A DNA stretch of 64,000 nt from an uncultured Thermoplasmata archaeon (GTDB lineage: Archaea > Thermoplasmatota > Thermoplasmata > Lutacidiplasmatales > UBA184). The notes under the pieces were generated by a model, which did no database searches, was not told the DNA's origin, and was given only the letters and a program-made list of their open reading frames with translations. The position numbers and the translations under genes are program-made. The stretch lies in contig CAWDQO010000006.1 in NCBI GenBank assembly GCA_963804525.1, positions 154,500 to 218,499 of the forward strand. Reading direction: 5' to 3'. This document shows positions 1 through 64,000 of the stretch, piece after piece (within the stretch, counting starts at the first letter, position 1; each line of letters opens with the position of its first letter).

Positions 1-102
1 GGGTTCGAGCCGGCCCCCCACCGTCCGACCGTCGCCGCCGAGCCGCCCCCCACCACGGCGGCGGTGCCCGGCGAGACCCTCCCCTAGCCGTCGGCACCCT
101 CG

Positions 103-504
103 GTGAGTCGGCCTTATTCGCTCGCCCGCGTCCCCGGAGTCGGGATGTCCATGGGGGTGAACCGGCTCGCCCGCGCGTTCGGTTTCGTCGGAGGGATCCT
201 CGTCCTCCTCGGCTCGGTGTTCACGTTCTTCTTCGGGATCGTCTACGCCGCCCTCGACCGCTCCCTCCGGGAGGGACTCGGGTCGACCGCCACGGCCCTC
301 GAGCAGCTGGTCTTCGGGATCCTCCTCCTCTTCTTCGTCGCGCTCTCGAGCTCCCGCTCGTCGGAGTACGGGGCCGCCGGCGCGGTCGTCCTCATCGTGG
401 TGAGCATCGTCGGGCTGGTCGTGCTCGGGTCCGGCGTCCTCGTCCTGATCGGGTTCGTCCTGACGCTGGTCGCCGGGATCCTCTTCCTCGTCCGGCGCGC
501 CTGA
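103..504 (+). CDS. hypothetical integral membrane protein (about 4 TM)
   Basis: GTG-start ORF of 133 aa. Four long hydrophobic stretches (GGILVLLGSVFTFFFGIVYAAL, LVFGILLLFFVAL, AVVLIVVSIVGLVVL, LIGFVLTLVAGILFLV). Codons mostly end in G/C. No family recognised. Confidence 0.5.
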   Translation: MSRPYSLARVPGVGMSMGVNRLARAFGFVGGILVLLGSVFTFFFGIVYAALDRSLREGLGSTATALEQLVFGILLLFFVALSSSRSSEYGAAGAVVLIVVSIVGLVVLGSGVLVLIGFVLTLVAGILFLVRRA

Positions 505-516
505 GGCGCGGTTCCC

Positions 517-1086
517 CTACGCCCCCGCCGGCTTCAGCCGCTCGGCGTACGACTTCCGGAACTTCTTCATCTTCGGGGAGATCACCAGCTGGCAGTACCC
601 CCGGTCCGGATTCTTCCGGAAGTAGTCGTGGTGGTACTCCTCGGCGGGGTAGAACTTTTCGAGGGGAACGACCTCGGTCACGACCCGGTGGCCCCACTTC
701 AACTCCCCGTTCACCTCGGCGATGACCGCCTCGGCGGTCGCGCGCTGGGCGGGCGAGGTGTAGAGGACAATCGAGCGGTACTGGGTCCCGACGTCCCCCC
801 CCTGGCGGTTCTTCGTCGTCGGGTCGTGGGTGGCGAAGAACACCTCGAGCACGTCCTTGTACGGGAGGACCGCCGGGTCGAAGGTGACCTGGACGACCTC
901 GGCGTGGCCGGTGTCTCCCGTGCAGACGTCCTCGTAGCTCGGGTTCTCGGCGGGTCCTCCGGCGTACCCTGGGATCACATCGACGACGCCTTGGACCTCG
1001 CGGAACACCGCCTCGGTGCACCAGAAGCAGCCGCCTCCGAGGGTCGCCCGCTCGACGGGGAGGGAAGGGGGTGGGGTCGCGCTCAT
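517..1086 (-). CDS. msrA: peptide-methionine (S)-S-oxide reductase MsrA
   Basis: 189 aa with the GGGCFWC active-site block, GYAGG, ATHDPTT and GGDVGTQYRS blocks characteristic of MsrA. Uninterrupted ORF. Confidence 0.92.
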   Translation of the reverse strand: MSATPPPSLPVERATLGGGCFWCTEAVFREVQGVVDVIPGYAGGPAENPSYEDVCTGDTGHAEVVQVTFDPAVLPYKDVLEVFFATHDPTTKNRQGGDVGTQYRSIVLYTSPAQRATAEAVIAEVNGELKWGHRVVTEVVPLEKFYPAEEYHHDYFRKNPDRGYCQLVISPKMKKFRKSYAERLKPAGA

Positions 1087-1212
1087 GCCGTGCGGACGCC
1101 CCGGCCGCTTATCGCCCTAGGCCCTCGCCTCACGGACCCCTCGTACGCGGAGGCCCTCGTCGCGGCAGGTAGATACAGCGTCAGGTGGTACCCTAAATGA
1201 GGTCGTGGACCA

Positions 1213-1524
1213 GTGGCGCTGGCGGACGAAACTCCGGCGACGTGGTACCAGGTCTACGACTTGGTCGGGGGCGTCGACCGCCGGCCGATCGGATGGCAAC
1301 GGCGGGTCCGTCGACGGGTGGAGAACCTCCCGCCTCTCTGGGGTGGATTCCTCGTGGCCGGAGTCGCCGTCGGCCTCTACGTAGGCGCGCTCGGCGGCGT
1401 TTCGCTCGCCCTCGCCGGCGGGGGTTCACTCCTCGACGTCCTGCTGGGCGTGCCGATCCTGCTCGGTTCGGCTGCGGTCGCTGCCCACCTCACTCCCCCT
1501 CGGATTTCCGAGCTACGGGAGTAA
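1213..1524 (+). CDS. hypothetical membrane protein
   Basis: 103-aa ORF with two Gly/Ala/Leu-rich hydrophobic segments (LWGGFLVAGVAVGLYVGALGGVSLAL, LLGVPILLGSAAVAA). No family recognised. Start uncertain. Confidence 0.4.
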   Translation: MALADETPATWYQVYDLVGGVDRRPIGWQRRVRRRVENLPPLWGGFLVAGVAVGLYVGALGGVSLALAGGGSLLDVLLGVPILLGSAAVAAHLTPPRISELRE

Positions 1525-1641
1525 CGGCGGCCGAAGTCCGAACCTTGGTTCCGAGGCGCTTCCCCCGCTCAGGGAGAGGCCCGCTCGAGTTCCAGCTGGC
1601 GCCATGACAATGTAGAAATACGTCCGACGTCCCTACGAGTA

Positions 1642-1673
1642 TTGTCAGACAAAAACGGGAAGTTGTCTGACAA
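1642..1673 (+). promoter_or_regulatory. inverted repeat, putative operator of the RHH gene
   Basis: TTGTCAGACAA (1642-1652) and its exact reverse complement TTGTCTGACAA (1663-1673) are separated by 10 nt and end 2 nt before the ATG at 1676. An A/T-rich TATA-like TGTAGAAATACG lies at 1611-1622, about 25 nt upstream of the repeat. Confidence 0.55.
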
Positions 1674-1675
1674 CC

Positions 1676-2038
1676 ATGGTCGACACGTCGGAGCGGGTGA
1701 CGGTCCGCATCCCGCAGGACCTCCTCGAGAAGCTGAAGGCGATCCAGCAGGCCAAGGGTACGCCGACCATCTCCGACACCATCCGCGAGGGGCTCGAACG
1801 GTTCATCGAGATGAACCTCCCGCCCCCGAACATCCGGAAGGTGGTCGTCGACCTTTCCCGCCAGGACAACCTCCAGCTCGAGGAGTTCGTCCGGGAAGGG
1901 AACTCGGTCTCCGTCGACGATGCGGTACGCTCCGCGGTCCGGGAATACATCCGAACCCGCCTCGAACCGGCCCCCGCTAGCAGCCGGGCCCGCCGGGACG
2001 GAGAGCCCGTCGCGGCGGACGGCGGACCCCCGCCCTGA
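1676..2038 (+). CDS. ribbon-helix-helix (CopG/Arc-type) DNA-binding protein with two RHH-like modules
   Basis: 120 aa. The N-terminus ERVTVRIPQDLLEKLKAIQQAKGTPTISDTIREGLERFI fits a strand-helix-helix pattern. A second similar module is KVVVDLSRQDNLQLEEFVREGNSVSVDDAVRSAVREYI. The tail is low complexity. Confidence 0.75.
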   Translation: MVDTSERVTVRIPQDLLEKLKAIQQAKGTPTISDTIREGLERFIEMNLPPPNIRKVVVDLSRQDNLQLEEFVREGNSVSVDDAVRSAVREYIRTRLEPAPASSRARRDGEPVAADGGPPP

Positions 2039-3095
2039 GACGCTCGACGGCGATCGGAGGGCGGCGACGACGAGCGGAGGCGAGGACTGGGGGCTGCCGA
2101 ACCCCGCCGAAACGTTCGCGGTCGTCGGCCTGGGCGGTGCCGGGAGCGAGGCGGTCCACGACCTGGTTCGCCTGGGGATCCCGGGAGTCCGAGCCTTCGC
2201 GATCAATACCGACGAGAAACACCTCGCGCGGCTCGAGGTCGACCAGCGGATCCTCCTCGGGAAGCGCCAGCTCCTCGGACGGGGGAGCGCCGGGGACCGG
2301 CCCGCGGTCCTGTCGGCCGCCGAGGACGGGAAGGAGGAGATGCTCCGGCGGCTCTCCAAGTTCGAGATCGTCTTCCTCCTCGCCGGGCTCGGCGGGGGAA
2401 CCGGGAGCGCGCTCTTGCCGTTCCTCGCCCGGGAGCTCCGCCGCGGCGACGCCCTCCCGGTGCCGGTCGCGTTCCTCCCGTTCCAGGTCGAGCTCGAGAC
2501 GAACTCCCAGCGTCGGGACAACGCGACCGACGCGATCGGGGAGCTCGAGGCGATGGGGGGGCTCGTTCTCGCCCTCGCGAACGAGAAGCTCCGTCGGTTC
2601 GACTCGCTCCCGATGCACCACGTGTTCCAGCTGCGGAACACCTACGTCCACAACCTCGTGACCAGCCTCGTCGACATGGTCGAGGCGCCGAGCCTGCTCA
2701 ACGTCGACCTGGCGAGCCTGAAGTCCCACCTCGACGACGCGGGGGTCTCCACCCTCCTCCATGCGGAGTACCACATCTCCGAGCCCGAGCGGCTCGTCCC
2801 CCAGGCGCTCAGCGAGTCGCTCCTCGACTTCGAGCTGACGGAAGCGCCGTCGGCGCTCCTTCACCTCGACGGCGGCTCGAACTTCACGCTCCGGACCCAC
2901 GACCGGATCGTCCGGGCTGCCCGGCGGCACTTCGGCGAGCCGCGGCGGCTCCTCCTGGGGATCCGGATGCATCCGGAACCGCGCGAGGTCGTCCGGATGA
3001 CCGCCGTCGTCGGCGGGCTGAGGTCGCGGGCCATGCGCGATGCCCTCGGCCCTCGGGCGCCGGAGCGACCGAGTGCCCCGCAGCTTATCCGGTAA
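1920..3095 (+). CDS. divergent FtsZ/tubulin-family GTPase
   Basis: FAVVGLGGAGSEAV (G-box 1), AINTDEKHL and LAGLGGGTGSALLP (tubulin signature with GGGTGSA instead of GGGTGTG), followed by an FtsZ-like C-terminal half. The only in-frame ATG/GTG/TTG upstream of the conserved core is ATG 1920, which lies 119 nt inside the RHH gene. The start is therefore uncertain. Confidence 0.7.
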   Translation: MRYAPRSGNTSEPASNRPPLAAGPAGTESPSRRTADPRPETLDGDRRAATTSGGEDWGLPNPAETFAVVGLGGAGSEAVHDLVRLGIPGVRAFAINTDEKHLARLEVDQRILLGKRQLLGRGSAGDRPAVLSAAEDGKEEMLRRLSKFEIVFLLAGLGGGTGSALLPFLARELRRGDALPVPVAFLPFQVELETNSQRRDNATDAIGELEAMGGLVLALANEKLRRFDSLPMHHVFQLRNTYVHNLVTSLVDMVEAPSLLNVDLASLKSHLDDAGVSTLLHAEYHISEPERLVPQALSESLLDFELTEAPSALLHLDGGSNFTLRTHDRIVRAARRHFGEPRRLLLGIRMHPEPREVVRMTAVVGGLRSRAMRDALGPRAPERPSAPQLIR

Positions 3096-3719
3096 CCGGC
3101 TCGGGGCCTCCGGTCGGCACCGGTCCGGCGGCCCGGTCGGCGAGGTGGTGGAGGATGTCCAAGCACTGCGACGAGCGGAGCGAGCGCAGCCCGAGGGACC
3201 GGGGGCTCGCTCCGGCCGACCGGAGGCACTCGACCTCGGCCTCGGTCGGGTCGGTCGGGTCGCTGAGGACCGCCCGGAACGCTCCGCCGACCACGTCGTC
3301 CGGGCCGAGGGGGGTCCCGGACTCCGTCAGCCAGACGGTCCCCGGCACGGCCGCGAACTCCCGCAAGTTCTCGAGCGGGTCCGACGGCCCGACCACGAGT
3401 CCGGGCGACGCCTCGACGTCCCGCGGGACCCCCGCGGACCGGACGAGGGCGTTCTTCAGGAGCGCCGCCGTTGACCGCTCGTCCGGGTTGAGGAACTTCA
3501 GCCGCCGGCCGTCGAGCCGCATCCGCCGGGCGCGGGGCGGCGGCTCCGCCGCGAAGAGGATCGTGACCTCGGTGTCCCGCCGGAGGTCGTTCGAGAGGGT
3601 GAAGGCGGTGGAAACGGCCCGGGCGACCTCGTCCATCCGGCCCCCCCGCCGGCAAGGTCGTTCAGCGTGAACGCCCCGCCGACCGGGACCCGATGGGCGA
3701 GGAGCAGAATCTGGCGCAC
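3085..3719 (-). CDS. trmY: tRNA (pseudouridine54-N1)-methyltransferase TrmY (SPOUT); frame broken in this assembly
   Basis: The N-terminus MRQILLLAHRVPVGGAFTLNDLAGGG (frame of ORF 3498..3719) continues as GRMDEVARAVSTAFTLSNDLRRD...NPDERSTAALLKNAL...SLGLRSLRSSQCLDILHHLAD (frame of ORF 3085..4119). This matches my recollection of the Mj1640/TrmY family. The break sits at a C7 run (3641-3647). One extra C restores a single 211-aa frame. Confidence 0.75.
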
Positions 3720-3809
3720 CGCGTCGCGAAACCGGCGGGGACCAAGAGGGTTGGGGGGGCGACCGGACCGTTCGACCGCCCGGCCGAGCCGCGGGCGGCG
3801 GGGGGGCGC

Positions 3810-4499
3810 CTACTCTTCGGGGACGTGGCGCGCGGCGCGGGGCGCGCCCGGGGGCGGCGGCGGGCGAACGCCACCTCCGCCGGTGGGGTGGGCGGGCGAG
3901 CGGCGCTCGAGCCAAACCTCGTCGCCGAGCTCGTGGTAGACCGCGTGGGCCGGGAGACCCGTGCCGGTCTCGCCGTGGGGAAGGCGGAACGCGCCCGAAC
4001 GGGTCGCGCCCGAGGAGTAGATCACGTCGGCCTCGCCGGCCTCGGCCATCGCCTGGGTCTCTTCCCGGGCCAGGTCGAAGATCCGGTCCTTCCGGAACAT
4101 CCAGTAGTGGATCCGCCACTCGCGACCGTCGTAGAGCGTCGTCTCGTCCCGCTCCGTCTCGAGGATGCCGGTATCCTCCAGCATGTAGAACGTGTCGCGG
4201 TCGTCCGGCTCGAGGACGTTGTCGATGATCCGCTGGTTGAAGCCGAAGAAGTTGAGGACGTGGGCGGCGATCGCCCGGGCGTCGTCCGGGCGCATCCCGT
4301 CGTGGCCCACCGAGCGGCGGATCGCCTTCGCGAGGGAGTCGTGGTCGACCGGGCCCGAGGAAGCGAGCGCGAGTGCGGTGTCGGTCGGGATGCCGATGCG
4401 GGTCCGGGAAATGTCCGCTTCGGACCGGATCGGGACCGGGTTGCGCAGCGTGTAGCCCGAGGGTCCGCCCGCTGCGGAGGCTCCGCTCTTCCTCTGCAT
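3810..4499 (-). CDS. conserved hypothetical protein
   Basis: ATG at 4499 (MQRKSGAS...). The well-composed segment HVLNFFGFNQRIIDNVLEPDDRDTFYMLEDTGILETERDETTLYDGREWRIHYWMFRKDRIFDL looks like a conserved globular domain. A TATA-like CATATAGG (minus strand, 4527-4534) lies about 30 nt upstream. The upstream part of ORF 3810..5174 in this frame is non-coding-like (R/S/P-rich). Confidence 0.6.
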   Translation of the reverse strand: MQRKSGASAAGGPSGYTLRNPVPIRSEADISRTRIGIPTDTALALASSGPVDHDSLAKAIRRSVGHDGMRPDDARAIAAHVLNFFGFNQRIIDNVLEPDDRDTFYMLEDTGILETERDETTLYDGREWRIHYWMFRKDRIFDLAREETQAMAEAGEADVIYSSGATRSGAFRLPHGETGTGLPAHAVYHELGDEVWLERRSPAHPTGGGGVRPPPPPGAPRAARHVPEE

Positions 4500-4599
4500 G
4501 TTCCTACGGTTAGAATTCCCGGCTACCCTATATGAACCTTCGGGAGACTTCCCGACTCGGTGGGGCCAAGTAAGACCTCCCCCGGACCGACGGATATCC

Positions 4600-5174
4600 C
4601 TACCGTCGGCGGGTCCGGATGGCCCGGCCGAGCGCCTCGGCCCGCGGACGCCACTCTTCCGCCTCGATGAGCGCCTCGGACCGGGCGAGCTCGGCGAGGT
4701 CGAGCGGGAGGGGGAGGACCGCCTTCGCGAGATATACGTGGGCGAGTCCGCCCGTGCTCGGCCCCGCCCAGACCCGTCCGGCCCACTCCTGGGCGCGGAA
4801 CTCGTAGGTACTCGGGCGCCGGCAGGAACCAGAGGAGCGTGTCGTCCGTCGACCGGGCGTTTCGGGGCGGCTGGGGGGCCGTCCGAAGGCCGAGGTACCT
4901 GGAGCACGGGGAGCGGGAGGTTGAACACCCCTTTCTCGGTGGCCAGGGCGGGGGCGAGGTACCGGCCCCGGACGATCTCGATCGGCAAGACATCGGCGGC
5001 GGGAACCCCGCTCACCACCCGCACCACCCCGGGGCCGCGGCCGACGAACGCGAGGGTCCGGTGGGACGACCCCCGGGCGACGTCGGGATTGTGCATCAGG
5101 AGGGTCGCGACCTCCGAGGGGAGCTGGAGGTTCAACCACGTCGGCCGGACCGTCGCGAGGACGACGTATTCCAT
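4600..5174 (-). CDS. hypothetical protein; frame broken twice in this assembly
   Basis: MEYVVLATVRPTWLNLQLPSEVATLLMHNPD...GVFNLPLPVLQ (frame of 5174), then YLGLRTAPQPPRNARSTDDTLLWFLPAPEY (frame of 4993), then YEFRAQEWAGRVWAGPSTGGLAHVYLAKAVLPLPLDLAELARSEALIEAEEWRPRAEALGRAI (frame of 5139, stop at 4600). G/C-ending codons follow this path. Both switches are at GTAC sites (4895-4899, 4807-4811). Removing one base at each gives 573 nt, or 190 aa. Function unknown. Confidence 0.4.
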
Positions 5175-5241
5175 TGGGTCCCTTCCCCTTGGTGAAGGGG
5201 AACCGGCTCTATAAGAAATCTGAGAGGAGCCGAACCATCGT

Positions 5242-5898
5242 TCAGGTACGGGCCGGGCGGGTACGGGCGAGCGCGTCGACGACGGAGCCGAGGTCGGTGG
5301 TATCGAGGGTGAGGTCGGCAGCTCGCCGGACGACCTCGATCCGGGTCCGGTAGGCGACCCCGAGTCCCACGAGGGGAAAGATCTCGGCGTCGGCGACGCC
5401 GTCCCCCACGTGGGCGACCTCCCGGGGCCCGACCCCGAACCGCTCGCAGAGCCTTCCGAGCCCCGCGACCTTGTCCGCCCGGGTGCCGTCGGCCGACCCG
5501 ATCCGGCCGTCCACGACCTGCGGGGCGCCGCTCAACCCGTCCGCCCCGTCGAACCCGAACGTTCGCTCGTACCAACCGGTGACGTACCCGGGGTTGTGGG
5601 TCAGGAGTGCGACGCGGCTTCCCAGGCCGTGGAGTCGCCGGACGCTCTCGCCGATGCGATCGACCTTTGGCGTTTCAGCGAGGAGGTGAGTCAACTCGGA
5701 TTCGGAAACTCCATCGGCGATCGCGAGCAGGTTGCGCAAGTGGACGTCCTCGTCGATCGTTCCCTCTCGAAACTCCGACTGAGTCCGATCGTACTGCTCG
5801 GTCCTTCCCAGCTTTCGTGCGACGAACGCCCAGCCGTGCTCGAGGGTGAGCGTGCCGTCGATGTCGACGGTGACGAGCCGATAGGGGAACGGCGCCAC
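5242..5898 (-). CDS. HAD-superfamily hydrolase (phosphoserine phosphatase-like)
   Basis: 218 aa. Motif I VTVDIDGTLT, then LLTHNPG, then motif IV-like HVGDGVADAE. Uninterrupted. Confidence 0.8.
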   Translation of the reverse strand: MAPFPYRLVTVDIDGTLTLEHGWAFVARKLGRTEQYDRTQSEFREGTIDEDVHLRNLLAIADGVSESELTHLLAETPKVDRIGESVRRLHGLGSRVALLTHNPGYVTGWYERTFGFDGADGLSGAPQVVDGRIGSADGTRADKVAGLGRLCERFGVGPREVAHVGDGVADAEIFPLVGLGVAYRTRIEVVRRAADLTLDTTDLGSVVDALARTRPART

Positions 5899-5901
5899 GG
5901 A

Positions 5902-6141
5902 CTACGGGCGGCTCCGCCGCTCCCCGAACCCGACGCCGATCAGGATTCCGCCCGCGTACAGGGCGGCGAGCCCCACGGCGAGGAACGGGAGGTCGGAGAC
6001 GAGTGCCCCGGTCAGGTTGGGGGCCAAGAGGAGGGCGGCGAGCCCGAGGAACGTCGCGCCGAGGCCGAGCACGACTTTCCGTTGCCGCCGGACCCGCCGC
6101 GCCTCGTCCGACGCCGCCGCTCTTCCGGGTTCGGCAGACAC
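5902..6141 (-). CDS. small membrane protein (2 TM)
   Basis: 79 aa with a basic N-terminus and two hydrophobic helices (VVLGLGATFLGLAALLLAP, LPFLAVGLAALYAGGILIGVGF). Ends 4 nt from the HAD gene start. Confidence 0.45.
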   Translation of the reverse strand: MSAEPGRAAASDEARRVRRQRKVVLGLGATFLGLAALLLAPNLTGALVSDLPFLAVGLAALYAGGILIGVGFGERRSRP

Positions 6142-6273
6142 GGTCGCCGTTCATCCCGTCGGCGAGATAACCTCCTCTCCTCGGGGGGCCCGAACGGAGA
6201 GGATCCCCTCCTCCTTCCCGACGCTCGGCCGCGCGGCGGGGGGGACCCTGGTGAGTCAACTTTATCAACATAT

Positions 6274-6301
6274 ATCGGTATTCCGATATCGGAATACCGA
6301 T
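6274..6301 (+). promoter_or_regulatory. 28-bp perfect palindrome, putative PadR operator overlapping the padR start codon
   Basis: ATCGGTATTCCGATATCGGAATACCGAT equals its own reverse complement. It is preceded by an A/T-rich CTTTATCAACATATAT (about 6260-6275). The ATG of the PadR gene is at 6300. Confidence 0.7.
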
Positions 6302-6722
6302 GCACGCGCGGGGGATGCCGTGGTTGTCCGGACGGAAGCGAGGACTTCGGTCGTGGGTCCTGATGATCTTGAGCGAGGCCCCGAAAACAGGGGCGGAGAT
6401 CATGGACGAGATGGAACGGATGAGCGGGGGCTGGTGGCGGCCGTCCCCCGGCTCGCTCTATCCGCTTCTGGAGGAAATGACGTCGGAGGGGATCACGCGC
6501 CGGAAGGACGACGGACGGTACGAGCTCACGACCTCGGTGCGGGAGCAATTCTCCTGGCGGTTCCCGTCGCGGGGCCCCCGCTCGGCGGCCGATGTCGTGC
6601 GCGAGATCGGGTCGCTTGTCGCGTACCTGGAGGACCTCCGGCGCTCGGACGCGGCGAAGTTCGCCGAGTCGCAGGTCGCCCTGCTCGAGGCGGCCGAGCG
6701 GCTAAAGAGGCTCGCGAACTGA
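6300..6722 (+). CDS. PadR-family transcriptional regulator
   Basis: 140 aa. LRSWVLMILSEAPKTGAEIMDEMERMSGGWWRPSPGSLYPLLEEMTSEGIT is the typical PadR winged-helix block. It lies directly upstream of an ABC-2 exporter pair. Confidence 0.85.
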   Translation: MHARGMPWLSGRKRGLRSWVLMILSEAPKTGAEIMDEMERMSGGWWRPSPGSLYPLLEEMTSEGITRRKDDGRYELTTSVREQFSWRFPSRGPRSAADVVREIGSLVAYLEDLRRSDAAKFAESQVALLEAAERLKRLAN

Positions 6723-6732
6723 GGGGCGAAGA

Positions 6733-7749
6733 ATGGGAGCTGCCATCGTCGCCGAGGGGATCTCCAAGACGTACAATGGGAAGGTCCGGGCCGTCGAGAA
6801 CGTCTCGTTCACCGTCGAGTCCGGCGAGGCGTACGGATTCCTCGGGCCGAACGGCGCCGGAAAGACCACGACGGTCTCCATGCTCACCGCCCAGCTCGCC
6901 CCGACCGACGGGCGCGCGACCGTCGACGGGATCGACGTGTTCGCCAACCCCGCCGACATCAAGAAGCGGATCGGACTCGTTTTTCAGGAGTCGACCGCCG
7001 ACTCCGACCTGACGGGCCGGGAGAACCTCGAGCTCGCGGCGGCGCTGTTCGCCGTGCCCCGCAAGGAGGTCACGAGCCGGATCGACTCGCTCCTCGAACG
7101 GATGCAGATCGGGGAGGCGGCGGACCGGCTCGCGAAGACCTACTCCGGCGGGATGCGCCGGCGGCTCGAGCTTGCCGTCGGGATCATCCACTCGCCGCGC
7201 GTCCTGTTCCTCGACGAGCCGACGCTCGGCCTCGACCCCCAGGGGCGCGCCGGGTTCTGGCGGTACGTCGAGGAGCTCCGGAAGGAGCACGGGATGACCG
7301 TCTTCCTCACGACCCACTATCTCGAGGAAGCCGACGGGATCTGCGAGCGGCTCGCGATCATCGACCATGGCCACATCGTGGCCACAGGGTCTCCCTCCGA
7401 GCTGAAGGACCGGCTCGGCGGCGACGTGATCACGATCCGCCCCACCCGTCCGGAGCCGACCCTCGAGGGGGTCCTGAAGGCGGTACCCGGGGTCACGTCG
7501 GTCGGTGTCCAGGACGGCGCGTTCCGCGTCAAGGCCGAGCGGGGGGAGGAGCTGATCCCGACCCTCGTGGCCGCCTGTTCGCGGGCGGGGGTCGGGCTCG
7601 CGGGCGTCTCGCTGAAGCGCCCGAGCCTCGATGAGGTGTTCCTCGAGTTCACCGGGCGGGAGTACCGGGAGGACGAGAGCGTCTCGGCCACGGACCGGGC
7701 GGTCCGGGTGGGGCAGGTCCAACAGGCGTTCGGGAGGGCCCGGCGATGA
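6733..7749 (+). CDS. ABC transporter ATP-binding protein (ABC-2/DrrA-like)
   Basis: Walker A GPNGAGKTT, signature YSGGMRRRLELA, Walker B LFLDEPTLGLD, H-loop LTTHY. 338 aa. Confidence 0.9.
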   Translation: MGAAIVAEGISKTYNGKVRAVENVSFTVESGEAYGFLGPNGAGKTTTVSMLTAQLAPTDGRATVDGIDVFANPADIKKRIGLVFQESTADSDLTGRENLELAAALFAVPRKEVTSRIDSLLERMQIGEAADRLAKTYSGGMRRRLELAVGIIHSPRVLFLDEPTLGLDPQGRAGFWRYVEELRKEHGMTVFLTTHYLEEADGICERLAIIDHGHIVATGSPSELKDRLGGDVITIRPTRPEPTLEGVLKAVPGVTSVGVQDGAFRVKAERGEELIPTLVAACSRAGVGLAGVSLKRPSLDEVFLEFTGREYREDESVSATDRAVRVGQVQQAFGRARR

Positions 7750-8582
7750 TCCGCGAAACGGTCGCCCTAACGCGGCGGGAGCTGCTGCGGATCACCCGGA
7801 ACCCGCAGGCGATCATCACCTCGCTCCTCCTGCCGATCCTGTACCTCGTCCTGTTCGGCCAAGCGTTCAACCTCGAGAACCTCGGCTCGGGAAAGATCCC
7901 GCAGGCGTACTTCCTGACGGCGTTCCGCGGGGCGCCGAGCTACTTCTCGTACTTCTCGGCGGGGATGACCGGGTTCGTGGCGGTCACCGCCACCCTGTTC
8001 ATCGGGGCGAACGTGATCTTCGACCGGCTCTTCGGCGTCCTGAAGCGCACGTCGGCGACGCCCGCGACCCCGACGTCGATCTTCGGCTCGCGCCTGATCG
8101 CGGGGTCGATCCAACCGATCGCGCTCGCGTTCCTCGTGCTCGGGCTGTCGATCCTCCTGGGCCACCTCGGCCTCAGCGGTCTCGACATCACGGCGTCCGT
8201 CACGGTCGTCGGCGCGGTCGAGATCCTGCTCGCGATCGTCATCCTGTCCGCGATGTTCGCCTCGCTGTTCCTCGCGGTCGGCTTCTCGATCGAGCAGCCC
8301 CAGACCTACTTCGCCGCGGTCAACGCGATCAACCTGCCCGTGCTCCTGACGTCGGCGGCCCTTTACCCCTGGGGGACGATGCCCCCGTGGTTCCAGAACG
8401 TCGCGTCGGTGAACCCCATCACCCTCGCCGTGAACGTCCTGCGGGAGAACATGTTCGCCGGGGCTTCGGCGTACTGTCCGTACGGCCCGGGCGTCTACCT
8501 GCTCGCCCTCCTCGTCTGGGCGGTCGCGATGTTCCTCGTCGCGACGGTCCTCGCACGGCGGGCGCTCGCCCCGAAGCGGTAG
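7746..8582 (+). CDS. ABC-2 type transporter permease
   Basis: 278 aa with about 6 TM. The start overlaps the ATPase stop by 4 nt (ATGA). Typical ABC-2 organisation. Confidence 0.85.
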   Translation: MIRETVALTRRELLRITRNPQAIITSLLLPILYLVLFGQAFNLENLGSGKIPQAYFLTAFRGAPSYFSYFSAGMTGFVAVTATLFIGANVIFDRLFGVLKRTSATPATPTSIFGSRLIAGSIQPIALAFLVLGLSILLGHLGLSGLDITASVTVVGAVEILLAIVILSAMFASLFLAVGFSIEQPQTYFAAVNAINLPVLLTSAALYPWGTMPPWFQNVASVNPITLAVNVLRENMFAGASAYCPYGPGVYLLALLVWAVAMFLVATVLARRALAPKR

Positions 8583-8737
8583 GGGTCCGGGCGAGGACGC
8601 CGCCCGTGACGGAGGCGGCGGCGCGGGAGCCGACCCCGTCCCCCCAGGAACCCGGCGGGGGGGCCCGCGCCCCGGACTCCCGGCCCGGGGACACAAGTTT
8701 TCCGCCGTCGGCGGCCGACTCCCACCGCTCCCGTCGG

Positions 8738-9046
8738 ATGTCCTCCAACGACCGGCGTCGGGGGCTCTACCTGCTGGCCGCCCTGTTCGTCATCGCTGGA
8801 ACCCTCAGCCTCGCGGCCGGGGTGGCGACGCTCGCGAGCGTCGAGCACCAGCTCGCGGTCCATGGTCCCCCGGAGGGCTGCGCCCCCGGGGCGAACTGCT
8901 CGACCGCGGTGCCCGTGGACGAGCCGTCGGCGTACGGCGCGGCGGTGGGAACGATCGCGTTCGGGGCGGTCCTCCTCGCGGCCGGAGGGGGTCTCGGGAT
9001 TCTCGGGTGGTCGGGGGGGCGAGCCCCCGGTTCCGGGCGAACGTGA
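8738..9046 (+). CDS. hypothetical membrane protein
   Basis: ATG at 8738 (MSSNDRRRGLYLLAALFVIAGTLSLAAGVATL...GTIAFGAVLLAAGGGLGILGW). Two TM segments. It is the internal part of the long ORF 7631..9046. Confidence 0.4.
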   Translation: MSSNDRRRGLYLLAALFVIAGTLSLAAGVATLASVEHQLAVHGPPEGCAPGANCSTAVPVDEPSAYGAAVGTIAFGAVLLAAGGGLGILGWSGGRAPGSGRT

Positions 9047-9157
9047 GCCCGACCCCCGGCCACCGCCCCCATCCGGATACGAACGCCCCCGTCGGGGCTG
9101 CGTCGGCCCCGAAGTAGATGTAGGTCGAAATTCGTAGCAACGGGGCCGGTAGGTCGA

Positions 9158-10462
9158 ATGGCGGACCTGACCTCGTTCATCATCGGCCTCTTCGTCCTCC
9201 TCACAGCCGCCGTCCTGGTCGGCGAACTGTTCTCCCGGTTCGGCCAGGCACCGCTCGTCGGCCAGATCCTCGTCGGGATCATCCTCGGCCCGACCCTCCT
9301 CGGGGGCTACTTCGGGCTCACGGGTGTGAACGACGAGCTCGCCGGGGTCCAGTTCCTCGCGACGTTCTTCATCCTCGTGATGGCCGGGCTCGAGGTGAGC
9401 CCGGAGGAGCTCTACGAGACCGGGTTCGCCTCGGGTCTCATGGGCATCGCCGTGTTCGTCGGACCGTTCCTCATCGGGGCGTTCATCGTCCCGCTCGTCG
9501 TCCACGGCCTCTCGTTCACGACGACCCTGTTCGTCTCGCTCACCCTGTCGATCACCGCCCTCCCCGTGATGGCGGTGATGCTGCGGGAGTTCGGCCTCAC
9601 CAAGACCCGGCTCGGGGTGATGATGATGAACACCGCGGTCATCAACGAGCTCGCCGCGGTCACGACGTTCGCGATCCTCCTCCAGCTGAACGCGAACGGG
9701 TTCGGCGCCGTCGAGATCGCGATCGCGCTCCTGTCCGTCTTCGTGTTCCTCGGGACGGTCCTCTCCGCCCACATGGTCCTCCGGGTCACCCGCGAGACCC
9801 GGCTCGGTCGGATCGTCCGCGAGCGGGTCACGGGGATGTGGAAGTCCCGCGAATCCGGCTTCGCCATCCTGATGGTCCTCGCCCTCGGCTCGGCGCTCTT
9901 CTCCCAGTTCCTCGGGCTGACGTTCCTCGTCGGGGCCTTCTACGCAGGGCTGCTGATCACGCCGGCGAGCGCGGGGAAGCGGGAGCACCGTGGGATCAGC
10001 CAGATCTTCAACGTGATGTCCTGGGGATTCTTCATCCCCCTGTTCTTCGCGTTCGTCGGCCTTGGGATGAACCTGCGGTCGCTCGCGACCCCCCCGGCGC
10101 TCCTCGCGTTCGGGGTGCTCGTCGTCTTCGCGGTCTTGGCCAAACTCATCCTCGGGACGGGCGTCGCCCGGTTCCTCAACTGGTCCCGGTCGGACTCCCT
10201 CGCGATCGGGTTCTTCGTCTCGAGCCGGGGGGCCGTCGAGCTCGCCATGGCGCTCATCCTGCTCGACCTCGGGATCTTCACGATCGAGATCTTCACCCTC
10301 GTCGCAGCGGTGGGCCTCGTGACCACGATCATCTCCCCGATCGGCGCGAGCCACTACGGTGGATTCAAGCTCGGTACCGGGGATGAGGTCGGGAGCCCGT
10401 TGGCGTCCCCCAACGTCGGCCCCGGCCCCCGTCTGATCGCCGACGCCTCGGGCGACGACTAG
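9158..10462 (+). CDS. cation:proton antiporter (CPA2, Kef/NapA type)
   Basis: 434 aa with at least 11 TM. The N-terminal LLTAAVLVGELFSRFGQAPLVGQILVGIILGP motif is typical of Na+/H+ exchanger family proteins. Confidence 0.85.
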   Translation: MADLTSFIIGLFVLLTAAVLVGELFSRFGQAPLVGQILVGIILGPTLLGGYFGLTGVNDELAGVQFLATFFILVMAGLEVSPEELYETGFASGLMGIAVFVGPFLIGAFIVPLVVHGLSFTTTLFVSLTLSITALPVMAVMLREFGLTKTRLGVMMMNTAVINELAAVTTFAILLQLNANGFGAVEIAIALLSVFVFLGTVLSAHMVLRVTRETRLGRIVRERVTGMWKSRESGFAILMVLALGSALFSQFLGLTFLVGAFYAGLLITPASAGKREHRGISQIFNVMSWGFFIPLFFAFVGLGMNLRSLATPPALLAFGVLVVFAVLAKLILGTGVARFLNWSRSDSLAIGFFVSSRGAVELAMALILLDLGIFTIEIFTLVAAVGLVTTIISPIGASHYGGFKLGTGDEVGSPLASPNVGPGPRLIADASGDD

Positions 10463-10629
10463 GGCCGCGCCGGACGCCGCCGCCATATCGTTCTCCCGCC
10501 TCGGCGGGCCGTGCGCCACGACCGCCCCCCACCGAGAGCCCGGCTCCGGCCCCGGCCGAACGGGCCGAGCGGCGGAGCCGGGCCCTCGAGGAGCTCCTCG
10601 ACGTCCGACCCGAGCCGGGTCCCCCCGGG

Positions 10630-10935
10630 GTGCTCGCCCTGGCGGTCCGGAACCTGAAACGGCAGACCCACTACACCGTCTACGTGCCGGCCTACCCCGA
10701 CCGGACGGGAGTGTTCTGCGGGTGTGTCGACTTCGCCCGGCGGGACCTCGGGACGTGCAAGCACGTCGAGGCCGCCTGGCTGTGGATCGCGGACCACCCG
10801 GACGAGGGGCGACCGACTCCTGTGACCGGGGCGACCGCCCGCTGGCTCGCCATCGACCGGCGACTCCACGCCCTCCCCGCCGGCGCTCCGCCGTCCCGGC
10901 GGGTCCGGTACGGGGGAGACGCGCTCCTTCCCTGA
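10630..10935 (+). CDS. SWIM zinc-finger protein
   Basis: CxC-x(9-11)-CxH pattern: FCGCVDFARRDLGTCKHVEAAWLW. The track start is GTG 10630. However, the same frame upstream reads like coding sequence (RAERRSRALEELLDVRPEPGPPG) with no start codon. Adding one C to the C6 run at 10525-10530 would link it to GTG 10511, giving 141 aa. Confidence 0.6.
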   Translation: MLALAVRNLKRQTHYTVYVPAYPDRTGVFCGCVDFARRDLGTCKHVEAAWLWIADHPDEGRPTPVTGATARWLAIDRRLHALPAGAPPSRRVRYGGDALLP

Positions 10936-11091
10936 GGGAGTCTTCGGAGCGACCCCGCCGCCGGAACCCGAGGGCCTCGCTGGAGGGTCCACTCGTGGCC
11001 GGGGCCGCGTCGTGCGACGACGCCAAGAACGAACGACCCCGGCGGAACGTCCGCCGGAGAAAAGGTTGGACCGGGGTCCGAGCGACCGCCC

Positions 11092-12807
11092 TTACGTACT
11101 GCTCATTCCGGGAGCGCCCTTGAGCGCCCGGACTTTGTAGTACTCGGGGTCGACGACGACCTCGCCGTTGACGCCCATCGTCTCGATGGTCTTCAGCTGC
11201 GTGATGCCGCTCGAGCTCTTCGCCTTCTGCCACTCGGGGATCGGGATCGAGAACTTCTTCTCGACCTCGGTCCGGTAGATCGGACCGGAGTTGTACGAGC
11301 AGAACGGAATGATCCGCCCGTCGGGTACCGAGTAGTGGATGTCGCACCGCATCAGGCGCTGGATGTCGTAGTCGTACGCGTCCTGGAAGTGCATGTTCCC
11401 CAGGTACATCGTGCGCCAGGTGAACTTCGCGAGCGCCTCCTTGTTCCCCTCGGTAAAGATCGAGGCGATCAGGCGGACGCAGTTCTTCTCGTTGATCCCT
11501 TCCGGCGCCTTTTGGAAGTCGAAGTACTTGGCGACGTCGTGGAGCAGCTTCGCCCCGGCGACGGCGGTGCGGACCCGCGCGAAGCGGGCGTCCCGGTACT
11601 TCTCGATCATCGCTTCGACGTTCTCGAAGAACCCGTCGACGTCCATGAAGCGCGGCAGCGGCGTGATCTTCTGGCCGTCCTGGCTGATGAACGCGAACGT
11701 GGCGCACCCGCAACCGGGGTGCGTCGTGAGCGTCATCTTCTCCTCGCCGTGGATGATTGAGGCGAGCTCGGAGATCGGGGCGACCGACGGGACGGGGAAG
11801 AAGTCCGACTTCTCGAACGGTCCGTCGGTGCAGAGGATCCGGACGAGGTCCGACTGGGTGAACCGCATCTGGAACCGGTCCTTGTCGGGGATCCGCGCCG
11901 TGAGGGCGACCGGCTGGAAGTTGACCCCGCGAACGACGTCGATGTTGTCGATCGCGAACTTGACCGTCGGCCAGATCTCCTTCTCGTTGAACCCGCCGAC
12001 CAGGGTCGGGACAAGCACGACGCTGAGCGGCTTGTCCGGCTTCCCCTGGGCGAGCTCGGCCGGCGAGGTGTGGGTCTCCCGGGCCGCCTGGATCGCCTTC
12101 TGCTTGACCTTCAGGAGGGGGACGCCCCGGACCTTCCGGTAGATCTCGTCGTCCAGACCGTCGAACTGCAGGTAGAGGGTGTGGAGGCCGTTCTCCCGGC
12201 ACGCCTGGGCGAAGCCGGGCTCGTTGGCGACCCGGATCCCGTTCGTGGCGACCTGGACCTGCTTGAAGCCGAGGTCCCGGGCCATGCTGCAGGCGTCGAG
12301 GAAGAGCGGGCTGAGCGTCGGCTCCCCTCCGGAGAACTGGACGGCCACGGCCCCGACCGGCTTCTGCTCCCGGAGCGTCTTCAGCATGAAGTGGATCTGC
12401 TCGCGGGTCGGCTCGTAGACGTAGCCGGCGGCGTTCGCGTTCGCGAAGCAGACCGGGCACTTCAGGTTGCACCGGTTCGTCAGGTCCATCAGGGCGAGAC
12501 CCGTGTGAGACTTGTGGTGGCTGCACATCCCGCACGTGGTCGGGCAGCCGCGGAACTTGTCGTAGTAGGGGTTCTCGTAGCCGACCCCATCGTGGGCGTA
12601 CACTTCCATCCGGAGATAGAAGTCGACGTCGTTCGAGATGATGTCCCAGAAGTAGCCGTGCACGCGGCACGTCTTCTCCATGATGACGCGGTTGTCCTTC
12701 TCCCGGACGACCGCGGGGATCACCTTGATGCACTCGGGGCAGACGCTGGCCGTCTTACGGGGCAGACCCCGGGGGGCCTGGAACTCCTTCATGACGCGGG
12801 CCGGCAT
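11092..12807 (-). CDS. radical SAM protein, tetraether lipid synthase (Tes / GDGT-MAS, MJ0619 family)-like
   Basis: N-terminal CPEC zinc-ribbon-like motif, a second Cys cluster CPTTCGMCSHH, the radical SAM CNLKCPVC motif, then FSGGEPT. The length and layout match my recollection of the MJ0619/Tes family. Start taken at ATG 12807 (MPARVMKEF). ATG 12792 is also possible. Confidence 0.75.
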   Translation of the reverse strand: MPARVMKEFQAPRGLPRKTASVCPECIKVIPAVVREKDNRVIMEKTCRVHGYFWDIISNDVDFYLRMEVYAHDGVGYENPYYDKFRGCPTTCGMCSHHKSHTGLALMDLTNRCNLKCPVCFANANAAGYVYEPTREQIHFMLKTLREQKPVGAVAVQFSGGEPTLSPLFLDACSMARDLGFKQVQVATNGIRVANEPGFAQACRENGLHTLYLQFDGLDDEIYRKVRGVPLLKVKQKAIQAARETHTSPAELAQGKPDKPLSVVLVPTLVGGFNEKEIWPTVKFAIDNIDVVRGVNFQPVALTARIPDKDRFQMRFTQSDLVRILCTDGPFEKSDFFPVPSVAPISELASIIHGEEKMTLTTHPGCGCATFAFISQDGQKITPLPRFMDVDGFFENVEAMIEKYRDARFARVRTAVAGAKLLHDVAKYFDFQKAPEGINEKNCVRLIASIFTEGNKEALAKFTWRTMYLGNMHFQDAYDYDIQRLMRCDIHYSVPDGRIIPFCSYNSGPIYRTEVEKKFSIPIPEWQKAKSSSGITQLKTIETMGVNGEVVVDPEYYKVRALKGAPGMSST

Positions 12808-13034
12808 TCTTCGATTCCTCTCTTTCGGGCCCCCGCACGCGGCGGCCCAAGCGGCCCACCATCTCCATGGTACATAACCCTCCTGTCGCCCCGGGCGCGA
12901 CAGTTTGGGGGTTCCGTGACGGAGGTTCGCATGGTAGTCGGCGCTACAACCCCCTCGAAACCGAGGGATTTCCTCACCCCGGCCCCGCACTACGGTTATG
13001 TTGGAAGCGGCCCTCCCGTCCCGCGAGGAATCGA

Positions 13035-13640
13035 ATGGCGACCAAGCGGAAAGGGAAGCCGACCGAGCGCCGAGCGTCTCCCCGGCGGGCCCGGACCGCG
13101 ACGAAGCCGGCTCCCAAGTTCGTGGGGCGCGACGCGTCCCCGGTGTTGGAGCGGTACCCCCCGAAGGACTCCGGGATCCGCTCGCGGGCTGCGGTTCCGG
13201 TCACCCGCCCGCCGTCCGTTCCGGCCCCTTCGACCGCCCCGGGTCCTTCGCCCACCTCCCGCCCGGGCGGCGCCGTCCCGGCCCCCGGGAGCCCGCCGGC
13301 CTCCGGTGCTCCGGCGCCCCCGGCCACGCCGAAGATGCTGATCGCGCTGGAGCGGCCGTTCGACATCGACGAGTTCTCCCAGCTTCTCGGCGAGACGGTC
13401 GTCCGGACGGAAGTTCCCCGCGAGGACCTGGCCGAGGCGCTCCGCCGGATTTCCGAGTTCATGAGCTTCGGGATCTACGTCTACGCCGTCCGGGTGCGGC
13501 CGGCCCCGGAGGAGCTCCTCAAGCGATTCGTCGTCGAGCTCCAGCGGGTCGACTACGACCCCAGGGCCCACGACTGGACGGGGTTCGAGGAGACCGGGCG
13601 CTCGGACAGCCCGTTCGGACCGACCGGCGGGCGTCGCTGA
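13035..13640 (+). CDS. hypothetical protein (basic N-terminus, Pro/Ser-rich linker, globular C-domain)
   Basis: ATG 13035 (MATKRKGKPTERR). The C-terminal 100 aa (MLIALERPFDIDEFSQLLGETVVRTEV...FGIYVYAVRVRPAPEELLKRFVVELQRVDYD) are well composed. The true start could be the internal ATG near 13336. Confidence 0.45.
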   Translation: MATKRKGKPTERRASPRRARTATKPAPKFVGRDASPVLERYPPKDSGIRSRAAVPVTRPPSVPAPSTAPGPSPTSRPGGAVPAPGSPPASGAPAPPATPKMLIALERPFDIDEFSQLLGETVVRTEVPREDLAEALRRISEFMSFGIYVYAVRVRPAPEELLKRFVVELQRVDYDPRAHDWTGFEETGRSDSPFGPTGGRR

Positions 13641-13699
13641 GAGCCGCCCCCGCCTGCGCTATCTCGGCGGCGGGCTCTCTCCGCCGGTCGAGGACGCAC

Positions 13700-13915
13700 G
13701 TGCCGGACCCGGAGACCGAGCGGTGGATCGGGGAGCTGAGCCAGCTGCGCCGCGAGATCGCGGAGCTCCGTGCCGAGCAGCAGGAGCTCGCCCGTGCCGT
13801 CCAGGAGTTGGCGAAGACCTTCCGGGCCCTCGCCCTCCACTTCGGGATTGCCTCGGAGCCGTACCCGAAGGCGAAGGGCGCCGAGCCGCGCCGGGACGTA
13901 CCCGGGTTCGCGTAG
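13700..13915 (+). CDS. small coiled-coil protein (hypothetical)
   Basis: GTG 13700. ERWIGELSQLRREIAELRAEQQELARAVQELAKTFRALALHF has a heptad-like composition. 71 aa. Weak support. Confidence 0.3.
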   Translation: MPDPETERWIGELSQLRREIAELRAEQQELARAVQELAKTFRALALHFGIASEPYPKAKGAEPRRDVPGFA

Positions 13916-13945
13916 CGGCCCGGGTGCCCCGAGAGCGCGGTCCCG

Positions 13946-14851
13946 ATGGCCGACCTCGTTCACGGCGAAGCCGAGGCCGAGCGGACGGTCCTTCGCGCCC
14001 TCCGGCTCGCGGTCGAGATCTCGATCGTCCTCCTCGTGCTCGAGGCGGTGGGCGCGCTCCTCTCCAAGAGCCTCTCCCTCACCGTGGACGCCGTCCACAA
14101 CGTCCCGGACATCTTCGCGTTCGTGCTCTCCTGGACCGCGCTCCGGTCGGCCGGGCACGGCGCCTCCGACCGGTACACGTTCGGGACCCACCGGATCGAG
14201 GTGTTCGCGGGCCTCGCGAACGCGACGCTGGTCCTCGGCACGGGCCTCGTGTTCGGGTACGAGGCGCTCGCGACCACGCTGCACGGCGGGTCGTTCGCGG
14301 GCGCGGTCGACCCGTACTGGCTCTTGCTGGCCGCCGTCCCCGCCCTCGCGCTGCGCGGCCTCTCCGCCGTCACGCTCGGCCGGATCCCCGGACGGGTCCG
14401 GGACCTGAACTTCCGGAGCGTCGTCCTCCACCTGGTCAGCGACGTGGCGATCACCGTCGGGCTCCTGGTCGTCGCCGCGGTCCTCTTGGTCCGACCGGGA
14501 GACGGCTGGGTTGACCCGGCGGTCGCCCTGGCGATCGCGGGGGTGCTCGTGGCGGAGTCGGCCCCGCTCTTCCGGGACGCCGGCGAGGTCCTCACCGAGC
14601 GGACCCCCCGGCACCTCTCGGTCTCCGCCATCGAGCAGACCGCCCTCGGCGTCGAGGGGGTCCGGGAGGTCCACGACCTCCACGTCTGGGCCGTCTGCCC
14701 AACGCTGATCTGCATGACCGCCCACGTCGCCGTCCGGGAGATGAGCGTCCGCGAGTCGATGGACGTCGTCGCCCGGCTTCGCGACGCGGTGGAGAGGGAC
14801 CACGGGATCCTCCACGCCGTCTTCGAGGTCGAGAATCTCCCGGTCGGCTGA
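13946..14851 (+). CDS. cation diffusion facilitator (CDF) family metal transporter
   Basis: 301 aa and 6 TM. SLSLTVDAVHNVPD in TM2 and HLVSD in TM5 are metal-site motifs typical of CzcD/ZitB-type CDFs. C-terminal cytoplasmic domain with HDLHVW. Confidence 0.85.
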   Translation: MADLVHGEAEAERTVLRALRLAVEISIVLLVLEAVGALLSKSLSLTVDAVHNVPDIFAFVLSWTALRSAGHGASDRYTFGTHRIEVFAGLANATLVLGTGLVFGYEALATTLHGGSFAGAVDPYWLLLAAVPALALRGLSAVTLGRIPGRVRDLNFRSVVLHLVSDVAITVGLLVVAAVLLVRPGDGWVDPAVALAIAGVLVAESAPLFRDAGEVLTERTPRHLSVSAIEQTALGVEGVREVHDLHVWAVCPTLICMTAHVAVREMSVRESMDVVARLRDAVERDHGILHAVFEVENLPVG

Positions 14852-14884
14852 CCGGTCGGGCGAAAGGGTTTCCTCGGGTCGACG

Positions 14885-16695
14885 GTGGGGGCGTCACCGA
14901 TGGCCGAAGCCCCCCGGATCCGGTACGAGGTCCGGTCCCCGCGTCCGAGCGACCACCGGATCGTGGTGACCATGGGAGTGGCCGGGTTGACGGGGGCGCC
15001 GTTCGAGGTCGTGTTCCCCTCGTGGATCCCGGGGTCGTACTGGATCCAGGACCGGGTCCGGAACGTCTCGGGGGTGTCGGCCCGGGTCTCCGGCCACGCG
15101 GACCCGCTGCCGGTCCGACGGACCGAGAAGGCCCGATGGCACGTGGACGCCGGGCCCCATCCCTCGGCGGACGTGGAGTACACGATGTACGGGAACGAAG
15201 CCCGCACGGGAGGGCTCGACGTCAACGACGAGCACCTGTTCCTTGGTCCCGGCTTTGCCCTCCCGTACGTCGAGGGTCGCCGTTCCGAGCCGCTGGACAT
15301 CTCTCTCACCGTCCCCCCCGATTGGACCGTCTATACCGAGCTCCCCGAAGTCGGTCGGCATCCGCCGACGTACCGGGCGACCGACTACGACGAGCTGGTC
15401 GACTCCCCTTTCGACGCCGGCCACGCTCCGAGCTACACCATCCACCCGCTCGGGGTCCCCCACCGGCTCGTGCTCTGCGGGTCGGGGGGAACTGCGAGCC
15501 CCACCGGCTCCAGGCGGACATCTCCCGCATCGTCGAGGCGTCGGTCCGGTTGTTCGGCGAGTCGCCCGTGCCGAGTTACACGTTCTTCTACCACCTGACG
15601 GGCGGCGTCACCGCCGGCCTCGAGCATGCGCGCTCCAGCCAGTGCGTGGTCGAGCGCACCGCGTTCCAGACGCCGAGCCAGTACCGCGGGGTGCTGAGCC
15701 TCACCGCCCACGAGTACCTGCACCTGTACAACGTCAAACGGATCCACCCGAAGGCGTTCGACCCGTTCGACTACACGCGGGAGACGTACACCCGGCTCTT
15801 GTGGGCGATGGAGGGGACGACCGACTACCTCACGTGGCTCGTCCTCCGCCGCGCCGAGATCACCTCTCCCGAACGGTTCCTGAGCGACCTCGCCGACAAG
15901 ATCCGGCGCTACCGGGACCTGCCGGGTCGACTCCGCCAGAGTCTCGAGGACGCGAGCCTCGCCGCGTGGGTCGACCTCTACCACTTCGACGAGGAGACCC
16001 CGAACCGCTCGATCTCCTACTACCTGAAGGGGGCGCTGGTCTCGCTCTGCCTCGACCTCGAGCTCCGCACCCGCACCGCCAACGCGAACTCCCTCGAATC
16101 GGTCTGGCGGGAACTGTGGGCCGCCTACCGCCGGGACCGTCGGGGTCTCGGCGAGACCGAGCTCCCCGAGGTCATCGCGCGGGTGACCGGTGTCGACGTG
16201 AGCGAATTCTTCGCGGAGTACATCGCCGGGACGAAGGAGGTCGACTTCGAGCGATACCTCGGCTTCGCGGGACTTGCCCTCCGGGCGCGACCGATGCCGC
16301 GGCGCCCGGACGACGACCCGGAGCCGGCCTATCTCGGGGCCGAGGTCGAGAACTCCGCCGGACACGTCAAGGTCACCGTCGTCCGGGACGGCTCGCCCGG
16401 CCGCGCCGCCGGACTCTCCCCCGGGGACGAGGTCGTCGCCGTCGATGGGGGCCGGGTCCGGTTCGACGACTGGGCGCGCACGTGGGGACGGTACGTCCCG
16501 GGACGCTCGGTCGAACTCACTGTATTCCGACGCGCCCGGCTGACGACGCTCTCGGTCGTCGTGGGCGAATCTCCCCCGAAGGAGCTCGCGATCGTCCCCG
16601 TCGCCGACGCCGCCCCCGGGGCCAAGGCGGTGTACGGGAGCTGGGTCGGGGCCCCGTGGACCCCGCCGAAGCCGGCCCCCCCCGAGACGGGCTAA
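14885..16695 (+). CDS. M61 glycyl aminopeptidase-family metallopeptidase with C-terminal PDZ domain; frame broken in this assembly
   Basis: The N-part (ORF 14885..15598: FPSWIPGSYWIQDRVRNV...HRLVLCGSGG) continues in ORF 15022..16695 (NCEPHRLQADISRIVEA...HEYLHLYNVKR HExxH...PDZ-like GLSPGDEVVAVDG). The break is at a G6 run (15484-15489). One extra G restores a 603-aa frame. Confidence 0.8.
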
Positions 16696-17975
16696 GGTAC
16701 GGATCCGGTCCGCGTCGGGACTACGACCGCCTTGCGGCCGTACCGCCATTCCCCTTCCATCGGGTACAGGCGACGCAGCACCGGGACGACCGTGGCGCCG
16801 AGGGGGACCGGAGCTGCCGGCCCGACGACCTGGAACGTCGCCCGCGGTCCTTCGGCCGACCGGGCGATGACGACGCCGTACGCGCCGGCCACGGCGACCG
16901 TGCCGTCGAACTCCGTCGGCTGCGCCCCCGGCCGCACCGTCGTCGCGGCCTCCACCGTCCACGCGCCCCGGGCCAACGACCGGCGTTCGAGCCGCTCGGA
17001 CTCGCCGCAGTGGGCGCAGGCTCCCCGGGCGGGGAACGTGAGGTGGGAACACGAGGGGCACCGGTCGGCCTCGAGCCGCCAGCGGCTCGGAAGGTTCTCC
17101 ACGTAGCGGGCTCGGGGGACGTACGCCCCCTCGCTGCGCGCATCGAGGCTCCGCTCGTCGTCTCGGACCGGCGGGGCGGACAGCACGAGCGTCGGGGTCG
17201 GAGTGGCCTCCGACCACTCCACCGGGCCGGTGACGGTCCCCCGGACGTACACGTCCCGCTCGGTACCGAGGGCGGCGAGAGCGAACGGGTGGGGCGGCCC
17301 CTCCGCTCCGGAGGCGCGAAGGGCGAGCGCGAACGGCGTCGTCGGAGCGGGGCCGGTCCCGGGGGGCGCCCGGGGAACGAGGGAGGTCGCGAACCCAGGA
17401 CCCACCGACCCGGGAGCGGCGGCAACGAGCCGTTCGTCGTCGCCCAGGACGAGCAGCGGGACCGGTTCGGACCCCGAGGCGGGGCCCAGCCGTTCGGCGC
17501 GGAGCCCCCCCGCGTCGCTGCGCGGGGACCGGGCGTGGGTCGCGACCCGGTCCACCCGGACGCCGGCCGCGGGGGCGAGCGCGAGCGCGACCGCAAGGGC
17601 CCCGTGGTTCACCCCGGCCGTGCGTCCGACGCGGGACAGGTCGACCGCGAGGACGAGCCGGGTTTCGGGCGCCTCGTCCTCGGCGGGACCGCGGATCGCC
17701 TCGAACAGGTGGGCGGGTCCTCCCGAGCTCCGATGCACGGCGACCCCGTCGAGCCCGAGCGCTTCCGGGACGGCCCACTCCGATTCCGGCGGGAGGTCGC
17801 CGACGAGGTCGATCCGGGCGAGGTCGGTGCGGCGAGCACGGTCTCCGAGCGCCTCGGCGGCGGCGACCGCCAGCGTGAATCCGTCCTCGTCCGGCCCCTC
17901 GACGGCGAGCGGCCCGAGCCGGGCGGAGGGGCGGGCGACCGCCGCCGCGACCACCGCGCTCGGCAATGCGCTCAC
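16692..17975 (-). CDS. DUF35 (Zn-ribbon plus OB-fold) protein fused to a cysteine-free thiolase-fold/HMG-CoA-synthase-like N-domain
   Basis: GTG 17975 overlaps the thiolase stop (GTGA). The C-terminal CPSCSHLTFPARGACAHCG plus an OB-like region is a DUF35 layout. The N-terminal roughly 300 aa resemble the first half of archaeal HMGCS (PDEDGFTLAVAAAEAL, NHGALAVALAL) but contain no Cys at all. Confidence 0.7.
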   Translation of the reverse strand: MSALPSAVVAAAVARPSARLGPLAVEGPDEDGFTLAVAAAEALGDRARRTDLARIDLVGDLPPESEWAVPEALGLDGVAVHRSSGGPAHLFEAIRGPAEDEAPETRLVLAVDLSRVGRTAGVNHGALAVALALAPAAGVRVDRVATHARSPRSDAGGLRAERLGPASGSEPVPLLVLGDDERLVAAAPGSVGPGFATSLVPRAPPGTGPAPTTPFALALRASGAEGPPHPFALAALGTERDVYVRGTVTGPVEWSEATPTPTLVLSAPPVRDDERSLDARSEGAYVPRARYVENLPSRWRLEADRCPSCSHLTFPARGACAHCGESERLERRSLARGAWTVEAATTVRPGAQPTEFDGTVAVAGAYGVVIARSAEGPRATFQVVGPAAPVPLGATVVPVLRRLYPMEGEWRYGRKAVVVPTRTGSVP

Positions 17976-19138
17976 GTCCTCTCGAAGAGCGTCACGGTCG
18001 CACTCGCGCCGGACCCGCCGACGTTGTGCGTCAGGGCGCGCTCGACCCCGGGGATCTGGCGGGCCCCGGCGGCCGCCCGCAATTGGACGAACGCCTCGTA
18101 CGCCTGGCTCGCGCCCGATGCCCCGATCGGGTGGCCCTTCGCCTTCAGACCCCCGTCGGGGTTCACGGGGAGTCGTCCGCCCCGGGCGGTCGCGCCTTCG
18201 AGCGTCATCTCCGCCGCCTTGCCCGGCGCGGCGAACCCAAGGTCCTCGAGGGCGAGCAGCTCGGCGATGGTGAAGCAGTCGTGGACCTCGAGGAACCCGA
18301 CCTCCTTGCGACCGAACGAGGCGCGGCGGAACGCCTCGTCCGCGGCCCGTCGCGTCGCGGCGAGGCTGGTGAGGGAGTCCCGCTCCTGGAGCGCCAGGGC
18401 GTCCGACCCCGCGCCCGCGCCCGCTACCGCGACCGGCGTGTCGGTCATCGTCCGCGCCACGTCCTCCGACGCGAGGAGGAGCGCGACGGCGCCGTCCGTC
18501 ACGGGGCAACAGTCGAGGAGCCCGAGGGGGTCGGCGACCCGGGGGGCGGCGAGCACCTGGGCGCGGTCGATCGTCTTGTGGAATTGGGCGTTCGGGTTGA
18601 GCTGGCCGTTCGCGTGGTTCTTGACGGCCACCTCGGCGAGCGCCTCCGAAGGCGTCCCGTAGTCGGCCATGTGGCGGTTCGCCATCAGCGCGTAGACCCC
18701 CGCGAAGGTGAGGCCGGCGAGGCGCTCCCACTCCGTGTCGCCCGAGACCCCGAGCCAGTAGCGTCGGTGCGCGGACGGAGAGTCGGTCATCTTCTCGAGG
18801 CCGACCACGAGGACGACGTCCCGGTCGCCGCTCTCGATCGCCCGCACGCCAGCGCGGAGTGCGAACCCGGCGGAGGCACAGGCGTTCTCCACCCGGGTCA
18901 CCGGAGCGTGACGGAGGCGCGCCTCCTCCGCGACCACGGCGGACGGGTTGCCGAGCTGCCAGCCGGAGAATCCCAAGGTGCCGAGGAACGCTTCCTCGAC
19001 CCGGGAACGTTGGAGGCCGCGGTCCACCGAGCCGAACGCGGCATTGACCGCCGTGCGGAGGAGGGCGCGGGGTCCGTCCGGGACCACGCCGAACCGGGTG
19101 TGGCCCGCCCCGACCAATGCCGCTCGCCGCCGGGCCAA
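17972..19138 (-). CDS. archaeal-type thiolase (acetyl-CoA C-acetyltransferase)
   Basis: Active-site blocks VENACASAGFAL, EVHDCFT and GHPIGASG. Start assigned to TTG 19138 (MARRRAALVGAGHTRFG) with a GGGGGAG Shine-Dalgarno-like element upstream. The longer track ORF is unlikely. Confidence 0.85.
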   Translation of the reverse strand: MARRRAALVGAGHTRFGVVPDGPRALLRTAVNAAFGSVDRGLQRSRVEEAFLGTLGFSGWQLGNPSAVVAEEARLRHAPVTRVENACASAGFALRAGVRAIESGDRDVVLVVGLEKMTDSPSAHRRYWLGVSGDTEWERLAGLTFAGVYALMANRHMADYGTPSEALAEVAVKNHANGQLNPNAQFHKTIDRAQVLAAPRVADPLGLLDCCPVTDGAVALLLASEDVARTMTDTPVAVAGAGAGSDALALQERDSLTSLAATRRAADEAFRRASFGRKEVGFLEVHDCFTIAELLALEDLGFAAPGKAAEMTLEGATARGGRLPVNPDGGLKAKGHPIGASGASQAYEAFVQLRAAAGARQIPGVERALTHNVGGSGASATVTLFERT

Positions 19139-19205
19139 CGATGCTCCCCCGAACCGTCTTATCAACCGAGTCGTTGGACCGTATAAGCTGACCCGAGGAG
19201 CGGAT

Positions 19206-19781
19206 CTGCCGGAGCAACGAGCGGTCGTCATCGGCGTCAGCGGAGCGAGCGGCGCGCCGATCGCGGTCCGGGTCCTCGAGGCGCTCCAGACGGCCGGGGT
19301 CCCCGTGGCGCTCGTCGTCTCCGAGGGGGCCCGGGCGGTCCTCCGGGAGGAATGCGGGATCGACCCCGCGACGCTCTCGGCCAAGGCGAGCCGAGCGTTC
19401 GACGACCACGACCTCGCCGCCCCGATCGCGAGCGGCTCGGTCCCCACCCGCGGCATGGCGATCGTCCCGGCGTCGATGAACACGGTCGCGAAGGTCGCGC
19501 TGGGCCTCGGGGACTCGCTGCTGCTCCGGGCGGCCCAAGTGCATCTCAAGGAGCGGCGGCCGCTCGTGGTCGTCCCCCGGGAGACCCCGATCTCCGCGGT
19601 CCATCTGCGCCATCTCGCGACGCTCGCCGAGCTGGGCGTCGTCGTCCTCCCCGCCTCCCCGCCGTACTACACCCACCCGACGAGCGTGCAGGACCAGACC
19701 GACTACCTCGCCGGGAAAGTCCTCGACCAGTTTGGGGTCCCCCACGCGCTCTACCGGCCCTGGAAGGGAGGCACGCTGTGA
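19206..19781 (+). CDS. ubiX: flavin prenyltransferase UbiX (start unresolved)
   Basis: AVVIGVSGASGAPIAVRVLEAL...MAIVPASMNTVAKVA...LVVVPRETP are UbiX/Pad1 blocks. No ATG/GTG/TTG exists in frame between 18948 and the conserved N-terminus. 19206 is a CTG placeholder. A TATA-like GTATAAGC at 19181-19188 sits between this gene and the divergent thiolase. Confidence 0.75.
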   Translation: MPEQRAVVIGVSGASGAPIAVRVLEALQTAGVPVALVVSEGARAVLREECGIDPATLSAKASRAFDDHDLAAPIASGSVPTRGMAIVPASMNTVAKVALGLGDSLLLRAAQVHLKERRPLVVVPRETPISAVHLRHLATLAELGVVVLPASPPYYTHPTSVQDQTDYLAGKVLDQFGVPHALYRPWKGGTL

Positions 19782-20329
19782 GCGACCGGTCCGAGGCGCT
19801 CCGCCAGTGGTTCCCGACCCCGTTCGTCGCCATCGTCGTCCTCCTCCTCGTGCTGATCGTCCTCACGCCGAACCTCCTCTCCACCGCCGCGCCGTCGGCC
19901 GGCAGCCTCCCGACCGAGGCGGAGCTCATCGTCGACCGGGCGCCGTCCGACACCCAGACCCATCTCTACGTCCGCGGGCTCGGGCTCGTCCGGTACACCT
20001 CGGTCGAGATGGCGGTCGCGGGCAACTTCAGCTGGAACTCCCTTCCCCCGCTCGCGAACCTCTCGTTCGGCCCCCCGACGACCTGGAACGAGACCCTCCT
20101 GACGAGCACGACGACGGCCGCGAACCCGTTCGCGGTGAACGTCACCGCGGTCTACGTCGACGCCTCCGGGGCCCGGGTGGACTTCGTCGGAACGTTCGCG
20201 TTCGACCTCTCGGGCGGCGTCCTCGCCGAGGTCGTCTACGTCCCGGCGAGCCCGGGGATCACGACGACGCCGGTCGACGCGCTCCCCCTCGGCATCCTGC
20301 TCGAAACGGTCCCCGCGGGGTCGACGTGA
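19778..20329 (+). CDS. membrane-anchored hypothetical protein
   Basis: GTG 19778 overlaps the ubiX stop (GTGA). N-terminal TM (FVAIVVLLLVLIVLTPNLL) followed by a 150-aa extracytoplasmic-looking domain with N-x-S/T sequons. Confidence 0.5.
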   Translation: MSDRSEALRQWFPTPFVAIVVLLLVLIVLTPNLLSTAAPSAGSLPTEAELIVDRAPSDTQTHLYVRGLGLVRYTSVEMAVAGNFSWNSLPPLANLSFGPPTTWNETLLTSTTTAANPFAVNVTAVYVDASGARVDFVGTFAFDLSGGVLAEVVYVPASPGITTTPVDALPLGILLETVPAGST

Positions 20330-20673
20330 GGCCGACCCGCGCGATCGCGTTCTGGGTCGCCATCATCGCGGCCCTCCTGTTCGTCGAGGTCGCCGAACTG
20401 ACCCACCTATTCACCCTCCCCGTGCAGTCGGCGGTCGGGAACCTCCTGTCGTTCGTCTTCGCGCTCGTGTTCACGACGATCCTCGCCCTGATCGGCGCGC
20501 TCTTCGTCGGGATCTACATCTCGCAGCGGATGAACTCACCCGGCGGGTTCACCCGGTTCGAGGAGGAGATGCTGCGCATGCGCTCGGACGTCCAGCGGAT
20601 CTCCCAGGACGTCGCCGAGATGCGGAAACGCCTTCCGCCCGCGGACGACGACCCTCCGAAGGGGCCGGCGTGA
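20326..20673 (+). CDS. hypothetical membrane protein (2 TM plus amphipathic tail)
   Basis: GTG 20326 overlaps the preceding stop (GTGA). AIAFWVAIIAALLFVEV and LLSFVFALVFTTILALIGALFVGIYI are hydrophobic helices. Confidence 0.5.
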   Translation: MRPTRAIAFWVAIIAALLFVEVAELTHLFTLPVQSAVGNLLSFVFALVFTTILALIGALFVGIYISQRMNSPGGFTRFEEEMLRMRSDVQRISQDVAEMRKRLPPADDDPPKGPA

Positions 20674-21236
20674 GGATCTCGGTCGTCGACAACGGCGGGC
20701 AGTGGACCCACCGGGAGTACCGGATGCTCCGCGACCTCGACGTCGCCGCCGAAATCGTCCCGAACACCCGGCCGTGGGCGGAGATCCAGTCCGACGGGGT
20801 CGTCCTCAGCGGCGGCGCGCTCTCCCTCGAGGGGACCGACACCCGGCTCGGGGCGGTCGCCGACTGGATCGACGACGTCCCCGTCCCGGTCCTCGGCATC
20901 TGCGTCGGCCACCAGTTCCTCGGCCGCCACTTCGGCGGAAAGGTCGGGAAGGCCGCCCACCCGGAGTTCGGCCGCGTCACCGTGGAGGTCGAGGGGCGGG
21001 GCGACCGGTTGTTCGAGGGTCTCCCGGCGACGTTCACCGCGTGGGAGAATCACAACGACCACGTCCTCGAGCTTCCCCCCGGCTGGCGGGGGTTCGCCCG
21101 CTCGGAGACGTGCCCGATCCAGGCGATGGTCCACCCGACCCGGCCGGTCTGGGGGGTCCAATTCCACCCCGAGGTCGAGCATACCGAGGGGGGCCAGACG
21201 ATCTTCGAGAACTTCGTCAAGCTCTGCCGCCGCTAG
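20670..21236 (+). CDS. guaAA: GMP synthase, glutamine amidotransferase subunit A
   Basis: 188 aa class-I GATase: VVDNGGQWTHREYRML, GICVGHQ (catalytic Cys), FHPEV. GTG 20670 overlaps the preceding stop (GTGA). Confidence 0.85.
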   Translation: MRISVVDNGGQWTHREYRMLRDLDVAAEIVPNTRPWAEIQSDGVVLSGGALSLEGTDTRLGAVADWIDDVPVPVLGICVGHQFLGRHFGGKVGKAAHPEFGRVTVEVEGRGDRLFEGLPATFTAWENHNDHVLELPPGWRGFARSETCPIQAMVHPTRPVWGVQFHPEVEHTEGGQTIFENFVKLCRR

Positions 21237-21279
21237 CGCGCGTAAGGCGCTAAGTACGGCCCCCGGCTCGAAGGCCGGC

Positions 21280-22841
21280 ATGCGGGCGCGGCGCGCGAGC
21301 GGGGGTCGGGAGACCGACCTGGTCCGGCGGGCGTCGAAGCTTCGCGATTCGGTCGCGCCGCTCCTTCCCGAACGGGTCGGCGACGGCCCCTGGGCGAAGT
21401 TCGAACGCCGGCGCGACGACCTCGAGGCGGTCCGCGCGGTCCGGGACGACGAGGACGCGCTCGAGCGGCTCGCCAAACGCGGCGACCCGATGGCGCGGGC
21501 GCTCGCCGGCCTCCTCCGGTTCTACCACGACCCGGACGTCCCGGCGATGCTCGTCGCCCGGTACCCGTCCGGGGAGATCCCGTACGCCCCGTTCGGGCGG
21601 ACGACCCGCGAGGCGAACGTCGCGGTCCAGAACGCCGACGACCCGGCCCGCCTGATGATCGGGTACCTCGACTGGGCCCGCAAGGGGTTCTACTTCTTCG
21701 CGACCGAGCGGGTCCTCTACTGCACCGGTCGCACCCCCCACCCCCCCCAGACGTTCCTCGCCTCCCAGACCGAGTCCCAGCCGTACCGGCTCGCGCCGGC
21801 GGGGAGCGGCGACCGGTTCGATTGCCCCCACCTCGCCCGCGGAGAGCACCGCCCGTACCTGGCCGTCGAGTGGCCCTCGGCCCACCGGAGCTGGCGGGTC
21901 TGCCTGAGCTGCGCGAAGAACGAGCGCCAGCTCCTCGCGGCCCTGACGTCCCGGCTCGCCGTCCCGAAGCCGCTCCGCGAGTTCACGGTGGCTGCGAGCC
22001 TGAACGTCGATTGCCACGGCGGTCCCGACTGCGTCCACGCCGCCCTTCCCGACCTTCCCCGGGGGATCCGGAAGCGGTACCTCTTCGGCCGGTCGAGCGA
22101 CCGGGAGATGCTCGACGCGTACATCGCGGTCCTCACCCCCCGCCTCGACCGGACCCGGAACCCGGTGTTCGTCGCGGCCGGGGTGTGCTACGGGTCGGAC
22201 CGGGCGAAGTTCGTCGACGCCCTCAGCCCCACCGCGGAGGAGCGGGTCGCCCTCGAACGGACGCTCCCCTCCGTCGAGGGACGGTTCGAGATCGACGAGC
22301 CCCGCGCGAGCCGCGCCCTCGAGCGGCTGTGGCCGAAGCACGCGGAGGAGATCGTCGGCGCGATCGTCACCGACCCGCACGAGGCCGAACGGCTCGTCCG
22401 CGACGCCCGCTCCGCCCCGGGCCGGGTGAGCGAGCTCCTCGCCCGGGCCGCGAAGCGGGGCGCCGAGGAGGCCCGGCGGAAGGAGCTCCCGACGTTCCGG
22501 GGACTCGCGCCCGAAGCGGCGTACGTCGACGCCGTCGCCCGCGCGTACCGGTCCCGCGGTGCCGCCGCGGCGGAGAAGACGCTCATCGACCGGCTCCCCC
22601 GGGAAGGGAAGGAACGGGGGCTCGCCGTCGGGCTCCTCGCGGCGCTCGGTCGGCTGACCCCCCACGATTGGCAGTTCACCGAGACGGAGCGGAACTTCGG
22701 CACCGCCCTCGTCGAGGAGGCGAAGCCCGTCCTCAGCGGGCCGTCCGGCGGCTACCACGCGGCGCTCGACCGGCTCCTCGGGGCGGCGGGCGTCGTCCAC
22801 TGGGGGAACTCGCGGGCGACGACCCGACCGCGGGAACGTAA
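21280..22841 (+). CDS. Cys-rich conserved hypothetical protein (3' end uncertain)
   Basis: Well-composed 500-aa region with Cys motifs (DCPHLARGEH...VCLSCAKN, NVDCHGGPDCVH). As sequenced, the frame runs without a stop into the receiver gene (ORF 21280..23289). Adding one G to the G5 run at 22802-22806 ends it at TAA 22839-22841 (...VVHWGELAGDDPTAGT), just before a TATA-like element. Confidence 0.5.
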
Positions 22842-22850
22842 ACTTATAGG
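22838..22850 (+). promoter_or_regulatory. TATA/BRE-like element upstream of the receiver gene
   Basis: GTAAACTTATAGG is an A/T island in otherwise GC-rich DNA, about 50 nt upstream of ATG 22897. Confidence 0.35.
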
Positions 22851-22896
22851 CACGGGACGCCCCAAGTATCGTTGCCGGGTCGGGTCCCGGCAGCCC

Positions 22897-23289
22897 ATGA
22901 CCGCACCGTCACCCAGCGAAGCGACCGCCCTCGTCGTCGCCGGTGACGAGGAGACCCGGGTCCTCCTCCGCGGGCTCCTGCGGCTCCACCACTACCGGGT
23001 CGTCGGGGAGGCGGAAGGCGCCCACCAGGCGATCGACCTCCTCCGCCAGACCGCCCCGGGCGTGGTCGTCTCCGACGTGAACCTCGTGGACGGGACGTTC
23101 ACCGAAGTCCTCGAGGCCTCCAAGATCGTCGACCCCGCCCCGCGGGTCATCCTGGTCGTGCCGAGCACGCGGCCCCACGCCGCCTCGGATGCGCCTGTGC
23201 GCCCCGACGCCGTCCTCCAGCGGCCGTTCCGGATCCGCCAGTTCGCCGACGCGCTCGAAGGGACCGTCGCGACGACGCCCCCGGCCTAG
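22897..23289 (+). CDS. response-regulator receiver domain protein (stand-alone, CheY-like)
   Basis: 130 aa: ALVVAGDEE, VVVSDVNLVDG (putative phospho-acceptor Asp), VILVVPS. The usual Lys before Pro is Arg (LQRPF), so it may be atypical. Confidence 0.7.
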   Translation: MTAPSPSEATALVVAGDEETRVLLRGLLRLHHYRVVGEAEGAHQAIDLLRQTAPGVVVSDVNLVDGTFTEVLEASKIVDPAPRVILVVPSTRPHAASDAPVRPDAVLQRPFRIRQFADALEGTVATTPPA

Positions 23290-24065
23290 GGCGGCACCTT
23301 CGGCCGCCACCGGGCGACCGCATCGGTCTCGGCGAAGTGGAGCTCGGGCGCGGGCACGACGAGCGCGTGGAGCGGTGCGCCGAACGCGACCGAGGTCAGC
23401 GCCTCCCGGGTCCCCCACCAGGCCCCCGCGTCCGGCCGGCCGACGCGGGCCACGACGCCGAACTCGGTCGCTTCGTCCACCGCCGCTGCCCGGGCCGCCG
23501 CCCCCTCGAACCGCGCGAGCGCCTCGGGCGCGGTCAGGAACCGGCCCTCCGAGGGGCGGAGGTCGAGGAGGACGAGGGTGTGGGCTCCGGACCGGCGATT
23601 CGCGCCGACCGACGCGAACGGGGAGACGGGGTCGAACCCGGGGTCGGCGAACGGGAGGGAGGCGACCCGGCCGAACCGGTAATGCATGAGGCCGAGGAGG
23701 GAGGTCGCCGCGGTGAGGATCGAGGGCCCGGGGAGGTAGCGCCAACGGTGGCCCGCCGCTTCGGCCGCGAGGCGGAGCTGGACGTGGGTCGTCGCCACGA
23801 ACGGGTCGCCGGCGACGACGAGGGCGACCCGGTCGACCGATGCGAGCGCCTCGAGGAGGACCCGCTCGGCCTCGAGCTCGACCCGCGTCAGCCGCTCGAT
23901 GGGGCGGCTGAGCTCGGCTTCCAGGCGGTCGAGGGTGCCGGGGACGAGGAGGCTCGTATACTCCTCGGCGAACACCCGCCCGCACGAACCGAGGACCTCG
24001 ACCGCGCGTCGCGAGAGGTCCCGTTCGTCGCCGAGTCCGGCGCCGACGAACCAGAGGTCGGCCAT
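23286..24065 (-). CDS. dph5: diphthine synthase
   Basis: 259 aa. LWFVGAGLGDERDLSRRAVEVL, EEYTS, VALVVAGDPFVATTH and GPSILTA are the tetrapyrrole-methylase-fold blocks typical of Dph5/DphB. Confidence 0.9.
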   Translation of the reverse strand: MADLWFVGAGLGDERDLSRRAVEVLGSCGRVFAEEYTSLLVPGTLDRLEAELSRPIERLTRVELEAERVLLEALASVDRVALVVAGDPFVATTHVQLRLAAEAAGHRWRYLPGPSILTAATSLLGLMHYRFGRVASLPFADPGFDPVSPFASVGANRRSGAHTLVLLDLRPSEGRFLTAPEALARFEGAAARAAAVDEATEFGVVARVGRPDAGAWWGTREALTSVAFGAPLHALVVPAPELHFAETDAVARWRPKVPP

Positions 24066-24078
24066 GGCGGGGCGCCGG

Positions 24079-24882
24079 TCAACCCCGGACGGCGACGACC
24101 GGGCACGGCGCGGCCCGGAACAGCTCCTCGAGGAACCGTCGGGTGAGGAGCGGGCCTTCCGAGGGGGACGCCTCCTCCCCGACGATGAGGAGGCCGTACT
24201 TCTCCCGCGCCGCCTCCTTCAGGATGAGCTCGGGGAGCCGCTTGCGGCCGAGGAGAGTCTCCGAGAAGAGCGCGTGACGGCGGCGGAGGGGGACCCCGCG
24301 GGGGGACCGGGCCGGCCCCTCGTCCTCGGTCGCCCCACCACCGCGGGCTGCGATGGAGAGGGTGACGATCGGGACCCCCTTGTTCCGCAGCGCGATCTCC
24401 TCGGCGATCTGGAGTGCCTTCGGCGGCGGGCTCCCCGTGAACGTCGGGATGAGGATCCGGGCGACCTTCTCCTCGATGAGGCCGAGTCGGTTCACGACGA
24501 TCACGTCGCTCGCGGCGTGGTGGAGGAGCGCGCTCGCCGTGTGGCCCACGAACGGGTTGTGGCCCTTCCGGTCGCCCCGCAGGGTGAGCACGATCGCGCC
24601 GACGTTGTGGGTCTCAGCGCTTTCCAGAATCTCCCCGGCGACGTCCCGGCTCGCCCGGACCTCCGGGTCGACCCGGATGTCGAGCGCCGCCCCGGTCTCG
24701 TGGGCCGGGACGACGAGGTTCACCGACGCGCGCCACTGCCGGGTCACTTCCGGAAGGGTCGTCGTCGGGATCACGTGGAGGAGCCGGATGTCCCCGTCGA
24801 CCTCCAGCATCTGCGCCGCGAACCGGATCATCGGTTCGACCTCGGACGGCTCGTTGATGGGGATCAGGATCCGACGGTACAC
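24079..24882 (-). CDS. universal stress protein (tandem UspA domains)
   Basis: 267 aa. Two Usp-like halves (YRRILIPINEPSE...GHTASALLHHAASDVIVV and RILIPTFTGSPP...LLIVGEE...APCPVVAV). Confidence 0.85.
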   Translation of the reverse strand: MYRRILIPINEPSEVEPMIRFAAQMLEVDGDIRLLHVIPTTTLPEVTRQWRASVNLVVPAHETGAALDIRVDPEVRASRDVAGEILESAETHNVGAIVLTLRGDRKGHNPFVGHTASALLHHAASDVIVVNRLGLIEEKVARILIPTFTGSPPPKALQIAEEIALRNKGVPIVTLSIAARGGGATEDEGPARSPRGVPLRRRHALFSETLLGRKRLPELILKEAAREKYGLLIVGEEASPSEGPLLTRRFLEELFRAAPCPVVAVRG

Positions 24883-24994
24883 GGCTGCTCCTCACTCCCG
24901 CCGGGGGACCGGACCGTGGGGGTTCCCCTGACCGGGCCGAAGGCGGTGCCGTGGGATGGTCGGTCGTGCGGCAACCACGCGTCGCACCCCGGGA

Positions 24995-25090
24995 CTAGAA
25001 CTGCTCGGGGCGGGCCATCGAGTAGGCCAGATAGACGATCAAGAGGACGGCGATCCCCGTGAACACGACGAGTCCAAAGTTCTGGGCCAC
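24995..25090 (-). CDS. possible KdpF-like 31-aa membrane peptide (orphan)
   Basis: GTG 25090: MAQNFGLVVFTGIAVLLIVYLAYSMARPEQF. It has a single TM and a C-terminal YL.Y....PE.F pattern like KdpF peptides. No kdpABC nearby. All codons but three end in G/C. Confidence 0.3.
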   Translation of the reverse strand: MAQNFGLVVFTGIAVLLIVYLAYSMARPEQF

Positions 25091-25147
25091 GGCGGTCAGG
25101 AGTCCGGTCGTTGGCTTCGCCCTCCCGCCGGGACGAGTCGAGGCCGC

Positions 25148-26941
25148 CTATTTATCGCGCGCGCTCGAGGTCCGGGGGTCCTTCCGACGGCGTGCGGGGC
25201 GCGGGGTCGGTTCCCCGGACGGCAGTGCGGCGGGGGGGTCGGCCGCCGGTTCCGTCCCGGCCGCACGGGCCCTCCGGGAGTCCCGGCTGAGCCGTCGGAC
25301 GATCCGGACCATCGCCTCCTCTCGCCGTTCCTCGGCCTTCTGGTAGCCGACGTCCCGGGTTTCGCGGGTCAGGAGGAGGACCACCCGGCCGAGCGAGCTG
25401 CGGCCGGTCCGGCCCCGCCGCTGGATCGCCCGGATCTCGCTCGGGACCGACTCGAAGAAGACCACGAGGTCGACGTCCGGGACGTCGAGCCCCTCCTCCG
25501 CGACGCTGCTGGCGACGAGGATCGGGAACCTGCCGACCCGGAACTCGTTCAGCACCGTCGTCTGCTCGAGCTGGCTCATCCCCGGGTCGTCGGCGTCCCG
25601 GGTCGACTGACCGACGAACCGCCCGGCGGCCCAGCCCTGCGCGTCCAGCGCGGCCCGGATCCCCTGGATCGTGTCCCGGAACTGGGCGAACACGAGGATC
25701 CGCGGCGGACGGCCCCGCGGCTTGGAGAACTCCTCCCGGACGAGGTCGACGAGCGCGTCGACCTTCGGGTGGGACGTCGGATGGTCGGCGGCGAGGATCG
25801 CCCTCGCGGCGCCGAGCCCCTGCACGAGCTGGGGGACCTTGAGGAACGCCTGGTCGCCCCGCCCGACCTTCTGCTTCCCGGCGACCCGCTCGACATACTG
25901 GACGAACGGCTCGAGTCCCTGCGTTTCGAGCCGCTCGAGGGCGTGGTGGAGGTGGAGGAGAATGAGCTGGTGGAAGAGCGGTCCGAACTTCCGCGTCATC
26001 GGCCCGGGTCGGGCGAACACCTCCGACCGGAGCGCGATGAGGTCCTTCACCGAAAGCGACGCGAGCGGCTTCTTGCGGAGGTAGCCCATCTTCTGCAGGG
26101 TCCGGCCCTCGGCGAGGTTCGCCGCCCGGAGCCCCTCCTGGATGGCGCGGATCTCCGCGGGGAGGTCGACCCACCGGTGCTCGATGTCGACCGGTTGGAC
26201 GTACTCGCGGACCCCGTCCTCGTCCCGATGCCGCGCCTCGACGCGACGGACCCCGAGCACCCCGACGACCTCGTCGATCCTCGCCTGGGCGCCTCCCGGC
26301 GAGGCGGTGAGCCCCAGCAGCCGGGCCCCCGGACGGCGCTCCGCGCGGAACCGGGCCGCGACGGGAACGTACGCGTAGTTGCCGACCGCGTGGTGGGCCT
26401 CGTCGAAGACGAGGAGTCCGACATCCGCGAGCGAGTACCGCCCCGCGGCGGCGTCATGGTCGACGAGCTCCGGGGTGGAGAAGACGACCTCCGCCGACTC
26501 CCACGACCCCTCCCGGACCGGCTTCCGGACGGTGCCGGTGTACCGGGCGATCCGCAGCGGGCCGAACCACGAGCGGAACGCCTCGGCGTGTTGAACCACG
26601 AGCGGCCGGGTGGGGGCGAGGACGAGGACCTTCCCCGAGCCGCGGCGTACGACCTCCGCGGCGGCGAGCGCGGCGATCACGGTCTTGCCGAGCCCGGTCG
26701 GGAGGACCACCAGGAGGTCGTCCGCGATGGCGATCCGGGCGAGGTCGATCTGGAACGGGAGCGCGCGCAGCGTGGTGGGACGCAGGAGGGGATGGCGCAC
26801 CCAGCCGTCCTCGACCACCCAGATCCCCGGAAGCGCGGCGGGACGAGCGACGGGGGGCGGAGGCTCGGTTGGCGCCCCGGAGTCGAACTCCTCGAGCGTG
26901 CGGGCCTTCGTCACGCTCCGCTCCGCGGTCGCGAACGGCAC
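25148..26941 (-). CDS. superfamily-2 DEAH helicase, Hef/FANCM-like helicase domain (no nuclease domain)
   Basis: 597 aa. Motif I LPTGLGKT, motif II FDEAHHAVGNYAY, LGLTASPG, helicase-C motifs (QRRGRTGR). Basic low-complexity C-tail. Confidence 0.8.
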   Translation of the reverse strand: MPFATAERSVTKARTLEEFDSGAPTEPPPPVARPAALPGIWVVEDGWVRHPLLRPTTLRALPFQIDLARIAIADDLLVVLPTGLGKTVIAALAAAEVVRRGSGKVLVLAPTRPLVVQHAEAFRSWFGPLRIARYTGTVRKPVREGSWESAEVVFSTPELVDHDAAAGRYSLADVGLLVFDEAHHAVGNYAYVPVAARFRAERRPGARLLGLTASPGGAQARIDEVVGVLGVRRVEARHRDEDGVREYVQPVDIEHRWVDLPAEIRAIQEGLRAANLAEGRTLQKMGYLRKKPLASLSVKDLIALRSEVFARPGPMTRKFGPLFHQLILLHLHHALERLETQGLEPFVQYVERVAGKQKVGRGDQAFLKVPQLVQGLGAARAILAADHPTSHPKVDALVDLVREEFSKPRGRPPRILVFAQFRDTIQGIRAALDAQGWAAGRFVGQSTRDADDPGMSQLEQTTVLNEFRVGRFPILVASSVAEEGLDVPDVDLVVFFESVPSEIRAIQRRGRTGRSSLGRVVLLLTRETRDVGYQKAEERREEAMVRIVRRLSRDSRRARAAGTEPAADPPAALPSGEPTPRPARRRKDPRTSSARDK

Positions 26942-27068
26942 CGGCGGGATATCCGCTTCGGAACACCGAGCGGTCGAGGGGGCCGGGACCGCCGATGGGG
27001 CGGTCGATCGACCACGACCCTAGGCTCCTTATACTCCGGACCGAACCTCGGTTCCGGACCCGGCTCCC

Positions 27069-28406
27069 GTGACGGCGCTCAGCACGATCCGCACCCGCCC
27101 CGACGCGCTGCGGCGCGCCATCGAGGTCCGCCACAAGCCGTACCCCGACGTGGACGAGCTCCTCCGACTCGATACCGAGTGCCGCGCCCTCTCCGCCGAG
27201 GTCAACACACTCCGCGCGAAGCGGAACGAGCGGGGCCAAGCGCTCGCCGCCGCGAAGAAGGCGGGCGGCGGGGCGCACGACACGGCGACGACCCGCGAGC
27301 TGGCCGAGCTCCGCGACGAGATCGCCGCCAAGGAGACGAAGCTCGAGGTGCTCGAGACCCGGCGGGACGACACGCTGCTTCTTCTCCCCCAGATCCCCCA
27401 CAGCACCGTCCCGCTCGGGAAGGACGGTACCGAGAACGTCACCCTCCGCGAGACGCCCTCGACGGTCCCGACCGTCGCCCACCCGAAACCCCACTTCGAG
27501 ATCGGCCCGGAGCTGAACCTCATCGACACCGAGCGGGGTGCGAAGGTGGCCGGCGAGGGGTTCTACTTCCTCCTCGGGGACGGCGCCCGCCTCGAGATGG
27601 CGCTGATCAACTTCATGCGCGAGACCCACCGGGCCCGCGGGTACACCGAGGTGACCCCCCCGATCCTGATCTCGACCCGGTCGATGGAGGGGACCGGCCA
27701 GCTGCCGAAGTTCGCCGAGGACTCGTACCAGACGACCCTCGACGGCCTGTGGCTCTGCCCGACGGCCGAGGTCCCGGTCACGAACCTCTACCGGGACGAG
27801 GTGCTCCTCGGGACCGACCTTCCCCTGAAGCTGATGGCGTTCACGCCGTGCTTCCGCCGGGAGGCGGGCGGCCACGGGGTGGAGACCCGGGGGATCGCGA
27901 GGGTCCACCAGTTCAACAAGGTCGAGCTCGTCAACCTCGTCCACCCGGACCGGTCGTACGAGCAGCTCGAGGTCCTCCTCTCGGAGGCCGAGGCGATCGT
28001 TCGTGCCCTCGGGCTCCGGTACCGGATCCTGAACCTCTGCACCGGGGACCTCCCGGACAAGGCCGCGAAGTGCTACGACATCGAGTTGTGGGCCCCCGGG
28101 GCCGAACGGTGGCTCGAGGTCAGCTCGGTGTCGAACTTCGAGGATTTCCAGTCGTCCCGGGCCGGAATCCGGTTCCGGGAGCAGCAGGCCGACAAGCCGG
28201 AGTTCGTCCACACTCTGAACGGCTCCGGCACGGCCCTCGCTCGCCTGATGATCGCCGTGATGGAGACGTGGCAGACGTCCGACGGCGCGATCGAGGTCCC
28301 CCCGGTCCTCCGGCCCTACCTGGGAGGCCAGGACCGGCTGCGTCCGACCCCGCTTGTCGGCGAGCGCGAGCTCGGCCGCGGCCGCCGGGGTTGGAAGAAC
28401 GCCTAG
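27069..28406 (+). CDS. serS: seryl-tRNA synthetase
   Basis: 445 aa. N-terminal coiled-coil arm, class-II motifs (FRREAG, RVHQFNKVE, GSGTALARL). Confidence 0.92.
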   Translation: MTALSTIRTRPDALRRAIEVRHKPYPDVDELLRLDTECRALSAEVNTLRAKRNERGQALAAAKKAGGGAHDTATTRELAELRDEIAAKETKLEVLETRRDDTLLLLPQIPHSTVPLGKDGTENVTLRETPSTVPTVAHPKPHFEIGPELNLIDTERGAKVAGEGFYFLLGDGARLEMALINFMRETHRARGYTEVTPPILISTRSMEGTGQLPKFAEDSYQTTLDGLWLCPTAEVPVTNLYRDEVLLGTDLPLKLMAFTPCFRREAGGHGVETRGIARVHQFNKVELVNLVHPDRSYEQLEVLLSEAEAIVRALGLRYRILNLCTGDLPDKAAKCYDIELWAPGAERWLEVSSVSNFEDFQSSRAGIRFREQQADKPEFVHTLNGSGTALARLMIAVMETWQTSDGAIEVPPVLRPYLGGQDRLRPTPLVGERELGRGRRGWKNA

Positions 28407-28482
28407 CGGCGGGTCACCGGAGGCCGCCCCGCGGCACCCTTTTGAACGCCCCGTGCGTCGCACGCGCCGAGCGTATCGGACC

Positions 28483-29970
28483 ATGGCGGAAACGGTCGAC
28501 CACGGACTCTTCATCGACGGACGCTGGGAGAGCCCCCCGGGGGCGTCCCGGTTTTCGACCCGCAATCCGGCGACCGGCGAGGTCCTCGGCACGTTCGTCT
28601 CCGGACGCCCGGAAGACGCCGAGCGGGCCGTCACCGCCGCCGCCAAGGCGTTCCCGGCGTGGCGCGACACGCCGGCCCCGAAGCGCGGGGAGCTCCTCCT
28701 CCGGGTCGCCGAGACGATGCGGAGCCGCAAGGAATCGATCGGCCGCGTCGTGACGAAGGAGATGGGGAAGGTCATCGCCGAGGGGCGGGGCGACGTCCAG
28801 GAGGCGATCGACTTCGTCGAGTACATGGCGGGCGAGGGCCGACGGCTCGCCGGCGAGACCGTCCCTTCGGAGCTGTTCCGGAAGATCTGTCTCACGATCC
28901 GGCAGCCGAAGGGGGTCGTCGTCTGCATCACCCCCTGGAACTTCCCGACCGCGATCCCGAACTGGAAGATCGCGGCCGCCCTGATCTGCGGGAACTCGGT
29001 CGTCTTCAAGCCGGCCTCGAACACCGCGCTCTGCGCGGTCGAGGTCGTGAAGGCGTACGAGGAGGCGGGGATCCCTCCCGGGGTCCTCAACCTCGTCACC
29101 GGCTCGGGCGGGACGGTCGGGACCGCGCTCATCGGCGACCCGCGGGTCCGGACGATCTCGTTCACGGGAGGCGTCGACACCGGGCGGGAGGTCTACGTGC
29201 AGGGCGCGAAGGCGCTCAAGATGGTCCACCTCGAGCTCGGCGGGAAGAACCCGCAGATCGTGATGGACGACGCCGACCTGCCGCTCGCCCTCGAAGGGGT
29301 CCTCTTCGGGGCGTTCGGGACGTCCGGCCAGCGGTGCACCGCCACGAGCCGCCTCATCCTCCACGCGAAGGTCTACGACGAGTTCCTCCGGCTGCTCCTC
29401 GAGCGGCTGAAGACGTTCCGCGTCGGCGACCCGCTCGACGAGAAGACCGACATGGGTCCGGTCGCCTCGGCCGACCAGGAGAAGAAGGTCCTCGAGTACA
29501 TCGCGCTCGGTCGGGCCGAGGGCGCCAAGCTCGTGTTCGGCGGCGAGAAGCTCCGCGGCGGCGTGTACGACGCCGGCCACTTCCTCGCCCCGACCGTCTT
29601 CGAGACCCGCCATGGGACCCGGATCAGCAAGGAGGAGATCTTCGGCCCGGTCCTTTCCGTGGTCAAGGTCCAGGACTTCGAGGAGGCGGTCCGGGTCGCG
29701 AACGACGTCGAGTATGGCCTCTCGTCGTCGATCTACACCCGGGACGTCAGCCGGGCGTTCCGGGCCGTCCAGGAGCTCGAGGCCGGGATCACCTACGTGA
29801 ACGCCCCGACGATCGGGGCCGAGGTCCAGCTCCCGTTCGGCGGCGTGAAGAACACCGGGAACGGCGGGCGGGAGGCCGGCTCGGTCGCCATCGACGAGTT
29901 CACCGAGCTGAAGACTGTCTTCCTCGACTTCTCGGGCCATCTGCAGAAGGCCCAGATCGACGCCGAGTAG
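28483..29970 (+). CDS. NAD(P)-dependent aldehyde dehydrogenase
   Basis: ATG 28483 (MAETVDHGLFIDGRW). ITPWNFP, FTGGVDTG, LELGGKNP and GQRCTATSR (catalytic Cys) blocks. 495 aa. Confidence 0.9.
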   Translation: MAETVDHGLFIDGRWESPPGASRFSTRNPATGEVLGTFVSGRPEDAERAVTAAAKAFPAWRDTPAPKRGELLLRVAETMRSRKESIGRVVTKEMGKVIAEGRGDVQEAIDFVEYMAGEGRRLAGETVPSELFRKICLTIRQPKGVVVCITPWNFPTAIPNWKIAAALICGNSVVFKPASNTALCAVEVVKAYEEAGIPPGVLNLVTGSGGTVGTALIGDPRVRTISFTGGVDTGREVYVQGAKALKMVHLELGGKNPQIVMDDADLPLALEGVLFGAFGTSGQRCTATSRLILHAKVYDEFLRLLLERLKTFRVGDPLDEKTDMGPVASADQEKKVLEYIALGRAEGAKLVFGGEKLRGGVYDAGHFLAPTVFETRHGTRISKEEIFGPVLSVVKVQDFEEAVRVANDVEYGLSSSIYTRDVSRAFRAVQELEAGITYVNAPTIGAEVQLPFGGVKNTGNGGREAGSVAIDEFTELKTVFLDFSGHLQKAQIDAE

Positions 29971-29977
29971 GCGGGCG

Positions 29978-30166
29978 ATGCCGCCGTACCGGGGCTCCGA
30001 CGCCGCGGTCGATGGCGAGATCGCCACGCTCGAGCGGATCGCCCGTCTCCGGCTCGCCCGGTACGCCGCGGAGATGCGCGACCTCGACCGGGACCTCTCC
30101 GAGCTCCGAAGGGAGCGGGCCCGCCGCCGCGCGATCGCCGCCGTGCCGGCCGGGGCGAGCGGGTGA
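29978..30166 (+). CDS. small hypothetical protein (helical)
   Basis: 62-aa ORF 8 nt after the ALDH stop. IATLERIARLRLARYAAEMRDLDRDLSELRRERARR is helical and charged. Weak support. Confidence 0.3.
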   Translation: MPPYRGSDAAVDGEIATLERIARLRLARYAAEMRDLDRDLSELRRERARRRAIAAVPAGASG

Positions 30167-30185
30167 CCGCCTGAAGGGCCGGTCG

Positions 30186-31569
30186 CTACGGGCCGGTCCG
30201 GCCCGGGTTGTCGAAGTTCGTCAGGATCGTCTGGTTGAGGCTCCGCGGCCGGGCGAGCGCGGCGAGGAGCGGGTCGTCGAGGAGCGCCGGGAACGTCTCG
30301 GAGACCGGGACGTCGACGACAATCTCACGAGTACCGGCCGCCGCGCCCCCGCGAGACGATGGTCGCGCGGATGAGCCCGAGGTTCTCGAGCTCGCTGAGG
30401 TAGTTGGAGATCGAGCGGGCGTGGAGCGGCTGGAGGCCGAGCCGCTGGGCGAGCCGGGTGTACCCGTCGTAGACGTCGCCGGTCTGGACCCCTTCCCGGC
30501 GACGCTCGAACGCCTGGAGGATCGCGTACATCAGCACCTTGCAGTGCGGCGGAAGGGTCCGGCAACACTCGACGATGATGTCCTGCTCGAGCCGGCTCTT
30601 CGCCTTCACGACGTGGTCGGAGGTGATCCGCTTCGACCGGTCCCGCTCGGCCATCTCCGCGGCGAGCCGCAGAAGGGCGAGCGCCCGCCGGGCGTCGCCG
30701 TTCTCGAGGGCGGCGTACGCCGCGCATCGCTCGATGACGCCGGCGTCGACGACGCCGTCGCGGAACACCTCGGCGGCCCGGTCGCGCAGGATGTCCTGAA
30801 GCTGCGGCGCGTCGTACGGGGGGAAGAGGATCTTCTCCTCGTTGAGCCGGCTCCGGACGCGGGCATCGAGGTTGTTCGTGAACTTGAGGTCGTTCGAGAT
30901 CCCGATGATCACGAGCCGCGCCTTGTCGAGCTCGGTGTTCACCTGGCAGAGGGTGTAGAGGACCCCGTCGCCGCTCCGGGCGACGAGCCGGTCGATCTCG
31001 TCGAGGATGAGGAGCACGATGCCCCCCTTGACGTCCATCAGGTCCCGCATCGCGGCCTGGACCCGGTCGAGCGACCAGCCCGTCGGGATCCGATCCGCCT
31101 CCTTCGTCGCGAACGTGTTCCCGACGGTCTGCATCAGGCTGTACGGCGTCTCGACGTTGCCGCAGTTGACGGCGATGAACGTGAGCTTCCGGGTCAGCTC
31201 GCCGCGCCGCTGGACGTCGGCCCGGACCTGCGCCACGACGGCGGTCTTCCCGGTCCCGATCTTCCCGTAGATGAGGAGGTTCGACGGGACGTTCCCCTTC
31301 AGGGCCGGCGCGAGGATCTCCACGACCTGGCGGATCTGGTGCTCGCGGTGCGGGAGCCGGGTCGGGATGTAGGTCTCCCGGAGGATCTCCCGGTCGCCCT
31401 TGAACAGCTCCGGTCCGTCGCGGAGCACCGAGTCGAACACCTCGCTCGCCGAGTTCCGGGGGGCGGAGGTCGGAACCCCCACGGTGGGGGGCGTTCCCGT
31501 CGGGGGAGCTGCGACCACTCGGGTCGTTGCCGCTCCGTCGTTCGCCGCGACGAGCGGCTCGGACCCCAT
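30186..31569 (-). CDS. cdc6: Orc1/Cdc6 replication initiator; C-terminal winged helix cut by a frame break in this assembly
   Basis: ATG 31569 (MGSEPLV). Walker A GKIGTGKT, Walker B LLILDEID, sensor and lid blocks, WH domain ...LSELENLGLIRATIVSRGRGGR. The track ORF stops at 30325 (..GGRYS*). Removing one base at GTACC (30331-30335) gives the canonical GRGGRTREI and 48 more well-composed residues (VVDVPVSETFPALLDDPLLAALARPRSLNQTILTNFDNPGRTGP), ending at 30186. The result is 1383 nt, or 460 aa. Confidence 0.85.
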
Positions 31570-31781
31570 GGTGAGCTCTCCGATGTTACCCGGTCCGGGG
31601 GCGCCTTCACGCCCCCGGATGGCCTCGGGCGGAGTCGCGGAGGGGAGTGGCCCATATCTATCTTTTGCCGGAAATTCGACGCCGGCCCGCCGGCCGCGGC
31701 CGACCGGCGCCGGCGGGCCTGCCCCGTCGGCTCCGGCCCAGTTATCTCGCCGGACGGTTCGCCCGCCGGGGGATCCCGGCA

Positions 31782-32303
31782 ATGCGCCCCAGCCTCGCCC
31801 TCCTCGTCGTCGGAATTCTGGTCGTCGGGCTTGTCCTGACGGGGCCGTCGGGCCTCGCCCGGGCGGCGGGAGAGTTCCCCGGCGGTCGGCTCGCGGCGAC
31901 CGGGCCGTCGGACGGGAACCTCGTCCTCCAGGTCACGCCGGCGACCGCGTCCGTGACGCTGAACGGCACCCCGGTCTCCCTCGACGCCGCCGGCGCGGCC
32001 TCGGTGTCGCTTCCCCCGGGGGAGTACTCCATCTCCGTCACCGCCCCCGGCGACCTGGGATTCCTCGGAAACTTCACGGTCACGAGCGGCCAGAGCTCGT
32101 ACCTCACCGTCCACTTGACGGCGGCCCCCTCGCCCTCGGGCGGCTCGACCCTCTCCCTGGACTCGTTCCCGGTCGCGGTCACCGCCACCGTGGTCGGCGT
32201 TGCGGTGATCGCGGTCCTTGGAATCGTTCTCCTCCGGTCGCCCCGGCGGAAGGACGAGGCGCCCCCGCCGCCGGAAACCCGGCGCGACGAGGGCCCTGAG
32301 TAG
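31782..32303 (+). CDS. membrane-anchored surface protein with a PEGA-like beta-sandwich domain
   Basis: ATG 31782 (MRPSLALLVVGILVVGLVL signal or anchor). LQVTPATASVTLNGTPVSLDAAGAASVSLPPGEYSISVTAPG resembles a PEGA / carboxypeptidase-regulatory-like domain. C-terminal TM (VTATVVGVAVIAVLGIVLL) plus a charged tail. Confidence 0.55.
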   Translation: MRPSLALLVVGILVVGLVLTGPSGLARAAGEFPGGRLAATGPSDGNLVLQVTPATASVTLNGTPVSLDAAGAASVSLPPGEYSISVTAPGDLGFLGNFTVTSGQSSYLTVHLTAAPSPSGGSTLSLDSFPVAVTATVVGVAVIAVLGIVLLRSPRRKDEAPPPPETRRDEGPE

Positions 32304-32315
32304 ACCGAGCGACCC

Positions 32316-35300
32316 TCAGACGACGAACTTGTCTTCGTCGTCGGCCGAGTCGGGGCCCGGATCCCGTTCCGGGGGAGTCCGGAGCCGCACGAGGGCGAGG
32401 ATCGCGACCCCCCACCCGACGACGGCCGCCACAAGCAGGCCGGCGACGAGGGGCGTGAACGTTCCGAACGCCGAGCCACCGGTCGACGACGTCGCGACCG
32501 GGCCCACGTCGACCGTGACGTTCGCGTAGGAGGACCGGAGCGACGCATCGGTCGCCGTGACGTTCACGAGGTACGTCCCCGCCGATGTGTAGGTGTGGGT
32601 CACGTTCTCCCCGTGGCCGAGCACGCCGTCCCCGAACGCCCAGACGAACGAGCCCGGCCCGACCCCTCCGAGGAGCCGGGCGTGGAACGCGAAGCTTCCG
32701 GAGCCGTTCGTGCCCGCGTCCGCGACGATCACGACCGACGGCAGCGCGTAGACCGTCACCGGGACCGAGGTGACGTTGGACCCCCCGGTCCCGTTGTCCA
32801 CGACGGTGACGGTGGCGGTGAACGTGCCGGCGACCCCATAGGTGTGGTCGGCGGTCGCGCCCGACCCGTTCGTCCCGTCGCCGAACTGCCACGTGTACGC
32901 GAACGGTCCCGTGCCGGTCGCCGTCGCCGTGAAGTTCACGACGACGCCGACGTACGCCGGGGAGGGGTTGACGGCGACCGAAACGAGGGGGGCCGCTCCC
33001 GGGCTGACGAGGACGTCGGTCGCGACGATCGCCGTGCCACCGTAGGCATCGCTGACGTGGAGCAGGACCTGGACGAGCCCGAGCGTCGTCAGGCGGGCCG
33101 ACGCATTGACGAACACCTCCGTCGGGCTCGTACGGGTGACGTTCGCCGGCTCGAACGAGAACCCCGGGAACGAGTAGATCGCCTCGACGATCGGGTCGTC
33201 CGTCCCCGTACTGATCGCGGTCGAGAACGTCGTCGTGAACGGCTCGGGGCCGCCCGGGCCTCCCTCAATCGTCCCCGGCGCCAGGGGCGCCGGGGTCGCC
33301 GCCACCGGAACCGTCGTGGCGAAGCCGGAGCCGAGCGCGTCGTACGGAACGACACTCGCGAACGCCGTCACGTTGTTCGGCCACGGGACGACGACCGAGT
33401 TCCCGGTCGTGTTCCATACTTGCACCCCGCCGTCCGTGATGTTGGCGGTCGTATTGCCGGTCCCGACGAGGTACGATGTCGCCGCCAGGGCCGGGACCTC
33501 GGTCAGGTACGCGACGTATCGCGTGACGGGGGCCGATGGCGAGAGCGAGGCGGACCAGTTGACGCCCACGAGCAACGCGCCGGCCGAGCTGTTCGCGACC
33601 GGCGCGAGCGGGCCGGACCATACGTCGCGCAGGAGCGGCGCTCCGACGGCGACGACACCCTGGGCGTCCGTCACCGTTGTTTGAACCGTCCCGAATCCGA
33701 CCCCCCCGAGGAAATCTACCGGGACCACCGATGAGTTGTTGGAAGAGAGCGCGGTCACGGTGCTCCCATTGCCGAGCGTGATCTCGAACTGGAACGGGGC
33801 GGCGCCGCCCGTCGCGGTCACGTTCACTCCGATGAGCGACGAGCCGTGCCAGAGGGTTCCAGTCGGGAGCGACGTCACCACGGTGAGGGGAGCGAGGGGG
33901 GATGCGGACGGGGTGACGACGGTCGCGTTCGTCGTGTTGGCGAACGTCTCAGCGGTCACGGTGATCCGGTACGACACCCCGGCAGCGAGTCCGGTGACCG
34001 TGGTCGCGGTGACGTTGCCCACCGGGAGGGCTTCGGCAAACCCGGAGGCGGTCGCATTGATGTCGACGACATACCCCCGGATGTCCGTCGAGGACTCGGT
34101 CCAGTTCAGGTGGTAGCCGCCGGCCACGGTGGTGGCGTTCGCCGGCCCGAATCCCGGGGCCGCGGGCGAAGGGATGGCGCACGAGGCGGTCCCCCCCGTC
34201 ATCGCGAGCGTGTGGCCGACCGGCGCCCCCCAGGAGACGCCCGCCGACCGCTCCGAGACCCAGTAGGTGAGGGTCCCATTCTCGCTGGCGACGTCGAGCG
34301 AGGCTGTCACGTTCGCCAACGTCCCGCTCGCCGGGGTCACGACCTGGGTGAACACCGGCCCGCTCGGCGAGCACCAGAGCGCCCCGACCTCGACGGCGGT
34401 CGCCCCCCGGGGGTCGGCGACGGTGAGATTGGCCGAGACCACGCCCGCCCGACCGGTCGCGGATGTCACGGAGACGGCCGCGGGGGACTGCCATGTCGCG
34501 CTCCCGTTGGGGAGGAACTGGCCCGCAACGCCGCCGTAGCCGGCCAGGGTTCCGTCCCCGGTCCCGATCCGCCACGCCGATCCGGTGGCTCCGTCGGGGA
34601 CGATCGCGAGGGTCGGGTACCCACCGGTCCCGCCGAACGATTGGGCATCCGGACACGCAGCGAGCGCTGCGGACCCCGAGCACGCCCCGCTCGTGGAGGC
34701 GGTCGCGATCCACGGGAACGACTCCTCCGCCGACGACGAGGCGTTCCAGTACGAGGCCGATGTGACGAGCGGGACTCCGACCGAAGCGAGAGAGTTCCGG
34801 TCGTAGGTGTTGCAGGCGGTCGCCCCCGACGCCGACGGGCAGTCGGTCCACCCGAACGCCACGTCGTACGGCGTCGCCCAGCCGGGATCGGAGGCGTTCG
34901 ACTCCAGGTACCGGGGGTCGACGGGAACTCCGGTCACGGTCGTCGCGGCCCCGAACTGCCACCGGGCCGATTCCGCGGGGTTCGTCGAGTCGTTGACCCA
35001 GGTCGTAAGGGGGCTACTTCCACCGACGATCCCCCGGGCCGTGACCAGGAGCTGGTCTCCCGGGGCAAATCGCCCCACGCTGTCCGACGATGGCCACCCG
35101 CCCCCGAGGACGATGTTGTCCTCGCATGTCGGGACCCCACTGACCACGCCGGTCGCGCTCGCGTTCTGGCAGAGCGGGTCGCACGACCCCGACGGGACGA
35201 GGTCCCGAACGGGCACCTGCGCGACCCAATCGGGGGAGGCTGGAACGACCGAGGGGCTGTACGGCGGGTAGAGGGTGACCGCCAAGTACGACGCGCCGTC

Positions 35301-35693
35301 GATCGAGCAGGGGACGCCGGTCACCCAGAGCCCGACCCAGAACGAGCCGAGGACCGACGCGGGGTCCGTGCCCGCCCCGGGAAGTTGAATCCCAACCGAG
35401 AACCAGGCACCAGAGTCCGAAGCGTTCGCGACGAGGTCGGCGACCGGGGAATCGGCTCCCGGAAGGCATGGGCTGGCGCGGGGAAGCGCGAGGCAGGCCA
35501 ACGACCCCGCCGTCTCCGGCCGCTCGAGCGGCCGGGCCCCGAGGCGAGCCGAGCCACTTGGAACCCCCCCTCCCGTCAGCGGCCGATTGCCGGTGGCCCC
35601 TGGGAGACCCATCGCGGGCAGGGGAATCGCGACGAGGACGACCAGAACCGCAGTGACGAGCACGAGGTTCGTTGCGAGGGCGGTTCGTCGCAT
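32316..35693 (-). CDS. large surface (glyco)protein, FN3-like plus two PKD domains, C-terminal TM anchor
   Basis: Uninterrupted 1125 aa. Signal or anchor MRRTALATNLVLVTAVLVVLVAIPLPA. FN3-like HLNWTESSTDIRGYVVDINA...GVSYRITVTA. PKD signatures YTWQFGDGTNGSGATADHTY and FVWAFGDGVLGHGENVTHTY. TM LVAGLLVAAVVGWGVAILALV plus an acidic tail. Very many N-x-S/T sequons. Confidence 0.8.
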   Translation of the reverse strand: MRRTALATNLVLVTAVLVVLVAIPLPAMGLPGATGNRPLTGGGVPSGSARLGARPLERPETAGSLACLALPRASPCLPGADSPVADLVANASDSGAWFSVGIQLPGAGTDPASVLGSFWVGLWVTGVPCSIDGASYLAVTLYPPYSPSVVPASPDWVAQVPVRDLVPSGSCDPLCQNASATGVVSGVPTCEDNIVLGGGWPSSDSVGRFAPGDQLLVTARGIVGGSSPLTTWVNDSTNPAESARWQFGAATTVTGVPVDPRYLESNASDPGWATPYDVAFGWTDCPSASGATACNTYDRNSLASVGVPLVTSASYWNASSSAEESFPWIATASTSGACSGSAALAACPDAQSFGGTGGYPTLAIVPDGATGSAWRIGTGDGTLAGYGGVAGQFLPNGSATWQSPAAVSVTSATGRAGVVSANLTVADPRGATAVEVGALWCSPSGPVFTQVVTPASGTLANVTASLDVASENGTLTYWVSERSAGVSWGAPVGHTLAMTGGTASCAIPSPAAPGFGPANATTVAGGYHLNWTESSTDIRGYVVDINATASGFAEALPVGNVTATTVTGLAAGVSYRITVTAETFANTTNATVVTPSASPLAPLTVVTSLPTGTLWHGSSLIGVNVTATGGAAPFQFEITLGNGSTVTALSSNNSSVVPVDFLGGVGFGTVQTTVTDAQGVVAVGAPLLRDVWSGPLAPVANSSAGALLVGVNWSASLSPSAPVTRYVAYLTEVPALAATSYLVGTGNTTANITDGGVQVWNTTGNSVVVPWPNNVTAFASVVPYDALGSGFATTVPVAATPAPLAPGTIEGGPGGPEPFTTTFSTAISTGTDDPIVEAIYSFPGFSFEPANVTRTSPTEVFVNASARLTTLGLVQVLLHVSDAYGGTAIVATDVLVSPGAAPLVSVAVNPSPAYVGVVVNFTATATGTGPFAYTWQFGDGTNGSGATADHTYGVAGTFTATVTVVDNGTGGSNVTSVPVTVYALPSVVIVADAGTNGSGSFAFHARLLGGVGPGSFVWAFGDGVLGHGENVTHTYTSAGTYLVNVTATDASLRSSYANVTVDVGPVATSSTGGSAFGTFTPLVAGLLVAAVVGWGVAILALVRLRTPPERDPGPDSADDEDKFVV

Positions 35694-35714
35694 CGGTCCG
35701 CCACGCCGTCGCCG

Positions 35715-35724
35715 GGATTTAAGG
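35715..35724 (-). promoter_or_regulatory. TATA-like element for the 32316..35693 gene
   Basis: The minus strand reads CCTTAAATCC, centred about 27 nt upstream of ATG 35693, which is consistent with a leaderless transcript. Confidence 0.35.
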
Positions 35725-35801
35725 TGCCGAACCGACGTCGCCGTCAGACGGCGCCAGCGCGTCGGAAAGGGTTGCGGGGTGTCCGCGCCAATCGCCCGAC
35801 G

Positions 35802-38800
35802 TCAGCTGCTCGGCGGCGGGCTGCCACCGTAGGTTCCGCCGTAGGTGTCCGAAGCGCCCTCAGCGCCCTCCGGGGCTCCCATCGAGCCTTCCGGGGGAGA
35901 CGACGAGTCGCCGCCACCGCCCCGGCGCCGCATCAGGACGACCGCTGCAATCGCCGCGACGAGGACGACGACCACGAGAATCCCGCCGATCAGGAGTGGG
36001 GAGATTCCGGACGCGGAGCTGTTGGTTCCCTTGACCGGGCAGCTGTCGTTGAGGTTGCACGGCGGGACGACGACGACCGACTTGTTCAGGACGAACGTCA
36101 CGGGCGCGGTGAGCTCACCGGGCCGGACGAATACCTTCGCGGACGTCGTGTTGTATCCCGTCGCGGTCACCGTGACGGTCCAGTAGACGTCTCCGAGCAA
36201 CGTGACGTTGAACGCGCCCCCCGGCGCGATCCGCTGGTCCCCCCGGCTCCGGTGCCCGTGGTGTGGCTCGCGTTGACGGCCGTCAGCACCGCGACACCGA
36301 GCGCCGTGATGGGGGTGATCGTCCCGATGAGGAACCCCAAGTTCGTCAGTTCGACCGAGATGGTCGACGTCTTGCCCGGGGTCACGGTCACGTTCTGGTA
36401 CGACGTGTTGTACCCGGACGCCGTCGCGACGACCGCCTGCTTCCCGCCGAGGGTCGACTGGTTGAACGTCGCGCCCGTGAACGTCGAGACGGGCACGCCG
36501 TCGACGGTCACCGCCAAGCCGGGGTACGTACCGGCGAGGGTCCCCCGGATCCAACCACCGACGAGGGTGATGGTGTTCGAGGTCGTCGTGCTCGGGCTGA
36601 CCGTCACGAGCTTGCTGAAGTTCGTGACACCGGTCCCCGACGCGTTGAGCCAGTAGTTGCCCCACGTCTCCGTGACGTTGTACACCCCGTCGGTCGCGTT
36701 GATGGCGACTGCGTGGTTGTTCAGGAGGAGCGTCGCGGTGACCGGGCTGATCCGTCCCGCAATCCAGCCGACCGTCTTTACGAGGTTGATCGAGACGACC
36801 GTCGTGGACCCCGAAGCGACGTCCACCATGTGGTTGAGCAGCGGCTGGTAGAGGTTCGAGGCGGAGGCGTTCAGGAAGTACGTCCGGCCGCTCGCGACCG
36901 AGTAGTTGAACGTCTCGGTCGTCGCGTTGAACCCGTGCAGACTGACGACCGCGCCATCAATCGTGAGACGGGACTGGGTCGTGTTCGGGGAGAAGAACCC
37001 CGCGATGAACGCGCCCGGCACGTACACGTACGTCACGAACAACAGGTCGCCACCGGTGTAGTTGAACGTGTCGGAGAACGCGGTGGTGTTCACCGCCCCC
37101 GAGAAGTTCGAGAACGACGAGACCGTCGTGAGGTTGTGCGGGAACCAGCCCGGCGCCGAGATCGAGTGCGTCGTCCCGATCGCCCACGCCTCCGCGCTGG
37201 GAAGCGCGAGGGTCTCGACCGCCCCATTCGTCGTGACCGTCAGGTTCACGTTCGTGATGTTCGTGTCGAAGGCGACGGGCTCGGCGAGGGTCACCATCAC
37301 CGAGGTGTTGTAGCTGTTCGTGCAGCTGGACGACCGGCAGTCCATCCAGGTCGCGTACGTCCCCGCGTTCGTCGCGGCGAGGCCGTTGTAGAACCCGATG
37401 GTAATCAGCCCCGTCGCGAGCACGCCCGACGCGCTCGTCAACTCCGAGGAGACCGACCAGGTCGACCCGGCGTTGGTCGAGTAGATCGCGTAAAGGTTGA
37501 GGTCCCCCGTCGATTCGCTCATTCCGTAGAAGCTCACCCAGATCGTCCCGTCCGGCGACACCGAGATCGCGGGCTCGAGGTAGGCCGTCGACTTGGTCGC
37601 GGCGGTGAGGATCTTCGCGCTCGACCACGTCGAGCTTCCCGAGGTCCGCTCCTCGAAGCCGATGGCGGGGTATCCCTGGTCCGAGCTGCCGACCGATTCG
37701 TTGTCACTCCAAACGAGGTAGCTGTTCCCTTCGTACGTCGAAGTGGTCGAGCCGTCGATCGCGAAGCTGGGAACCGTCGAAACGATGCTCGTAAACGGAT
37801 TGTCCGTGACGATGAACGAGTCCGGCGCCGACGACCCGACCCAGAGCATGTCGACGTTCGGGGTGGAGTCGGTCGCGGAGGGCGTACTCCAGGTCACTCC
37901 GTTGTTGGTCGAGGAGACCTCGTCCCAGTTGGTCACCCAGGCTCCGGTCGTGGAGTCCCGGGTCGCGTTCCCCCAGTCCGAGTAGACGATGTCGTCGACG
38001 CCCGGGCCGATCGCGACCCGCGGGTCGAACGAGATGTTCCCCGAGACGTTGACGGGGGTGGACCACGACATTCCGCCGTTCGCGGAGACCGAGGCCTGCA
38101 CCCGGCCGGAAATGAAGAAGTTGCAGACCCCCGCATCGAACTGGAGGTGGAACAGGTCCCACGTCGTAACCGCGACGTCGGTCGTTGTGTTGATTGCGAC
38201 GGAGGGGTCCAGGGGGACGTTGTCAAAGTAGTAGCCGGACGCGTAGCCGACCGCCTGGCAGGTACTCGACATCGTCAGGTAATCGACGTACGTCTGCTGC
38301 TCGACGACCGTCGTGTTGACCCAACTCGCTCCGCCATCGATCGAGCGGGCGACGGAGATTCCGGCCGGAGCCTCAATCCCCGGGGCGCTCGTGCAGTTCC
38401 CGCCAAAGGCGACGCACTGGGGCAGGAACTCGTCCCCGAGGAGGACCGTGCCGTCGTTCGCGGCCGCGAGAGTCACCGAGGCGAACGGCGGGGGGCCGTT
38501 GGTGACCGGGTAGTAGAAGCCCTGGAGCGAGCCGTTCGTCGGGCTCGACGGGTTGAGCCAGCTCGAGTTCTGCGGGAGCCAGTTCGGAGTCCACGTCTGG
38601 CCGCCGTCGGTCGACCGCTCGGTCTCGACGAAGCCGTGCTGGTAGAGTTGCGGGGAGATCGACGAGGACGAGCAGAACGACCCTCCGGAGCCGCTGTAGA
38701 GGAGGTAGTCCGAACTCAGACCTGCGAGAAGCGTCTGGTTTGTCCCGTTGATCGCCGTCAGTGCGGAAGTGGTCGAGCACGGGGCGTTCAGGTACGTGTT

Positions 38801-39202
38801 GCCCGCCAGCGCTTGCGGCAGGGGGGTGGCGCCGAGGCCATCGAGCGAGTGCGATTGCTCCGTGGCAAGTCGGGCGCTAATCGGTTCGTTGAGGGTCGCC
38901 ATCGAAATGGCCGGGTTGGCGCGGAGCTCCTGGACGATCGCTGGGAGGGAGTTCGCCGGGCTCGTCGGGGCCGGCGACGCTCCCGGGACCGTGAGGTTCG
39001 CCGGGGCGGCGGAGCTCGGCATCGGCAGCGAGCCCGCGAGGGCGGGCAGCGGAAGCGCCATGAGCACGGCGACGGCGACCGCCAGGAAGGCGGCCGCGCG
39101 GATCGTCCGGAAAGGTCGGGTGGTCGTTCGGGTCGAAGCGCTCGCGCCGTCGGTCATGGGGGTTGCGGTCATCGTTGATTCTCCATATTTGACTCTTGTC
39201 AT
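35802..39202 (-). CDS. large surface protein with Asp-box (BNR) beta-propeller region and C-terminal beta-sandwich repeats, TM anchor; frame broken in this assembly
   Basis: Five SxDxGxTW-type Asp boxes (STDGGQTW, SIDGGASW, SANGGMSW, STNNGVTW, STNAGSTW). The signal is FLAVAVAVLMALPLPALAG. ORF 36167..39202 continues in ORF 35802..36665 (..GAFNVTLLGDVYWTVTVTATGYN...TM LLIGGILVVVVLVAAIAAVVL plus a Gly/Ser/Pro tail). The break is at a C6 run (36239-36244). One added base gives 3402 nt, or 1133 aa. Confidence 0.8.
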
Positions 39203-42200
39203 GCCTCGCCTTCCGGGGGAAGCGCTGGCATCGTGTACTCGGCGTTGTCCGGGGTGCCCGGCTCGGCCCCTTCGGTCGGTGCCGCCTCCGGCGCTGCGTC
39301 CGCCGCGGGGGACGCCGGCGCCAGAGCGCGAAGCCGACGAGGGCGACGACCGCGAGCGCGGCGACCCCGAGGATGAGGAGGTCCGAGGTCGGGATCCCCG
39401 CCGAGCCCGACGCGGCGGTCACGACGACGATCGACTGGCTCTCTGTCGCCGTCCGGTTGTACGGGTCGGTGACGGTCACCGTCACGACGTACGTTCCGGG
39501 GGACGAGTAGGTGTGTTCGGTGAAGTTCGCAGGGGTCGTGAGCGCCGAGCCATCGCCGAACTTCCACGTGTAGCTGTAGGTGTACGGCGGTACAAGCACG
39601 GCGACCGCGGCCGACAGGAGGACGCTTTCGCCCGCGAGCGAGCCGGTCGGGACCTGGAGGGTGAGGACCGGGGGAACCGGTTCGTAGACCGCGGTCAGCG
39701 TGCCGTTGCCCCCGACAGTGAGGTTCGTGCCGGTGATGTTCAGCCCACCGGTCGTGTTCAGGGCGGTGAGGACGTCCCCGAGGCACGGCGCGGGGTGGGT
39801 CGCGTAGACGCCGTATGTGAGGTTCAACGACGAGCCGTTCGTCTCGGAGACCCCGGCGAGGTAGAGCGACCCGCACGCGGCCGGAGTGATGAGGACGGTG
39901 ACGTTGTAGGCGGTCGGCGTGAAGATCGCCGTCACAATCGCGTCGGAGGAGAGATAGACCGACCCGTTCACGATGATCGCGCCGACGGTCGCGCTCCACG
40001 ACTGGAACGAGTAGTGGGCGCACGGGAGGGGAGCGATCGTGTACCCGTAGTCCTCGGTGAGTTCGGTCGTGGCGTTGCTCGTGTACGATTGACCGGCGAG
40101 CTCGACCGAGCCGCACCCGGTCGGGCTCGTCTCGACCCCGACGCTCGCGAGCGGCCGGAACACCGCCTCGACCGACCCGCTCGAGTTCACGTAGGCGACC
40201 CCGTTCGCGACGACGACCCCGCCGGTCCACTCCCACCGGACGAACCCGTTCCCCGCGCAGGGGGTCGCGGAGATGGGACCGGAAGTGTTCGCGGGGACGT
40301 TCGTGTAGTTGGTATCGTACCACCGGAGCCCGAGGTACGAGATCGACCCGCAGGTGCCGGGGTCGGTCTGGAACTCGAGGAACGACGACGGGGCGCTTCC
40401 GGTGAGCCAGACCCCGAACAGCGTCCCGGAGTCGTTGACGGTGAGCACGCTGCCGAACAGGTCCATCCCCATCGTGGGGGTCAGGCCGAACTCGTAGTGG
40501 CCCGAGCAGGAGTTCTGGGAGACGACGTGGGTCGTGTTGTTCTGGACGACGAGGACCGTGCCGTTGTGTTCGAGGGCGCCGTCGAACTCGACCGTGCAGT
40601 ACGAGGGGCTCGTCACGATCGTCACCTCGGTCAGGACGTAGTTCTGCTCGAGGATCGAGCCCCCCGCCGTGACGGTCAATTGGTCGCCCGCGAGCGAAGC
40701 GCCCCCGGACGTCAGGAAGTCCCGGAACCCGTAGTGGGCGCACGGGTCGGAGGCGACCGGGTACGCCGTCGAGTTGACGAAGAGGCTCGTCCCATCGGTG
40801 TAGCCGACCCCGCGGTAGAGGATGGCGCCGCACGCCGCGGGGGCCGTATCGAACGTGAGGGACGCGCCGGCGCTCGACGTGATGTAGTTCGCCGTCAGCG
40901 TTCCGTTGCCCCCGGCGATCAACGTGTCGCCGACGAGCGTGAGGTTCCCGTCGAGGGTCCAACCGGCGAAGCTCTCCGAAGAACACCCGGTCAGGTTCGC
41001 CACCGACGCCGGGATTCTGTACCCGGAGGCTGACCGCCTGGCCGGCGTTGTAGACGACCCCGTCCACCTCGACCGAGCCGCAGCCGGTCGGGGCGGTCGT
41101 GAAGTTCACGACCACGAGGGGGCGGACGTACGTCCAGTTCGCGGTCACGTTGCCGGTCCGACTCACCGAGAGGTTTCCCGCCGTCCCGTTGGAAGCGATG
41201 ACCTGGAGGCCCGGGGAGGTCGTGTAGTGCGAGAACACGAACGGGTAGCACGAGGACGAGGAGATCGGGTAGAGCCCTGGGGGCAGGGTCACCGTCGAAC
41301 CGTTCGTGTAGAGCGTCCCGTTGAGCGTCACGTTCGTGCAGAACGCGGGGATCGTGAAGGCGGTGACCTGGAAGAGCGGCAGCGCTCCCCGGAAGACCGT
41401 GTACGGTTGGCTCGTGACGTGGATGCCGGCGTCGTTCGTGACGACGACGGTGTAGTTGATCCGCCCGTTCACCCCGGACGGGATCGTGGCGTTGTAGACG
41501 CCCCGCTGGCTCGTGCCCGAGACCCGCGACATCGCGAGGGTGGTCACGGCGCCGCCGTTGAGGGTGTAGTTGAGTTGGACGCCCGCGACCGACCCGAGGT
41601 CGGAGACGTGGGCCGAGACGTTCAGGCCGAGCGTCGGGCGCAGATAGCCGGCCCGGCTGTTGTTGTCGACCTTGTCGATGAACGTCGGCACGAAATCGTG
41701 CTGGAACGGACCGTTCTGGATGTACTCGGTGTAGAAGCCCCCGAAATCGTCGAGCGTGTACGGCCCGTCGTCCCCGAAGTTGAGCTGGGAACCGTTCCAG
41801 GAGAACCACGGGTAGAACCCGGTTCCGCCACCCGAGTTGTAGTTCGGACAGTTGGCGACCGGGACCACCGCCGACGAGCTGCACTCCGCGCTGGCGGAGA
41901 CCGGAGCGAAGGTACCTGGTAGTCCCCCGAATACCCCGCCGATGCGTTGACCCAGTACTCCGGGATCCCGAAGCCGACCGACGGGCTCCCGTCCCAGACG
42001 GTCTGGTTGTACGAATTGCACGCCGCGACCAGCACACCGAACGGGCAGATATCCCACCCGAGGCCGAGGCCGACCGGAATCGTCCAATTGAGGAAGCACA
42101 CGTCCGGGCACGACGAGTTGTAGTACGGATGGAACGAGAACGAGCCGGTGTTCGCCGCGCTCAGCTGGAAGCTGATGTTGTTCGCCGGCAGCGGGTCGGT

Positions 42201-42938
42201 CGAGTCGTTCGCCCAGACCCAGAGGCCGGTCGTCTCGTCGATGCCGCCGTCGAACGTGACGTTGTACCAAGTGTTCCCGGCGATCCCGGAGGGGCCGGCG
42301 AATCCCGAACCGTTCCCGATCTCGTCGCCGACGCACCAGAAGCTGTTGTTCCAGACGAGGGTCATGTTGGAGACCGCGCTGCTCCCGCAGGCGGTCGCCG
42401 AGGCAGATTCGTTCCGCAGCGACCACACCTGGAGCGAGAGCGACCAGTACACGGTCGAGTTCACCCCGGTATCGTTCGGCTGGAACGTCAGCTGAGCGTA
42501 CGACTGGCGGAACGCGCTCGCGGGGTCGCCCCCGACGACCATCCCGACGAAGAAATCGTTGTAGGCGTACGGCTGGCCGGGCGACCCGCCCGTCGGCAGG
42601 TAGACCGGCTCGGTGAACCGCTCCCCGGAGCCCGGCGCGCTCGAGGAGAAGATCCCGTGGACGGTGTCCTGGGCGATCGGTCCCGGGCACGTCTGGTACG
42701 CCTGGATCGGGCTGGGGGGGAGGTAGTTGCCGTCGAGTCCGTATCCGAGCGGCGGGTTGGGGCACCCGAACGCCGGACGGGGCGCCGCCGGAGCAGCCGC
42801 CGCGTGGGCGGGGGAAGTTTGGGGCGCCGTCGCATTGACCGTCCCGACGCCCGCCCACCCGGTCGGGATCGCGAGCACGGCGAGGATCGCCACGATGCCG
42901 AGCGCGGTGGCCCAGTGGCGGGTCCGTCGAGCGTTCAC
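39199..42938 (-). CDS. large surface protein: novel N-domain, about 7 Cys-containing InlB-B-repeat-like modules, PKD domain, TM anchor; three frame breaks in this assembly
   Basis: GTG 42938 (MNARRTRHWATALGIVAILAVLAIP). The path runs ORF 41622..42938, then the frame of 39199..42858 (break near 41912-41928), then ORF 38877..41003 (break at GTACC 41019-41023), then the tail ...SPAADAAPEAAPTEGAEPGTPDNAEYTMPALPPEGEA (break about 39311-39322). Repeated modules include TAPTGCGSVEVDG / TSPTGCGSVELAG / ITPAACGSLYLAG, each followed by PC..Y.F..W. PKD signature YTWKFGDGSALTTPANFTEHTY. The corrected length is 3741 nt, or 1246 aa. Confidence 0.75.
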
Positions 42939-42989
42939 GGGGTTCCCTTCGAATAGGGGACGGCTACAAATGCCTTGGCCAGCCGGTTC

Positions 42990-43331
42990 TCACGACCGCC
43001 GGTCGGGGGAGCTCGGCGCGTCGCCCGGTCGGTAGATCTCGAAGCTCGGCACGCCGGCCACCGAGCCGTCGCCGCCCTCCTGTGGTGGGGCGGGTTTCCT
43101 CGGCCTGTCGGTCCCCTCCCGGAGGTCGTAGGCGAACCCGAGCCCGAGCGCGGCGAGGCACCCGCCGCCGATGGCGACGACGACCGGCAGCCAGGCGTGG
43201 TACGGGATCGATTTCGACCCGGGGAGGTACGGGAACCCGACCCCGATGACGAAGACGAGGAGCCCGAGGAGTCCGATCCCGGCCCACGTCGAGGCGTCGA
43301 GCCGGTCGCGGACCCCGTCGACATCAACCAA
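42990..43331 (-). CDS. small 2-TM membrane protein
   Basis: TTG 43331, 113 aa. TWAGIGLLGLLVFVIGVGFPYL and AWLPVVVAIGGGCLAALGLGFAY are hydrophobic helices. It lies between the AAA ATPase and the next surface-protein gene. Confidence 0.5.
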   Translation of the reverse strand: MVDVDGVRDRLDASTWAGIGLLGLLVFVIGVGFPYLPGSKSIPYHAWLPVVVAIGGGCLAALGLGFAYDLREGTDRPRKPAPPQEGGDGSVAGVPSFEIYRPGDAPSSPDRRS

Positions 43332-43419
43332 GGGGGCCTCCGGTGAGCGCGGGCGGACGTCGGCGACGGGGGCGGGGCGCGACCGGCGAATGCCATCGTC
43401 CGTCCCGCTCCCCCCTCGA

Positions 43420-46400
43420 CTACCCGCGCGTTCCGTACCGACCGGATGAAGTCCTGCGCCCAGGCGAGGGTCTCGGGCGTGATCGACGAGTGGGTCTTCT
43501 CGACCGCCTCGAGGAGGTTCTCCATGCGGACGCCGACGACCTTGCTGACCGGCTCGATCTTCGCTCCGGGGGTTCCGGCCGCGACACCCGCGTGGCCCGT
43601 GGTCGTCCCGGCCTGGAACAGGCCGAACCCGCCGCCCCGGTCCGAGGCGTCCTTCGTCTCGGTGACGAGCTGTTCGCGGAGCGCGATCAGCTTTGCCTCG
43701 TCGACAACGCTCGCGATGTCGGCGCCGGAGAACCCGTCGGAGAGCTTGGCGAGCTGGCCGAAATCGACGTTCCCATCGACCGGGACCCCCTTCAGGTGGA
43801 TCCGGAAGATGTCGGTCCGCGCCGAGATGTCCGGGGGCGGCACGTAGAAGATCTTGTCGAACCGCCCGGGCCGGAGCAGGGCCGGGTCGAGGGTCTGGGG
43901 CCGGTTCGTCGTCGCGATGATGATGACCTTGTCCTTCGGGCGCAGGCCGTCCATCTCCGTGAGGAACTGGCTGACGGCGCGCGACACCTCGGGGGTCTTC
44001 ATCGAATCCTTGCTCGCGAGCGCATCGATCTCGTCGAAGAAGACGATCGACGGCGCATTCTCCCGGGCCCGATAGAGGACGTCCCGGACCGCGGCTTCCG
44101 ATTGGCCCGCGAGGGCGCTGACGAGCTCGGGTCCGTTGACGATCTGCATCGGGACGTTGAGCTCGTTCGCGGCGGCCCGCATGACGTGGGTCTTTCCGCA
44201 GCCCGGTGGGCCGAACAGGAGGATCCCCCGGCCGGTCTTGATCTTGTAGCTCTCCATCAGCTCGGGGCGGGTGAGCGGGAGCTCCACGTACTCGCGGATC
44301 GCTTGCTTGATGTCGACGAGGCCCCCGACATCGTCCCAGCGGACGATGATCTTCCGCTCCATCCGCTGGACCTGGTGCATCTTCCGCTCGTAGTCGAGCT
44401 TCATGACCTCGTAGTCCGAGATCATCCGCAGGCTGATCGACGGCTTGATCCTCGGGAGGACCTGCCGGAAGTCGTCCATCGCGATCGGGCTCCGCACGCC
44501 GGTCATCATCTCACGCCGGACCGCGATCGTGGCGGCTTCCCGGACGAGGTTCGCAAGGTCGGCGCCGCTGTACCGCTCGGTCTTCTTCGCGATCTCCGAG
44601 AGGTCGATGTCCTGCGCGACCGGGCGTCCGACGAGGTGGACGTGGACGATCTCCATCCGCTCGTTGAAGTCGGGCGGCGGGACGTAGATGATCTTGTCGA
44701 GGCGGCCCGGCCGCATGAGCGCCGGGTCGATCAGGTCCGGCTTGTTCGTCGACCCGACGACGATGACGCCGGCCGACTTGTCGATCCCGTCCATCTCGGA
44801 GAGAAGGATCGAGAGGAGCCGGGGGGTGACGTCGTCCGCCGTGTACATGTCGCGGCGCTTCGCCACCGAGTCGATCTCATCCATGAATAGGATGCACGGC
44901 GCCCGCTCGCGGGCCGTCCGGAGGAGCTCCGCGACGCGGTTCTCCGACTCTCCGTACCACTTGCTCATCAGGTCCGAGCATTTGATCGAGATCATCTCGA
45001 CTCCGAGCTCGCTCGCGAGCGCCTTCATCAGCATCGTCTTCCCGCAGCCGGGGGGGCCGAACAGTAGGATCCCCTTCGGCGGCTCGAGCTTGAAGCGGGT
45101 CGTGACGTCCTTCCGCATCAGCGGGATGATCATCGATTCCTTGATGTCGGCCTTCACGTCGTGAAGTCCGCCCACCATCTCGAACGTGGTCTTGGTGAGC
45201 CCCTTCATCTCGGCGACCCGGGTTCCGACGTTCGTCCCGCCGAGCGGCTCGTGAAGTACGCCTCGAACGCGTCGCGGATGACGAGCGACCCCGCGGTCGC
45301 CGTGATCATCGCCGGCACGAACAGGAGGACGACCACGTCCCACCACCCGAGGTAATTGAACGCCCAGAACGCGCCGAACGTGACGCCCGCGAGGACACCG
45401 CCGCTCACGACCGAGTACCTGGAGCAGCCGCTCGGGGGTCTGCCCCTCGCGCTCCTTCATCGCCCAGGTGACGAGCCAGGCGGCGAAGCACCAGGCGCCG
45501 ATCTCCACGATCGGGATCGCGATCAGCCCGAGGCCGCTCCCCCCGAGGGAGAGGACCTGCGGGTTCGGCGTGAGCATGTTGGTGTAGGCGGCCCCGATCG
45601 CGTTCAGGGTGAAGTACGGAAACGGCAACGTCGGTTGCAACGCGGCCGCATGGCCCGCGATCAGGCTGGGTGTACCGTTCGCCCCCGGACCGGCCAGGTA
45701 GCCGAGGATCGGCAGGTTGCCGAGCGTGACGAACAGGGCGACAAGGAGCCCTCCCGCGACCGCGACCGCGAGGCCGATGTACAGCGAGAAGATCATCGCG
45801 AGGAACACCGGAACCACGAACGAGAGACCGAGCGGGGCCAGGAACAGCGTCAGGAACGTTCCGATCCCGAATCTCCAATCGATCAGCGACGCGAACAGGA
45901 CCGGGATCGCCGCGAACAGGAAGATCAGACCGAGCGTGCCCGACTGGTACCCGACCTCCGGGGCGACGAGCAGCACGAGAACGAGCAACGACAATTGCGG
46001 GAATCGCCAGGCGAGGAATCCCACCCCCGCAGCGATGAACAGGACGATCGGCCACGGATAGAACGGCAAGAAGAAGCCGCCCAGAAGCGCGGTGATCGCC
46101 ATCAGGATCGCCGTGAGGTGCTTCGGGTCCTTCGTCTGTCGGACGAACCACCGCTCGATCTTCGCCGCGGCGAACAGCGCGGCGGCGATGCAGGCGAGGC
46201 CGACCGCGAGGAGGAAGATGAACAGGTCGTCGTAGAGGATCGCCGGCCGACCGTACTGGATGTATTGCTGGCCGATCGCCACCGACTGCGCGCCGCCCAG
46301 CCCGTGCTGGATGGCGTTCGTGGTCGCGTCCGCGGCGGCATCGAGGGTGAGGTAGCCGTTCGTACCGAACGGTCCGCCGGGCAATTGCTCGCGGACGATG

Positions 46401-47077
46401 GTGAACGTCAGGATGACGGGGGTCCCGGCCGAGACCCAGTTGACGTTCCCGGAGAACGTCGCGAAGAGGTTGTCCGCGAGCGATGTCTCCGAGCTCCGCT
46501 GGCCCGACGGGAGGTTCGCGATCGAGGCGAACGCGAGCGTCGAGGTGTCGGTGGTCGAGTTGAACGAGATCGAGCGGACGTTGTCCATGAGCACGACCGT
46601 CTGCCCCGCGGAGAGCCCGCTCGCGGTCAGTTCGACGTAGTTGACCGCCTTGTTGCTCGACTGGACGGCGTGGGCGTTCTGGAGGAACTGGCTCGCGGTC
46701 TCGGCATGGACCACGTCCGGATAGAACCCGACGAGGAGGCCGGCGCCGACCCCCGCGAGGATGATCCCGACGATGAGCAGCACGAGCATCGTGCGCCGAC
46801 CGGTCTTCCGGGGCGGGGCACGGGGAGGCGCCTTCGCCGGAGCCTTCGGAGGGGCCCGGATCGCGGGTGCGCCGGTCTTGGTCGCCGGGCGGATCGCCGT
46901 CTGGCTCGCCGCGGGCGCTGCCTTCGGGTTGGCCGCCGCGGCGGGGCGGGGCGTGGTCGCCACCGGGCTCGGGGCCGTGCCGACCGGTGCGGTCGCCGGA
47001 CTCGGCGCCGTCCCGCTCGGGGAGGTCGCCGGAGACGAGTTCGGCGTACTGGTGACCTTGGTGCTGGGTGTTCCCAT
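43420..47077 (-). CDS. polytopic-membrane tandem AAA+ ATPase (Cdc48/VAT-like D1-D2 fused to an approximately 10-TM N-terminal domain); three frame breaks in this assembly
   Basis: ATG 47077, preceded by GGAGAGAGAG. The order is about 95 aa of Pro/Ala/Thr-rich region, TM1 (MLVLLIVGIILAGVGAGLLVGF), a 190-aa loop domain, about 10 TM, then two AAA modules (GPPGCGKT twice; Walker B ILFMDEID and IVFFDEID; second-region-of-homology arginines). There is a compensating frame excursion between GTACC 45415-45419 and about 45240-45258 (alternative frame = ORF 45205..45408, TM-like GVLAGVTFGAFWAFNYLGWWDVVVLLFVPAMI). Removing one base at GTACC 43435-43439 ends the protein at TAG 43420-43422 (..AQDFIRSYGTRG). 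Otherwise it reads 160 aa of R/S/G/P-rich sequence across the next gene. The corrected length is 3657 nt, or 1218 aa. Confidence 0.8.
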
Positions 47078-47097
47078 CTCTCTCTCCGTATCGGCGG

Positions 47098-49011
47098 TTA
47101 CAGCGTGATCCGTCTCTGCTCTTGCTCGGCCTTCTTCCGGCGCTCGCGGAACCAACTGCTGACCGGCCAGACGGCCACCGCCGCCCCGATCAGGCCGAAG
47201 ACCGCAGGAATCGTGATCGTCGTTTGCTGGACCCAGCTCGACTGCGCCACCGAGCCCGACGCGACGTAGAAGATCAGGTCGAACGGCGTAGTCGAACTGA
47301 CCGTGACCGTCGCCGTCTGGGACTGGCCGAACGCGTGGATCGTGACGACGTACGTTCCGTACGTCACCGCGAGGTAGCCGGTCCCCGCGAGCGGCGAGGG
47401 GGCCGCGAACCCGAGGGCGGTCCCCTGCCGGGTCTCGGCCCAGCTCGCATTCGCGAGGGTGAAGTTGAGGAAGGGCACGAGCTGGCCGGTCGATAGGTCG
47501 ACCGCCTCAAAGTAGAACAGCCCGTATCCCGGGGCGAGGGTGAACCCGCCCGGCCCGGCCTGGGGGAGCCCGGTCTCGGTGTACGTCCAGTTCCCCGAGG
47601 CGATCGGGGTGCCGAAGATGTCCTTCGCGATGATGTAGAACGACACGGTCCCGCCGGCGGGGAGGCCGGGGATGAGGGCGTACGAGGTGTTGTCGCCGAC
47701 CGGGATCATCGGGAGGACGGCGTTCGAGAATCCGGCGGCGTCGCTGTAGTGGACCCGGACCTGGGCTTTCCCGAACGTCACGTTCTCGGTCAACTCGTGG
47801 ATCGAGACGTTCACCGCCGTCCCGGAGGGAAGGGTCGTCTTTGTCCCGGTCGGGGCGAGGACGTTCGGCGTCGTCGAGATCTCGGCGTTCCGAATGAGCC
47901 CGTACGAGGGGTACCACCATCCCCCATCGGTGGTCCAGTGGAAGTTGTACGTGGGGCTCGTGATCTTGTCGATCTCGCCGCCCTTCCAGGGCAGGTATGC
48001 TTGGATGGAGAACGAGCCGTTCGACCCGGGCGCCGGGGGTACGGTGGCATTGGTCACCGTCGTGTTGAGGGGGGCGAACGCCACGCCATAGGTGGCGGAG
48101 GTGTCGTTCGTGAACTCCCGGATCGTCAGGAACGCCTTCGGGATCGTCTGGAGGGACCCGCCGACGACGGAGATCGACGTGAGGAAGATCTCGAGCGACT
48201 GGTTGCGATTCGGGTCAAAGATGTTCGGCGCGATGACCGACGGCGTAGTCGTCACCTGGATGTCGCTCGCGAACGTCGTCGATGCCCACGGGGGTTCGAC
48301 GTAGAACGCCCAGGTGTAGTTGTCGATCAGCCCCGAGTCGTTGTACTCGTAGCTGTACCCCTCGGAGGAGGAGTAGATCGTGCTGGGGGTCGCCTGCGCG
48401 GACTGGATGGTGATGTTGAAGTACACCGTCGAGCCGGGCAGGAGGTACCGGTAGAGGTCGAACCAGAACGTCGCGGTCGTCCGCGCCGGGGTCGCGATCG
48501 CCGCGCTGAAGTTTTCCGGCTGCAGCGGGTCGAACCCGGGGATGGCCGGGGGTGCCTGGGTGCCGTTCGGCCAGCTCGTTCCCCAGACCGTCACGACCGC
48601 GTTGACCATCTGGACGTTGGTCGTGATGTTCATGAAGAACCCGGTGAGGTCGGTCGGCAGGTCGTTCGTGCAGAGACCGGTGCTGAACCCGCCTCCGTCG
48701 AAGACGGGAGAACCTGGGACGTAGAAGCTGACCTCGACGTCGTCGAAGAATGCGAGGCTGCTCCAGTGCGGAGGGTTTTGCGGGGTCGGCTGCGAGCAGG
48801 TTTGGGCGCGGGCGTCGGGCTGGGCCGCTGGGGCAGCCACCGCCGGTGCGGCGGCCACGAACGGCGCGGCGGTCGCGTGCCCGCCCGGGGCGACGAGGGA
48901 CGTTGGCCCACGCACCGGCGCCGCGGACGTCTGGGCCATCAGGGGAGCGACGAGTAGCAACGCCACCGCGACGAGGACGAAGCCGACCGTGGCGGCGCGG
49001 ACGTTCGTCAC
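47098..49011 (-). CDS. surface glycoprotein candidate, family A (paralog of 49008..51155), C-terminal TM anchor
   Basis: GTG 49011 overlaps the upstream stop (GTGA). Signal or anchor VGFVLVAVALLLVAPLMA. 637 aa rich in N-x-S/T. C-terminal ITIPAVFGLIGAAVAVWPVSSWF plus RERRKKAEQEQRRITL. Confidence 0.7.
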   Translation of the reverse strand: MTNVRAATVGFVLVAVALLLVAPLMAQTSAAPVRGPTSLVAPGGHATAAPFVAAAPAVAAPAAQPDARAQTCSQPTPQNPPHWSSLAFFDDVEVSFYVPGSPVFDGGGFSTGLCTNDLPTDLTGFFMNITTNVQMVNAVVTVWGTSWPNGTQAPPAIPGFDPLQPENFSAAIATPARTTATFWFDLYRYLLPGSTVYFNITIQSAQATPSTIYSSSEGYSYEYNDSGLIDNYTWAFYVEPPWASTTFASDIQVTTTPSVIAPNIFDPNRNQSLEIFLTSISVVGGSLQTIPKAFLTIREFTNDTSATYGVAFAPLNTTVTNATVPPAPGSNGSFSIQAYLPWKGGEIDKITSPTYNFHWTTDGGWWYPSYGLIRNAEISTTPNVLAPTGTKTTLPSGTAVNVSIHELTENVTFGKAQVRVHYSDAAGFSNAVLPMIPVGDNTSYALIPGLPAGGTVSFYIIAKDIFGTPIASGNWTYTETGLPQAGPGGFTLAPGYGLFYFEAVDLSTGQLVPFLNFTLANASWAETRQGTALGFAAPSPLAGTGYLAVTYGTYVVTIHAFGQSQTATVTVSSTTPFDLIFYVASGSVAQSSWVQQTTITIPAVFGLIGAAVAVWPVSSWFRERRKKAEQEQRRITL

Positions 49012-51155
49012 AGCGTCACCCGCTTCTCTTCTTCCTTGCGGCGCATCCGGATGTGGCGCCACCACATGTAGAGCGGAATCGCCGTCCCGATGGTCGCGAG
49101 CGAGGCGATCAGGGTCGCGAGCGGGAGGTCGCCCGTCCCGGGCGACGGGACCGAGGGCGAGATGGTCGGCGGGGGGGCGGTCTGGTTGAGGTAGAAGAGG
49201 AGCGCGTTCCCCTCCTGCACGACATAGTAGTTGTTCCCCGCAACCAGGGTCTGGCGCGTCGTCAACGAATGCGTCGCATAGACGGTCGCGTTGAGGGGCA
49301 CGCCGTTCGCGAATCCCGGGTCGACGACCGACACCATGTACGATTCGTTCGCCGCCAGAAGGAGCGGGAAATACTCCTGCTGCGAGGCGTTCGGGTACGC
49401 GACGCCGAACACGGTGTAGCCCAACGAGTTGAAGAACCCGCGCGGTCCGAGGACCTGCACCGACGCGTTCGACACCCAGTCGTGCGTTCCATTGTCGTAG
49501 ACGAAGACGTAGAAGAATGACGCATTCCCCGGCACGAACGGGATCGTCGCCGCGAACGACGGAGTCAGGTACGAGAACTCGGGGGAGATCAGCTGGTGCT
49601 GGTCGAAGTCCCAGGCATCGATCGTGAAGTTCACGAACGACCCGACGGGAAGGCCGGGAAGCGTCCCGACGAAGATCGTCGAACTCACCCGCACCATCGG
49701 GACGTCGGTGACGACCCGCTCCCCAATCGCGGGGTAGCTGAAGTACTCGACGATCTCGGCCGCGTTGATCGCCGTTCCCGGATTCAGGCTCGTCGCCGTG
49801 ATGTTGACGTCCTGCCCGGGGTTGACCGAAACGCTGACGCCAGCGGCGGCGGCGACGGCGGCCGGGGAGGAGGTCACCCCGATGTCATCGGTGAAGGTTC
49901 CGGAGAGGAACGACCCGTTCCCGCCGACGGTGTAGGTGTAGTAGGGGGTCTGGATCTGGTCGCCGGCGATGTCGGACGCGACGATCTGGTAGGAGACCAC
50001 CGCCCCGGCGACCTGCGCGTACTGAGGTCCGATCACGTACGATGTCGTGACCGCTCCCACCGAGCCGTTGCCGCTGGTCGGGAAGGAGAAGGCGGTGTCG
50101 TAGAGCGTGACCGAGTTGTCGGTCTCGAGGAAGCGGAGCTGGGCCGACCCGATCGTCGCATTCGTCGGCGACCCGTCCTGCAGCGTGGTGTTCACCACGA
50201 CGGTCACCGAGTCGTTCCAGTTCGGCGCGAGCGGGTGGACCGACGGGGTGATGTCGTTGAACGTGGCGTTCGGGCCGTCGGACTGCGGGATCCCGGGGTA
50301 CGGCGAGAACGGCCACGCCTGCCCGTAGGTGAACTGGAACTTCGGCCCGAGGAAGTGGGTGAAGTCGTTCCCGCTTCCGGTCGTCAGCTCGACCCACCAG
50401 GTGAGGGTCTCGCCGGCGAAGAAGTTCTGGGTCCCGGTGCTCGAATTCGCCGCGATATCGAGGTTGTACCAGTAGGGGTACGAGGGGTCCTGGGTATGGA
50501 ACACCGGCCCCGACCACCAGGTGTCGTTGTCCGCATGCCAGACGGTCCCGTCGTCCGGGGTCTGGTACGTGTCTCCGTTCCAGAGGAGGCCCGTGACGTT
50601 GAGCGCGATCGGGCTCTCGGGCCCGTACTTCGGGGAGTCCGTGGGCGTGATCTGGTAGCGGGACTTGAGGTCGAGTTGCAGGTCGGTCCTCGGGGTGGGC
50701 TCGACCGGTGCGAAGTACCCGCCGGCGGCGGGCACGATGTTCGGCTCGTACGAATCGGCGATGGAGATGCACACCGTCGTGTTGATCTTCGCGCAGTTCG
50801 GATTGAACGAGGTGTTGTTGGCGGCGGCGAGGGAGGCCGGTCGGGCGGACGCCGCCGGGACCGCGGGATGGAGCGCAGCGGAGGGACCGACCGCTGACGG
50901 AGGAACCGCCGCCGGGCCCGCCCCGCCGGCGGCACCGGCGGTTGCGCTCGAGAGCCCGCTCGCGACCAGAACGACCAGGACAGCGACGGCGCCGAGCGCG
51001 ACGAGGCGCGGGGTCCACGTTCGGCGGGGGCGGGGGTGCTGCGATCCGGACGACCGGTCCACGGGCGTTCCACTCCTAACGGACTTTCTGGCGCGCGGGC
51101 CATCGACGGACCGCGCTGGGACGAGAGCAGTCGACACTCGAGGGGGTGGTCCCAT
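49008..51155 (-). CDS. surface glycoprotein candidate, family A, C-terminal TM anchor
   Basis: Up to 715 aa. Signal or anchor LVALGAVAVLVVLVASG. C-terminal LATLIASLATIGTAIPLYMWW plus RHIRMRRKEEEKRVTL. The start may be GTG 51137 or GTG 51062 rather than ATG 51155, because the TATA-like element is only about 11 nt from 51155. Confidence 0.7.
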   Translation of the reverse strand: MGPPPRVSTALVPARSVDGPRARKSVRSGTPVDRSSGSQHPRPRRTWTPRLVALGAVAVLVVLVASGLSSATAGAAGGAGPAAVPPSAVGPSAALHPAVPAASARPASLAAANNTSFNPNCAKINTTVCISIADSYEPNIVPAAGGYFAPVEPTPRTDLQLDLKSRYQITPTDSPKYGPESPIALNVTGLLWNGDTYQTPDDGTVWHADNDTWWSGPVFHTQDPSYPYWYNLDIAANSSTGTQNFFAGETLTWWVELTTGSGNDFTHFLGPKFQFTYGQAWPFSPYPGIPQSDGPNATFNDITPSVHPLAPNWNDSVTVVVNTTLQDGSPTNATIGSAQLRFLETDNSVTLYDTAFSFPTSGNGSVGAVTTSYVIGPQYAQVAGAVVSYQIVASDIAGDQIQTPYYTYTVGGNGSFLSGTFTDDIGVTSSPAAVAAAAGVSVSVNPGQDVNITATSLNPGTAINAAEIVEYFSYPAIGERVVTDVPMVRVSSTIFVGTLPGLPVGSFVNFTIDAWDFDQHQLISPEFSYLTPSFAATIPFVPGNASFFYVFVYDNGTHDWVSNASVQVLGPRGFFNSLGYTVFGVAYPNASQQEYFPLLLAANESYMVSVVDPGFANGVPLNATVYATHSLTTRQTLVAGNNYYVVQEGNALLFYLNQTAPPPTISPSVPSPGTGDLPLATLIASLATIGTAIPLYMWWRHIRMRRKEEEKRVTL

Positions 51156-51160
51156 ACATG

Positions 51161-51172
51161 GCTAAAAACCTC
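51161..51172 (-). promoter_or_regulatory. TATA-like element for the 49008..51155 transcription unit
   Basis: The minus strand reads GAGGTTTTTAGC, an A/T island in the 160-nt gap after the duplicated genes. Confidence 0.35.
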
Positions 51173-51318
51173 TAGCCTGTCCGAGGACGTCGAACGCGCG
51201 CGCGTAGAGCCCGGGCGTCGGCGGGACCCGGGCGGGCGACCGCCCGAGGGAGGGAGCAACGCCCTCTCCGTGGAACGTGGCCAGCTCGCCCATGACTCCT
51301 CCCGACGGATCGGTCGGC

Positions 51319-53425
51319 TCACCCGAACGAGCCGACCCCGCCGCCCTTCTTGGCGCTCGCCGCATCGAACTTCGACCCCATCGGGCCGGACTTCGCCGCG
51401 ACCCGCATGGCCACCGGCTTGTTCTTCATCTGGACCCGCACGAACCCCGCGCCCAGGAAGCCGGCCGCGGCCGCCTGCAGCGAGATGTTCGCGACCCCCA
51501 CGTTGTTCCCGATCCCGATCTGCTGGACCACCGGAAGTGGCGCCGGCGCCGCGATCGCGAACGGCGGAGGCACCGGGGGCGGCGGCGGCGGGGCGACCCC
51601 CGCCGGGCCAAGACCCGGGGTCAGCTCGACGTTCAGGTTCGCGAGCGGGAACGACTCGGTCACGAGCGAGTTGTTCGTGTACGGCACGAACGTCGCCGCC
51701 GAGTAGAGGCTATCGACCGCCGTGCTGCCGCCCGCGTGGCATTGCGCGGTCGTGCACGCGTCGACCGGCACCGTCCGGAACGGTCCGCCGACCGCGATCA
51801 CGTTGAACGATGCGGTCCACGTGTCCCCCACGAACATCTGGTTCTGCGACGCGTTCGAGCTCCAGTTCCACCCGAGGAACTTCACTCCGCCGACGTTGTA
51901 CTCGACCGGGGTCCCGCATCCCTTCAGGTCGAGTCCCGCCCGCTGGCACTGCTCCGACGGGTCGAGGATCGAGGCGTTCGCCATCGCGATGTTCCCGAAC
52001 GGAACGAACGTGAAGAGCGGCCGGTTCGACCCGGCGGCGACCTGCGTCTCCAGGATCGGCCCGAACCCGACCTCCCGGAACGCTTCCAAGAGGGTCGGAT
52101 TGTTCAGGTTCGGTTTCGTCGCCGGACCGTGCGGCACATACTGCAACGTCCCGGTCTGGCCGTTCGGACACGTGAAGAACGAAGGACCGTCCCACGTCCC
52201 GCCCGTCGCCGCCGCCATGTCGCATCCCGCGAGGAGCACGTGCTCGACATCGTTCACGACCGCCGAACCGCCCGGTCCGCCGTTCGTCCGGCCCGCGGGC
52301 CATCCCTCCGATAGCGGGTCGGTCGAGGTCGTCCAGAGGTCGATCATGTCCACCGTGCAGACACCCCCGATCGAGTCGGTGCACGTCGGGGAGGTCTTCG
52401 TGAGCCGGGCGATCGAGTCGTTGATGTTCCCGTCCTGGCTCCGGACCCATCCCTCGCAGTTGGGGCTGCTGCCGTCGAGGAACGTGTACGAGGGCTCGCA
52501 GGTCGGCGTCTCGCTGCAGCCGGGGTCGCCGGAGTAGTCAGAGGCGCTGACGCAGTAGTTCTCGATGTAGTTCGGGTCCCGGGGCGCGGTCGACCCCATC
52601 CAGACGATGACGTGGTGGGTCGCCTCCGACCACGTGAGGCCGCTCCCGATGATCGTCCCGTAGAGGGCCGTGATCGAGCGAGGAGTGGAGGATGTTGTCC
52701 GAGAAGTCGGAGTCGGGATACACGTACCCGCCCCCGAGGACCTCCGCCTGGAACGTGGAGGTCACCGCCGAGCCGAAGTCCTGCGACGGGACGAACTGCT
52801 GGATGTCCACGTGGTACTCCGAGCCGTCCCCGTCGTCGAACTTGTCCTTCGTCGCGAAGTAGTCGACCATGGCGAACGAGACGTGCGAGTGGGGGTTCGC
52901 CTCCGAGATCGCGTTCGCGATGTCCTGGGCGTGCGCCACGAAGAACGGCACGCCGTTCGACTCCTCGCACGCGGTGGTGCCGGTGATGGCGGCGCACGGG
53001 TCGGATCCGGGGTCGTCCGGAGTGGGGTCGTAGACGCCGTCGTAGAGGGTCGTCTCGATGACGAACGCGACCTGGACGTTCGGCCACGCGAGGTGGCCGG
53101 AGCTGTCGGCATCGGCGGACAGGGTGACACGGGAGATGCCGGTCCCCGCGGAGCAGCCCGACTCATCGTAGGCGCAGATCGCCCCCGGGGTGTCGGAGAT
53201 CCCGAGCGTGAGCGCCCCGAACGTCGAGGAGGGGGCCGGGGTGGCCGAGACCGACGCGCCCGAGGCAGGTCCCTCGTGGGACGCCATCCCCGCGACGGCG
53301 ACCGTGGTGGCCGACCCGGGGATGTACGAGAACGTGACGAGGGCGAGCGACCGCCGCCCGCGGCTCGTCGGCGAGGCTACGACCCGCTCGGCCGCCCCGC
53401 TCGGCTTCGGGGTCCGGTCGCTCAT
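51319..53425 (-). pseudogene. Cys-rich secreted protein, family B, copy A (tandem duplicate; frameshifted and with shortened signal sequence)
   Basis: ORFs 52538..53530 (from ATG 53425, MSDRTPKPSG) and 51319..52599 together equal copy B. The frame is lost at 52676-52678 (GAG in place of AT in copy B, SSLDHGP.. versus SSMITALYG). The hydrophobic core AGTLVLLAL of the copy-B signal or anchor is absent (RSLALVTFSYIPGS). Confidence 0.65.
51331..52675 (-). repeat. near-identical 1.34-kb segment of a 2165-bp tandem direct duplication (copy A)
   Basis: Same sequence as 53496-54840 at a constant offset of 2165 nt. The translated ORFs in all frames are identical except for 2-3 single-residue differences (for example EYNVGG versus ESNVGG). 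Confidence 0.9.
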
Positions 53426-53483
53426 GCCGTTTCCCCCGCGGGCGGGCGGGTCATGGACCCCCGGTCCTAACGATTCGGTCAGC

Positions 53484-55625
53484 TCACTCGAAGTGGCCGA
53501 CCCCGCCGCCCTTCTTGGCGCTCGCCGCATCGAACTTCGACCCCATCGGGCCGGACTTCGCCGCGACCCGCATGGCCACCGGCTTGTTCTTCATCTGGAC
53601 CCGCACGAACCCCGCGCCCAGGAAGCCGGCCGCGGCCGCCTGCAGCGAGATGTTCGCGACCCCCACGTTGTTCCCGATCCCGATCTGCTGGACCACCGGA
53701 AGTGGCGCCGGCGCCGCGATCGCGAACGGCGGAGGCACCGGGGGCGGCGGCGGCGGGGCGACCCCCGCCGGGCCAAGACCCGGGGTCAGCTCGACGTTCA
53801 GGTTCGCGAGCGGGAACGACTCGGTCACGAGCGAGTTGTTCGTGTACGGCACGAACGTCGCCGCCGAGTAGAGGCTATCGACCGCCGTGCTGCCGCCCGC
53901 GTGGCATTGCGCGGTCGTGCACGCGTCGACCGGCACCGTCCGGAACGGTCCGCCGACCGCGATCACGTTGAACGACGCGGTCCACGTGTCCCCCACGAAC
54001 ATCTGGTTCTGCGACGCGTTCGAGCTCCAGTTCCACCCGAGGAACTTCACTCCGCCGACGTTGGACTCGACCGGGGTCCCGCATCCCTTCAGGTCGAGTC
54101 CCGCCCGCTGGCACTGCTCCGACGGGTCGAGGATCGAGGCGTTCGCCATCGCGATGTTCCCGAACGGAACGAACGTGAAGAGCGGCCGGTTCGACCCGGC
54201 GGCGACCTGCGTCTCCAGGATCGGCCCGAACCCGACCTCCCGGAACGCTTCCAAGAGGGTCGGATTGTTCAGGTTCGGTTTCGTCGCCGGACCGTGCGGC
54301 ACATACTGCAACGTCCCGGTCTGGCCGTTCGGACACGTGAAGAACGAAGGACCGTCCCACGTCCCGCCCGTCGCCGCCGCCATGTCGCATCCCGCGAGGA
54401 GCACGTGCTCGACATCGTTCACGACCGCCGAACCGCCCGGTCCGCCGTTCGTCCGGCCCGCGGGCCATCCCTCCGATAGCGGGTCGGTCGAGGTCGTCCA
54501 GAGGTCGATCATGTCCACCGTGCAGACACCCCCGATCGAGTCGGTGCACGTCGGGGAGGTCTTCGTGAGCCGGGCGATCGAGTCGTTGATGTTCCCGTCC
54601 TGGCTCCGGACCCATCCCTCGCAGTTGGGGCTGCTGCCGTCGAGGAACGTGTACGAGGGCTCGCAGGTCGGCGTCTCGCTGCAGCCGGGGTCGCCGGAGT
54701 AGTCAGAGGCGCTGACGCAGTAGTTCTCGATGTAGTTCGGGTCCCGGGGCGCGGTCGACCCCATCCAGACGATGACGTGGTGGGTCGCCTCCGACCACGT
54801 GAGGCCGCTCCCGATGATCGTCCCGTAGAGGGCCGTGATCATCGAGGAGTGGAGGATGTTGTCGGAGAAGTCCGAGTCCCCGTAGACGTAGCCGCCCCCG
54901 AGGACCTCCGCCTGGAACGTGGAGGTCACCGCCGAGCCGAAGTCCTGCGACGGGACGAACTGCTGGATGTCCACGTGGTACTCCGAGCCGTCCCCGTCGT
55001 CGAACTTGTCCTTCGTCGCGAAGTAGTCGACCATGGCGAACGAGACGTGCGAGTGGGGGTTCGCCTCCGAGATCGCGTTCGCGATGTCCTGGGCGTGCGC
55101 TACGAAGAACGGCACGCCGTTCGATTCCTCGCACGGGACACCCGCACTGCCGGCGGCGCACTTGTCCGAGCCCGGGTCCCCCGCGCTCGGGTCGTAGACC
55201 CCATCGTAGGCGGTCGTCTCGATGACGAACGCGACCTGGACGTTGGGCCACGCGAGGTAGCCGGAACCGTCCGCATCGGCAGAGAGGGTGACGCGGGAGA
55301 TGCCGGTCCCCGCGGCGCAACTCGATTCCTGGTAGGCGCAGATCGAGCCCGGGCTGTCGGAGATCCCGAGCGTGAGCGCCCCAAACGTCGAGGAGTCGGC
55401 CGGGGCGGCCGCGACCGACACGCCCGAGGTGAGTCCGTCGTGGGACGCCGTAGTCGCCATCCCCGCGACCGCGACCGTGGTGGCCGACCCGGGGATGTAC
55501 GAGAACGTCACGAGGGCGAGGAGGACGAGCGTCCCGGCGAGGGCGAGCGACCGGGTCCAGCGGCTGGTCGGCGACGCCACGATCGGTTCGGCCCCTGCGT
55601 TCCGGTTGCGCTTCTCTTCGCTCAT
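53484..55625 (-). CDS. Cys-rich secreted protein, family B, copy B (intact); possible weak vWA-like N-domain, Pro-rich linker, hydrophobic/basic C-tail
   Basis: ATG 55625 overlaps the stop of the giant gene (ATGA). 713 aa. Signal or anchor SLALAGTLVLLALVTFSYIPGS. Alternating strand/helix blocks VAFVIETTAYDG, VSFAMVDYF and HHVIVWMGSTAPRD hint at a Rossmann/vWA-like fold without a clear DxSxS MIDAS. There are about 20 Cys, then PPPPPPVPPP, then LQAAAAGFLGAGFVRVQMKNKPVAMRVAAK. Confidence 0.75.
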   Translation of the reverse strand: MSEEKRNRNAGAEPIVASPTSRWTRSLALAGTLVLLALVTFSYIPGSATTVAVAGMATTASHDGLTSGVSVAAAPADSSTFGALTLGISDSPGSICAYQESSCAAGTGISRVTLSADADGSGYLAWPNVQVAFVIETTAYDGVYDPSAGDPGSDKCAAGSAGVPCEESNGVPFFVAHAQDIANAISEANPHSHVSFAMVDYFATKDKFDDGDGSEYHVDIQQFVPSQDFGSAVTSTFQAEVLGGGYVYGDSDFSDNILHSSMITALYGTIIGSGLTWSEATHHVIVWMGSTAPRDPNYIENYCVSASDYSGDPGCSETPTCEPSYTFLDGSSPNCEGWVRSQDGNINDSIARLTKTSPTCTDSIGGVCTVDMIDLWTTSTDPLSEGWPAGRTNGGPGGSAVVNDVEHVLLAGCDMAAATGGTWDGPSFFTCPNGQTGTLQYVPHGPATKPNLNNPTLLEAFREVGFGPILETQVAAGSNRPLFTFVPFGNIAMANASILDPSEQCQRAGLDLKGCGTPVESNVGGVKFLGWNWSSNASQNQMFVGDTWTASFNVIAVGGPFRTVPVDACTTAQCHAGGSTAVDSLYSAATFVPYTNNSLVTESFPLANLNVELTPGLGPAGVAPPPPPPVPPPFAIAAPAPLPVVQQIGIGNNVGVANISLQAAAAGFLGAGFVRVQMKNKPVAMRVAAKSGPMGSKFDAASAKKGGGVGHFE
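53496..54840 (-). repeat. near-identical 1.34-kb segment of a 2165-bp tandem direct duplication (copy B)
   Basis: See 51331-52675. Similarity continues at lower identity to about 55600 versus about 53400. Confidence 0.9.
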
Positions 55626-58600
55626 GCCTTCCCTCCCGTCGCCGGGGGGCTGCTTCCGCCCGACCGACCCGCGCGCCTCCGGCTCAGGAGGACCGCCGCC
55701 AGTCCGACCGCCGCCACGGCCGCGAGCGCGACCCCGATCCCGATCCATTCCATCGACGCCGCCGGAGCCGCGTTCGGGCTCAGCGTCGGCAGGCTCTGCA
55801 TCGAGACGACGACCTGCGTGGCGGGCGTACCCGTCGGGGAGACCGACACCGACGTGTTCGAGTATCCGCCGTACACCCCGGTCAAGGTGAACGACCCCTC
55901 GGGGAGCACGATCTGGAACGCTCCGGAGCCGCTCGACTGGAACGACTCGGAGACCTTCTTGCCGTCCGAGGCGGTCCCGACGACCGTCACGCCGGCCCCG
56001 GCAGGGGCGCGCCCGACGCGGCGTTGACCACGAGGCCGAAGACGTTCGTCTCGGGCGGGTACATCGTGATGTCCCGGACGGCGGGAGCCCCGTTCAGGGA
56101 GACCGCGACGTCCACATCGGCGTAGTTCACGGGGAGCGGTCCATCGTAGACCGCGGTCAGTTGCGTCGTCCCGTTCGCGAGCTCGAGGGAGTACGTCCCG
56201 GAAGAGCCCGTGGTCGCCAGGACCACGCCCGCGTCCTCGATTTCCACCCCGGAGAGCGCGCTCCCGGTCAGCCCGTCGGTCACGCGACCCGTGACCGCGT
56301 ACGTCTGCGTCGAGAGCGTCAACTTCAGGCCCGTCACGGGTCCGTGGACGACCACGGGGAGCGTCAGCGTCGCCTCACCGGGGGCGGTGACGACGAGGTC
56401 GTAGGTGCCGTACAGGACCGTGAGGGTGAACGCACCCGACGACCCCGAGGACGCCGAGCCGGCGACGACGCCGCCGACCTCGGCCGCAACGACCGCTCCC
56501 GGTAGACCGGCTCCGTTGGCGAGGACCGTCCCGCTGACAGGGTAGGAGGTGTCGGTTCCGAGGCGGTTCAGGAACTCCGTGGCCGCGAGCGTCGTCCGAC
56601 CGCCGACGATGACGACGTTGACGAGCCCGTCCGCGTATCCGGACGCCGAGATCGTCACGACGTAGGCGCCGGGGGCGCCCGCGATCGCGTAGTGACCGCC
56701 GACGTCGGTCGTGGCGCCCACGCACACGCCTCCGGACCACACGGGGCACGCGAACACCTGGGCCCCGACGATCGGGACCGTGGTCGCGTTGTCGTAGACG
56801 GCGCCCACGACCGACCCGAACGCCTCGAGGAAGATGCTGCCGACGTTGACGTGCTCACCCGCGGCGACCGAGACGGTCAGGTACGTCGAGTTGTAGTCGA
56901 TGTCGGAGACCGCCAGGATGTACGGCCCGGCCGGGACGACCATGAGGAAACTCCCGGACCGGGTCGACTGGACCGTGTAGAGGCACGGACCCGTCGGGCT
57001 TCCACCGACCGGAGAGCACGCGCTCACGTTCGCGCCGACCACCGGGAACCCGGCGGGCAGGCCGAGGACCGTCCCGGAGATGTACGCGGGTTGGAACACC
57101 GGGATCGGGGTCAGGCCCACGTAGCAGTCCGAGCAGACGTCCGCGAGCGTCGGACCGATCGAGATGAGCCCCGTCGCCGAGACGTTGATGAAGTTGAGTC
57201 CCGGCGTCGCGTTCACCCAGAACTGCCCGGTGCCGTTCGTCTGCGCCGTGCCGCACTCCCGGGCTCCCCCGAGACAGTCGGTGATGTTCGCGCCGACCAC
57301 CGGGACGTCACCGGGCTTCGACAAGACGACGCCCGCGACGACACCATCGCCCGTCATGTTGACGAGCGGGACGGTCGTGATCTCCCCGGCCACGATCTTC
57401 AACCGGGTGGCGTTCGGCTCGTAGACCGCGCGGCTGTAGTTCGCCCAGTCGTTGCCGGGCGGGCCGTCGACGAGGAACTGGCCCTCCACGTTGCTCGTGG
57501 AGAGGTCGGTCGTCGTGGCCTCCAGGTCCCCGATCGTGGACACGGTGAGGGAGACGCCAGGGAGCGGCAGGTCCTTCACCGGGTCGATCACCGTGCTGAC
57601 GGTGGGGAAGGTGCTGTAGTTGACCTGCGTCGAGTCGGCGTACCCCCAGTGGTCGATCGTCCGGTTCTCCGGGGTGGAGGTGCTCGAGTTGTACACGCTC
57701 GTCGCGCTATAGTTGACCTGCGCGTAGAAGCTCGTGTTGTTGTAGTCGTTCCCCGGGCCCACCGAGAAGTGGACCGCCGGGCTCGCTGCGGCGGAGACGT
57801 TGTAGAATCCCCCGCCGTTCGTGACCGTCGACGAGGTGTAGATGAGCGCCGACCCGGACGGGGTGGAGCTCGCCGACACGGGCAGGTACGAGGCGGGCAG
57901 GTAGGTGTTCGCCGTGACGACGATCCCGGTCTCCCATCCGAAGTGGAGGAGGGCGAGAGAGTCGGTCTCGTACGAGCCGCCGGGGAGGAGCTTGCCGGGG
58001 TACTTGACCTGCTGAGTCTCCCACGCCCCCGGGACCTGCGAGTTGTACGAGGTCTTGTTCGCCGGGTTGCCGGCCGGGAGGAAGAACGTGATCCCGCCGC
58101 TCCCGTTCGCCATCCAGGCGACCGACCCGGTGTTGTTCCCGATCGTGCTGACGGAGACCGTCGCGTACCGGATCGGGAGGGGCGTGAGCGAGCCGGCGTT
58201 CGGCAGGTAGCTCAGGTTGTTCCAGACGTTGAACGTCAACGACGCGAAGATGTCGAGCTTCACCGTGCCCGGAACCGCCACCGTCAGCTGGTTCGGGCCG
58301 ATGTTCACGGAGGTACTGTTCGGGTTGAACCCGCCGTTCGCGCTCGACGAGATGCCGGTCGCCGAGGGGTTGACCGCGACCGTCTCCGTGGTTCCGGGAA
58401 GGCCCCAGACCTGGAACGCCCCCGTCGGCCCGACGTCGGAGACCGGTCCGACCTCCTGACCGCAGGCCCCCGAGACGGTGCAGACGCTCACCTGGTCGAT
58501 CGTGCCCATCTGGAACGAGTCGGTGACCGTTGGCGACAGCTGCACGTAGATCAGGTTCCAGGGGTTGATCGTCACGTTGCCGAACACCCACGCGAGGGGT

Positions 58601-61537
58601 TCGAGGTCGACCGTACCCAAGTTGTAGAACGCCGCTCCGCTCGAGTTCAGGTACACCGAGTCCGGCTCATAACCGGGGGCCGAGATGTTCAGGAAGTAGA
58701 GCCCCGCGGGAATGGTGAGGTTGAAGAATCCACCGGTGTCGGTGCCGCTCGAAGACTGGAAGCACGTCCCACCCTGGGCCGGGCACGCCTGGTAGTTCGA
58801 GGTTTGGACCCCGAGTCCGGTCGTGTTGTCGACGAGGCGTCCGACGAGCCAGGTCGCGACCTGGGTCGCGTTCGATCCGCCCGCGGCGCGGGCTCCCGCG
58901 AGGACGGGCTCGGCGCCCGATCCGTTCGACCCCGAGGGGTAGAGCGTGAGCGTCGAGACGTTCGTCTGCGCGCCGACCGTCGCGTTCACCCACGCCCAGT
59001 CGGTCGAGTAGCCGGCCGCCGTGACGACGACCCGGTAGGTGGACATCGGGAGCCACCCGCCGATCACCTGGCCGAGGTAGACGCCGTTCGAGCTGACACG
59101 GCCCGCGCCGAGGTTCGGGCAGGTCGACGCCGTATCCGTCAGCGGGCAGACCTTCGCAACCGCCCCGAGGACGGCGTTCCCCTGCGGGTCGACGACGCGA
59201 CCCTCGAGGGTGGCGAGCGGCTGGAGGCCGATATCGCCGACGTAGATGTTCTGCTGCGAGACGTTCACTTCCGCCCAGATGTAGTCCGGCTCGTAGCCGG
59301 AGGCGGAGACCTTGACGTAGTCCCACCCGAGCGGGGCCGGGAAATTGAACTGGCCCTTCAGGTTCGTGGCGCCGTCCTGGCAGGCGACGGGGTACGTCGG
59401 CGACACCGAGCAGACCTCGAGGGAGGCGAGAGGGAGCCCGAAGTTCGTCCCGGCCTCCGTGACGTTGCCGAGGATCGCCCCACCGGCGGTGAGGTTGACC
59501 GTGTCCTGCATCATGTTCCCCGGCTGGCCGACGGCGACCCCATGCGGGATGCCGACGAACGCTTCGGGGACGGAGACCCACGTGAAGTTGTTCGGGTAGA
59601 GGTTCGAAGAGACGGTCACGAGGTCAGGGCCCGGCGCGGCCGGCGCACAGAACCCGTCCCCGTCCGAGGGCTCGTTCCCGCAGGCCCACGTCGCCCACGG
59701 GGAGGTCAGCCGGTCCCAGGAGTACGTCGGGGCGACGTTCGCGTAGTTCAACGAGGAGACCGTGATCGAGAAGTCCGCCGGAGCGGTCGTGGTCCCCTGG
59801 ACCGTCACGTTGCCGTGGATGTACGACCCGGCGGTGAAGTTCATCCACCCGAAGAGGGTGGACAGCCGCGGCGTGACGTTGACCCAGGTCTGGTTTTCCC
59901 AGACGGGGATGTCCGGGACGTTCCCAAAGTTCGAGTAGCCGGGGATCGGCCAGGTCGGCACGCCGTTCCCGCAGAGCCCGGTGTAGTCCGGTTCGATGGT
60001 GACCTCGTTGCGGAGCGGGGAAGCGATCATGTCGACCGCCGTCCCGATCGACCCGGCGCACGAGGTGGCGCAGCCGCTCGTCGAGGTGTTGAACGTCGGG
60101 GTGACGCTGTTGATCGTGTATCCGTCCAGGGAGCACGTGGAAATCGTCCAAATGCCGGTGTGGGCCGGGGCGGACTCGGTCGCGTAGTAGTCGTTCGCGG
60201 TCATCCCGCCCTGGACCTCGACCCCGCCGTCGGGGGTCAGGTTCACGGGTTTCATCCAGTAGGCCCCCCCGGCGTACGGTGGGAGGTTCCCGATGGTGAC
60301 GGTCGCGGCGGCATAGTCGGTGACCTGGATGACGGCGTAGGAGGGACCAGGTTGGCCCGCGGCTACGAGGACCGTCGGCCCATGGGTGTTGGTTCCCCCG
60401 AGGTTGCCCTGCTGCGTCGCGCCGCATCCGTTGAGGAGCGAACAGATCTGGAGCGAGCCGGAGTTGCCGCCGAGGAGCGGTCCGCCGGTGACGGCGTCGG
60501 TCAGGTTGACCTTGACCTCGGCCATCCGTTCGAGGTAGATGGTGCCGAGGTTTTCGACCTGGCCCGGGGTCCCGTTCGTCCAGGTCGTGTTCGCGAGGTA
60601 GAGTCCGTATGGCGGGGTGAACGTCACGATCGAGGGGCTGTCGGCGAGCGCCACCCGGAACGAGCCGTTGGCGAGGGAGGTGCCCGTCGGGCTGAGGAGC
60701 GTGCTCGAGTCGGTCGTAGCGTCGGACACGACGATCCCGGACAACGTCGGATAATTCTTCGGGACGTCGGCGCGGATGATCCCGATCCCGATCGCAGACT
60801 CGACCTCGAAGATCGTCCCGACGAACGTCTTGGTGGCGTTGCCCGCGGTCGCGTACGTCAGGTTGCTGAGGTACCAGTCCGTGGTCGCCTGGACGTAGTC
60901 GAAGCCCACCGGTCCGGAGACGGTGAACGAGCCGTTCGGGGACGACGACACCGCGGCGCACGTCGTGGCGGGGCAGTCCTGGCCGTTCGCCCCGAACGCC
61001 TCCACCGTGGCGCCGTCGATCGGGAGGTCCGTCTCCCGGTTGGTACACGTAGCCCGAGAACAGGCCGGTCGCGATGTAATAGGACGGGTGCGGGGCGGCG
61101 GGCGCCGCGGCAAGGGCCGCCGGGTCGAACGCTTTCCCCTGGGCGGTGGCGTTGTCGAACGCTGCGAACTGGGATTCGTGGAGGGCGACCTGGCTTCCGT
61201 AGGCGGCGTCGAACGGCTTCTCCCCCGCGGGGTTCGCGCCCGGGAGACCGCCGGTCGAGACCGATGGGGTGAGTTTGGCCGCGGTCGGTGTCACCGTTGC
61301 GGCATGGGTCGCCGCCGGCCCGGAGCTCGTGGGGGTCGTCGACGCGACCGCGCCGACCGAGATCGCGGGGAACGCCATGACCATCACCGCGATCGAGAAC
61401 GCGAGCGCGTAGGCCATGCGCCGGGCCCAGCGGGGGACCGTCGCGGGGTGGCTCGCGGACCCGTTGCCCATGGGCATCGGGGAGGCCAGTTTACTCTCGT
61501 CGAAAGACGTCCGCGGGGAGGTCCGCGATGACGGCAT
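55622..61537 (-). CDS. giant surface protein (about 1971 aa) made of many carboxypeptidase-regulatory/transthyretin-like beta-sandwich repeats, C-terminal TM anchor; two frame breaks in this assembly
   Basis: ATG 61537, or ATG 61417 (MAYALAFSIAVMVMAFPAISVGA signal). The N-part ORF 59624..61537 joins ORF 55987..61113 at GGTAC 61042-61046 (..GLFSGYVY/NRETDLPIDGATVEAFG). ORF 55622..55990 supplies the last repeat, TM (WIGIGVALAAVAAVGLAAVLL) and tail; that break is in 55991-56005. There are dozens of G.V.D..TG.P..GA.V-type repeat starts. The corrected length is 5916 nt. Confidence 0.8.
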
Positions 61538-61561
61538 TAGGTTTTCTTCGAATGGCTGGGA

Positions 61562-61573
61562 GTTGATAAACCT
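61562..61573 (-). promoter_or_regulatory. TATA-like element for the giant gene
   Basis: The minus strand reads AGGTTTATCAAC, centred about 30 nt upstream of ATG 61537 (near-leaderless). A similar AGGTTTAAGAAC on the plus strand (61663-61674) precedes the divergent gene at 61710. Confidence 0.4.
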
Positions 61574-61709
61574 TTGCTACGATGTAGCGCGCCACGCTCG
61601 GCCGCGGCGGGTGGGACCGGGCCCCCGTCGGACGCTCGGCGTGCAATCGGCAACGCCGCGAGAGGTTTAAGAACCGCGGTCGTCTCGGCGGCCCCGGGTC
61701 CGGCTGAGA

Positions 61710-62162
61710 ATGGACGTCCCGCTCTACGCAATCGCCCTGATCGTGTTCGCCCTGATGTACCTCGCGCTCGGGGTCGTCCTCTCCGTCACCCTGATCCTGA
61801 CGTTCGTCGTTCTGTTCCTGTACCTCACCCTGCGGCACGGCAAGATGCCCGACAACTATCCGCACGGGTTCAACGATGCGCTGATCACGGCGATCTTCAT
61901 CGGCGTGACGTGGGGAATCTTCATCCTCCTCGGGCCGAAGAGCCCGATCCCGTTCCTCCCGCAGAACGGGAGCGCCATCTACTCCGCCACGGCGATCCTC
62001 TCCTTCGACGTGATTCTTTCGATCGGGGTCGTCATCGCGATCATCTTCCTGTTTATCGGGGCCTTCCTCGCCCGCCAGCTGAAGGACGGCGGCGGCGGGG
62101 GCGGCGCGACCTCCACCACGGCCCAGAGCGAGTCGAAGCCCAAGCAGGGCGTCGGCGCGTAG
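61710..62162 (+). CDS. hypothetical integral membrane protein (4 TM)
   Basis: 150 aa. Four clear helices (LYAIALIVFALMYLALGVVLSV..., ITAIFIGVTWGIFILLG, ILSIGVVIAIIFLFIGAFL) and a Gly-rich tail. Divergent from the giant gene. Confidence 0.6.
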   Translation: MDVPLYAIALIVFALMYLALGVVLSVTLILTFVVLFLYLTLRHGKMPDNYPHGFNDALITAIFIGVTWGIFILLGPKSPIPFLPQNGSAIYSATAILSFDVILSIGVVIAIIFLFIGAFLARQLKDGGGGGGATSTTAQSESKPKQGVGA

Positions 62163-62219
62163 GCGTCCCGGTCCCGCCCGAGAAAGCCTCTAAGTAACGG
62201 GCGGACGTTCACGACCGCC

Positions 62220-63377
62220 GTGCCGAACCTGACCTGCGGCGACATCCGGACCTACCTCGCTTCGATCGCCTCGGGCACCGCCCCGCGGGAGCCCCCGGCC
62301 GAGCTCTGGCAGACCCTCACCCAGCACGGCGCCGTCCACGGGATCCCGAGCACTCCCGGCCTGACCGACGTCGGACGGCACGTCCTTCGGGAGCTCCAGG
62401 TCCGTGCGTCCCGGACCGACCGGCTGCCCCTCGACGTCGTCGCCGAGCAGCTCAGCCGGATCGGAGGCGACCTCGAGACCGTCGCGAAGTCGGCGAGCTA
62501 TTTCCTCGCCGAGCTCGGCCCGGTCGTACCGGTCGAGGCGGTCCCGCTGCTCCGGATCGTCGCCGTGGCCCTCGCGAACCGGCGGGAGACTCCGGACGAG
62601 ATCGCCGAGGAGTTCCGGAACGCCTGGGGCAGCGTGGAGGTCATGGGCGGCAACCCGCGCGACCGCTTGCTCGCCGCCGAGCTCCTCAACGCCGAGTCGG
62701 CGCCGATCACCGAGCTCTACGCCACGATGATGAAGACGATGGAGCGGGTGCGCGCGCAGGGCGGCGACCACGCCTCGGCGGTCACAGTCGCGACGATCCT
62801 CCACCTCGCGGTCGCTGCCGACAAACCTCCCGCGCTCGACGCGTTCTTCTCGCTGCGGGCGAACGCCATGGGCGACGAGGCGGCCGCCCTCCTCGCCGCG
62901 ACGGGCCGGCCGCCGGCCGAGTCGATCGCCCTCCGGGACCAGTGGGTCGCGAAGCTCCCCGGCCTCACCCCGGTGGATGCCCGCCTCGCCGCGACGTACC
63001 TCGCTTCCGAGCCGGCCACCCGGTCCGACGTCGGCTCCCGGATCGCGACCCTCGCCCCGCTCCTCGCCCCCCGGTACGCCCGCCCGGGCGTCGCGTCCGC
63101 GCTCCTCGCGATGACCGCCCCGGTCGAGGCGGCCGAGCTCATCGATTGGCTCGACAAGTCGGAGGCGCTCGCCAGTTCCCGGAAGCTCGCCCCGACGCCC
63201 GGGGAGCTGCACGCGCTCGCCCTCGCGCTCGTGCACGGATTGCCGGCGCGGGAGTTCGTGGCGACGGAGGTCGACGCGACCCCGTACGAACCGTCGACGG
63301 CGTCGCTCGTCGCCCTCCACGCGTGGCTCTACCGGCCCCTCGTCCCGGACCCCGCGATCGCGGCGGCCGCCCGGTAG
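62220..63377 (+). CDS. hypothetical soluble alpha-helical protein
   Basis: GTG-start uninterrupted 385-aa ORF, Ala/Leu-rich, with no TM segments. No family recognised. Confidence 0.5.
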   Translation: MPNLTCGDIRTYLASIASGTAPREPPAELWQTLTQHGAVHGIPSTPGLTDVGRHVLRELQVRASRTDRLPLDVVAEQLSRIGGDLETVAKSASYFLAELGPVVPVEAVPLLRIVAVALANRRETPDEIAEEFRNAWGSVEVMGGNPRDRLLAAELLNAESAPITELYATMMKTMERVRAQGGDHASAVTVATILHLAVAADKPPALDAFFSLRANAMGDEAAALLAATGRPPAESIALRDQWVAKLPGLTPVDARLAATYLASEPATRSDVGSRIATLAPLLAPRYARPGVASALLAMTAPVEAAELIDWLDKSEALASSRKLAPTPGELHALALALVHGLPAREFVATEVDATPYEPSTASLVALHAWLYRPLVPDPAIAAAAR

Positions 63378-63398
63378 GCGAGCCGCGCGTTCCGGCGC

Positions 63399-64000
63399 CT
63401 AGGTCTGGGACTCGGACCCGCCGTCCGGCCCCGTCTCGGGGGCGGGCGACCCGTAGATGTGTTCCTCGGCCGGGGGCTCGGACGGTTCCTCAGCAGGCTC
63501 CGCCGGGGTCCCGCTGCCGCCGCCCCGCCGCCCGAGGAGGATCCCGACGACCGCACCGACGATCAGGAGGAGCACGAGGAGTCCGACCCCGAGGGTCGGG
63601 AACGCCGTGCCGGAGTTGTTCGTCGTGCTCGTGTGGGTCGGCGTCGGCCCGAACGCCGCGGTCTCGGTGACCGGCCCGTTCAGGGTGACCGTCGGACCGG
63701 CCTCGTTCCCCGTGTACGACCCACTGCCGGTCCCATTCCAACCCTCGAACGATTGGCCGGCGCTAGGGGTCTCCGCGAGGGTTTCGGGAGTCCCGGGTGC
63801 CGCCCACACCGACCCGGGCGACGCCGTCCCCCGGAGGCGGCGACGACGGTGAGAAGGTACTCGGTGGAGAACGCCACCGTGACGCTGCCAGTGGAGGGAA
63901 CGGTGACGGGGCTCGTCCCGACCGACCCCGGCACGTACCGGACTCCGGCGCCGCCGAACGACGTCGCGACGGTGACGGTGTACGAGCCCGCGAGGAGGCC
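63399..64000 (-). CDS. surface protein with InlB-B-repeat-like module and C-terminal TM anchor (5' end outside the window; one frame break)
   Basis: The C-terminus is ...SFEGWNGTGSGSYTGNEAGPTVTLNGPVTETAAF, then TM LGVGLLVLLLIVGAVVGILLG, then an acidic/Pro tail. The upstream frame (..VTVAFSTEYLLTVVAASGG) joins it if one C is added to the C5 run at 63828-63832 (..ASGGTASPGSVWAAPGTPETLAETP). Confidence 0.6.
   Translation of the reverse strand, partial: PPRGLVHRHRRDVVRRRRSPVRAGVGRDEPRHRSLHWQRHGGVLHRVPSHRRRRLRGTASPGSVWAAPGTPETLAETPSAGQSFEGWNGTGSGSYTGNEAGPTVTLNGPVTETAAFGPTPTHTSTTNNSGTAFPTLGVGLLVLLLIVGAVVGILLGRRGGGSGTPAEPAEEPSEPPAEEHIYGSPAPETGPDGGSESQT

Follow-up and report, generated by a model that had tools for sequence, protein, structure and literature searches.

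In FtsH, the m-AAA and i-AAA enzymes and Msp1/ATAD1, an AAA ring is tethered under the membrane by one or more N-terminal transmembrane (TM) segments; the membrane-proximal face of the ring is the substrate entry, and these enzymes extract membrane proteins. FtsH also possesses an extracytoplasmic domain between its TM helices. Double-ring motors of the Cdc48 clade are held at the membrane in PEX1/PEX6 and in Cdc48-Hrd1/Derlin ERAD, where they pull clients (in ERAD, glycoproteins among them) out of the bilayer or through it from the cytosolic side, and these motors are soluble and are recruited by membrane adaptors. In MoxR-VWA pairs and in the Bacteroides Bat operon an AAA+ ATPase gene lies beside a VWA gene, and BatA and BatB are membrane-anchored VWA proteins. 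Integrins, which enter the comparison by analogy only, are regulated from inside the cell. Sulfolobus MBA is, according to the summary cited here (Serek-Heuberger et al. 2009, via PMC3493965), a membrane-bound archaeal AAA protein in a group separate from Cdc48, PAN, AMA and Vps4.

We consider here a gene cluster of a soil archaeon of the Lutacidiplasmatales (Thermoplasmata; genome GC about 70%), contained in a window of 64,000 nucleotides, the whole stretch of DNA that was analysed. Its own sequence and those of its relatives are all from metagenome-assembled genomes (MAGs) of uncultured archaea. The reading that we favor, with a probability of about one half, is that the genes specify a transmembrane AAA+ machine of several subunits, confined to Thermoplasmatota as judged by source names, together with lineage-specific surface glycoproteins on which the machine probably acts.

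Organization of the cluster

Positions 32316-61537 contain ten genes, all on the minus strand, as seen in an ORF listing and a GC3 frame plot. They are numbered g1 to g10 from 61537 downward and are listed here with flanking genes and candidate promoters.

55622-61537, minus strand: g1, giant surface protein of about 1970 aa (Pfam CarboxypepD_reg, E 1e-40; two apparent frameshifts)
53484-55625, minus strand: g2, 713-aa divergent VWA-domain protein (hhalign to VWA-type partners of distant ATPases)
51319-53425, minus strand: g3, tandem paralog of g2, 702 aa (one apparent frameshift)
49008-51155, minus strand: g4, candidate ectodomain subunit (715-aa ORF, likely 684 aa; AlphaFold2, Foldseek, family HMM)
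47098-49011, minus strand: g5, distant g4 paralog of 637 aa with the tail ...KAEQEQRRITL
43420-47077, minus strand: g6, predicted membrane-embedded tandem AAA ATPase of 1219 aa (Pfam, PDB search, AlphaFold2; three apparent frameshifts)
42990-43331, minus strand: g7, 2-TM membrane protein of about 110-113 aa directly downstream of the ATPase (start uncertain)
39199-42938, minus strand: g8, surface protein of about 1247 aa (Pfam, Viterbi; three apparent frameshifts)
35802-39202, minus strand: g9, 1133-aa BNR/Asp-box (sialidase-like propeller) surface protein (Pfam BNR_2/BNR; one apparent frameshift)
32316-35693, minus strand: g10, 1125-aa fn3/PKD surface protein (Pfam) with a TM helix and a 20-aa acidic tail
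31782-32303, plus strand: small surface protein of about 173 aa, convergent with the cluster (GC3 phase, translation)
63399-64000, minus strand: 3' part of a further surface-protein gene that extends past the window edge (three-frame translation)
61565-61570, minus strand: TATA-like TTTATC, 28 nt before the g1 ATG, candidate promoter of a leaderless g1-g3 unit (direct reading)
51163-51168, minus strand: TATA-like TTTTTA upstream of g4, candidate promoter of a g4-g5-ATPase-g7 unit (direct reading)
42965-42972, minus strand: AT-richer element CATTTGTA, 27 nt before the g8 GTG, a weak match, candidate promoter of g8-g9
35717-35722, minus strand: TATA-like TTAAAT, 24 nt before the g10 ATG (direct reading)

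The frame-corrected products of g1-g10 are 1972, 713, 702, 715, 637, 1219, 113, 1247, 1133 and 1125 aa long, and these sizes, like the all-minus-strand order, match those of the first-pass annotation. Direct reading bears out the tight junctions that it had described: ATGA start/stop overlaps at 55622-55625 and 39199-39202, a GTGA overlap of g4 and g5 at 49008-49011, and a 20-nt spacer with GGAG between the g5 stop and the ATPase ATG (47077). The TATA-like elements that it had placed near 61562, 51161, about 42962 and 35715 were located at the positions listed. Three of the four are 24-28 nt before a start codon, and this suggests leaderless transcripts. The likely start of g4 is GTG 51062, with an AGGAG Shine-Dalgarno sequence 8 nt before it, in agreement with 684-aa ortholog gene calls.

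A common topology had been attributed to all the large products. Hydropathy bears out anchor, ectodomain and C-terminal TM helix for g1, g4, g5, g8, g9 and g10, in which N-x-S/T sequons number 26-40 per 1000 aa versus 2.5 in the ATPase; in g2 and g3 the C-terminal hydrophobic segment is weak, yet conserved. Pfam supports the earlier domain calls, namely CarboxypepD_reg (beta-sandwich) repeats in g1, tandem AAA with lids in g6, PKD in g8, BNR/Asp-box in g9 and fn3 with PKD in g10. As reported before, no PGF-CTERM, archaeosortase or FlaI/PilB signature was detected among the cluster proteins in Pfam/NCBIfam-type profile searches. Similar genes were said to flank the cluster. The 31782-32303 product does share the topology (signal peptide, one beta-sandwich, TM helix, charged tail), but its gene is on the plus strand; the gene at 63399-64000, which encodes a TM helix and a 44-aa acidic tail, contains one apparent frameshift near 63830.

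In g1, CarboxypepD_reg/PEGA-type beta-sandwich repeats lie between an N-terminal anchor and a C-terminal TM helix, beyond which there is a basic tail of about 18 aa; the tails of some orthologs have just 3-7 residues, too short for pore engagement. The N-terminal Cys-containing domain of g8 is paralogous to the N-terminal domain of g10 and is followed by repeated Cys modules, PKD, a TM helix and an acidic disordered tail of about 35-45 aa; in orthologs this tail is 10 to 54 aa long, the motif EYTMP recurs in it and KP stands at its end. g9 also carries beta-sandwich repeats, a TM helix and a Gly/acidic tail of 30-50 aa, with the motif PKLQSDGS[MF] conserved in many orthologs. The g8 and g9 tails, 30-50 residues long, disordered and acidic, would be suitable initiation regions for an unfoldase.

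A tandem AAA ATPase with a membrane domain

Profile HMM searches and structure prediction on the frame-corrected proteins upheld the earlier view of g6 as a polytopic membrane protein with two AAA domains. The N-terminal part consists of a Pro/Ala/Lys-rich disordered cytosolic stretch of about 95 aa, TM1, an ectodomain of about 155 aa and about 10 TM helices, and a linker (...FEAYFTSRLGGTNVGTRVAEM) precedes D1. Pfam matches AAA and AAA_lid_3 twice each, with AAA_5 as a secondary match only, and the best PDB sequence matches are VAT (5vc7/5g4g) and p97/Cdc48 (E ~1e-128). Both rings possess Walker A, Walker B (DE), sensor-1 and RPGR arginine fingers. The pore loop of D1 is KWYG, as compared with KYYG/KWVG in VAT, that of D2 is ALAG, resembling D1 of p97, and the C-terminus reads ...FIRSYGTRG. 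The N-terminal membrane region has no Pfam match, and its model found no fold in the PDB better than E 0.12. One AlphaFold2 model of g6 has a pLDDT of 72 and a pTM of 0.63 (four other models, 49-57), and the membrane-domain model is of moderate confidence. As a whole, g6 is a Cdc48/VAT-clade tandem AAA ATPase in which a novel membrane domain of about 10 helices replaces the usual N-domain. Since D2 is degenerate or absent in distant homologs, D1, the membrane-proximal ring, would be the conserved engine.

With Cdc48, VAT and p97 this protein shares tandem classical-clade AAA domains with lids, the Walker, sensor and arginine-finger motifs in both rings, and the combination of one aromatic and one LAG-type pore loop. 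It differs in that a membrane region of about 620 residues stands in place of the double-psi-barrel/beta-clam N-domain, the aromatic loop is in D1 and not in D2, the C-terminus lacks HbYX, D2 is dispensable among its relatives, and the score against NCBIfam CDC48 is 538 bits, under the cut-off of 803. It resembles FtsH-type enzymes and Msp1 in the ring tethered beneath the membrane, and FtsH in the ectodomain between TM helices, but it lacks the M41 protease domain, has two AAA rings and about 11 TM helices versus 1-2, possesses dedicated co-encoded ectodomain, VWA and small-TM partners, and its AAA part scores 451 bits against NCBIfam FtsH_fam (cut-off 600). In contrast to the MoxR/Bat loci, the ATPase is of the classical AAA clade and is embedded in the membrane by a domain of its own, the VWA head, borne on a poly-Pro stalk, is predicted to lie outside the cell, and no DUF58-type partner is present. 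Unlike the motors of PEX1/PEX6 and ERAD, g6 has its membrane domain covalently fused, and no ubiquitin-like tagging components were seen in the cluster. MBA is likewise archaeal and an AAA protein anchored in the membrane at its N-terminus; none of the 41 matches to a profile of the g6 membrane domain is named crenarchaeal. The integrin analogy lies in a VWA-type head on a stalk and in the beta-propeller of g9, both proteins being single-pass with short motif-bearing cytosolic tails; no homology is claimed, and no link to a cytoskeleton is known for this system, whose MIDAS is degenerate.

Partners of the ATPase

In g4 a row of beta-sandwiches of Ig/FN3/MG-like type follows the N-terminal anchor and leads to a C-terminal TM helix, and the tail, ...RRKEEEKRVTL, is invariant. 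Its AlphaFold2 model has a mean pLDDT of 80, and Foldseek against the PDB retrieved complement C3 MG domains, FN3 receptors and adhesin repeats (E ~1e-9). The g4 and g5 products, previously described as a pair of 640-715-aa paralogs, proved to be distant ones (23% identity, E 3e-7). Their 16-residue tails, ending in RVTL or RITL, are almost invariant, and the residues R-x-T-L are nearly so among 73 homologs of g4. The g4/g5 family HMM matches the N-terminal ectodomain (residues ~35-340) of distant TM-AAA ATPases with E values of 1e-21 to 1e-41. In most distant homologs this ectodomain is fused to the ATPase, and where the fused domain is lacking a g4/g5-like gene is found immediately upstream (E 1.7e-29 and 2.7e-22; also L051_735 and L051_912). 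The motor is always accompanied by a beta-sandwich ectodomain module, separate (g4/g5) or fused. Because of this fusion elsewhere and of the invariant 16-residue tails, g4 and g5 are probably subunits and not clients.

In g2 an N-terminal anchor precedes an Ig-like domain and the VWA domain; a beta-sandwich and a poly-Pro stalk lead from there to a conserved AG-rich helix at the C-terminus and a basic tail. Its MIDAS is degenerate, with ExTxY for the expected DxSxS. Pfam gave no match to g2, even at E<=10; hhalign of its family with four VWA-type neighbors of distant ATPases, two of which carry Pfam VWA matches, gave a probability of 98.1% (E 9.9e-14, 387 columns). Of the earlier description of g2 and g3 as near-identical Cys-rich paralogs, the pairing stands (96% DNA and 92% protein identity), and the Cys-rich part now appears as an insert in the divergent VWA domain. 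The closest relative, L004, appears to have two g2/g3 copies too. A g2-type gene is present in 18 of 22 loci, being absent from the other four and from L051, and in L053 and L055 the head domain of the stalked protein is not VWA. On these comparisons g2 and g3 are divergent VWA proteins and members of a conserved four-gene core. Orthologs of g7 were found in 14 loci by tblastn; in eight of nine distant contexts a 2-3-TM protein of 91-146 aa follows the ATPase, and in six of these eight the protein contains [KR][YF]PRGxxDW or a motif close to it.

Conservation and distribution

Neighborhoods were counted in the 43 Lutacidiplasmatales loci with enough flank, each from a species-level genome, and these retain an order that runs from the giant through the VWA-like gene, g4, g5, the ATPase and the small TM protein to g8 and g9. 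g5 is directly upstream of the ATPase in 30/30 loci and g4 is upstream in 27/27; a g1 ortholog precedes the cluster in 19/20, g8 is downstream of the ATPase in 27/27, and g9 is present in 18/21. Identity among relatives is 30-60% for the surface proteins and 67-92% for the ATPase. The genes flanking the block vary between lineages, and the block is therefore conserved as a unit. g10 was found in closer relatives only, and g8-g10 have no counterparts outside Lutacidiplasmatales. These three are lineage-specific additions, and for want of such counterparts their link to the motor could be secondary.

The membrane-domain profile matched 41 protein clusters among 1.84 billion (1.84e9) representatives. 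All are MAG or metagenome proteins, none is named to a cultured species, and every match with a source name comes from a Thermoplasmata or Thermoplasmatota MAG. Nine distant Thermoplasmatota contexts, with unrelated flanks and an identity of just ~25-40% in the ATPase membrane domain, show one core order: a stalked VWA or VWA-like protein, (an ectodomain protein), the TM-AAA and a TM protein of about 100 aa. Pfam VWA is found on distant partner proteins, and start/stop overlaps join partner genes both here and there. The position of g1 is held in such contexts by unrelated giant Big_7/LTD/FG-GAP proteins: three have a Big/LTD giant directly upstream, and a fourth has an FG-GAP giant in the vicinity. 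In three others (L051/L052, L053 and L055) the core lies amid housekeeping genes without a giant adhesin. The motor travels, in addition, with a small 2-3-TM protein (g7 here), and it is usually joined by a stalked protein of VWA or VWA-like type and by a giant that resembles adhesins. The functional tie between the ATPase and its surface-gene neighbors, which the first-pass annotation had proposed, is supported by adjacency in all 43 loci and the nine distant contexts and by ectodomain fusion; the opposite expectation, that membrane-AAA homologs never lie beside large secreted proteins, is contradicted by the same loci.

Frameshifts in the cluster

As given, the genes are not intact ORFs, and a frameshift-tolerant codon Viterbi procedure made about 10 frame corrections in the cluster. 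These are in g1 (~61042, ~56000), g3 (~52675), the ATPase (~45418, +1; ~45245, -1; ~43437, +1), g8 (~41914, ~41025, ~39325) and g9 (~36231); g10 is an intact ORF. The ATPase end at 43420 is borne out by orthologs that terminate ...FIRSYGTRG/A. The shifts are most likely assembly or base-calling errors and not decay. It is improbable, in our estimate, that they are real and that the cluster in this genome is a set of decaying pseudogenes or a phase-variable locus, even though their distribution speaks for this: 10 are in the cluster and one is in the 63399-64000 gene, versus none in 19.5 kb of intact housekeeping ORFs, where the simulated detection power is 88%. Such confinement to surface-cluster genes is not predicted by a uniform sequencing-error model, and the ATPase homologs of other MAGs (P0005, P0006, P0009) are frameshifted too. 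Against decay, the corrected frames have neither in-frame stops nor deletions, codon bias is kept on both sides of every shift, and the +1/-1 pair in the ATPase, 173 nt apart, restores the frame. Orthologs are unbroken in close relatives (ATPase 1223 and 1217 aa, g8 1251 aa, g9 1134 aa), and an independent JGI gene (P0060) shares 99% identity with g4. Further, the shift sites fall at palindromic methylation-type motifs, GGTAC (5), GATC (2) and CCWGG (2), and a related MAG with the isolate label MFD09222, which presumably denotes the Microflora Danica long-read survey, has shifts at GATC and CCWGG.

A model for the machine and its alternatives

The large products had been regarded as equivalent clients of an unfoldase. 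This view is not retained: g4 and g5 look like subunits, g2 and g3 are the VWA part of the core, and g8-g10 are lineage-specific proteins. In our model g4 and g5 would be stoichiometric outward-facing subunits that dock to the motor through their C-terminal TM helix and RRKEEEKR[VI]TL tail. The AAA hexamer would lie beneath the membrane with D1, bearing the aromatic KWYG pore loop, towards the bilayer, as in FtsH. ATP hydrolysis would then pull, from the cytoplasmic side, on the membrane anchors or long disordered cytosolic tails of the co-encoded type-I surface proteins g8, g9, g10 and g1, and possibly the VWA protein, so that these clients might be extracted, unfolded, recycled or mechanically remodelled. 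The direction of force (extraction) is an inference from ring polarity, with FtsH and Cdc48 as models. Overall, the assembly would act on a glycoprotein adhesion coat as its dedicated dislocase or remodeller.

A motor of this kind might instead serve general membrane-protein quality control, as an FtsH-like housekeeping unfoldase for which the ectodomain subunits and VWA protein sense or recruit damaged envelope proteins, the giants being frequent and not dedicated clients. To our knowledge archaea lack FtsH. The order TM, ectodomain, TM(s), AAA resembles that of FtsH, the AAA part scores 451 bits against FtsH_fam, D1 is the conserved ring, and the three cores among housekeeping genes have no giant adhesin. 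We consider this reading unlikely, however, since g6 has no protease domain and its C-terminus, SYGTRG, lacks the HbYX pattern that PMC3493965 gives for proteasome docking. A family with so few clusters, none named to a cultured species, would also be odd for housekeeping, and tight adjacency to giant adhesins recurs across unrelated lineages. The presence next to the motor, in many lineages, of 1100-2700-aa proteins with N-terminal signal anchors raises the alternative of export or assembly: the ATPase would hold the giant pre-proteins in an unfolded state and would power, or help with, their translocation and their anchoring in a SecA-like or chaperone role, and the polytopic domain, which has no known fold match, could form a conduit. 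We know of no SecA in archaea. Characterised classical AAA unfoldases such as Cdc48 and FtsH take in substrate at the N-terminal ring face, which here points towards the membrane, so that threading would run from membrane to cytosol. The pore loop of the cytosolic-side ring, D2, is not aromatic, relatives have this ring in degenerate form or not at all, and three contexts contain the core but no giant proteins; an export motor is on this evidence rather unlikely.

Integrin inside-out activation and mechanotransmission of the FtsEX/MacB type offer models for action without threading, in which the membrane domain would relay ATP-driven motion of the AAA ring to an ectodomain crown and the stalked VWA head and so switch adhesion on or off. 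This would accord with the ectodomain-motor fusion in most relatives, with the poly-Pro stalk and conserved membrane helix that carry the VWA head, and with the short conserved motifs in the g9 and g8 cytosolic tails. It is made doubtful, to the point of being improbable, by the canonical aromatic pore loop of D1 and the full set of unfoldase motifs, which favor substrate threading, by the loss of MIDAS from the Lutacidiplasmatales VWA, and by the lack of a known precedent for such action by a Cdc48-clade ATPase. The close loci all belong to one taxonomic order, within which synteny could persist without selection, so that the ATPase might by chance or phylogenetic inertia merely lie within an island of surface-protein genes. 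Recurrence of the core order in the nine distant contexts, the domain fusion and the start/stop overlaps between partners already disfavour chance adjacency, which we regard as very improbable.

We found no published description of this gene combination in the literature, in keeping with the first-pass annotation, in which it was not recognised as a described archaeal surface system. As far as we have found, the combination of a membrane-embedded tandem AAA motor with these partners is undescribed, and it may represent a new kind of cell-surface machine.

Gene content of the cluster

The ten minus-strand genes that the first-pass annotation had listed from 61537 to 32316 are all present, in the same order and near the same sizes, and all of the coding signal in this interval, judged from open reading frames and a GC3 frame plot, is on that strand. 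As sequenced, these reading frames are interrupted, and in this window of about 70% G+C some ten frame corrections were required, which were placed with a frameshift-tolerant codon-usage Viterbi procedure.

Cluster genes from 61537 to 32316, all on the minus strand, with Pfam domains, corrected product sizes and frame corrections (window positions)
g1 (55622-61537), giant protein with CarboxypepD_reg repeats: 1972 aa; corrected at ~61042 and ~56000
g2, first of a tandem VWA-like pair: 713 aa
g3, second of the pair: 702 aa; corrected at ~52675
g4, beta-sandwich ectodomain protein: 715 aa
g5, beta-sandwich ectodomain protein: 637 aa
g6 (43420-47077), membrane-embedded tandem AAA ATPase (TM-AAA), two AAA and two lid domains: 1219 aa; corrected at ~45418, ~45245 and ~43437
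g7, small 2-TM protein: 113 aa
g8, large surface protein with PKD: 1247 aa; corrected at ~41914, ~41025 and ~39325
g9, large surface protein with BNR: 1133 aa; corrected at ~36231
g10, large surface protein with fn3 and PKD: 1125 aa

The finer features of that annotation also stand. Three 4-nt start/stop overlaps and a 20-nt gap ahead of the ATPase start are exact, the gap containing GGAG. The start codons of g1, g8 and g10 each have a TATA-like hexamer at a distance of 24-28 nt on the upstream side, and one more precedes g4, whose true start is probably a GTG at 51062 preceded by AGGAG. Four transcription units are predicted on this basis (g1-g3, g4-g7, g8-g9 and g10), and leaderless starts would fall about 25 nt beyond the TATA-like elements. 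The proposed domains are those found by Pfam, and the layout said to be common to the large products (N-terminal anchor, C-terminal TM helix and tail) is borne out by hydropathy. They were described as dense in N-x-S/T sequons, and the large surface proteins do carry 26-40 of these per 1000 residues, versus 2.5 in the ATPase. Two corrections concern the flanking genes: the one at 31782-32303 lies on the plus strand, and the one at 63399-64000 has one further frameshift, near 63830.

The GC fraction is 0.65-0.70 in the cluster (window 36000-50000) versus 0.70-0.75 in the flanks and the GC skew is positive, which probably reflects the Asn/Thr/Ser/Tyr-rich surface proteins encoded on the minus strand. 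Just past the cluster is an Orc1/Cdc6-type gene (30325-31782, minus strand), recognised by eye from its Walker A sequence GKTGTGKT and winged-helix C-terminus; no AT-rich origin-like region was seen beside it. Elsewhere in the window, one of the few AT-richer intergenic spots contains a 28-bp perfect palindrome, ATCGGTATTCCGAT|ATCGGAATACCGAT (6274-6301), that looks like a transcription-factor operator, and an 11-bp inverted repeat, TTGTCAGACAA / TTGTCTGACAA (1642-1652 and 1663-1673, 10 nt apart), lies in the window's most AT-rich 80 nt (45% GC). Scanning the window for Rfam families and for tRNAs gave no match.

Origin of the interrupted reading frames

With the flanking gene included, there are 11 apparent frameshifts, all of them in surface-cluster genes. 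Beyond the cluster, 15 housekeeping ORFs totalling 19.5 kb showed none, and 88% of the indels simulated there were recovered. Stop codons do not accompany the cluster frameshifts, codon bias runs on across each of them, the ATPase returns to frame through a +1/-1 pair spaced by 173 nt, and the counterparts of the frameshifted genes are uninterrupted in close relatives. Five of the 11 are within 6 nt of GTAC, usually as a G-run followed by TAC, and two are at GATC; two of the five GTAC-adjacent sites (45418 and 41914) also overlap CCAGG. GTAC sites as such are equally frequent, 131 lying within the cluster and 124 elsewhere in the window. The ATPase and g4-like genes are frameshifted in other MAGs too (P0005, P0006 and P0009; locus L002 at 12040-12420 and 6880-7060). 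The breaks in these MAGs are at GGATCC and CCWGG, and one related MAG with GATC and CCWGG shifts bears the isolate label MFD09222, which suggests Microflora Danica, a long-read survey.

Because five of the shifts are so close to GTAC, programmed +1 frameshifting at CAG-G-TAC / NNG-GTA-C sites was considered. This is unlikely, since the relatives' ORFs are uninterrupted, other shifts fall at GATC or CCWGG, and a related MAG is affected in the same way. The missing stops, the sustained codon bias, the compensating pair, the intact relatives, the motif sites and the MFD09222 MAG make it likely that the frameshifts are base-calling or polishing errors at methylation-type motifs, which perhaps escaped correction in a region of strain variation. 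This reading does not fully account for their confinement to the cluster.

Conservation of the cluster in Lutacidiplasmatales

Lutacidiplasmatales are acid-soil archaea with about 69% GC and genomes of about 2.1 Mb, and the paper that describes them does not mention the cluster (PMC9287336). When one genome per species was scanned, 43 loci were obtained, each from a Thermoplasmata-type MAG; two of these MAGs bear the label Lutacidiplasma or Lutacidiplasmatales. The homologs are without exception from uncultured Thermoplasmata, and the nearest genome records are Candidatus Lutacidiplasma silvani and the unclassified Thermoplasmata MAG SMAG_U4422, each 89% identical in the ATPase membrane domain. 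When the corrected proteins were compared with the 43 loci by tblastn, the gene order was identical wherever the flanks reach.

Neighbours of the ATPase gene, as a fraction of the loci with enough flank
g5 immediately upstream of the ATPase: 30/30
g4 upstream of g5: 27/27
VWA-like g2 upstream of g4: 18/22
giant g1 farther upstream: 19/20
g8 downstream of the ATPase: 27/27
g9 downstream of g8: 18/21

Across these loci the surface proteins are 30-60% identical and the ATPase 67-92%, and lineages differ in the genes beyond the conserved block.

A tandem AAA motor with a polytopic membrane domain

The predicted parts of the corrected g6 product are a Pro/Ala/Lys-rich N-terminus of about 95 residues, TM1, an ectodomain of about 155 residues, about ten further TM helices, a strongly conserved linker (…FEAYFTSRLGGTxVGTRVAEM) and two AAA modules. 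In a phmmer search of the PDB the AAA part is nearest to VAT, p97 and Cdc48 (VAT, E 1.1e-128), and Pfam recognises AAA (E 5.6e-86) and AAA_lid_3 in two stretches each, that is, a tandem classical AAA. Walker A, Walker B (DE), sensor-1 and RPGR arginine fingers are retained in both the first ring (D1) and the second (D2). The D1 pore loop is aromatic (KWYG); that of D2 is ALAG, as in the D1 ring of p97. D1 is intact across the TM-AAA family, and in relatives the D2 Walker B is lost or D2 is absent. In the distant homologs P0033, P0044 and P0140 there is a single AAA domain, and what comes after it is of low complexity or, as in P0044 (CSNCG...CSQCG), zinc-ribbon-like. The second ring is therefore optional.

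The N-terminal 529 residues have no Pfam match at E<=10. An AlphaFold2 model of this region (pLDDT 72, pTM 0.63) contains TM helices and a small alpha/beta ectodomain, and a Foldseek search of the membrane-domain model against the PDB gave nothing significant, the best match (E 0.12) being OB-fold-like and confined to the small ectodomain. Cys434, His380 and Arg447 are invariant within Lutacidiplasmatales. An exosortase/archaeosortase-like enzyme was nevertheless rejected, as these residues are not kept in the wider family, where the invariant features are PF(Y)PW, YQ, D304, certain Gly/Pro residues and the linker motif GTRxxEM. It was also considered whether g7 is a C-terminal extension of the ATPase, because its frame has no stop between 43700 and 42992 and an indel might be hidden in a G6 run near 43410. 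This was rejected as well: full-length orthologs all end in ...SYGTRG/A, and almost everywhere the ATPase gene is followed by a separate small gene.

A four-gene core in distant Thermoplasmatota

A profile of the membrane domain matched only 41 clusters among 1.84 billion representatives, and every match with a named source is a Thermoplasmata or Thermoplasmatota MAG. Nine divergent TM-AAA neighbourhoods (distant contexts) have a common core in fixed order.

Core genes of the distant contexts
Slot 1: protein of about 440-490 aa with an N-terminal anchor, globular head, poly-proline stalk, AG-rich C-terminal helix and basic tail
Slot 2: beta-sandwich ectodomain module
Slot 3: TM-AAA ATPase
Slot 4: protein of 91-146 aa with 2-3 TM helices, 6/8 with a [KR][YF]PRGxxDW-like motif

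The slot-1 head has a Pfam VWA match and an intact DxSxS in three contexts (L047, L050 and L054), is VWA-like with DxSxS by inspection of the sequence in two more and has another fold in two; no gene for the stalked protein is present in L051 and L052. The two non-VWA heads (L053:7584-8885 and L055:7788-9116) read IPMD[ED]KQ...AFG[ML][LV]H[AW]LLRN... and are joined to the usual poly-Pro stalk and AG-rich C-terminal helix. The conserved part of the stalked protein is its C-terminal module, not its head. A giant Big/LTD protein is encoded directly upstream in three distant contexts and a giant FG-GAP protein nearby in a fourth. KaiC/RadA-like ATPase genes (PF06745) recur no more than a few kb from the distant TM-AAA clusters in three unrelated contexts (L049:1-1368, L053:2467-3171 and L054:288-1007).

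In the window, the counterparts of the stalked protein are g2 and g3. That these are near-identical tandem paralogs agrees with their 96% DNA identity, and the duplication is apparently common to the closest relative. They had been labelled as Cys-rich paralogs; g2 has a large Cys-rich insertion, and the family consists of divergent VWA proteins. Neither g2 nor g3 has a Pfam match, and an HMM-versus-sequence search between the g2 family and the distant VWA proteins was marginal (E 0.001-0.24), so that a profile-profile comparison was required. By hhalign the g2-family profile is collinear with four distant VWA-type proteins, two of which carry Pfam VWA matches (probability 98.1%, E 9.9e-14, 387 columns), over an Ig-like domain, the VWA domain, a beta-sandwich, the poly-Pro stalk and the C-terminal helix. 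A functional MIDAS (DxSxS...T...D) is not kept in g2, where VAFVIETTAYDG is aligned to VVLVMDSSGSMG and DxSxS has become ExTxY; DxSxS is retained by the distant VWA partners.

Residues ~35-340 of distant ATPases are recognised by an HMM of the g4/g5 orthologs (E 1e-21 to 1e-41). These fused proteins consist of a signal peptide, the g4/g5-like ectodomain, a TM helix, a basic linker, the polytopic domain and AAA. When the ATPase has no such ectodomain, a separate g4/g5-like gene is immediately upstream and often overlaps the ATPase start, as in the window, P0013, P0026 and P0046. Both g4 and g5 end in a near-invariant tail of 16 residues (…RRKEEEKRVTL / …KAEAEQRRITL), which corresponds to the juxtamembrane linker of the fused ATPases. 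As modelled with AlphaFold2 (pLDDT 80), g4 has two TM helices and, strung out between them, a series of Ig/FN3/MG-like sandwiches, for which Foldseek returned generic beta-sandwich arrays only. We therefore treat g4 and g5 as subunits of the motor rather than as its clients.

Comparison with known systems

The tandem classical AAA with AAA_lid_3 is common to g6 and CDC48/VAT/p97. A CDC48_N or CDC48_2 domain is absent from the N-terminal 529 residues (Pfam, E<=10), and because the Cdc48 N-domain is absent the protein falls below the curated cut-off of NCBIfam TIGR01243 (537.9 versus 802.65 bits, tested on the intact ortholog L018 from Ca. Lutacidiplasma silvani, JAKIVZ010000012). The orthologs end in ...SYGTRG, ...SYGTRA or ...TYGTRQ and have no HbYX motif, which is [hydrophobic][FY]x at the C-terminal end (PMC3493965). 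In the predicted topology the layout may resemble that of FtsH (TM1, ~155-aa ectodomain, TM helices), with about ten helices more. The AAA part alone scores 451 bits against the 600-bit cut-off of TIGR01241 (FtsH), and Peptidase_M41 is not among the best 25 of 41 matching Pfam families, all of which are AAA or P-loop NTPase types. An adjacent VWA protein is shared with MoxR-VWA and Bat systems (Pfam in L047, L050 and L054; hhalign 98.1% for g2/g3), but g6 is not of the MoxR clade (AAA_3/AAA_5), its best families being classical AAA (PF00004) and CDC48/PAN/FtsH. An indirect comparison with the membrane-bound AAA proteins of Sulfolobales (MBA) comes from the membrane-domain HMM, whose named matches are all Thermoplasmata or Thermoplasmatota.

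The first-pass annotation had denied several kinds of envelope machinery, and the searches agree with it. No NCBIfam sorting signal matches g4, g5, g8, g9 or g10 and their C-termini are without PGF, as expected if there is no PGF-CTERM/archaeosortase system. No T2SSE-type (FlaI/PilB) family is among the Pfam and NCBIfam matches of any cluster protein, and the N-termini are ordinary basic-plus-hydrophobic anchors, not class III signal peptides. Pfam, NCBIfam and PADLOC scans gave no match for g2, g4, g5, g7 or the ATPase N-domain. As to anti-phage defence, PADLOC assigned the ATPase to generic AAA models only (IetA, TRIP13) and recognised none of its seven partners. The view that this is not a described archaeal surface system also stands, as the literature searched contains no description of it. 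We class the system with the membrane-anchored AAA unfoldases, to which it adds a membrane domain of a new type, a crown outside the cell and a core of four conserved genes; its motor may be likened to the membrane-tethered unfoldases FtsH, Msp1, PEX1/6 and Cdc48 in ERAD.

Candidate clients and possible mechanisms

The genes for g8, g9 and g10 are conserved solely within Lutacidiplasmatales. Their cytosolic tails are 30-50 residues long, disordered and acidic, and could be engaged by the unfoldase pore or by a cytosolic partner. Among the orthologs in L004-L046, g9 tails contain [LM]P[KH]LQSDGS[MF] and TYGG, and g8 tails contain EYTMP and often end in KP; these motifs suggest a cytosolic binding partner.

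As a genetic unit, then, what is conserved is the motor together with its ectodomain module and small membrane protein, in most cases also the stalked VWA protein, and one fusion occurs among these. That they make up a dedicated complex we consider probable, at roughly 85%. For the more specific model, in which a membrane-side unfoldase or dislocase acts on the co-encoded surface proteins, we regard the odds as even. In FtsH and Cdc48, substrates enter at the N-terminal face of the ring. By analogy, the D1 pore would face the membrane, and the motor would pull on the anchors or tails of the co-encoded surface proteins for extraction, recycling or remodelling. Export, pure mechanotransduction and general quality control are possible alternatives; unfolding or dislocation from the membrane side would be the most economical reading, given that D1 would be directed toward the membrane and is the ring kept intact.

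A bolder reading, which we hold to be rather doubtful, is an unrecognised class of archaeal envelope machine, in which a Cdc48-like hexamer would be fused to its own membrane ring of ~10 helices and to an Ig-like extracellular crown. The stalked VWA head and the small membrane subunit would join this assembly, and cytosolic ATP hydrolysis would be coupled to the cell exterior. Such a machine might be a prokaryotic counterpart of the ERAD dislocon, with surface glycoproteins as the substrates of retro-translocation, or it might exert force on giant adhesins for regulated attachment or surface movement. The phylum includes wall-less members.

Significance

Archaea are not known to have FtsH or SecA, and the means by which extraction, recycling or any powered process takes place at their single membrane are poorly understood. 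An integral-membrane motor of the Cdc48 clade whose extracellular domain is either fused to it or co-encoded, and which has a conserved VWA partner, would constitute a new AAA+ architecture and a candidate prokaryotic analogue of membrane-coupled functions of Cdc48 in eukaryotes, such as those in ERAD and in peroxisomes (PEX1/6). As a compact, well-defined family, with a four-gene core and a Rosetta-stone fusion that points to its subunits, it can be tested by heterologous expression and cryo-EM. The cluster occupies about 1.4% of a genome of ~2.1 Mb and is kept across the whole order, so it probably matters for the surface biology and adhesion of these abundant acid-soil archaea.

Follow-up and report, generated by a model that had tools for sequence, protein, structure and literature searches.

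Does the window, i.e. the whole 64,000-nucleotide stretch of archaeal DNA analysed here, encode a tandem AAA ATPase of the Cdc48 type and a large polytopic membrane domain as one polypeptide, and, if so, what could such a protein do in the cell envelope? The removal and remodelling of membrane-anchored and surface proteins in Archaea are poorly understood, and FtsH is, to our knowledge, absent from them. The interest of the locus lies in a Cdc48-type motor joined directly to a large unclassified membrane domain and accompanied by a defined set of partners; it defines both a new membrane-protein family and a new conserved C-terminal motif.

Gene and reading frame

The ORF at 42935..47155 of the minus strand is open throughout one frame, the gene itself starting with the ATG at 47077 and ending, after correction of three one-base errors, with the TAG at 43422-43420. 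The coding frame in the GC3 frame plot is shifted to +1 from ~45420 to ~45244 and returns thereafter, while the homologues continue uninterrupted across the suspected breaks (...QTPERLLQYSVVSGGVLAG...EAYFTSRLGGTNVGTRVAEMKG...), reading EAYFTSRLGGTNVG around the second of them. The positions of the indels (Table 1) were fixed by aligning the DNA of the window with that of Ca. Lutacidiplasma silvani (L010), whose ORF of 1223 aa is intact and exhibits 92.6% identity to the window protein. Since P0007 and about 45 other orthologues end with ...FIRSYGTRG*, the stop was placed at 43420. The corrected model counts exactly 1218 aa and, taken together with the GC3 plot, the homologues and the L010 alignment, it bears out the frame model of the original prediction at all three breaks.

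L010 is not alone in having an intact ORF, which P0011 (1222 aa) shows in two assemblies and the majority of the ~80 inspected loci show as well; the membrane and tandem AAA portions thus belong to a single gene. It is highly improbable that the breaks are genuine, i.e. that they mark a pseudogene or divide the locus into two or three genes, with the membrane protein and a soluble AAA protein encoded apart. The window sequence as deposited does contain the three indels, and several further gene calls in public data for this family are split too (P0004, P0005, P0006 and P0009), but the shifted frame keeps GC3 above 0.9, the frame-shifted segment is ~90% identical to its orthologues, the ORFs are intact in short-read assemblies and a neighbouring gene has similar frame switches; moreover, the source contig of 887,747 bp was taken as a sign of long-read assembly. 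Judged from these comparisons of sequences, the three breaks are single-base sequence errors. A systematic error at GTAC was considered and rejected, the frame switching in the window at 7 of 181 GTAC sites, i.e. not above random positions (4.7%); the share for GTACC in the window (5 of 48 sites) is modestly raised and does not establish a systematic error.

Table 1 Features of the AAA locus (window positions; residue numbers of the corrected protein model)
Feature	Residues (aa)	Position	Strand	Evidence
Entire gene, coding for a tandem AAA ATPase of 1218 aa integral to the membrane		43420..47077	(-)	ORF list, GC3 frames, homologues, L010 orthologue, corrected model
Frame error 1, one extra G		45418..45419	(-)	window CAG[G]TAC vs L010 CAGTAC; GC3 frame switch
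Frame error 2, one missing base		45244..45245	(-)	window AGCCG-CTCGG vs L010 AGCCGTCTCGG; original frame regained
Frame error 3, one extra G		43438/9	(-)	TCG[G]TAC; DNA alignment with L010
Cytoplasmic N-terminal tail, Pro/Ala/Thr-rich, basic right before TM1	1-96	46790..47077	(-)	sequence; AF2 of P0001
TM1	97-118	46724..46789	(-)	hydropathy; AF2 helix 83-111 in P0001
Extracytoplasmic loop domain, beta-rich with helices	119-279	46241..46723	(-)	AF2 pLDDT ~70-98
TM2 and cytoplasmic amphipathic helix KIERWFVRQTKDP	280-305 and 306-318	46124..46240	(-)	AF2 helices; alignment A3
Conserved helical membrane core (contains frame error 1)	319-608	45253..46123	(-)	alignment A3; AF2
Linker, membrane core to D1	609-631	45185..45252	(-)	alignment A3; AF2 of P0002
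AAA module D1	632-902	44372..45184	(-)	Pfam; motif coordinates; conservation; structure matches
D1 Walker A GPPGCGKT	674-681	45035-45058	(-)	corrected model
D1 pore loop SKWYGESE		44942-44965	(-)	motif coordinates
D1 Walker B ILFMDEID	729-736	44870-44893	(-)	corrected model
D1 Arg fingers RPGRLD		44696-44713	(-)	motif coordinates
AAA module D2	912-1137	43667..44344	(-)	Pfam; motif coordinates
D2 Walker A GPPGCGKT	956-963	44189-44212	(-)	corrected model
D2 non-aromatic pore loop SALAGQSE		44096-44119	(-)	motif coordinates
D2 Walker B IVFFDEID	1011-1018	44024-44047	(-)	corrected model
D2 RPGRFD		43856-43873	(-)	motif coordinates
C-terminal region: Gly-rich spacer, helical segment, clade-conserved ...FIRSYGTRG*	1138-1218	43420..43666	(-)	P0007 C-terminus; C-termini across loci
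Upstream partner A, 655-aa secreted sequon-rich protein, C-terminal TM helix, cytoplasmic end ...WFRERRKKAEQEQRRITL*		47098..49065	(-)	
Upstream partner B, 715-aa paralogue of partner A, C-terminal TM helix, end ...WWRHIRMRRKEEEKRVTL*		49008..51155	(-)	
Downstream partner, 113-aa small membrane protein		42990..43331	(-)	GC3 frame

Membrane part of the protein

From the N-terminus, the protein consists of a disordered Pro/Ala-rich tail, TM1, an outside domain of ~160 aa and TM2, followed by a helical membrane core of ~290 aa, a linker of ~25 aa and two classic AAA modules. The Pro/Ala/Thr-rich character noted for the N-terminus applies to the entire tail, the homologous stretch of P0001 being mostly modelled by AF2 with pLDDT <50 (residues 1-3, 14-26 and 28-62) and devoid of secondary structure ahead of residue 83; the basic cluster PRKTGRR preceding TM1 would fit an N-in topology. 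The absence of the Cdc48 N-domain was recognized correctly, since P0001, covering the entire N-terminal 634 aa, gave no match in Pfam or NCBIfam. A loop domain does follow the first TM helix, its size being, however, ~160 aa and not the proposed 190 aa; Foldseek found for it weak, OB-fold-like matches in the PDB (4gop_B with probability 0.93, TMt 0.47 and E 0.18). The amphipathic helix behind TM2 bears the family motif (E/Q)TKxPxxL in alignment A3.

Concerning the core itself, the AF2 secondary structure and the loop charge indicate eight spanning helices, one short hairpin and an outside loop of ~50 aa, which, with TM2 and the amphipathic helix added, fits the "about 10 further TM helices" proposed originally. 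Its invariant motifs in alignment A3—PFYPW, YQ..G..F, W(R/K)FG, G..F..P and P......W(C)—limit the invariant residues to P, F, Y, W, Q and G. An intramembrane enzyme of the exosortase/archaeosortase, rhomboid, CPBP or S2P type was rejected because the catalytic residues of such enzymes (Cys/Arg/His, Ser/His, Glu/His or HExxH) are missing, the conserved positions including neither Cys nor His, Ser or Glu. The core matched nothing in Pfam (the whole ORF, and 12 core-only sequences at E<=5) or NCBIfam, and its AF2 model (pLDDT 82) retrieved no PDB fold with Foldseek at E<=0.001. The core represents a new, previously unclassified membrane-protein family.

A cytoplasmic AAA part is compatible with the turn DWRFG and with REREGQT, a charged loop, the last TM helix being connected to D1 by a short flexible linker that holds the family-invariant motif (V/I)GTR(V/I)x(E/D)M (alignment A3) and has pLDDT <50 at residues 600-617 in the AF2 model of P0002. 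That monomer, comprising the membrane part and D1 (pTM 0.53), left the geometry between the core and D1 unfixed.

AAA modules and C-terminus

Pfam recognized both AAA (PF00004) and AAA_lid_3 (PF17862) twice in the ORF, and the corrected model contains GPPGCGKT and DEID twice each, so that the two complete modules seen originally are real. D1, with the segments GPPGCGKT, KWYG, DEID, STNKP (sensor) and RPGRLD, carries everything by which a classic-clade AAA unfoldase is recognized in sequence: Walker A and B, sensor 1, Arg fingers and the aromatic pore loop 1. Its Walker A and S(K/R)WYGESE pore loop occur in essentially all of the ~80 loci, Walker B, STNKP and the Arg fingers being conserved, too. 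D2 is intact in the clade of the window only and catalytically degenerate in the other clades, distant ones having lost the acidic pair of its Walker B.

The arrangement as in D1-D2 of Cdc48/VAT, assumed previously, holds for the tandem of classic AAA modules, but not for the identity of each of them. For D1 and D2 alike, the highest score is obtained with the second half, D2, of Cdc48/VAT (positions 450-731 of the TIGR01243 profile), and the structures nearest to D1 are p97/Cdc48 D2 domains, its model superposing on p97 D2 with TMt 0.85-0.87. TIGR01243, although the best NCBIfam match, stays below its cutoff of 802.65 bits with 539 bits for P0011 and 374.5 bits for P0023.

In archaeal Cdc48-type ATPases, according to PMC3493965, the HbYX motif serves for docking to the 20S proteasome. 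It is absent from the C-termini at the ~80 loci, that of the window protein reading ...SYGTRG with Tyr at -5, while other clades possess acidic-Trp tails or long extensions; docking to the proteasome was rejected on account of the missing motif. A protease domain was likewise not found, there being neither M41 nor Lon among the Pfam matches of the window ORF and distant members.

Taxonomic distribution

The fusion of the core with AAA modules is conserved in at least 90 species of Thermoplasmata/Thermoplasmatota, to which all 90 GTDB loci belong, and the core has 41 representatives among 1.84e9 proteins. Even the distant members, with core identity down to 24-30%, retain the same core-plus-AAA layout according to Pfam. 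A full-text literature search yielded no published description of a polytopic core combined with tandem AAA modules; the work retrieved on ESCRT and on conserved archaeal membrane proteins concerns other subjects than a polytopic tandem-AAA family. Together with the lack of matches in Pfam, NCBIfam and the PDB, this upholds the view that the architecture is unusual.

The background against which it was judged—archaeal AAA+ proteins being either soluble or equipped with 1-2 TM helices—was incomplete. The MBA proteins were reportedly described by Serek-Heuberger and co-workers in 2009. In PMC3493965, the MBA group of Sulfolobus is on record as membrane-bound archaeal AAA proteins, in addition to Lon, that form their own cluster beside Cdc48, PAN, AMA and Vps4. 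The core search, however, matched Thermoplasmatota alone, so that no relationship of its membrane domain to that of MBA was detectable. The window protein seems to represent a new variant among the membrane-anchored AAA unfoldases.

Gene neighbourhood

The synteny of the gene module was followed across 87 loci, 62 of which have a homologue of the small membrane protein immediately downstream of the AAA gene. Partner A, syntenic in L001, L002 and L010, is a homologue of the ectodomain found as an N-terminal fusion in the AAA proteins of other clades (BLASTP E 1e-7 to 3e-12 between upstream proteins and fused ectodomains); there, the whole ectodomain-plus-TM unit has been placed onto the N-terminus of the AAA protein. 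A TM helix followed by E(E/Q)(K/R)R(I/V)T(L/V)* terminates 75 upstream ORFs at 42 loci, the cytoplasmic C-termini of these single-pass proteins being strictly conserved as ...RITL or ...RVTL. Because their homologues are fused to the AAA protein elsewhere, the upstream ectodomain proteins probably belong with it to one machine as subunits, the fusion and fission of these genes offering a clean case for predicting a protein complex. The idea that the protein acts on its membrane-anchored neighbours gains from the conserved tails and the fusions, but the fusion points to subunits rather than substrates.

If the ectodomain proteins are built-in subunits—fused in one clade and docked by a C-terminal motif in the other—the ring might pass its movements via the core to the ectodomain crown, switching adhesion or remodelling the envelope without threading anything, as FtsEX, MacB and LolCDE would do by analogy. 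The VWA and FG-GAP proteins of related loci, i.e. adhesion-type domains, agree with this, but SKWYGESE, the aromatic pore loop, does not vary anywhere in the family, and such a hallmark of polypeptide gripping would be needless in a pure transmitter; we consider the explanation unlikely.

In the window, the AAA gene is part of an island of ~29 kb that codes for secreted proteins (PKD, BNR and CarboxypepD_reg), whereas in other clades it adjoins VWA proteins, which belong to the gene module there, and Ig-like proteins of 2300-2750 aa. Pfam recognizes little in the neighbours beyond CarboxypepD_reg, PKD and BNR here, and VWA, Big_7 and FG-GAP elsewhere. This setting, and a membrane core large enough to serve as a conduit, would suit a motor for export or assembly, the AAA rings unfolding cytoplasmic precursors and pushing them outward through a channel of six cores, by which large surface proteins from the adjacent genes would be secreted or anchored, in analogy to HSP101-EXP2 (PTEX) or Bcs1. 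Such a motor is also rather doubtful: the neighbours begin with ordinary hydrophobic N-terminal signal/anchor sequences, so that Sec export should be enough for them, and the N-terminal face, held at the membrane by the ~25-aa linker, implies threading away from the membrane.

Comparison with known AAA systems

The window protein resembles the type-II classic AAA unfoldases Cdc48, VAT and p97 in its tandem of classic AAA modules with lids, its best sequence matches in the PDB being VAT (5vc7 and 5g4g) and p97. It differs from them in being integral to the membrane, in missing the N-domain (the double-psi barrel CDC48_N plus the beta-clam CDC48_2) and in having neither HbYX nor a C-terminus of the p97 type. 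The pattern of pore loops and activity differs from p97, too: D1 is the conserved motor with the aromatic loop, situated in p97 in D2, whereas D2 of the window protein has ALAG.

FtsH, Yme1 and m-AAA are similar in part, the protein having an N-terminal anchor in which TM1 and TM2 flank a domain outside the membrane, then a flexible linker and a classic AAA ring. In comparison with FtsH, however, the M41 zinc-protease (HEXXH) is missing, a second AAA module occupying its position, and there are ~10 membrane helices rather than 2, belonging to a separate membrane-core family; the FtsH model of NCBIfam, whose cutoff is 600 bits, scores 463. The FtsH-like order of membrane anchor, outside domain and AAA, and the presence of FtsH among the top NCBIfam matches of both modules (233 and 224 bits), could speak for a general quality-control dislocase for membrane proteins that replaces FtsH and passes proteins to the 20S proteasome or LonB. 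As stated in PMC3493965, Thermoplasmata have no PAN and Cdc48-type ATPases deliver to their proteasome, which would agree. Such a role nevertheless has little probability, since HbYX is absent, the AAA family is limited to one phylum and its tight, conserved linkage to particular surface-protein genes suggests a dedicated rather than a housekeeping role.

Msp1/ATAD1 and Bcs1 have an N-terminal TM anchor and a classic-clade AAA, and act on membrane proteins without a protease of their own. Unlike the window protein, they possess a single AAA module behind a single TM helix, and no polytopic core or ectodomain partners. In PTEX, HSP101-EXP2 pairs a tandem AAA unfoldase with a membrane component. 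The cooperation of such an unfoldase with a polytopic membrane component, by which polypeptide is moved across a membrane or out of it, is also known from ERAD, where, according to PMC7319771, Cdc48 works with Hrd1, Derlin or Doa10. In ERAD and PTEX, motor and membrane component are encoded as distinct polypeptides, with ubiquitin-based recognition, whereas the window protein joins both in one; a Foldseek search against the PDB revealed no fold similarity of the core to Hrd1, Derlin, Doa10 or EXP2.

Proposed mechanism

The reading preferred here, to which we assign a probability of roughly 0.45, is that of a hexameric motor in FtsH/Msp1-like orientation that would pull polypeptides from the membrane as the central subunit of a Thermoplasmata-specific envelope machine. 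The hexamer, the orientation of the ring and the threading are taken from other AAA families. Six copies would form a double ring beneath the membrane, the six cores a ring of ~60 helices and the ectodomain proteins a crown outside; we know of no precedent among AAA proteins for a ring of six 10-TM domains. The characterized classic AAA translocases—FtsH, Msp1 and Cdc48/VAT—thread their substrate from the N-terminal to the C-terminal face, and, because the membrane domain is N-terminal to D1, the entry face of D1 should be directed toward the membrane. The motor could then grip a cytoplasm-exposed tail or loop and draw the polypeptide from or through the core into the cytoplasm, acting as a protease-less dislocase/unfoldase for membrane-anchored surface proteins. 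D2 may be read mainly as an assembly or regulatory ring; most members of the family have it in degenerate form. Candidate substrates would be the adjacent surface proteins, i.e. VWA, giant Ig-like or CarboxypepD_reg proteins.

Several points count against this dislocase. The core has no catalytic or channel signature and might serve as a conduit, a scaffold or a selector of substrates. There is neither a protease nor a proteasome-docking motif for disposing of the extracted protein. Finally, were the upstream proteins permanent subunits, the role of substrate would be left unfilled.

If it is a dislocase, the locus offers a compact and simple genetic system for studying how an AAA motor cooperates with a membrane conduit, a question that in ERAD and organelle protein extraction is spread over many separate parts. 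A bolder and distinctly more tentative version sees in it a self-contained archaeal retrotranslocase, in which a Cdc48-type motor with its own conduit and docked ectodomains would extract or retract C-terminally anchored surface glycoproteins. Were this true, prokaryotes would have, in a single polypeptide, a counterpart of the logic by which Cdc48 and its membrane partners operate in ERAD, and the ...R(I/V)TL-COOH tail would be added as a new docking signal.

Correction of the reading frame

The minus-strand ORF 42935..47155 in the ORF listing of the window is open in a single frame over 1406 codons. Because the G+C content of the window is ~70%, off-frame ORFs stay open, and it is the GC3 that marks the true frame. 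In the GC3 plot, the AAA gene—encoding the membrane tandem AAA ATPase—keeps one frame from 47077 down to ~45420, its coding signal lies in the +1 frame from there to ~45244 and then goes back, and past ~43400 a distinct 113-aa ORF takes the signal over in its own frame. Homologs retrieved with the membrane part read through both junctions (...QTPERLLQYSVVSGGVLAG...EAYFTSRLGGTNVGTRVAEMKG...), and the complete C-terminus of one of them, ...AQEFIRSYGTRG, matches exactly the third of the single-base corrections made in the original prediction. The nearest species representative, Ca. Lutacidiplasma silvani AcS3-62, possesses on a SPAdes-style contig an intact ORF of 1223 aa, exhibiting 92.6% identity to the corrected window model over residues 37–1218. 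All three corrections are thus borne out by the GC3 frames, the read-through homologs and the alignment to the intact ortholog, which also assigns each error to a position (see the table); the corrected model reproduces the predicted length of 1218 aa as well.

The upstream neighbour protein is 100% identical to a protein on an 887,747-bp contig, taken to indicate a long-read assembly. Concerning the gene for the large secreted protein nearby, its frame shifts between ~41914 and ~41021 and then returns, i.e. it carries another pair of compensating frame errors. Based on the GC3, the intact ortholog, the pinned indels, the sign of a long-read assembly and the similar switches in this neighbouring gene, the three breaks in the AAA gene are judged to be sequence errors and not biology; real frameshifts, or a pseudogene, are very improbable. 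Both insertions in the AAA gene are an extra G immediately 5' of GTAC, and the neighbouring gene, too, has its two GC3 switches (near 41021 and near 41914) at such a motif, GTACC. Window-wide, a frame switch accompanies 5 of the 48 evaluable GTACC sites, compared with 4.7% of random positions; the assembly, if from long reads, may suffer from faulty basecalling where GTAC is methylated.

Positions of the features in the window (nt) and in the protein (aa; numbering of the corrected 1218-aa model); the sequence errors are placed by DNA alignment with the Ca. Lutacidiplasma silvani ortholog
Feature	Position	Strand	Remark
PKD protein	32316-35801	-	
BNR protein	36167-39418	-	
Large secreted protein	39199-42938	-	sequon-rich, ~1240 aa, frame errors; downstream of small membrane protein
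AAA gene error 3	43438/9	-	extra G, TCG[G]TAC
AAA gene error 2	45244/5	-	one base missing
AAA gene error 1	45418/9	-	extra G, CAG[G]TAC
C-terminus of partner A	47098-47151	-	...EQEQRRITL (stop); tail also in loci L001, L002, L008-L059
C-terminus of partner B	49008-49061	-	...KEEEKRVTL (stop); as for partner A
Tandem paralogs	51319-53590 and 53484-55748	-	both match one 715-aa L001 protein, 54-60% identity
1708-aa protein	55987-61113	-	at least 4 CarboxypepD_reg domains; syntenic with 1594-aa L001 protein
Pro/Ala/Thr-rich tail	aa 1-96		mostly disordered; basic immediately ahead of TM1
TM1	aa 97-118		
Outside domain	aa 119-279		beta-rich
TM2	aa 280-305		
Amphipathic helix	aa 306-318		cytoplasmic; family motif (E/Q)TKxPxxL
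Membrane core	aa 319-608		helical
Linker	aa 609-631		invariant VGTRVAEM
D1	aa 632-902		
D2	aa 912-1137		
C-terminal region	aa 1138-1218		Gly-rich spacer, helical end, terminus ...FIRSYGTRG

The membrane core and its family

Pfam recognizes in the window ORF two PF00004 AAA modules and two AAA_lid_3, all of them in the C-terminal half, and no domain in the N-terminal half; the absence of the N-domain of Cdc48, as originally predicted, is confirmed. The AF2 model of P0001, a public homolog with 87% identity, is confident (pLDDT 82, pTM 0.77). When its helices are considered together with two charged loops placed inside (DWRFG and REREGQT), a single predicted topology leaves the AAA part in the cytoplasm; in it the core would consist of 8 spanning helices, a short helical hairpin (residues ~402–430) and, outside, a loop of about 50 aa that bears no charge. 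For the membrane part together with D1, the AF2 model (pTM 0.53) has a linker pLDDT below 50 and does not fix the relative geometry.

The family alignment reveals the invariant core motifs PFYPW, YQ..G..F, W(R/K)FG, G..F..P and P......W(C), with no catalytic signature among the invariant residues, all of them being aromatic, Gly or Pro. The membrane core matches no Pfam family in 12 diverse members, even at E≤5, and no NCBIfam entry; for the membrane part, no fold in the PDB reaches E≤0.001, the loop domain yielding only weak OB-like matches. A full HMMER scan with the core of 1.84 billion representatives yielded 41 proteins, and a pattern scan covering each GTDB species by one genome yielded 90 loci, all from Thermoplasmata/Thermoplasmatota MAGs, including Lutacidiplasmatales and Methanomassiliicoccales. 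Going by these searches, the core represents a family of its own, whose members are publicly named merely "AAA family ATPase" or "hypothetical protein".

The fusion of the core to the AAA modules is also conserved: the modules follow the core in all full-length members (1150–1401 aa), down to 24–30% core identity, most of ~80 loci have an uninterrupted single ORF, and the public homolog P0011 is an intact ORF of 1222 aa in two assemblies. The family went unnoticed partly because much of the public record is fragmented by indels or contig ends. Several public records (P0004, P0005, P0006 and P0009) stop short or continue into off-frame sequence rich in Arg, that of P0009 breaking 6 nt from the first error of the window. 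In the distant member P0025 (locus L006), the end of a C-terminal extension, LEDVCREFGLKPYGKKIVLQERLHDYL, resembles by eye a SAP motif.

The ATPase modules

The D1 carries the Walker A GPPGCGKT, the pore loop S(K/R)WYGESE, the Walker B DExD, the sensor STNKP and the arginine fingers RPGRxD, its Walker A and aromatic pore loop being present in essentially every one of ~80 loci. The D2 is intact in the clade of the window (GPPGCGKT, FFDEID, TTNRP, RPGRFD), with a pore loop, SALAGQSE, without an aromatic residue, whereas in other clades the acidic pair of its Walker B is gone (VEIE, TDIE, TGLED, ENVE, SDID) or D2 as a whole is shorter. This conservation of D1 against the clade-by-clade variation of D2 argues for D1 as the predicted conserved motor, D2 probably being a ring that binds nucleotide and serves in assembly or regulation.

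With regard to relatedness, the best profile region for both modules is the D2 half of CDC48 (278.7 and 273.2 bits), followed by PAN (253 and 249 bits) and FtsH (233 and 224 bits). The protein remains below the CDC48 family cutoff. In BLASTP, both modules are nearer to the D2 of VAT than to its D1; they share 46% identity with each other, and the D1 model superposes on the D2 of p97 with a TMt of 0.85–0.87.

Proposed mode of action and comparison with known systems

What is established comprises the architecture and how it is conserved, together with the set of partners and the pattern of motifs; the mechanism is the inferred part. From established AAA knowledge, the protein would assemble into hexameric double rings, whose D1 aromatic pore loops would grip the substrate, moving it from the N-terminal to the C-terminal face. 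Since the core is tethered to the D1 N-terminus by ~25 residues, the entry face of D1 should be oriented towards the membrane, and polypeptide would be drawn by the motor to the cytoplasmic side, either out of the membrane region or across it. By analogy, the protein may thus act as a dislocase/unfoldase (probability roughly 0.45). A motor for outward export is unlikely, as it is opposed by both the ring polarity and the fact that the neighbours carry ordinary signal sequences, and a mechanotransmission to the ectodomain crown without threading, opposed by the invariant aromatic pore loop, is similarly unlikely. No protease domain is found by Pfam in the window ORF and family members. The HbYX motif is absent from the C-termini at ~80 loci, which, together with the close association of the AAA gene with particular surface genes, makes a general FtsH-like quality-control role improbable, too.

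The proposed dislocase/unfoldase shares with FtsH and Msp1 the inferred orientation, D1 entry face to membrane, and with Cdc48/VAT the type of motor; it belongs to neither family. By analogy, it would have its place among membrane-anchored AAA unfoldases, with a predicted function. The original prediction considered an integral-membrane tandem AAA protein an unusual architecture, but membrane-bound archaeal AAA proteins are not unheard of, since a Sulfolobus "membrane-bound AAA (MBA)" cluster is listed in PMC3493965; the membrane-domain searches of the 1.84 billion representatives and the GTDB species genomes returned no Sulfolobales proteins. In the literature searched, both the polytopic core and the gene module appear undescribed. 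With them, the locus contributes a membrane domain that founds a new family and a conserved set of genes that is likewise new.

Gene neighbourhood and ectodomain partners

The AAA gene lies in a minus-strand island of secreted proteins of ~29 kb (~32.3 to ~61.3 kb), which also holds the PKD, BNR and ~1240-aa proteins, a small membrane protein, two ectodomain proteins and further paralogs, and the 1708-aa CarboxypepD_reg protein, and is flanked by housekeeping genes (Orc1/Cdc6, SerRS and others). Over 87 related loci, the core of this gene module is retained: the ectodomain module is present wherever there is upstream sequence, and a small membrane protein of 100–146 aa is encoded directly downstream of the AAA gene in 62. 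In one large clade, a VWA gene directly precedes the AAA gene (27 loci), their start and stop codons often overlapping. The VWA protein (L004–L007 and L060–L087; fused-ectodomain clade) has ~450–490 aa in four parts: a signal or anchor at the N-terminus, a VWA domain with the DxSxS MIDAS motif, a poly-proline stalk and, at the C-terminus, a TM helix.

The two upstream single-pass ectodomain proteins, partner A (47098-49065) and partner B (49008-51155), finish in the same manner as their orthologs: the TM helix is followed by a Trp-plus-basic stretch and then by the strictly conserved ...E(E/Q)(K/R)R(I/V)T(L/V)-COOH. Tail-bearing ORFs number 75 across 42 loci, each locus with two paralog types, and the motif is retained despite strongly diverged ectodomains. 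The tail, for which the family libraries searched contain no entry, resembles a motif for docking or sorting. Homology (BLASTP E-values 1e-7 to 3e-12) links the partners to a unit of the AAA polypeptide of other clades, its N-terminal ectodomain of ~400 aa with the TM helix; in those clades, a Lys/Glu-rich cytoplasmic linker connects this unit to the (E/Q)TKxPxxL helix. Because of this fusion/fission pattern, both partners are predicted to be subunits of the same machine; if so, the ...RITL end would be a docking element or a linker remnant. It should be noted that AAA proteins of the fused-ectodomain clade frequently have acidic-Trp tails (DDDWD, EIDWE, NDWEGS).

As for the remaining genes of the island, the N-terminal part of the large secreted protein has a syntenic counterpart in L001, a gene of 397 aa, and the tandem paralogs reflect the local duplication of a surface protein without Pfam domains; the first of the two copies appears split into two ORFs.
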